Assembly (NCBI GenBank): GCA_964016885.1
Contig: CAXHJY010000480.1
Location: 1 to 64,000, forward strand
Source: Eledone cirrhosa
Taxonomy: Eukaryota
Length of the DNA stretch: 64,000 bases
Direction of reading: 5' to 3'
In this document: positions 1-64,000 of the stretch, piece by piece
Numbering within the stretch: the first letter of the stretch is position 1
Layout: the number at the start of each line of letters is the position of its first letter
The notes under the pieces: generated by a model
Seen by the model: only the letters and a program-made list of their open reading frames with translations
Database searches by the model: none
Told to the model about the DNA's origin: nothing
Position numbers and translations under genes: made by a program

Positions 1-787
1 GCCAGGTCGCTGGTGATGGTGATGGCGACGGCGGTGGCGGTGGTGGTGGTGGTGGCAGTTGATGTTGTTGTTCTGTTGTGTGTGTGTGTGTGTGTGTGTG
101 TTTTGTTATTTGAGTTTTTTTTTTTTTTTTTTCCTTTCTTTTTTTTCTCCTTTTTTTTTTTTTTTCCCCCTTCCCTTTTCTTTTTTCTTTTCCCTTCCTT
201 TTTTATGTTTTGATGCCGCTGTTGTTGTTGTTGTTGTAATTGTTGTAAATGTTCATTTCAGTTCATTCTGAAGCTGTTGTTGCTGTAAACATTAGGGCCG
301 GTGTTGTTGTTGTTGTAGATGTTGGGGTTGAAATCTGGTTGTTTGACTGAGTGATGTATATACACACATATACATACACACACATATATATATATACATT
401 CATCAGAGAGTAGAGAGTTTGACAACAGGTCGATGACTTTAGTCTCGATAGGGTATGGTATGGTAATGACATGTGATGGTGGGGAGAGAGTGTAGACGTT
501 ATTGTGGTGGTGTGGACAGTGAGATGTATCTAGTTCATTTGACCGTTTTCTTCTCTTAGCAAAATTTGAATTCTAGCCATGTTATATTGAGATGTAAGTA
601 AATGTAAAATATAAATAAGGATTGCTCTGCTAAAATATACTAAAATATTTGTGTAACTTCCACAAACTTCTGTCGTGACATTCCCGAGACCAGTAACCAG
701 CAAATTGTTGTATTTTGATGTTTCAGAATACAAAAATTAATTAAAAACTTACCCACGAAGAGACAGCGTGTGTTGTCCTATCTATAA

Positions 788-1008
788 GCTCCCTCATATC
801 TATATATATTTATACATATATATATATATACATATATACATACATATATATATATATATACATACATATATATATATATATACATACATATATATATATA
901 TATACATACATATATATATACATATATATACATACATATATATATATACATATATATATATACATTCATATATATATATATATATACACATATATATATA
1001 TACACATA

Positions 1009-1044
<36 letters not shown>

Positions 1045-1271
1045 CATATATATACATATATATATATATATACATATATATACATATATACATATACATA
1101 TATATATATACATATACATATATATACATATATATATATATACATATATATATATACATATACATATACATATATACATATACATATATACATATACACA
1201 TATACATATATACATATACATATATACATATACATATATACATATACATATATATACATATATACATATAC

Positions 1272-1328
<57 letters not shown>

Positions 1329-1375
1329 CACATATATACATATATACATACATATATATATACATATATATACAC

Positions 1376-1406
<31 letters not shown>

Positions 1407-1710
1407 TACATATATATATATATATACATATATACATATATATACATATACATATATATATATATACATATATATACATACATATATACATACACATATA
1501 TACATATATATACATATATACATATACATATATATATATATACATATATATACATACATATATACATATATATATATATACATATATATACATACATATA
1601 TACATATATATACATATATACATATACATACATATATACATATACATACATATATACATATACATATATACATATACATATATATATATATACATACATA
1701 TATACATATA

Positions 1711-1742
<32 letters not shown>

Positions 1743-2320
1743 CATACATATATACATATATACATATATATATATATACATATACATATATATATATATA
1801 CATATATATACATATATACATATATACACATATATACATATATACATATATAGATATATATACATATACATATATATACATATATACATATACATATATA
1901 TACATATATACATATATATATACATATATATATACATATACATATATATATACATATATATATACATATATATATACATATATATACATATATATATACA
2001 TATATATATACATATATATACATATATATATACATATATATATATATATACATATATATATACATATATATACATATATATATACATATATATATATATA
2101 TACATATATATACATATATATATACATATATATACATATATATATATACATATATATACATATACATACATATATATATACATATATATACATATATATA
2201 TACATATATATACATATATATACATATATACATATACATACATACATATATATATACATACATATATATATACATACATATATATATACATACATATATA
2301 TATACATATATATATATATA
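788..2320. repeat. Degenerate (TA)n microsatellite array, TATACA-variant
   Basis: About 1.5 kb of TA interrupted by CA; it generates the spurious IY-rich ORFs. Confidence 0.97.
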
Positions 2321-2432
2321 TCTTTCTATCTATGGCGGGTAAAATTCCGAGATCCGTTAAGGTGAAACAATTGTTCTGAGTATGAACTGAGTGCTCTACC
2401 ACTACGGATATTACCTTCCAGTGTTCTACCAC

Positions 2433-2464
<32 letters not shown>

Positions 2465-2493
2465 GTGGTAGAACACTGGAAGGTAATATCCGT
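2321..2493. mobile_element. Internally deleted copy of the hammerhead-bearing element at 3321-3624, with a partial inversion
   Basis: Shares ggcgggtaaaattcc-gagatccgttaaggtgaaacaattgttct and gaactgagtgctctaccactacggatattaccttcca with 3321-3490. Segment ~2403-2433 is inverted at ~2462-2493 across a TA spacer. Confidence 0.75.
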
Positions 2494-2513
2494 ATATATA
2501 TGTATATATATAT

Positions 2514-3301
2514 ATCATCATCATCAACATCAACGTTTAACGTCCGTGTTCCACGCTTGCATGGGTTTGGACGGGGGTAGTCCCACTTGAGGCAAGAGTG
2601 ATTGTCTTGCTCGCATAGGACTGTCTGGCAGGTTTTCTACAGTTGGATGCCCTTCCTAACACCAACCACATTTACAGTGTGGGTCTGGGAGGTTTTTACC
2701 GTGTTGCCTACACGGCCACATTACAGCGTGGACTGTGTGTTTTTTTGTCGTGACACCTACACGATCTCATTTGTTTCGGCCTGGATGGTGTGGCACCAAC
2801 ATAACTTTACATAGAAGGGGGCGGTGTGGATGGGGTGGGGGTGGTGGGATGGGGATGTATTTTGTTAGAGATGCCTACTGGCTGTAGTAGGTTTTACTTT
2901 GTATTTAGGTAAGGCGGGTCTTCTCTATTACTGAGTACCGCCAAAGGTCTCGGTCCAGTGACATTGTCTTGGTGAGGTGTAAGTCTGTGAGGTCGGAGTT
3001 TATCAGCTCGTCCAGGTTTTTCTGGGTCTGCCTATTCCGTGGCTACCGTCTATCTTTATTGCCCTGCACTTTGTTATACAGCTATCGTCCTTCATGCGCA
3101 TTACGTGACCATACCAACGTAGCCTTCTCTCTAGTAAACAACATCTGATCCCTCTTATTTCTAATTTTTTCCTTAGTTCGTTTATGCTTTGTCATTCACG
3201 TATATTACTATTACACATCCAGCGGAGCATGCAAGCTTCGTTTCTCTCTAGTCTGCGTATATCCTCTGCACACAATGCCCAGGTCTCACTGCCATGCAAC
3301 A
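2514..3301 (-). mobile_element. 5'-truncated RTE-clade LINE, family A
   Basis: (CAT)n tail followed by caacgtttaacgtccgtgttccacgcttgcatggg; minus-strand coding remnant [30 protein letters not shown]. Confidence 0.93.
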
Positions 3302-3320
3302 TGTATATATATATATATAT

Positions 3321-3624
3321 ATCTAAGGCGGGTAAAATTCCCGAGATCCGTATAACCATGCCCATTACGAGCTGAGGATCCGTTAAGGTGAAACAATTGT
3401 TCTCGGTATGGCGAATTAACTGTTGTGTAACCACTTCTACCTAACTCGTCCCATGAACTGAGTACTCTACCACTACGGATATTACCTTCCAGGAAGGTAA
3501 TATCCGTAGTGGTAGAGCACTCAGTTCTCGCCATACCGAGAACAACAATTGTTTCACCTTAACGCATCCTCAGCTCGTGATGGGCATGGTTATACGGATC
3601 TTGGGAATTTTACCCGCCTTAGAT
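3321..3624. mobile_element. Fold-back palindrome with a minimal hammerhead motif in each arm (Penelope-like element end)
   Basis: Inverted arms centred near 3491 (ccttcc-a-ggaagg); the left arm has an extra ~40 bp; TA tracts on both sides. Confidence 0.75.
3368..3405 (+). ncRNA. Minimal type I hammerhead ribozyme motif
   Basis: Stem I cgag/ctcg; core CTGAGGA; short stem II (cc-gttaa-gg); GAAA; palindromic stem III ACAATTGT. Mirrored on the minus strand at ~3537-3577. Confidence 0.7.
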
Positions 3625-3663
3625 ATATATACATATATATATATATATGTATATATATATATG

Positions 3664-3747
<84 letters not shown>

Positions 3748-3828
3748 TATATAACCTATGCTAGCGTGGAAAATGGACGTTAAACGAAGATGATGTGTGA
3801 TGATACATATATATATACATACATATAT

Positions 3829-4120
3829 ATCATCATCATCATTTTACTTCCACTTTTCCCTGCTTGCAAGGGTGGGACGGGAACTGATTCTGGCTTGATT
3901 TCTACAGCCGGATGCCCTTCCTCACACCAACCTCATTTACAGTGAGTGCTGGGTGCTTTTTGCCATGGCATCTACACGACCACTTTACAGCTGAGTAAAC
4001 TGGAGCAATGTGAAATAAAGTGTCTTGCTCAAGGAAACAACACATCACCCGGTCTGAGAATTGAACTCAAAACCTTTCGATTGCAAGGCCAATGCTCTAA
4101 CCACTAAGCCATGTGCCTCC
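3829..4120 (-). mobile_element. tRNA-derived SINE with RTE-type tail
   Basis: Head ggaggcacatggcttagtggttagagc (A box) and gagttcaattc (B box); tail cccttgcaagcagggaaaagtggaagtaaaatgatgatg. Confidence 0.9.
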
Positions 4121-4191
4121 ATATACATATATATATATATATTATATACATATATAATATATATATATATAATTTCTTCGAATGAAAAGAT

Positions 4192-4273
4192 CCTTCTGAC
4201 GAGAGTTTTTCTTTGCAACGGAGGCCGTATGGACTCCGTTTATTTTTGAGACTCGAAACCGATTCGGTAAAGG
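4192..4273 (+). ncRNA. Type I hammerhead ribozyme, copy 1
   Basis: Stem I cctt/aagg; core CTGACGA (4196-4202); long stem II gagttt...agactc with inner hairpin aacggag...ctccgtt; GAAA (4255-4258); stem III ccg-att-cgg; GTA cleavage triplet ending 4269. Confidence 0.88.
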
Positions 4274-4665
4274 TAACTATAGTAAGCAAAGTTAATTTTT
4301 TTTAATTTATTTTGAAACTTTTTCTTATTTGCTAAACCTTGATTATATATGTTCTGGCTCGTTAATTTATTAACCTACCATTGAACCACATTGGTTGGAC
4401 AATACATGTGTCCCTTAGCGCCATGTGCATGTAGGAACATATACTCTATTATTATTCTCCTCTTGGTTGAGAAAAAAATTTGGTCGTTCTGACTGCTGCT
4501 AGTTATAGCGGGAGCCGACTGACCTCCCTGCCTCCGCCTCTATCTTTACACTCGGCCCTTGAAAAAATTGATTCCACTTCATTTTCTCTCATCTCGGGAA
4601 CAATTTTGAATAGCGCCAGTTCGTAATTTGAATTCGAAAATTTTATATTCTTCGAATGAAAAGAT

Positions 4666-4746
4666 CCTTCTGACGAGAGTTTTTCTTTGCAACGGAGGCC
4701 GTATGGACTCCGTTATTTTTGAGACTCGAAACCGATTCGGTAAAGG
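4666..4746 (+). ncRNA. Type I hammerhead ribozyme, copy 2
   Basis: Same architecture: CTGACGA at 4670-4676, GAAAccgattcggTA ending 4742, then aagg. Confidence 0.88.
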
Positions 4747-4844
4747 TAACTATAGTAAGTAAAGTTAATTTTTTTTAATTCATTTTGAAACTTTTTCTTA
4801 TTTGCTAAACCTTGATGTATATAATATCTCTCTCTCTCTCTATA

Positions 4845-4896
<52 letters not shown>

Positions 4897-4898
4897 TA

Positions 4899-5850
4899 CA
4901 TCACCGTTTTACGTCCGTTCTTCCATGCTAGCATGGGTTAGACGGGTTGTCCTGTTGTGGGCAGTGTCTGGTCGGCTGACCATGCCTTGCTCATACAGGA
5001 ACTGATTTTGGCTTGATTTCTACAGCTGGATGCCCTTCCTAACACCAACCTCATTTACAGTGAGTGCTGGGTGCTTTTTTCCGTGGCGCCTACACGTCCA
5101 CTTTACAGTGTGGGCTGGGTGCTTTTTTGCCGTGGGAGGGTGTGGGGGTATATTGTCTATATGCTTCAGCTTGTACCCATGGGAGGTCGGGTACTCTGTA
5201 TTACTGCGTGACGCCAGGTCACGGTCGTGTGTCATCACCTTTGAGAGGTGTAATTGGGTAAAGTCGGCTTTTATCACCTCATCCCAGGTCTTCTTGGGTC
5301 TCCCCACTCCGCGGTTTCCATCGACTTCTAGTGCTCTGCACCTTTTTATGCAGCTGTCATCCTTCATACGCATCACAAGTCCATACCAACGCAACCGCCT
5401 CTACTGCACACAGCATTTGATTCCTCTTATGCTCAGTCTCTCTCTCAATTCGTTTATGCTTTGCCGTTCGCATATATTACTATTACACATCCATTGGAGC
5501 ATGCAGGCTTTGTTTCTTTCTAATCTACGTCAGTCTTCCACCTTCAGCGCCCAGGTCTCACTACCATGTAACATTGCTGTTCGGATACAAGCATCATACA
5601 GTCTGCCTTTCATTTTGAGGGAGAAGCCTTTTGCAGCTAGCAGTGGCAGTAGTTCCCTGAACTTCTTCCATTCCATTTTTACCCAGTTATTGTACTTTCT
5701 GAACACCCACCTTCGCTGCTAATTCAGTCACCTAGGTAGCAGAAGCTGTCTACTGTTTCTATAGAGCCCTCCCAGAGATTGGTGGTACTTGTTTCCTGTC
5801 ACTGTTTGCTGCTTGCTGCCCCAGCACAGCTGCTACGTGTGAAGCTAGTA
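4899..5850 (-). mobile_element. 5'-truncated RTE LINE, family B
   Basis: Tail catcaccgttttacgtccgttcttccatgctagcatggg; coding remnant [36 protein letters not shown]. Confidence 0.92.
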
Positions 5851-7104
5851 TTTAACAAAAATAATAGGCAGCCTTGGGGGGGGGGGGGGAGAAACATAAA
5901 TTGGCACAGTAAATTGAAAAGATATGGAGTATTTAGCTGGTGTTAGCCCAAATTAACTTTTTTTTAAAAATGGATATTGATATGCATAGGAAGAATATTG
6001 AAATAGTTTTAAAATGCAAGCAATTACATAGTGGAAGATTCCACCATGTAATTGCTTCAATTTTAATAAAGAGGCATGAATGAAGTCACTTGCCAAACAA
6101 GTTCAAGGTTGTTCATTATAATTAATGTAATTAATCTGTAATAAAAAATAAGTTGCTGTCATCAACTGCAGTAAAAATGTACATCTTTTTGTATCTGAGC
6201 TAGTGGCCTGGTGGTTGAGGTGCTGAACATATATATATATGATTATGAGGTTGTGGGTTTGATTACTGAACCAGGCAGCATGTTATGTTCTGAAGCAAAA
6301 TATTTTATTTTTACGGTGCTCCTTCTGCTAGGCATGAATTGTGACAAGCAGATAATATCAGCAATGGAAAAGACCAATGTAAACATTATTCACTTGGTCT
6401 GATCTGACAATCAAGTTCCCTAGAAGGATAACTTTGCATGAAGGTTTTTTTTTTGGTTTTTTTAATAGCACAAATTTTATATAATAGCAATATAACTTTG
6501 TTGAATGAAAGAAATGTTTTCAGAAATATAGGCTGTTCTTACCATATTTCTAATGAAACATGCTACCTATGAATTTTCAAATAATTTTGAAAATAAACCT
6601 TTGGAAAGATTTAATGAGATAACTAACTTTCCCATTATTAAGCTGATGTTTGGAACAAAGGTTCTCACATAAAATTATGATGGAAGGCTTATAGATAATA
6701 CAAACATTTTAAAATAAACAGCTTTGCATAATAGAACCTGGGATGGTTTCAGGTAGTTTGGTATCGAAAGGGTTAAACATTACTAAGCTGTATCAAGAGG
6801 TTGCAGAATAATAGCAAACTTAGTTCTCTAAGCAGTCACAGATGTATTAAAGAATATGTTTACAATCAAATAAATTGCTGCCATTTACTATGAAATCCAA
6901 ACCTTGCAAAACTGCTTTCATCACAGATTTATATAATATCTAGTACATAACTTGTTTTATGGAGGGAATAAGAATTATTCAATTTATTCACCACATGTGT
7001 GTGTGTTTGCATTAATATGTGTGCATCTAAATTTACATGTACAATGCGCAATTAACCCATTCTATTTATATATGTCCCATAACTGTTATCAACCATATAT
7101 CACA

Positions 7105-7830
7105 TTCATCGTTTTTACGTCTGCTTATATGTTTTGGATGGGTCCTTCTCAGCACGGCATCTCTCCACGTGTCGCATTCCTTTGTCATCTCCTCTGCAAG
7201 GCTTAGCAATTTGAGGTCAGCTCTCACAACTTCTGCCCAGGTCTTTCTTGGTCGTCCTCTACTGTAGCTTCCATTCACTGGGATTGCTTAGCATTTCTTC
7301 ACCCATCAGTCATTGTCCATGCATCACATGTCCAAACCAACACAGTCTTCTCTCCTGCACACCCTCTTGGATTCCCCTTAAACCCAGCTTCTCCCTCAGC
7401 TCGTCCAAGCTCTGCCTTTCCCTCACATTTACATTGCACATCCAACGAAACATGATTGCTTCATTTCTCTCCAGTCTAGATATGTCTTCTGCAGTCACAG
7501 CCCATGCTTCACTACCATGCAACATCACGCACTGCACATAGGTGTCATACAGCCTTCCTTTTGTTGTCAGCAATGGAGTAGTTCTCTAAAATTCTTCAAT
7601 TCCATCCTATTATAACTTGGTGCACCCTCCCCTGCTGCTAATTAGGTCACCTAGATAGCAGATGCTATCAACCACGTCTATGGCTCCTTCCTGTGATTGG
7701 AAAAGGTTTATATCATTAACATTCTTCCTCTTGATTTCTCCTGTGCATCTTCTACATGCAAAGTTTTCCCTTCCTGCTAGTCTACTCCTTATCCCACTAC
7801 ATCTTTTGTGTACATTTACATTGTGTGTGT
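7105..7830 (-). mobile_element. Older, degraded 5'-truncated RTE LINE
   Basis: MLHGSEAWAVTAEDISRLERNEAIMFRWMC and RGRPRKTWAEVVRADL in different frames; tail remnant catcgtttttacgtctgc. Confidence 0.88.
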
Positions 7831-9377
7831 ATTGCCAGCCATCATTACATATATCATATATATATTCAAAAATGACAAAGAGTTGGGCAAGGAGATAATG
7901 AATGAACAGAAAATAATATGGAAATCCTGCTCAACTGTCCTCCATTGGATATTACAGTTTTGCATACTTCTGGACAGGACTGTGTTTATACATACGAGAG
8001 AAAGAGATTACTGTTGGCAGAGAAAGCTGACTTCTGGCATAAATGAAACCACTTTAAAATAGTTTTGTCTTACTTTTTATTGTATTTCATTAATTCTAAT
8101 TAAAAAAATTCATACTTTTCCTAGATTCTATTCTAGCATTTGTGTACAGATGGACAAAAAAATTCCTGTACAGTCATTATAATATAGATTAATAATTTGT
8201 ATGAGCATTATGCAGAAGTAAGAATGCTCCTAATGAGTAGAATCTATAATCCAATTTTCATAAGGTATTTACCATTTCACTTCACATAAATTAAGTGTCC
8301 TTAACAATGGATTTAACATTCCAATTCCTAAACTTTTGATAAAAACATCTTGCAGACTTACACCTTACTCCTAAATACCATCCTCCAATCACAGTAATAG
8401 ACATAGCAAGCTACTTAAAAATGTAATAGAAATATACTACTTTGAAATTCTGGCTTTAATGCGTTTCACATTTGTTTGTTTTTTTGTTGTATTTTGTTTT
8501 GTCGCCATAGCATTATTGGAACTATTTACAGAGTTTTGATATAGCTTGATCTTAATTTTTACAAGAACTTAACTATACTGTAAAAGTGGCCTCTACTTTT
8601 AGATAGAATGAAAAAAGCATATTAATGTCCCTACTTAATTTTAACTGATATAATATATGAAATGCTTTTCTTTTCTGTCTGTTATTGTTACTACTTGTGA
8701 AGATATTTTCAAGAAGGAGAGATGCTAGTATGAATAACATTGAACTTGAAGAATCCATGTTGTTACAGCTCACTCATGTATATTTAGCTAGCCAACTATG
8801 ATGCTGTATCATATAAAAGATTTCTCAACTATTTTAATAAGAGCTCTAATCCTATCATGAAAAGCAAAATCAAATAAAGCTTCTTCAATAACAGAATGCC
8901 TTTCCAAATCCAATAATCGAACATATGAACCTATAATCATAAATCCAACACCCTAACAATTAAGTATCCACTGATCAGCAATAGACTTAAATAAATATCT
9001 CAGCAAAGTGACAGTTGTAACTAAGATCACTGAAAATGCAATGCCTTCAGAGATTGGGGGGGGGGGGGTAAATTAACAACGTCATTAGGGTAAAATGCGT
9101 TATGGTATTTATTCTGGCTCTTTGTACTCTGAGTGCAAATCCTGCTGATGTCAGTTTTACCTTTCATCATTTCAGGGTAGTGAACTGAAGGAAATGGTCA
9201 ATCCTACTATGGCATATTTCAGTGAAAAATTTAGTTCCAACATAGTGGGTCAGCGTGGGCTTATATCCAAAATAGTGGTAAATGTGGGTTTCACCCTAGC
9301 ACAGTAGTGAATGTAGGTTTGATTCATATTATAGTACTGAATTTGATATAGTATGTACATTTACTTGAAAAGAAGAA

Positions 9378-9859
9378 TTCTTTTCGTCTTCTTCGCCCAC
9401 TTAATCATGAGAGGGTCATGGGGGCAGAGTCCTCAGACACTCCTTCCAGAAGGTCCTCTCAAAAGCAACTACCTCCAACAGACCTGATTAGATCTCCAAG
9501 CAAGACCAGCCAAGCTCATGGATGTTATCCAACCATCATGCTTCGGGTTTACCCATGGGTATCATGATGGTTGGTTTTGCCCATAAAATCTATCCAGCAA
9601 TTCTTTCCTGAAACATTCTAACCACATGCCTGCAATATCAGAGCTGCAATCTCTCAATTCGGAGAAGTAGCGGCTCTACCAGGAGTGACTCTCTGATCTC
9701 CAAGCTACGCTATGGAGTAATGTTACTCCAACGACTGTTCAGAGGAAACCCATTTCGCCCGCTTGTATTCGTGATCATATTCTTTCAGGCATTACCCAAG
9801 ATTCATGAACATAAGTAAGGGTTGGCATGAATACCAAATTGAAAATAGAGTTTAGCTTT
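9378..9859 (-). mobile_element. Degraded 3' part of a further RTE-like LINE
   Basis: Minus strand resembles the RTE C-terminal region (ccaacccttacttatgttcatgaatcttgggtaatg, i.e. PTLTY.HESWVM-like); (CTT)-like tail near 9380. Confidence 0.6.
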
Positions 9860-10495
9860 TACAAGGTGGTATCAAAAATTCCCGGGCTAGTTATGTTTTA
9901 AAAAAACTAATATATTTATCTAAGTTTTAACAACATCATCTTCAAAATAGTCACCTTGCGCAGCAATACACCGGTCCCAGTGGAAGTTGTTTTCTCTAAG
10001 CAAGTCGAGGACCTTCTGCGATTCGCTCTGGATCTTGACAATGGTATTAAAACTGAACTTTGAGCTGTATTTTCAGCTTGGAGAAGAGATGGAAGTCTGC
10101 AGGTGCTAAATCTGGTGAATAGGGTAGGTGCGGAAGCGATACAATATTGTTTTTGGTGAGAAACTCATGAGTGAGGAGAGCTCGGTGACAGGGTGAATTG
10201 TCATTGTGAAGAATCCAAATCTTCGCGCTCCACAGATCCAGACACTTTCGCCAAACGTCCTCCCTCAAATGCCTCAAAACATTGCTGATTAATTTTCTCC
10301 ATATTTCCGAGGGTGACACTCGTGGCAGGTCTTCCAGATCGCTTGTCATCTTCCAGGGACGTTCTTCCGCTTTTGAATTGCCCACGCCTCTCAAAAAATT
10401 GCATACGACCCATTGCCATGTCACCATAAGCTTGCTGAAGCATGCTCAATGTCTCTGTAGCAAACTTCCAAAGTTGAACACAAAGTTTCAGCAAG
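9860..10495 (-). mobile_element. Mariner DNA transposon remnant, internally deleted, one TIR
   Basis: TA + caaggtggtatcaaaaattcccgg TIR-like end; transposase motifs WILHNDNSPCH, PYSPDLAPADFHLF and ATETLSMLQQAYGD...LEDDKRSGRP. Confidence 0.9.
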
Positions 10496-10790
10496 CTTAG
10501 TATCAACAATCTCCCCCAGGCATTTAGCATAGACTTTACTGAGGTGGCTTAACAAGGAGATCCCTCTATAGTTGGAGCAATCTCTCTTGTCTCCCTTTTT
10601 GAAAACTAACCTTATCACTCCTTTGCCATTGCTTAGTTACCTTACTAGAGACCAAGAGTATACCTTCTCTAAGGCTTTTAACATCTCGGGCTAAATTTCA
10701 TCCTCCCCAGCAGCCTTGCCTCATTTGAGCTTTTTAACTGCTCATGACCTCAACCTCCGAGAGATCAGTCATTGTTTCCAGAAGCACCCC
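10496..10790 (-). mobile_element. RTE-like LINE RT fragment, probably the same element as 9378-9859
   Basis: FKKGDKRDCSNYRGISLLSHLSKVYAK; upstream GKAAG.DEI-like sequence. Confidence 0.75.
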
Positions 10791-12074
10791 ATATACAACA
10801 GAAAAAAAAGAAAAGAAAAGAATTGTTGATGAAAAATATCGTTTTCTCATCTTCCAATTTTCCTATCTTGTTTGTTATGTCAATTTAAAACAAAGATTAA
10901 GATACTAAATCAAGGAAATTCTTTGCAAATGTTTTGATGGAAAAATTAAGGTTACAGACCTGTTCTATGCTTTGTTTATTTTATTCTCTCAAAGTTTTAT
11001 ACTATAAAAATGAGAGAAATGAAATGACTGAAAATGCCAGGTCACCATATTTCTAATAAAATACACTGAATGTAATTTTCAAATAATTTTGAATATAATT
11101 TTCTTCTTATTAAGTTGGTGTCTGGAACATAACTTAAAGATTCTTACAAAAAATTATAGTGGAAAGGTTTTAGATAAAAAATTTTAAAACAAGCAGTTTT
11201 TGCTTCAGGCAGTTTGATATGAAAAGGGTTAAGCAACTAAGAGAAGAAATTGTTTAATATGCTTTAATGTATTGTTTCAAAAATATGTTTTTTAAATATT
11301 TTGTGTCCAATAATCCCTTTATGCAATGGTTATTTCTTAAGAATAAAACCATTTGCTAATTCAATATTCTTTAGTATAATACATTAGAGAATATGCCATA
11401 TTGTCTTGGAGATTATTAGTCATTTTGGTGGTACATGTCAACTTTACTCCGTTTTATTGGCAATTGTTCTAATAAGGGACATTTTTTTTTTTTTTTTCTT
11501 CTTATATAGTAGAAATGGAAAATGTTGATTTATTTTTACTGCAATTTTATTTTGTCTTTATCTTGAGTAAGAAAGGCTTTTTCTTTTCTTTTTCTTTTTT
11601 TTTTGTCAACTTTGTGTCTTTTGTATATGCATGCACATTCATGCATATATTGCACAATTGCATTTACATATCTAGCTAGAAATGAAAATGAGTTTTATCT
11701 CTAAGGAGAAAATCCAATATAGTGTTATGTAAATGTAATGGGGTTTTGGGGGGATGGAAGAAAGACTGGATATTTTTACAAAGAGCTTTCTGCAATGATA
11801 GTTATTTCACAAATGAAGATATTTCTTTAATTCTTTCTAGTTATTGATCATTAATCCAACTGCTTTTAGCTTTTCTTTCTACCCTGTCTACAATGAGAGT
11901 GCAATTACCTATGACATATTTTATATATATAATATTCTAAATGTGTATATTTTATTGTTATTTTCAGGATAAAAAATCTTTCACTAAGCTCAGAAGCTGG
12001 AATAATTTTTACTCAAAGAAATGAATCCTGCTTTTTCTGGTTGTTTGTTTCTCTTTTTACATTCACACACGCAC

Positions 12075-12192
12075 AATTTAATATAGAAATGGCTTCTACA
12101 GGACGAGGACTGTTTTATTCAAAAGAAATCATCAGGAAATCACTGGTAATTTCTTTTAAATAAAACAGTTCTAGACCTGTAGAAGCCATTTC
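12075..12192. repeat. Small fold-back (MITE-like) element split by an RTE insertion; right arm continues at 16262-16281
   Basis: aatttaatatagaaatggcttctacagg...cctgtagaagccatttc | RTE | agccatttctatattaaatt. Confidence 0.75.
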
Positions 12193-24725: not shown

Positions 24726-26686
24726 AAGAAACATGGACTGTATAGAGGAGCAGTAATTCTGAACAAAAACTAACAGAAGAACTTTAGTTTTGACAGACAT
24801 CTTTAAGTCCACACTATAAAGTAGTTAGTGACAAGGATATCCAATTAGTGAAATCATGCCAAAATTATGAAAAGCACATTTATGAAAAGAAAAAAATAAA
24901 GAACAATGAAAGACACACACAATAGTTCTACACATATCTCCACTTGATGGAGGAGTTTGATAAAACAAAAACAAAAGTAGGAGACAGCCTAGGACCTATT
25001 CTTCTGCACATTTTCCAAAATGATCATTAGATATTACACTCTGCCCTGCTTTCCTCTTATACTAATATAAACATACGTACCTACATTAACATGCTTATTC
25101 AGGCACTCAGTACTAATACACACATTTCTCCCTTACTGGTTAATATATATGCCATCATGTACAACTTAATTGATCAAATGTAATAATATTGTCCTTAGAG
25201 CAGGAAACCGAATAGTATGGAATTCCATGAACTCTTTCTCAGATACACAGTTTCTTCACGCTCCTAAAGTACAGGGCTAAGTTTACTGATGAGAAGAATT
25301 TATTTTCTAAGGAAAACATGCAAGATGAAAAGAAGGAAGTTAAACCCAGCAGCAGCACTATCCAAAATTGACTGCTATCCCCACCACCGAACAAACAGCT
25401 TGTTCAAGCATAAAACTCCAGACTGAAAGCAAATATGATACACACTCACACACACACACACACAAAGACTGGCAATTACAATGCAGTGAAAATTCATCAT
25501 CATCATGAGTAACAAAAGCTATTTAGCAATGAATGGCAGTAAAATAATTTCATCAAAAGTACAGTTTTCATCGAAATTAACAACTAGAAAGAGAAAATAA
25601 TAAAATACAAAAGAGAGAGATGGAAAGCCGACATTTCTATCAAACACTATTGGAGATGTAAATAAATGATAATTCCTTATATTGGCAGAAAACCAGAGAT
25701 TTGTAAGGGAGGAAATATAGTGATGAATTATTATTACAGAATTCGGCATGATTCAAACCAATGAGGACACGGAGACCTGCTAGAAATAACAACCAGATCT
25801 CCCTCAAACCATACTCTACTGTCTTAAAAATGAAAAGGCACATTGGATTATGAATGTAATCCTAGATATACAATCTATACCTGACAAAAAAGATGAGATT
25901 GACAAGGCTTGAATGCTTTTGATCATAGTTCTGCTGAGTCAACGCTGATCTTGGGATAAACAGCAACAACAACGATTTCTAACTGTGGGTTCAAAATCAC
26001 AAATATATAGGGGAAAACAGTATGGTTAATTTAATCAATTTATCTCATCGATCTTAAGTGGATGAAAGGCAGGCAAATCGACCCAACAAGATTTTAACTC
26101 CAGGAATGGTAAAAAGCAATATTTAATATTTACTCATTGTAATAATGGTTTCTTATATAGGCACAAGGCCAGTACTCATTGTAATAATGAAACTACATGG
26201 TTTCAAACGAGATAAATCCGGGTTTTATAATATCTGCCTCTTTTGAAAGATATTATTGTTTAGACCAAAGTTGCTGAAACTAGTGTGACTGACACGTCTT
26301 TTCAATACACTTTTTTTTAAAGAGTGTAGTGTATGATTTTGGGAAATATTTTACTGCGATTTTTAGAAGACAGGGCAATCACACATCTCGCATACGTAGG
26401 AGAAAGAGAGAGGTGAAACCAGATCTAGACTTGGCAAAAATCACCACCACCAGCGCTAAATCAACTATAATATCAGTTGTCCAGCAAGTAAATGTAACAA
26501 AATTATTCCACTAACATTAAAGCAATTATTGGTGGAATATACCTTATTTTATAGAAATAACAAAAATGTGCATGTGTGTACGTGCACACAAACACGTATA
26601 TGTGTATGTCAACAAAATGTGAGGCGAAAATTAATAAGGGAGTGCTCTGTTATAAGGTGTATACAAATAGTGTCTCTCATTCATAT

Positions 26687-26723
<37 letters not shown>

Positions 26724-27262
26724 GTATCTGTGTATATATATTTGTGTGTGTGCTGTAAAAATATTTTATTTATGATAATAGAAATAACAATAGACAAAAA
26801 TAATAGTAATGTGTGTTATGTATATACATGAATACATAAATGCGTGTACATATACACATATTTTGCTAATAAAATCCCCAAAGGACATAAAACTATAAAA
26901 AGATGTTATGTAGTGACAGACACATACGATTGATGAAAAGGTATAAAATCATTCACCCTCGTCTTACAGAGCGGGGTTGTTTATCAAGATCATTGGATGT
27001 ATTAAGCTAGCCATTTAATATGGAAAGAGGAGGAGCAAGAGCAAAAATCAGAAATAAAACGAAGAATGAGAGAAAAAATGAGCCAAAATGACATCAGAAA
27101 ATAAATAGACATTCTTTACATGCAATCAGACATAGCTGGGTCGGCGAAAGAGATGAAATCCGTGTCTTATTTGGTTAGCAAACGGAAATGATAAAAATTC
27201 TAGCTTTCATCAATTTACCTTTATTAATATTTATCATTTTCTTTGTCACAAAAACAATACTC

Positions 27263-27307
<45 letters not shown>

Positions 27308-27353
27308 GTACCTTAAAATGGCCTCAGCTGGTGCGCCATAACATGTGAAAGAG

Positions 27354-27577
27354 CATCATCATCATCATTTTACGTCCACTTTTCCCTGCTTGCAAGGGTG
27401 GGACGGGAACTGATTCTGGCTTGATTTCTACAGCTGGATGCCCTTCCTAACACCAACCTCATTTACAATGAGTGGTGGGTGGTTTTTGCCGTGGCACCTA
27501 CACACACCCTGTCTGAGAATTGAACTCACAACCTTTCGATTGCAAGGCCAATGCTCTAACCACTAAGCCATGTGCCT

Positions 27578-27579
<2 letters not shown>
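27354..27579 (-). mobile_element. tRNA-derived SINE with an internal deletion
   Basis: Same head and tail as the other copies; central ccttgagcaagacac domain missing. Confidence 0.88.
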
Positions 27580-27611
<32 letters not shown>

Positions 27612-30165
27612 CTAGCAAATGACCCCCGTCCATTGGACGGTGTCAGTTCTTGGTAGGGCTGCAATGTTAATGGTCAATTTCCGTGTTGTATGTTTAACTT
27701 GGAGGATAATTTTACCTGATCAACTCTTTCAATAAAAAAAAATGAGACGGTATTCAAAAAGAGCAACTTTTATTTACAGATATGTGTCATTAAAATGTGA
27801 ACATAGAGAAATGTATCGTTAGCCGTGTCGGTTGAACAATGTGTAATTTTTTTTATTAATAACCGAAAGACAAACAGTAAATGAGACTGGATGTCAAACC
27901 ATTTTGGATTGCATGTAAAGGTGATAAAAAGATCAGGACGGCCACAATGGTGGACATAGGTCAGAGCATCCTGCATTTTTTCATGCATGTAACGGGGGCC
28001 TCCAGTGTATGATGATGGGAGAATAACAGAAAGCCCAACATCCGAAGCATTAGTCTGATCATTTCGGTTTACTTCGTCACGTAGATTGCCGTATTCTTCT
28101 GAACGCAGTTCCTTTTGATGATGTCTTATCCATTGGAGGCGTTCAGTGTCAATCTTAGCAAATATGTCTACACAGTATTGATTGAGGAGCATCCGTGTTC
28201 TATGCAGAATGTTGACGTCGTTTTTGCGAAACATAAGTCTAAATGCATAAAATTCCATTTGTGAAATGGTTTTCCCTGGTGTAAGATGCATTAAACTTAC
28301 AGGATTACACTTTTGCAAATCAATGCGGTAGCCATCGTCGCCAAAGGGGAACAGCAATGGATACTGGAGAGCATCATATGCGGGATGAAGTTCATTTATT
28401 TTTTTGAAGATGCGAGTCCTGCCATTCAATAACAATATCACGGTTTGAAGCGCTCTCATTAGGACGTGTTATAATCACCGCAACTTCATCGGTTTGGGGT
28501 CTATTAAAGCAACCCTGATGCTGCCCTGGTGGAGCGCGGTCATTTCGAATGACAACCTTGTATTGATTCTTGTTAGCATCTCTACGTTGTAAAGCAGTTT
28601 TGAAAATGGTGATGTACGGGTTTATGGAATGAAGCATATATTGAAGGGACTGTAGAAGAGAAGGTGTCGTTCCTTTAGCAACTGAATGACATACTACCAA
28701 TGATGATATGTGGATGGGATGCGTAGTCCTCTTGGGGATTGTATTGAAAACCTTTCTTAGACCAGTAACAGGAAGAATCCCTCGGAAAGACATAAGTACG
28801 CATTTTCCGTTGAGAATCAGCCGCAAGCCTTGTTGCCCTTTGGTCAACAGTCTCTAAAGCACGGCTATTGGAATTAGAAGCAGCATTGTGAGCACGCCGG
28901 AGTTCTGCTTGTTCAGCTTTCTGTAATGCTCTGATGTTCAAAGTAGAGGCAGCATTGTGAGCACGCCGGAGTTCTGCTTGTTCAGTTGTTTGTAATGCTC
29001 TGGCGATCGAGGTAGAAGCAGCATTGCGAGCACGCCGTAGCACACATTGTTCTTCTGTTTCGCTTGCGCGCAAAGAACGCAAAGCAAAAGCATTTTTTGT
29101 TTTTTTTTCAATGTTACTCTTTCTTTTTCGAGGCATTCTACCGAAAATATGTAATTGAATAAAGCTGATACAGATCAATTAAAAGAAATAAATAGTTGTG
29201 TACAATGTGTAAATTTTGTAATAATAAGCAAGACGAAAAAGTATATTTTATCATCTGCTTTTTCTACACGGGAATTATATATTAGATTTTCATACTTACA
29301 AAATAATTTTGCTAATATCGTGTTTAGCAGTGTCGGTTGAGCAATGTGTAAATATTTGATTAAAAACTAAAAGACAAACAGTAAATATATTTCAACCTCT
29401 GAATAAGTATTAAAGAAATGACGATTTTCACTTTGAAAATATGATTTATGACATCAAAACTGCTTTAGCGTTTAATTTTTTGAATAAAAAGTATCGTCTG
29501 TTATTTCTTACAATTAACACATTTATACACATACACACACACATACGCACGTACACACACACACACAAACACACACAAACACACACACAAACATACACAC
29601 GCACACACATACATACACACACAATCCCAAGACGTGACGTTGTGGAAGAGAGAGAGTTAAGAAGTGTAATAAATAAGTTAAAATTATAAACGCTGTATTT
29701 ATCATATTCGCGTCACACACACTCCTCTCTTTCTTTATTTTACTCTCTCTCTCTCACTCCTCTCTTTCTATCTCCCTCCCACACATCCTTCTCTCTCTGG
29801 CCGTTATGGAAATTACACACACACATACACACACACGCATGCACACATACACACACATATACACACGCACATACACATACAATCCCATAACGTCGTGTTG
29901 TGGAAGGGGGAGAGTTAAGAAGTGTGTAAAAGGAACGCTCTCTCTCTCTTTATGGCCGTCATGGAATTTGTTAGTGCAAAAGTCTATAAGATTATAAAAT
30001 TGAAGTTTGTGACTTTGAAATTAATCATTATGAAATAAATTTTTCTTGATGTTACAAACCGTAGCCTATTTTGGCTGTGTTTAATTTGACAGAGATCGAT
30101 GGAATATTTTCCAAGTGAAACTCTTTTACACACACACACAGAACGGGAATTATATATATAAAAGA
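27612..30165 (-). mobile_element. Helitron, internally deleted (Rep N-terminal part only, no helicase)
   Basis: 3' end: hairpin ccgtcc-att-ggacgg (27626-27640), then CTAG (27612-27615), then T, within (AT)n. Rep motifs HPAYDALQYPLLFPFG and LPSSYTGGPRYM...PDLFITFTCNPKW. The 5' boundary near 30160-30165 is approximate. Confidence 0.9.
27880..29136 (-). pseudogene. Frameshifted Helitron Rep fragment with N-terminal 23-aa repeats
   Basis: ORFs 28675-29178 (MPRKRKS, ET.EQ...RR repeats), 28392-28847 (FNRPQTDEVAVII) and 27770-28459. Confidence 0.88.
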
Positions 30166-30238
30166 GCATCTGTAGTACCAATCATGAAACCAAACTGCAC
30201 CTCGTCTAATTTGGCTCTTTCACTCATTAGTTGCACTA
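30161..30238 (-). mobile_element. Tiny RTE RT fragment
   Basis: Minus strand reads QLMSERAKLDEVQFGF...TTDAL, homologous to [16 protein letters not shown]...TTDAL. Confidence 0.7.
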
Positions 30239-30483
30239 TATATATATATATATATGTCCACACACACACACACGTATATATATATATATATATATATTAG
30301 AAATTATAAGCTTTCACCGTATTTTAGACTAAAGAAATTTCTAGCCTGATAGTGGGGTTTATAACCTTCGGAGAAATGGAAAAAGATGAGTGTTGCCGTA
30401 CACGGCAACACTCATCGCGCACCGTTTCAAAAACATACTTACATGTTTACGTTTATAATTTGCTTGTATATATATATATATAC

Positions 30484-30491
30484 GTGTGTGT

Positions 30492-30578
<87 letters not shown>
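30484..30578. repeat. (GT)n microsatellite
   Basis: About 47 GT units. Confidence 0.95.
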
Positions 30579-30582
<4 letters not shown>

Positions 30583-30680
30583 CATGTATGTATATATGTA
30601 TTTCTTCCTCTAACCGTGAAACTAATACGACTTTGTTATTACATCCTCTTGTTTGTTTTTTATTTACTTTTATATATATT

Positions 30681-30727
<47 letters not shown>

Positions 30728-30775
30728 CCATACCTTAAAATGGCCTCAGCTGGTGCGCCATAACATGTGAAAGAG

Positions 30776-31005
30776 CATCATCATCATCATCATCATCTTA
30801 TGTCCACTTTTCCCTGCTTGCAAGGGTGGGACGGGAACTGATTCTGGCTTGATTTCTACAGCTGGATGCCCTTCCTAACACCAACCTCATTTACAGTGAG
30901 TGCTGGCTGGTTTTTGCCGTGGCACCTACACGACCACTTTGTGGAATGAGTAAACTGGAGCAATGTGAAATAAAGTGTCTTGCTCAAGGAAACAACACAT
31001 CACCC
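30776..31005 (-). mobile_element. SINE copy lacking its head, ending in a fold-back
   Basis: Tail and body as in the other copies; inversion point at ~31005. Confidence 0.85.
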
Positions 31006-31169
31006 GAGTGATGTGTTGTTTCCTTGAGCAAGACAAACAAGAGGATGTAATAACAAAGTCGTATTAGTTTCACGGTTAGAGGAAGAAATAGATATATACA
31101 TACATACACACACACACACATATATTATTTTTTTTTTTTTTTTTTTTTTTTCCTTGCCGCAAATGTTTG

Positions 31170-32062
31170 TCGGATGGAAAAAGTTCAGAGAGCTTATACC
31201 ACTATTAGCCGCTAAAGGGTTCTCCCTAAAAATGAAAGGCAGGTTGTATGATGCCTGCATACGAACAGCGATGCTGCATGGCAGTGAGACCTGGGCATTA
31301 TGTGCAGAGGATATACGCAGACTAGAGAGGAACGAAGCTTGCATGCTCCGCTGGATGTGTAATAGTGATATACGTGAACGGCTAAGCATAAACGAACTAA
31401 GGAAAAAATTAGAGATAAGAGGGATCAGATGTTGTTTACTCGAGAGAAGGCTACGTTGGTATGGACACGTGATGCGCATGAAAGTCGATAGCTGTATAAC
31501 AAAATGCAGGGCAATAAAGATAGACGGTAGTCACGGAATAGGCAGACCTAGAAAAACCTGGGACGAGCTGATAAACTCCGACATCACACACTTACACCTC
31601 TCCAAGACAATGTCACTGGACCGAGACCTTTGGCGGTACTCAGTAACAGAGAAGACCCGCCTTACCTAAATATATAGTAAAACCTACTCCAGCCAGTAGG
31701 CATCTCTAACAAAATACACCCCGTCCCACCACCCCCACCCCATCCACACCACCCCGTTCAATGTAAAGTTATGTTGGTGCCGCGCCATCGAGGCCGAAAC
31801 AAATGAGATCGTGTAGGTGTCACGACAAAAAAAACACACAGTCCACGCTGTAATGTGGCCGTGTAGGCAACACGGTAAAAACCTCCCAGACCCACACTGT
31901 AAATGTGGTTGGTGTTAGGAAGGGCATCCAACTGTAGAAAACCTGCCAGACAGTCCTATGCGAGCAAGACAATCACTCTTGCCTCAAGTGGGACTACCCC
32001 CGTCCAAACCCATGCAAGCGTGGAACACGGACGTTAAACGTTGATGATGATGATGATGATGA
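31170..32062 (+). mobile_element. 5'-truncated RTE family A
   Basis: [12 protein letters not shown]...EKTRLT*, 3'UTR and (GAT)n tail. Confidence 0.94.
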
Positions 32063-32213
32063 TATATATACATATATATATACATATACATATATACATA
32101 TATATATATATACATATATATATACATATATATATACATATATATATATACATATATATATATACATATATATATATACATACATATATATATACATATA
32201 TATACATACATAC

Positions 32214-32291
<78 letters not shown>

Positions 32292-32295
<4 letters not shown>

Positions 32296-32820
32296 TGTTA
32301 CACTTTGGGAGGGTCATGCTGCCAATAAGAAACACACGCACCAGTTGCTTTCACTTCAATTTAATTTATTAAATATTTATAAATTTACAAATTTATAAAT
32401 TTCTGGTTGGTTGGTTGGTTCCACAACCAGATAGTTGTTTATATATATATAGTCATAGTTCTTTCGTCACACACTCTGTGACCTCTTCAGTGACTGGGGA
32501 TTTCTTTCTTCGTTTCTGTGCCTTTCCTTTCTTCTATCCTACGCCATTTTGTTTGACAAACAAAATGGCGTAGGATAGAAGAAAGGAAAGGCACAGAAAC
32601 GAAGAAAGAAATCCCCAGTCACTGAAGAGGTCACAGAGTGTGTGACGAAAGAACTATGACTATATATATATAAACAACTATCTGGTTGTGGAACCAACCA
32701 ACCAACCAGAAATTTATAAATTTGTAAATTTATAAATATTTAATAAATTAAATTGAAGTGAACGCAACTGGTGCGTGTGTTTCTTATTGGCAGCATGACC
32801 CTCCCAAAGTGTAACAATAT
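32292..32820. mobile_element. Near-perfect 529-bp palindrome with a hammerhead motif in each arm (Penelope-like element end)
   Basis: About 264-bp arms centred on 32556 (gtttg-a-caaac); almost no mismatches. Confidence 0.85.
32617..32661 (+). ncRNA. Minimal type I hammerhead ribozyme motif
   Basis: Stem I agtca/tgact; CTGAAGA; one extra G; stem II gtcaca/tgtgac; GAAA; g-aa-c; CTA site. Mirrored on the minus strand at 32451-32495. Confidence 0.72.
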
Positions 32821-32876
32821 CGGTTTCAACACACGATTTCAGATAAAGAATCTTGCTAAACAAATTCAGAAACGAA

Positions 32877-32961
<85 letters not shown>

Positions 32962-32977
32962 CATATATAATACATTT

Positions 32978-33045
<68 letters not shown>

Positions 33046-33103
33046 CATATATAATACATTTTTCATACATCTATATTATTATATATTTGAAACCACGTGT
33101 TTT

Positions 33104-33192
33104 CGAACTTGTGAGTACATTTTCCTTTAACTACAAATTATTATTATATACTTTCGTCTTTTCATTAACTTAATTAATTTCAAATAACCAGA

Positions 33193-33225
<33 letters not shown>

Positions 33226-33612
33226 CTCATATTTATATATATACGCTTCTCACTCACACACAAGAAAAACAAAAAACAAAAAAAAAATAAATCAAAAATA
33301 AATTTAAAAAAAAATATATATATATTGAAATACTTAACTAAAACACACACACACGAACTTGTGAGTACATTTTCCTTTAACTACAAATTATTATTATATA
33401 CTTTCGTCTTTTCATTAACTTAATTAATTTCAAATAACCAGAATATACATATATATATATATATATACTCATATTTATATATATACGCTTCTCACTCACA
33501 CACAAGAAAAACAAAAAACAAGAAAAACAAAAAACAAAAATAAATCAAAAATAAATAAAAATAAAAAAAAAAATATATATATATTGAAATACTTAACTAA
33601 AACACACACACA
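33104..33612 (+). repeat. Tandem duplication of ~250 bp in the LINE 5'UTR
   Basis: cgaacttgtgagtacattttcc... at 33104 and 33354. Confidence 0.92.
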
Positions 33613-33624
33613 CTCAAAACTAGA

Positions 33625-34791
33625 ATGGCTAACCAGCAAAAATCCAAACAGAACTGGTCTGATAATGAAATCGACATTCTAATAAACACATGGCATTGCC
33701 TTTCCCAAACAGAAAATATAGATGCTTCATCTCTGAACGACATTGCTAAACGTACAGTTCAATTTTTGAAAACTCGATCTGAACAACAGATTCAAAATAA
33801 ATTAAAGCAAATCGAAATTGCTTTTAAATTAATCAATAAACATTTGGATAAACTACGGTGTGTTTTCTCTTCAAATGCTGTCCAGCAGCAGCAACAACAA
33901 CAACAGCAGCTACAACAGCAACAACAACAACAGCAACAACAACAACAACAGCTACAACAACAACAACAGCAACAACATCAACAACAACGACAACAACAGT
34001 GTGAACCACTCCTTGATTCATCAACAATGGCCGATCTACTAAATGAAACTATTGACCCCCCAGTGGCCTCTGTCTCACAGCATGAAACGCCACATCCTTT
34101 CTCTGGCCCAGCAGTCCAATCATCACCACTGCCAACATCTCTGCCTACTACTACTACTACTACTACAACATTTTTGTCTACTGCTATGTCAAGGAATTTA
34201 CCTTCTAATACCAGAACAAGAACTCTCCCTCCCACAGTCCACAAAGGTCGTCAAATCCTACCCAAACCATCATCTACACCTCTCACAACACCCACACCCA
34301 CATACCCACCCACTCGAAACCCCATCATTTGCCGCTACTCTCTACGCTATAGAATATGTACGGATAGTGGCTGCAAATTCACCCATTTACCTAGGACAAA
34401 ACGATCTATCCCCACAAACAGCCACCACCATAATACATACTCTAATTTAACACCAACACAACCACCAATAACTCAAACAAGGAATCCACAAATCTGCCGT
34501 TTTTCCCTGCGAGACAGATTGTGTTTAGACCGGGATTGTCCCTTTACCCATCTCCCGGGGACCCGTCGGATAAATGAAAATAAAATTAAAAATAAAAGCA
34601 AAAACAAAAACCATAACCTACATAAAAATAACCACTACCACAGTCACCAACAGTCTTCTAAACAGGAAACTTCTTCCTCTTTTTTAGCCATAATGAATCT
34701 GGCAAAAGAACTGGAAAAAAACATTCGAGCTATCACCCAGCACCACCCTCCACTATCACCCCACTGCACAAACTCCCATTGCTGCCATTAA
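33625..34791 (+). CDS. LINE ORF1 protein (Myb/SANT-like N-terminus, polyQ, two CCCH zinc fingers)
   Basis: NWSDNEIDILINTW...RSEQQIQNKLKQI; Q-tract; CRYSLRYRICTDSGCKFTH and CRFSLRDRLCLDRDCPFTH; lies directly upstream of ORF2. Confidence 0.85.
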   Translation: MANQQKSKQNWSDNEIDILINTWHCLSQTENIDASSLNDIAKRTVQFLKTRSEQQIQNKLKQIEIAFKLINKHLDKLRCVFSSNAVQQQQQQQQQLQQQQQQQQQQQQQLQQQQQQQHQQQRQQQCEPLLDSSTMADLLNETIDPPVASVSQHETPHPFSGPAVQSSPLPTSLPTTTTTTTTFLSTAMSRNLPSNTRTRTLPPTVHKGRQILPKPSSTPLTTPTPTYPPTRNPIICRYSLRYRICTDSGCKFTHLPRTKRSIPTNSHHHNTYSNLTPTQPPITQTRNPQICRFSLRDRLCLDRDCPFTHLPGTRRINENKIKNKSKNKNHNLHKNNHYHSHQQSSKQETSSSFLAIMNLAKELEKNIRAITQHHPPLSPHCTNSHCCH

Positions 34792-37700
34792 CAAACAAAC
34801 AAATTAACAACACACCAAAACAATTAAAACCATCCACTCTCGCCTCTACATTTTTGCTTAACGCCCAAGGCATCAGCCCTTCCACCAATACTCAAAAATG
34901 GAAGATCAAATTCCTGGAGGACTGGATTGATGTCCATCCAAACCACATCCCTTTCTTCGTCCTCACTGAAACCCATCTCAGTAACCTCCACTTGGAAGCC
35001 GAGGTGAAAGTGAAAAATTTCAAAGCCATCCGTGCTGATCGCGCTGGCAGAAGAAAGGGCGGAACTGCCATTTATGTCCATAATTCTTTCTCAACAGAGG
35101 CTATGAACATATTCACTAATGGATACTGTGAGGCAGTCACTGTATTCAGTCAAACCAACAACCTATTAGTAGTTGGGCTCTATAGGCCACCCCAAACGCC
35201 TGTACCATGCTTCAAGGAATGCCTCAACAGCATAAAGTGTTTCATCCAAGAGTGTCACCCTGACAACATCTTGATGATGGGGGACTTCAACCTCCCCGGA
35301 GTTGACTGGTCCACAAACACCCTGCCACCAGGTTCTTCTGCCTCAACCTCTGACAGGGAAGCTGTGGAATCGCTTCTTGACTTCATGGATGATTTCTTCC
35401 TATCCCAACTAGTGCTCGAACCAACGAGGTGCCACAAAAACGTCCTAGATTTAATTTTCAGCAATCACACTGACAATATCCACAATATTGCAGTGGAGAA
35501 AACTCTACTCTCTGATCATGACATGGTTCTCTGTGATCTGAGTTTCCACCGTCCAATATACAAACCCAATGTCATTTCTCCTGTCCATCCGTTTGACGCT
35601 ATGGATTTCCACAATGCAAACTGGGAAGCGATCAGTCATGATCTTGCACATGTCGACTGGTCCTTCACGCACACTCATACACCCACTAACATCAAAAAGT
35701 CCTGGCAGACATTTGTGGACACTGTTACAAACATATGTGCTAAACACACCCCATTAAGAACTATAAACAAATCTAAGAGCAGAATCCCTAGAAATAGAAA
35801 AACACTCATCAGAAAAATTAAGAGAACGAACAAAAAAATCAACAAGCTGAAATACTGTCAGCAGCAACACATCAACTTGACTGCCATTTCATCACTAGAG
35901 ATTAAAAAACATAACCTCCAAAACAACATAATGTCCCTCATCAACAATCAGAGAAGAGCTGAAGAGGCCTGGGCCATTGAGAAGATCAAACTCAATCCCA
36001 AAGTGTTCTTTTCATTTGCAAAAAAACACAAAATCACTGGCTCTACTGTTGGCCCTCTAATTGATGAAAATGGCACTCTTCAAGACAATGCTAAAACCAT
36101 GGGTGAGATACTGCAGAAACAATACTGCTCTGTTTTCAGCAATCCTGATATGGCCGATCTGGGCTGTATCGGCGATGTTACTCCCCATTACACCTTATCG
36201 GACATAACGTTTGGCGCCCCTGATGTCTTGGCGGCAATAAAGGAAATCAAGCATAATTCAGCAGTAGGTCCCGATAGGTTCCCTGCTTGTGTCTTGAAGG
36301 CGTGTCAACACCAACTTGCTTCTCCTCTTGCCAATCTGTGGCGGAACTCACTGGATGCTGGATATGTGCCAGAAAACCTTCTATCCCAGTCTGTTGTCCC
36401 AGTTTTCAAAAAGGGAAACAAATCCCTTGCCGTGAATTACCGTCCAATCTCACTCACCTCTCATATCATTAAGGTATTTGAGCGAGTGGTGAGATCGCGA
36501 ATGACCCACTTCCTTGAGAGTAACAATATGCTGAACTCCAACCAGCATGGATTCCGTAATGGAAGGGATTGCCTGACGCAACTACTGCATCACTTTGATG
36601 ACATTTTGAGAGCCTTGGGAGAGGGTTCCAACACTGATGTTATCTACCTTGATTTCAGCAAGGCCTTTGACAGGGTTGATCATAACATTCTACTGAGAAA
36701 GCTGTCCAATATTGGTGTCACTGGAAAGCTGCTGCAGTGGATCAAGAGCTTCCTGTCAAACAGAACCCAACATGTTGTAGTTGAGGGAGTCAAATCAAGC
36801 CCAGCCAAAGTCAGTAGTGGAGTCCCACAAGGCACTGTGTTGGGCCCACTTCTCTTCATCATCTATATTAATGACATCACTGACATCATCAAACACAGCA
36901 ACATTAAAATTTTCGCTGATGATTCCAAGCTCCAAAAGGTCATCAATGGCGTGGATGACCGGATAAGCCTTCAGTCAGACCTACTGGCTGTTACCCAATG
37001 GGCAGAAAAGAACAACATGTTACTGAACGAAGATAAATTCGAACTGATCCACTTTGGAAAAGAGGATGCTCTGAAACTCCCGTACTCCCTTCCCTCCGGG
37101 GAAACTCTCGTGGCATCTAACAACATCAGAGACTTGGGAGTAACCGTGGACAGCAACATAAGCTGGACCACGCATATAAGCAGCAAAGTTGACATGGCCC
37201 GCAGAATGTGTTCCTGGATCCTCAGAACCTTCCAGTCGAGAGATTCCCGCACCATTATCCTTCTCTTCTCTACTTTCGCCCGACCACACCTTGAATACTG
37301 TTGTCCACTGTGGTCTCCCCACACGAAACAAAGTATCATGAAACTTGAAGCTCCTCAAAGGGCAATCACGAAAAAGATAGATGGCATGTCAGACCTTGAC
37401 TACTGGGGTCGATTGGAAAACCTGAAACTTTACTCACTCCAACGTCGCCGTGAGCGTTATATTATCTGCATGATGTGGAAAATGTTCCATCATCACTGCC
37501 CAAATGATGTTGGCATCGCCTTCAAGATACACCCAAGGCTTGGGCCCCGTGCTATCCGTCCCATTCAAAAATCTAAATCGCAACTCATAACAACAATACG
37601 GCACAATTATTTCACCTCAATCGGCCCTGCTCTCTTCAACATCACACCAGGACACGTCAAAACAGAAACTGACCACACAAAATTCAAGAAGTCTTTGGAC

Positions 37701-37799
37701 AAATTCCTCCAAGTAATCCCGGACAAACCACCCACACCCGGATATGTCTCCGCAAACAGTAATTCTCTTCTCGAATGGGCCATGGTGCCCAAATCCTGA
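34779..37799 (+). CDS. LINE ORF2, AP endonuclease + reverse transcriptase (1006 aa, uninterrupted)
   Basis: LNAQGI, LTETHL, YRPP, GDFNLP, LDL, SDH; [52 protein letters not shown]. True start uncertain because there is no ATG before the endonuclease motifs. Confidence 0.95.
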
Positions 37800-37885
37800 A
37801 TTGAAAGACTTCGCCAGGTGGTGCTATTAAGTTAGACATGGCCTGGGCCAATACTGGCCAAAACATTTCAAAGTTATTCAAAGTT

Positions 37886-37963
37886 ATATATACATATATA
37901 TATACATATATATATATATACATATATATATATACATATATATATATACATATATATATATAC

Positions 37964-38012
<49 letters not shown>

Positions 38013-38155
38013 CATATATACATATATATATATACATATATATATATACATATATATATATACATATATACATATATATATATACATATATATATACATA
38101 TATACATATATATATATACATATATATATATACATATATATATATACATATATAC

Positions 38156-38234
<79 letters not shown>

Positions 38235-38377
38235 CATATATATATATACATATATATATATACATATATATATATACATATATATATATACATATATATA
38301 TATACATATATATATATACATATATATATATACATATATATATATACATATATATATATATACATATATATATATAC

Positions 38378-38458
<81 letters not shown>

Positions 38459-38505
38459 CATATATATATATACATATATATATATACATATATATATATA
38501 CATAC

Positions 38506-38538
<33 letters not shown>

Positions 38539-38563
38539 CATATATATATATACATATATATAC

Positions 38564-38648
<85 letters not shown>

Positions 38649-38811
38649 CATATATATACATATATATATATACATATATACATATATATATATACATATA
38701 TATATATATACATATATATACATATACCTATATACATATATATATACATATATATATACATATATATATATACATATATATATACATATATATATATACA
38801 TATATATATAC

Positions 38812-38842
<31 letters not shown>

Positions 38843-39023
38843 CATATATATATCTACATATATATATATACATATATATATACATATATATATACATATA
38901 TATATACATATATATATACATATATATATACATATATATATATACATATATATATACATATATATATACATACATATATATATATATATACATATATATA
39001 TACATATATATATATACAAATAT
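37886..39023. repeat. (TA)n/TATACA array
   Basis: Directly visible. Confidence 0.97.
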
Positions 39024-41734
39024 ATACAGCTGTCGTCTTTCATGCGCATCACGTGACCATACCAACGTAGCCTTCTCTCGAGTAAACATCTGATCCCTCT
39101 TATTTCTAATTTTTTCCTTAGTTCGCTTATGCTTTGCCGTTTACGTATGTTACTATTACACATCCAGCGGAGCATGCAAGCTTCGTTCCTCTCTAGTCTG
39201 CGTATATCCTCTGCACACAATGCCCAGGTCTCACTGCCATGCAACATTGCTGTTCGTATGCAGGCATCATACAACCTGCCTTTCATTTTTAGGGAGAACC
39301 CTTTAGCAGCTAATAGTGGTATAAGCTCTCTGAACTTTTTCCATCCAGTTCTGACTCTAGCTACTGTACTTTCAGAGCACCCTCCCACACTGCTGATTTT
39401 GTCACCCAGTTAACGGAAGCTGTCCAATTTCTATAGAGCCCTCTGCGCAGTTGTAAGAGCTAGTATTTTGTGGGCACTTGCTGCTACTTATTGCACCAGA
39501 GCACCGGCCACATGTTAAATCTATGTTCTTAGTTAGCTTACCTGTGATCCCACTACACCTTTTATGCACCCATACCTTGAATTTGGGACATAAAACGGAG
39601 TTTCTACCTACGCCTTTCCTACACACTGAGCATGGCCATTTCCCGGAAGGGACGGCCGCCTTATTTTCTTTCCGACAAACTAGAACTTTAGTCTTAGCCA
39701 GGTTAATTTTAAGGCCTTTTGATTCTAGGCCGTGCTTCCATGTTTGGAATTTCTTCTCTAGCTCGGCCATTGATTCAGCTATGAGTGTCAGGTCGTCTGC
39801 GTATAGGAGTTCCCATGGGCAGCCGGTCTTGAACTCCTCTGCTATAGCCTGAAGGGCAATAATAAATAGTAGGGGGCTGAGAACAGAGCCCTGATGGACG
39901 CCAACTTTTACGCTAAACTCTTCACTATATTCGTTGTTAATTCTAACCTTGCTGACTGTTTCTTTATACATGGCTTGTATAGCTCTCACAAGCCATTCGT
40001 CGACACCTAGTTTTCTAAGGGCCCACCAGATAATGGAACGGGGGACTCTGTCGAAGGCTTTCTCCAAGTCGACAAAAGCTAAGTAGAGGGGTTTACCTTT
40101 AGCTAGGTACTTCTCCTGTAGTTGTCGTACAATGAAAAGAGCATCTGTGGTACTTTTGCCTGACACAAACCCGAACTGCATTTCATCTAGGTCAATTCTC
40201 TCTCTGATTAGTTGCGCTATTACTTTTTCCGTGACCTTCATGACCTGGTCGATTAATTTAATGCCTCTATAGTTACTCCTATCTAGGGCATCTCCTTTAC
40301 CCTTATAACAGTTAACGATGATGCTGCTATGCCAGTCCTTCGGAACAACCCCATTCTGTACGACTTGGTTAACTATCCGGGTGACCATGGTGTGTCCCAC
40401 CGTGCCAGATGCCTTCAGCATCTCAGCAACTATTTCCGAAGGCCCAGCCGCCTTACCCGTCTTCATATCCTTGATTGCCTTACTTATTATACTACCCTCG
40501 ACTAACACTGCTGGTCCCTCTATTGGGTCGATGTGGGGGAGACTGTCTTTCTCCCATTTATTCTCCTCATTTAGTAGCCTTTCATAGTGACACTTCCAAG
40601 CTACCTTCTTATCAGCGTCGGTGATTGGCAAGTACGTCGTCATCATTAAGTACACACTTCTCCCCGACAATATCACGGTTTTCCTTGACACATTGCCTAG
40701 CAATCCTGAACACCTCACGTTTTTGGTCCTCGCGTTGTAGAACATGCTTGAACTTTCTTTCCTCTGCTTCCCTTCTTGCGAAGTACACTTGTCTCCTAGC
40801 TTCCCTCCTGGCCACTTGATAGTCTTCTCTACTTCCCCCATCCCGCCATACTTTCCAAGCCTGCTTTTTGGCCTTAATTGACCCCTCCACCTTACTGTTC
40901 CACCACCATGTTACTCTCCTCCTGCCTACAGGCCTGCTCCAGCCACAGACTTCGTCTGTCGCCATCAGCAGGTTTGCTTACAGAAATTCCCACTGTCCCT
41001 CTATATTGTCCGACTCTAAATGCTCTTCCTTACTGTCGAAAGCATCAAGTAATATGCTTTTTAAATTTATTTCTGGCTGTGGGGTCCTTTAGCTTCCATA
41101 TTTTTCTCCTGAGGATAGTCCTCTTCTGCTGTCGAGTACGTCTCGTCCTGACTATGAGGTCGCTAATTATCAGTCTATGTGGGGAGATGCATTCTTCATG
41201 GGGGAGGGATTTAGTGTTTACAACAGACACTCTGTCACGTCTTCTGGTAAGGATATAATCTACCTGGCTTATGTGTTCCCCGGATCTATAGGTAATCAGG
41301 TGATTGTCACGTTTTTTGAAGTTAGTGTTACAGATAGTTAGGTTATTTGCGTCACAGAATTCCAGGATTCTGGAGCCTTCCTCTCATTTCTAGTACCACC
41401 CAAAGCCTCCATGGATTTCGTCGTAGCCGTCACAATGTTGTCCAACGTGACCATTTAGGTCGCCTGCAATAATTATATAGTTACTGTCAGATATTTGGGA
41501 GGTAGTAAGCAACAGTGTCTCATAGAATCTGTCTTTTATAGTGCCGGGCAGGCCGGATTGGGGTGCGTACGCAGATATTACTGTCACCGTAGTTCTATTG
41601 AGGACAAGTCTTATTTTAATTATTCTATTCACTCTATTTACGTCTATTATCTTATCTGCCCACTTTTCTGCTACCATGATTCCTACTCCACCCAGCCCAT
41701 CGTCGTTTCCCACCCAGAAAAGCTTATAACATCG
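39024..41734 (-). mobile_element. RTE family A internal segment, cut by TA arrays at both ends
   Basis: Runs from the APE region ([12 protein letters not shown]) through RT (LYADDL) to MRMKDDSCI; no 3'UTR or tail; several frameshifts. Confidence 0.94.
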
Positions 41735-41761
41735 TATATATATACATATATATATATACAC

Positions 41762-41794
<33 letters not shown>

Positions 41795-42131
41795 CATACA
41801 TATATATATATACATATATACATACATATATACATACATATATATATATATACATATATACATACATATATATATACATATATACATACATATATACATA
41901 CATATATACATACATATATACATACATATATACATACATATATATATATACATATATATATACATATATATATACATATATATATATACATATATATACA
42001 CATATATATATATACATATATATACACATATATATATACATATATATACACATATATATATATACATATATATACACATATATATATATACATATATATA
42101 CACATATATATATATACATATACATATATAC

Positions 42132-42177
<46 letters not shown>

Positions 42178-42211
42178 ATACATATATATATATATATACA
42201 TATATATATAC

Positions 42212-42244
<33 letters not shown>

Positions 42245-42268
42245 CATATATATATATACATATATATA
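41735..42268. repeat. (TA)n/TATACA array
   Basis: Directly visible. Confidence 0.95.
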
Positions 42269-42979
42269 TCATCATCATCATCATCATCATCAACGTTTAA
42301 CGTCCGTGTTCCACGCTTGCATGGGTTTGGACGGGGGTAGTCCCACTTGAGGCAAGAGTGATTGTCTTGCTCGCATAGGACTGTCTGGCAGGTTTTCTAC
42401 AGTTGGATGCCCTTCCTAACACCAACCACATTTACAGTGTGGGTCTGGGAGGTTTTTACCGTGTTGCCTACACGGCCACATTACAGCGTGGACTGTGTGT
42501 TTTTTTGTCGTGACACCTACACGATCTCATTTGTTTCGGCCTGGATGGCGCGGCACCAACATAACTTTACATAGAACGGGGTGGTGTGGATGGGGTGGGG
42601 GGTGGCGGCGGGAGGGGTGTATTTTGTTAGATATGCCTACTGGCAAGGCGGGTCTTCTCTGTTACTGAGTACCGCCAAAGGTCACGGTCCAGTGACATTG
42701 TCTTGGAGAGGTGTAAGTGTGTGAGGTCGGAGTTTATCAGCTCATCCCATGTTTTTCTAGGTCTGCTATTCCGTGGCTACCGTCTATCTTTATTGCCCTG
42801 CACTTTGTAATACAGCTATCGACTTTCATGCGCATCACGTGTCCATACCAACGCAGCCTTCTCTCGAGTAAACAACATCTGATCCCTCTTATCTCTAATT
42901 TTTTCCTTAGTTCGTTTATGCTTTGCCGTTCACGTATATTACTGTTACTGCTTTGCCGTTCACGTATATTACTGTTACA
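42269..42979 (-). mobile_element. 5'-truncated RTE family A
   Basis: Tail, 3'UTR and C-terminal coding part; 30-bp tandem duplication at its 5' junction. Confidence 0.93.
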
Positions 42980-42988
42980 TATATATAC

Positions 42989-43033
<45 letters not shown>

Positions 43034-43067
43034 CATATATATATATACATATATATAGTATATATAC

Positions 43068-43130
<63 letters not shown>

Positions 43131-43131
43131 C

Positions 43132-43176
<45 letters not shown>

Positions 43177-43243
43177 CATATATATATATACATATATATA
43201 TATATACATATATATACATATATATATATATACATATATATAC

Positions 43244-43290
<47 letters not shown>

Positions 43291-43291
43291 C

Positions 43292-43356
<65 letters not shown>

Positions 43357-43419
43357 TACACATATATATATATACATATATATATATATACATATATATA
43401 TATACATATATATATATAC

Positions 43420-43466
<47 letters not shown>

Positions 43467-43734
43467 CATATATATATATACATATATATATATACATATA
43501 TATATATACATATATATATATACATATATATATATACATATATATATATACACGTATATATATACACATATATATATACACATATATATATATACATATA
43601 TATATATACATATATATACACATATATATATACATATATATATATACATATATATACACATATATATATATACATATATATACACATATATATACATATA
43701 CAATATACATATATATACACATATATATATATAC

Positions 43735-43780
<46 letters not shown>

Positions 43781-43888
43781 ATATATATATATACACATAT
43801 ATATATATACATATATATATACACATATATATATATACATATATATATATACATATATATATATACATATATACATATACATATATAC

Positions 43889-43919
<31 letters not shown>

Positions 43920-44116
43920 CATATATATATATACATATATATATATACATATATATATATACATATATATATATACATATATATATATACATATATATAT
44001 ATACACGTATATATATACACATATATATATACACATATATATATATACATATATATATATACATATATATATATACATATATATATATACATATATATAT
44101 ACATATATATATATAC

Positions 44117-44161
<45 letters not shown>

Positions 44162-44198
44162 CATATATACATATACATATATACATATATATATATAC

Positions 44199-44243
<45 letters not shown>

Positions 44244-44272
44244 CATATATATATACACATATATATATATAC

Positions 44273-44323
<51 letters not shown>

Positions 44324-44324
44324 C

Positions 44325-44377
<53 letters not shown>

Positions 44378-44392
44378 CATATATGTATATCC

Positions 44393-44425
<33 letters not shown>

Positions 44426-44468
44426 CATATATATATATACATATATATATATACATATATATATATAC

Positions 44469-44499
<31 letters not shown>

Positions 44500-44500
44500 C

Positions 44501-44577
<77 letters not shown>

Positions 44578-44578
44578 C

Positions 44579-44625
<47 letters not shown>

Positions 44626-44644
44626 CATATACACATATATATAT

Positions 44645-44679
<35 letters not shown>

Positions 44680-44806
44680 TATATATCATCATCATCATCA
44701 TCATCATATTCATATATATATATATATATATATTCATATATATATATATATATATTCATATATATATATATATATATATTCATATATATATATTCATATA
44801 TATATA

Positions 44807-44842
<36 letters not shown>

Positions 44843-45098
44843 TATATATATATATATATATATATTCATATATATATATATAGTCATATATATATATATA
44901 TATATATTCATTCATATATATATATATATATATATTCATATATATATATATATATATTCATATATATATATATATTCATATATATATATATATATTCATA
45001 TATATATATATATATATATTCATATATATATATATATATATATTCATATATATATATATATATATATTCATATATATATATATTCATATATATATATA

Positions 45099-45144
<46 letters not shown>

Positions 45145-45166
45145 TATATATATATATATATATATA

Positions 45167-45202
<36 letters not shown>

Positions 45203-45244
45203 TATATATATATATATATGAATATATATATATATATATATATA

Positions 45245-45280
<36 letters not shown>

Positions 45281-45610
45281 TATATATATATATATATATA
45301 TTCATATATATATATATATATATATATATTCATATATATATATATATATATATATTCATATATATATATATATATATATATTCATATATATATATATATA
45401 TATGAATATATATATATATATATATTCATTCATATATATATATATATATATTCATATATATATATATATATATGAATATATATATATATATGAATATATA
45501 TATATATATTCATATATATATATATATATTCATATATATATATATATTCATATATATATATATATATATTCATATATATATATATATATATATATTCATA
45601 TATATATATA

Positions 45611-45650
<40 letters not shown>

Positions 45651-45691
45651 TATATATATATATATATATTCATATATATATATATATATTC

Positions 45692-45741
<50 letters not shown>

Positions 45742-45821
45742 GAATATATATATATATATATATGAATATATATATATATATATGAATATATATATATATA
45801 TATTCATATATATATATATAC

Positions 45822-45877
<56 letters not shown>

Positions 45878-45879
45878 TC

Positions 45880-45956
<77 letters not shown>

Positions 45957-45960
45957 TATA

Positions 45961-45994
<34 letters not shown>

Positions 45995-46065
45995 TATATT
46001 CATATATTCATATATATATATATATATATATATTCAACTATATATATATTCAACTATATATATAT
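42980..46065. repeat. About 3.1-kb composite TA array (TATACA, then TATTCA/TGAATA variants)
   Basis: The variant changes at an embedded (ATC)n run at ~44684-44708. Confidence 0.96.
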
Positions 46066-46782
46066 TTAACTACTTTTCCCATCTTGACGTTATAGTCGCA
46101 TATATGTTATAGAATGCCGTTAGCTTCTTCCTAAAACAATCTCTATACCTCTCATTTATATTTATACTCGGATTCTTTTCCTAGAGTGCTTAAACTATCT
46201 GTGACTAATCCCGGTTTTTTTCATAAAAACTGTGATAATTATTGCTATTTTGCTGAACTCCTTTGTAGAGTTTTTTTTCAGAATGTATTTGACTGCTATT
46301 TCTTGTAAATAAACATTCACTTCCATCCTGACGTCACTAGCCCCGTTTTTTCCTCATGTGCTTTTTCATAAATACACATGAAGGCGAACTAGCCAGTTTT
46401 AGAATTCACTTTTTCGGATTATACTACTGTGAGAGCCCTGGTTTCTGTTGAGCTCTGCTGATGAATGAAATCCAACCGTGACCATCTCCACTGAAAGTTT
46501 TCATGAAATAGTCTTTTAAGACTATACAGAGCATTTGATGTTATTCCAAATTGAAGGATAAGTGTTTCAAACTTTATTTTATCATGAGTTAAAGGTCTAT
46601 AGATTTTTCCCTGGATTTTACTAAATTCTGTGGATGAATTTATATCCTGATTCTCTTTTGAGATGAGTTTGAGTTATTTTTCCTAAATCTTTCGTTAACT
46701 ACTTTTCCCATCTTGACGTTATAGTCGCATATATGTTATAGAATGCCGTTAGCTTCTTGCTAAAACAATCTCTATACCTCTC

Positions 46783-46789
<7 letters not shown>
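46066..46789. repeat. Unclassified segment with ~95-bp terminal direct repeats
   Basis: ttaactacttttcccatcttgacg...ctctcatttata at 46066 and 46695 (period 629). Confidence 0.8.
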
Positions 46790-46818
<29 letters not shown>

Positions 46819-46822
<4 letters not shown>

Positions 46823-47134
46823 AAAGTTTTTATTAGCCGACAATGTTTCGTCCTATTAAGGACTCATCAGGGCAATCAAAACAACAAGAAGTAATATCGG
46901 CAGATACAAGCCGGCTTGTATCTGTCGATATTACTTCTTGTTGTTTGATTGCCCTGATGAGTCCTTATAGGACGAAACATTGTCGGCTAATAAAAACTTT
47001 TGATGTATTAAAGGATTCTTTGTTTTACTCTCTTAATTTTTTGGCTCTGTTTAACTGCATTGAGCTATACCTTTTACTGTCATTTCTATAATACGAAGAG
47101 GGTGTTTAACTCCAACACGCTCCAGTATTCTAAT

Positions 47135-47181
<47 letters not shown>

Positions 47182-47187
47182 TATATA

Positions 47188-47222
<35 letters not shown>

Positions 47223-47348
47223 ATTAGAATACTGGAGCGTGTTGGAGTTAAACACCCTCTTCGTATTATAGAAATGACAGTAAAAGGTATAGCTCAATGC
47301 AGTTAAACAGAGCCAAAAAATTAAGAGAGTAAAACAAAGAATCCTTTA

Positions 47349-47354
<6 letters not shown>
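46819..47354. mobile_element. Double fold-back element with hammerhead motifs (Penelope-like element end)
   Basis: Palindrome 46819-47004 centred on agccggct; second inverted repeat ~47003-47138 / 47217-47354 around a TA spacer. Confidence 0.82.
46948..46991 (+). ncRNA. Minimal type I hammerhead ribozyme with canonical core
   Basis: gcc-CTGATGA-gtcct-tat-aggac-GAAA-c-att-g-TC-ggc; GTC cleavage triplet ending 46984. Mirrored on the minus strand at ~46833-46876. Confidence 0.88.

Positions 47355-47391
<37 letters not shown>

Positions 47392-47394
<3 letters not shown>

Positions 47395-64000: not shown

Follow-up and report, generated by a model that had tools for sequence, protein, structure and literature searches.

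Short repeats with predicted hammerhead ribozymes at TA tracts of an Eledone cirrhosa contig

Six short repeats beside TA tracts

The window, the whole 64,000-nucleotide stretch of the Eledone cirrhosa genome analysed here, is filled by an RTE-like LINE that encodes an endonuclease and a reverse transcriptase and is present in many copies, 95–99% alike. Relatives of the LINE protein were seen in amphioxus and Hydractinia (at 56–62%), and in one metagenome bin labelled as bacterial. The window also holds six short, mutually unrelated repeats, A to F, most of them within TA microsatellites (Table 1). Five of these (A, B, C, D and F) carry a complete predicted hammerhead; E is without one. The initial annotation described the copies as palindromic, which is correct for the inverted pairs A, C, D and E, whereas B and F are direct repeats exceeding one unit.

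Table 1. Repeats and predicted hammerheads of the window, in order of position
Feature	Position	Strand	Description	Basis
A0	2322–2433	+	internally deleted family A copy; first half of hammerhead core gone	alignment to A left arm
Inverted 30-nt 3′ end of family A	2465–2494	-	tail-to-tail with A0 across TA tract	
Family A	3323–3622		tail-to-tail inverted pair; outer ends identical, on TA	
Predicted type I hammerhead A	3368–3405	+	core 3372–3378; predicted cut after 3401 (GUU)	no Rfam match
Mirrored hammerhead A	3537–3577	-	fails descriptor	
Family B	4172–4826	+	1.39 units of 473/474-nt monomer, non-coding, flanked by TA tracts	
Predicted hammerhead B1	4192–4273	+	predicted cut after 4269 (GUA)	
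Predicted hammerhead B2	4666–4746	+	same strand as B1; predicted cut after 4742	
Family E	16367–16678		decayed head-to-head fold-back; arms 16436–16678, 87.5% alike	
Family C	32296–32820		near-perfect head-to-head fold-back, 99.4%; 1-nt spacer at 32556	
Mirrored hammerhead C	32451–32495	-	identical to plus-strand motif	
Predicted minimal hammerhead C	32617–32661	+	predicted cut after 32656 (CUA)	
One-sided tail of C, 56 nt	32821–32876	+	crossed by open frame from ATG 32795 into TA tract	
Family F	46066–46785	+	1.15 units of 629-nt monomer, flanked by TA tracts; multi-copy	
Predicted hammerhead F	46452–46532	+	predicted cut after 46526 (AUA)	no Rfam hammerhead match
Family D	46821–47137		fold-back 46821–47004, centre 46912/46913; right-arm extension 47005–47137 (133 nt); multi-copy	
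Mirrored hammerhead D	46836–46873	-		
Predicted hammerhead D	46951–46987	+	near-canonical; predicted cut after 46984 (GUC), then AATAAA at 46989	
Inverted exact copy of D extension (133/133)	47220–47352	-	opposes extension across (TA)n	

Among the 16 ends of A0, A, B, C, D and F, 15 lie no more than 3 nt from a TA tract and the remaining one no more than 15 nt, against a background of 1% of non-TA positions within 5 nt of a tract; for about half of these ends, nothing but the TA tract defines the boundary. The arms of E end 69 and 311 nt away from TA. The preference for (TA)n proposed initially is seen at the repeats of this window, but it is not specific to them, since LINE 3′ ends of the window also adjoin TA (10 of 16).

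The four palindromes, A, C, D and E, have no terminal sequence in common, as judged by self-BLAST. The right arm of A is 40 nt short relative to its left arm. In its plus-strand hammerhead, stem II has 2 bp with U·U at its base, and the palindromic stem III is of the dimer type; the opposite arm (3573, minus strand) has a G·G mismatch in the 2-bp stem II together with a 3-nt insertion in stem III. The hammerhead of C combines an extra base after A9, G10.1–C11.1, a 6-bp stem II, a 5-bp stem I and a 2-bp stem III closed by a non-palindromic AA loop. The frame crossing the tail of C has no homologue among Penelope-like elements (PLEs); one protein search returned nothing, and a second gave three weak matches, two with unrelated Pfam domains and one without any. 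In D, the inverted copy of the extension starts at the point where the left arm stops. The left arm of E continues to TA, and its right arm stops just short of a LINE 3′ end. In A, C and D the hammerheads are no farther than about 50–260 nt from an end, and in B they lie within the terminal repeat; the pairs on opposite strands are 84–201 nt apart.

The units of B (473 nt, 37% GC) and F (629 nt, 33% GC) are both non-coding and have a type I hammerhead, of which the B copy contains two and the F copy one. The terminal direct repeat is 168 nt long and 98% identical in B, and 91 nt long (90/91) in F, a family that had not been spotted initially. Hammerhead B1 has a 4-bp stem III and a stem II arm of 52 nt that encloses an inner hairpin; that of F has a 6-bp stem I, a 40-nt stem II arm and a 6–7-bp stem III (monomer type). 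For the isolated B and F motifs, the hammerhead is the lowest-energy predicted fold. Folded as circles, F and B gave z scores of −3.85 and −1.94 (25 shuffles each), and family A gave −0.06 (100 shuffles). A 3′ motif, TTGCTAAA, located 20–26 nt from the end, is common to B, F and the putative PLE stub C.

Predicted hammerheads and their variation in reads

Our type I descriptor comprised the core, a stem I of at least 3 bp, stem II, A15.1–U16.1 and an NUH site. It matched eight motifs in the window: 3372, 4196, 4670, 32622, 46458 and 46954 on the plus strand, and 32490 and 46870 on the minus strand. Local dinucleotide shuffling, repeated 300 times on the 51.4 kb that lie outside large TA arrays, gave a mean of 0.03 motifs and a maximum of 1, with no shuffle reaching 5; the initial observation holds. 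The bare core was barely enriched (32 observed against 24.8 in shuffles), indicating that the signal resides in the stems. The four cores listed initially, CTGAGGA (3372), CTGACGA (4196/4670), CTGAAGA (32622) and CTGATGA (46954), are all found there. Of the approximately ten motif copies claimed, seven pass the descriptor, while the 3573 arm and both arms at 16587 fail; the eighth match, 46458, was absent from that list. The degenerate fifth motif at 16587 does lie in a fold-back, but it reads CTTATGA in both arms and fails even the scan with one mismatch allowed in the core, which found no further motif in the window. Differences between stems had been taken to act as covariation, a reading we do not follow, because unrelated families retrieved by a pattern do not constitute covariation. 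A pattern scan found no type III hammerhead in the window. Loose cores at 25286, 48774 and 63717 were rejected, as their stems are missing.

At the Rfam gathering score none of the eight motifs of the window was called, so that the Rfam cut-offs overlook all of them. When four motifs were searched singly, 46954 (D) matched the whole Hammerhead_1 model (RF00163) at 23.8 bits (E 0.00035), below the cut-off of 34, whereas 3372 (A), 46458 (F) and 4196 (B) matched no Rfam hammerhead model. A window-wide Rfam search ranked by E-value was dominated by hairpin models. Within 170–230 nt of context, the predicted pairing of stem I was only 0.00–0.12 for all motifs. In pattern scans of public collections, F and D had 0 matches each in metagenomes; the family A pattern had 0 in viral contigs, and the family B pattern 0 in prokaryote genomes.

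Reads were placed on positions 46066–47137, and the read results therefore cover families D and F. From run X1, 1443 contigs map to this region, and from run X13, 4764 reads, most of them below 99% identity; runs X4 and X7 gave 8 and 1 contigs, mostly at least 95% alike, which afforded no comparison between species. D and F are multi-copy families in independent runs, and their copies have diverged. Two X1 contigs extend past the fold-back point of D, and 93 X13 reads (3 starts) fold back elsewhere, at 46857/46967. The different turn-back point and the run-on contigs indicate that the 5′ side of D is variably truncated. X13 read ends at 46549/46552, 46627 and 47035/47038 fall on AATT and were taken as restriction ends; they were left out together with their loose ends. 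X4 and X7 each have one contig with a joint that goes back 629 nt, which may stem from collapse of the terminal repeat and not from an array.

None of the 40 substitutions listed (of 154) hits a core base, where fewer than one would be expected at the average rate, and three of the 40 lie in plus-strand ribozymes. The change C>T at 46984 retains the NUH site, A>G at 46503 turns U–A into U·G, and A>T at 46465 produces U·U at the base of helix II. Among the 12 indels listed (of 22), five are in ribozymes, either at loop II of D or at the run of T that closes loop III in F. According to two separate read sets, the first pair of F stem I may be swapped from G–C to A–U; the loose-end consensuses behind this swap comprise 356 and 256 reads, with agreement of 0.49 and 0.93.

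Origin of the repeats

The hammerheads had been noted as lying apart from any Penelope ORF, and indeed the window has no PLE frame: Pfam detected no PLE reverse transcriptase or GIY-YIG domain in any of the 23 long or 166 short frames lying outside LINE and TA stretches. The PLE partner of the repeats is thus inferred. The copies resemble PLE ends and are not assigned to a PLE clade.

The six repeats are likely to be insertions made by PLE enzymes into TA microsatellites, and their hammerheads are likely the ribozymes of PLE terminal repeats. In such a mechanism a GIY-YIG endonuclease would nick TA-rich DNA, and the free 3′ end would prime reverse transcription near the 3′ end of the element, with synthesis mostly stopping early. 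Paired events would then leave head-to-head stubs tailed on one side, namely C, D and probably E, while B, F and probably A would be non-coding passengers of the PLE machinery. B and F would have been copied beyond unit length; their template would be either a tandem transcript left uncleaved or a circle that the ribozyme had cut and that was ligated again, with about equal likelihood. Only B, whose two ribozymes lie on one strand at a distance of 473 nt, would be able to release a monomer here.

The initial annotation also expected palindromic copies to place a cleavage site on both strands. We consider this doubtful. In predicted read-through RNA of both arms, the arms pair together and the pairing probability of the hammerhead stems is 0.00 in A, C and D. 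The mirrored ribozymes at this locus are probably silent, because read-through RNA would form one long hairpin. Minimal PLE hammerheads have been reported to require a second copy for cleavage (PMC4209133).

One might instead regard the elements as SINE-like passengers of the RTE-like LINE of the window, rather than of a PLE. This LINE is abundant, young and equipped with an endonuclease and a reverse transcriptase, its 3′ ends often adjoin TA as described above, and LINEs have been named as possible mobilisers of retrozymes (PMC7229834). However, fold-backs with one-sided tails are described as absent from non-LTR insertion (PMC8557442), no hammerhead element resembles the LINE by self-BLAST, and the ATC-repeat tail of the LINE ends none of them. 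We hold this origin to be improbable.

The long perfect hairpins formed by the arms, and the identical outer ends of A sitting directly on TA, recall a different kind of element. TA is the target of Tc1/mariner transposons, and A, C, D and E could be MITEs, or DNA transposons of the fold-back kind, that target TA and once took up a ribozyme, with B and F as separate satellites. This is very unlikely, as D copies turn back at varied points and extend beyond the centre of the present copy, tails occur on one side only in C and D, A is also found as the one-armed copy A0, and the four palindromes differ in their terminal sequences. Fixed terminal inverted repeats on both sides are lacking in C, D and A0; A alone fits.

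Least likely of all is a spurious origin, with motifs that resemble hammerheads by chance or palindromes created by folding back during sequencing or assembly: although 206 bases around the C centre are perfectly mirrored, the D extension is duplicated without a mismatch, the Rfam gathering score is never reached and no read is seen to cross the centre of this D copy, the shuffles stay far from the observed count, arms differ in A, D and E, and runs X1 and X13 contain the D and F families, X13 with another fold-back joint, which RAD-library ligation could nevertheless mimic.

The preferred origin from PLE enzymes thus retains the initial proposal of ribozyme-bearing retroelement ends, which agrees with the motifs, the TA-adjoining ends and the multi-copy state of D and F, but the pattern has already been published for PLE ends and non-LTR retrozymes. 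Many animal genomes contain thousands of hammerheads in PLE ends (PMC4209133); a squid genome is already annotated with 235 Hammerhead_1 loci (PMC6962438). As it stands the finding matters little, the arrangement being known and the members new.

A further, tentative and rather doubtful possibility is that B and F represent a new type of high-copy retrozyme, excised, circularised and re-copied into TA, with a mover common to them and C. The new type would be defined by a hammerhead active as a monomer, its stem III stable and its long stem II arm bearing an additional hairpin, and the sharing of TTGCTAAA by B, F and C would mark the reverse transcriptase of one element as their mover. If true, retrozymes and PLEs would be directly linked by sequence in an invertebrate. 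Circular RNAs, if made by B and F, would extend the retrozymes by a larger type of more elaborate structure, and would also test whether PLE enzymes move retrozymes via circles, a question that the 2026 preprint (bioRxiv 10.64898/2026.07.22.740005) did not carry beyond vertebrates. B and F, with their unusually extended motif, are the sole leads of the window deserving follow-up and would be candidates for circular RNAs.

Comparison with known systems

Small hammerhead variants in PLEs were reportedly described by Lunse in 2017. The minimal metazoan PLE hammerheads of Cervera and de la Pena (2014, PMC4209133) resemble A, C and D in their type I topology and very short or palindromic stem III. 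The published minimal form is that of C, with the extra base after A9, G10.1–C11.1, a long helix II and a short helix I, although the loop III of C is non-palindromic; in place of G–C at 10.1–11.1, A has U·U and F has A–U. An axolotl retrozyme with U·U at the base of helix II cleaves (PMC7229834). As here, many sequence-distinct families occur per genome, mostly without a coding frame, and opposite-strand pairs are found 100–700 bp apart (PMC4209133). B and F differ in their stable stem III and 40–52-nt stem II arm, the described helix II being 7–8 bp; a large helix III has been described for fungal and protist PLEs (PMC4209133).

Insertions of endonuclease-positive PLEs (Craig 2021, PMC8557442; Arkhipova 2013, PMC3846280; Frangieh 2024, PMC11167929) have in common with the window copies 5′ truncation, partial tandems, an adjacent inverted head-to-head copy (C, D and E), a one-sided tail and AT-rich or microsatellite targets. 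Inverted 5′-truncated copies, the one-sided tail and a microsatellite bias are PLE traits (PMC8557442), and a PLE enzyme cuts both strands of AT-rich DNA, with two internal start sites delimiting the tail (PMC11167929). In contrast to the published insertions, the tails of C and D measure 56 and 133 nt instead of 30–40 bp, a tail-to-tail layout is seen in A, A0 and the D extension, and no reverse transcriptase or GIY-YIG frame is present here. Head-to-head is the most frequent PLE layout and tail-to-tail, as in A, the rarer one (PMC3846280).

Non-LTR retrozymes of animals (Cervera and de la Pena 2020, PMC7229834; Li, Clavereau and Pollet 2026, bioRxiv 10.64898/2026.07.22.740005) are, like B and F, non-coding units with one type I hammerhead, GC below 50% and copies of more than unit length. 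B and F amount to 1.39 and 1.15 units and are not arrays. Their units of 473 and 629 nt are larger than the 150–450 nt of the 2020 study (PMC7229834) and fall inside the 51–972 nt range of the 2026 preprint, and non-LTR retrozymes have been proposed to be both derived from PLEs and mobilised by them (PMC7229834; bioRxiv 10.64898/2026.07.22.740005).

Hammerhead motifs and the families carrying them

The window contains eight matches to the type I hammerhead descriptor. With the large TA arrays set aside, 300 rounds of local dinucleotide shuffling of the remaining 51.4 kb gave a mean of 0.03 (maximum 1); the initial annotation had proposed a dinucleotide-shuffled control for a genome-wide scan. 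The bare core, by comparison, was hardly enriched (32 versus 24.8 in shuffles). The initial annotation was broadly right, and its finding of hammerhead motifs is real; seven of its ten copies satisfy the descriptor, but the 3573 arm, in which stem II is broken, and both 16587 arms do not. The latter carry CTTATGA, and neither was recovered by a one-mismatch core scan. The motif at 46458 is an addition to that list. Rfam at its cut-offs reported no hammerhead in the whole window; of four motifs searched singly, one matched Hammerhead_1 with a score below cut-off, and the other three matched no Rfam hammerhead model. At 63717-63750, beside a TG tract, a core resembling that of a hammerhead is accompanied by a stem II based on U.U but by no stem I.

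Hammerhead-bearing families (A-F), descriptor matches and associated features of the window
Feature	Position	Strand	Description
A0	2322-2433		Deleted copy of A; its 30-nt end recurs, inverted, on the opposite side of TA
A	3323-3622		Tail-to-tail pair; outer ends identical
B	4172-4826		1.39 units of a 473-nt monomer; one ribozyme per terminal repeat
C	32296-32820		Fold-back, 99.4% alike; ribozymes read outward; 56-nt tail, right side only
D	46821-47137		Same layout as C; 133-nt right extension
E	16367-16678		Decayed fold-back; stops just before a LINE
F	46066-46785		1.15 units of a 629-nt monomer; single mid-element ribozyme
Descriptor matches	3372, 4196, 4670, 32622, 46458, 46954	+	Type I descriptor
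Descriptor matches	32490, 46870	-	Type I descriptor
TTGCTAAA	4802 (B), 32853 (C), 46757 (F)		Close to the 3' end in three families that are unrelated otherwise
RTE-like LINE copies	2515-3302, 18205-19624, 39027-41449, 47442-50884, 53306-60905, others

The six families are mutually dissimilar by self-BLAST. Across the TA tract from D lies an exact inverted copy of its extension, beginning where the D left arm stops. Minus-strand pieces of the D locus (46821-47352) are split at one identical base (47003/47004) and lie at its two extremes, so the locus has the layout of a full palindrome that has been circularly permuted. An open frame (32795-32876) starts at an ATG, passes through the C tail and enters the TA tract, which would be expected of a C end carrying the start of a PLE (Penelope-like element) frame; protein searches found no homologue of it. 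In B, splice-donor-like motifs occur at 4270-4290 and 4743-4763, directly 3' of the predicted cut sites; introns can occur in PLE terminal repeats. Within the window, none of 23 long frames and none of 166 short frames outside LINE/TA stretches matched a GIY-YIG or PLE-like family, and all reverse transcriptase matches come from LINEs.

Predicted folding and variation among copies

Folding prediction gave the hammerhead as the lowest-energy structure for the isolated B and F motifs. For A, C and D the fold was incomplete, as expected of dimer-type motifs. In a 170-230-nt context, the predicted probability of stem I was 0.00-0.12 for all motifs, and that of stem II was 0.85-1.0 for B, C and D, 0.15 for F and 0.01 for A. 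When both arms were included, every hammerhead stem of A, C and D fell to 0.00, because each arm pairs with its partner. In C and D, transcription would reach the complementary arm before the ribozyme, which would then be masked during its own synthesis. Folded as a circle, F did better than its shuffles (z -3.85), B weakly so (-1.94), and A gave no signal.

Independent sequencing runs were compared with 46066-47137 (D and F). This region was matched by 1443 contigs of run X1 (331 at ≥99% identity, 406 at 95-99, 482 at 90-95 and 224 below 90), 4764 of 12.5 million reads of X13, eight contigs of X4 and one of X7. The numbers and divergence in X1 and X13 indicate that D and F each comprise many diverged copies, the read depth not being convertible to copy number. 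The inner end of D differs among copies: two X1 contigs cross its fold-back point at 46912 and continue beyond, and 93 X13 reads from three starts turn back at 46857/46967. A single X4 contig covers 46967-47137, so the extension belongs with D. Among the substitutions listed (40 of 154) none changes a core base, a weak test, since fewer than one was expected. The change 46984 C>T retains an NUH site, 46503 A>G retains pairing, and 46465 A>T opens helix II at its base, giving U.U; among the indels listed, five fall within ribozymes, all at loops. A compensated change in the first pair of F stem I is suggested by two loose-end consensuses, which may come from separate molecules. One X4 and one X7 contig have a joint stepping back 629 nt, which may be a collapsed repeat. 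AATT read ends are restriction ends.

TA tracts and element ends

The window is animal DNA rich in repeats, with TA arrays making up about 21% of it. Much of the remainder is a young LINE family encoding endonuclease, reverse transcriptase and a PHD finger, whose protein has marine invertebrates among its relatives (protein search); a tRNA-derived SINE is also present. Many copies belong to RTE-like LINE subfamilies that encode a PHD finger at the C terminus and end in an ATC-repeat tail; they are often inserted in TA arrays. The LINE at 33601-37799 is apparently intact, with a 396-aa frame (a weak Myb/SANT-like match and a CAA repeat) followed by a 1045-aa endonuclease-RT frame; immediately before it, a 250-nt AT-rich unit occurs twice (33104-33613). 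A Helitron fragment (27600-30170; Pfam Helitron_like_N, E 1.8e-34) contains a 69-nt tandem repeat. Further short hairpin repeats lack a hammerhead core (6009-6066, 12086-12192, 17462-17529 and 30976-31035), the last two being fold-backs of the SINE.

Taking A0, A, B, C, D and F together, 15 of 16 ends lie ≤3 nt from a TA tract, compared with 1% of non-TA positions ≤5 nt away, although the count is partly circular, the tract itself having defined about half of the ends. Ends set by a mirror or direct repeat likewise adjoin TA. The initially proposed TA association is not specific to hammerhead copies, since 10 of 16 LINE 3' ends found by pattern adjoin TA too. In the window, TA tracts are a landing ground common to hammerhead elements and LINEs.

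In B, C and F, TTGCTAAA begins 20-26 nt upstream of the 3' end. An 8-mer common to three of six ends arose in 28 of 20,000 shuffles and 124 of 20,000 random AT-rich sets, statistics that are post hoc, as the motif was spotted before testing. It occurs seven times in the whole window, and in F its second base differs in 185 of 343 X13 reads. The shared motif is a hint at most.

Proposed insertion model and known systems

Motifs, layouts, ends and copy variation are observed directly; the insertion steps of a PLE are inferred. Its endonuclease would nick TA-rich DNA, the nick would prime reverse transcription near the element 3' end, and early stops and paired events would produce C, D and E. 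B and F carry more than one unit, with sequence from both sides of the cut site, and so were copied from either an uncleaved tandem or a circle. B is the only copy here that could release a monomer from its own locus.

A purified PLE protein cuts both strands of AT-rich DNA and initiates at two internal sites bounding the tail; the ribozyme of that PLE requires protein and is dispensable for insertion, and the RNA-seq described there had no ends at its cut site (PMC11167929). Inverted copies, tails and microsatellite bias of PLEs are described by Craig 2021 (PMC8557442) and Arkhipova 2013 (PMC3846280). A literature search combining hammerheads with octopus or cephalopod returned solely Craig 2021 and a squid genome paper with 235 Hammerhead_1 loci (PMC6962438). 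A repeat annotation of octopus includes 31 PLE families with recent activity and leaves ribozymes unmentioned in its main text (PMC13282606). Families A-F may already be catalogued in supplements, Repbase or Dfam.

Minimal hammerheads number in the thousands per genome according to Cervera and de la Pena 2014 (PMC4209133); they fall into many families, most lack a frame, some form opposite-strand pairs separated by 100-700 bp, and even dimers show low activity. Retrozymes, non-coding units with a hammerhead, have been linked to PLEs (Cervera and de la Pena 2020, PMC7229834; Li 2026, bioRxiv, with cleavage in one of nine elements assayed), and a review is consistent with this picture (PMC6765202). 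In the window, where no frame matched a PLE-like family, the copies work like PLE ends and retrozymes but are not assigned to a PLE clade; such hammerhead repeats are the already known footprint of PLE-type retroelements.
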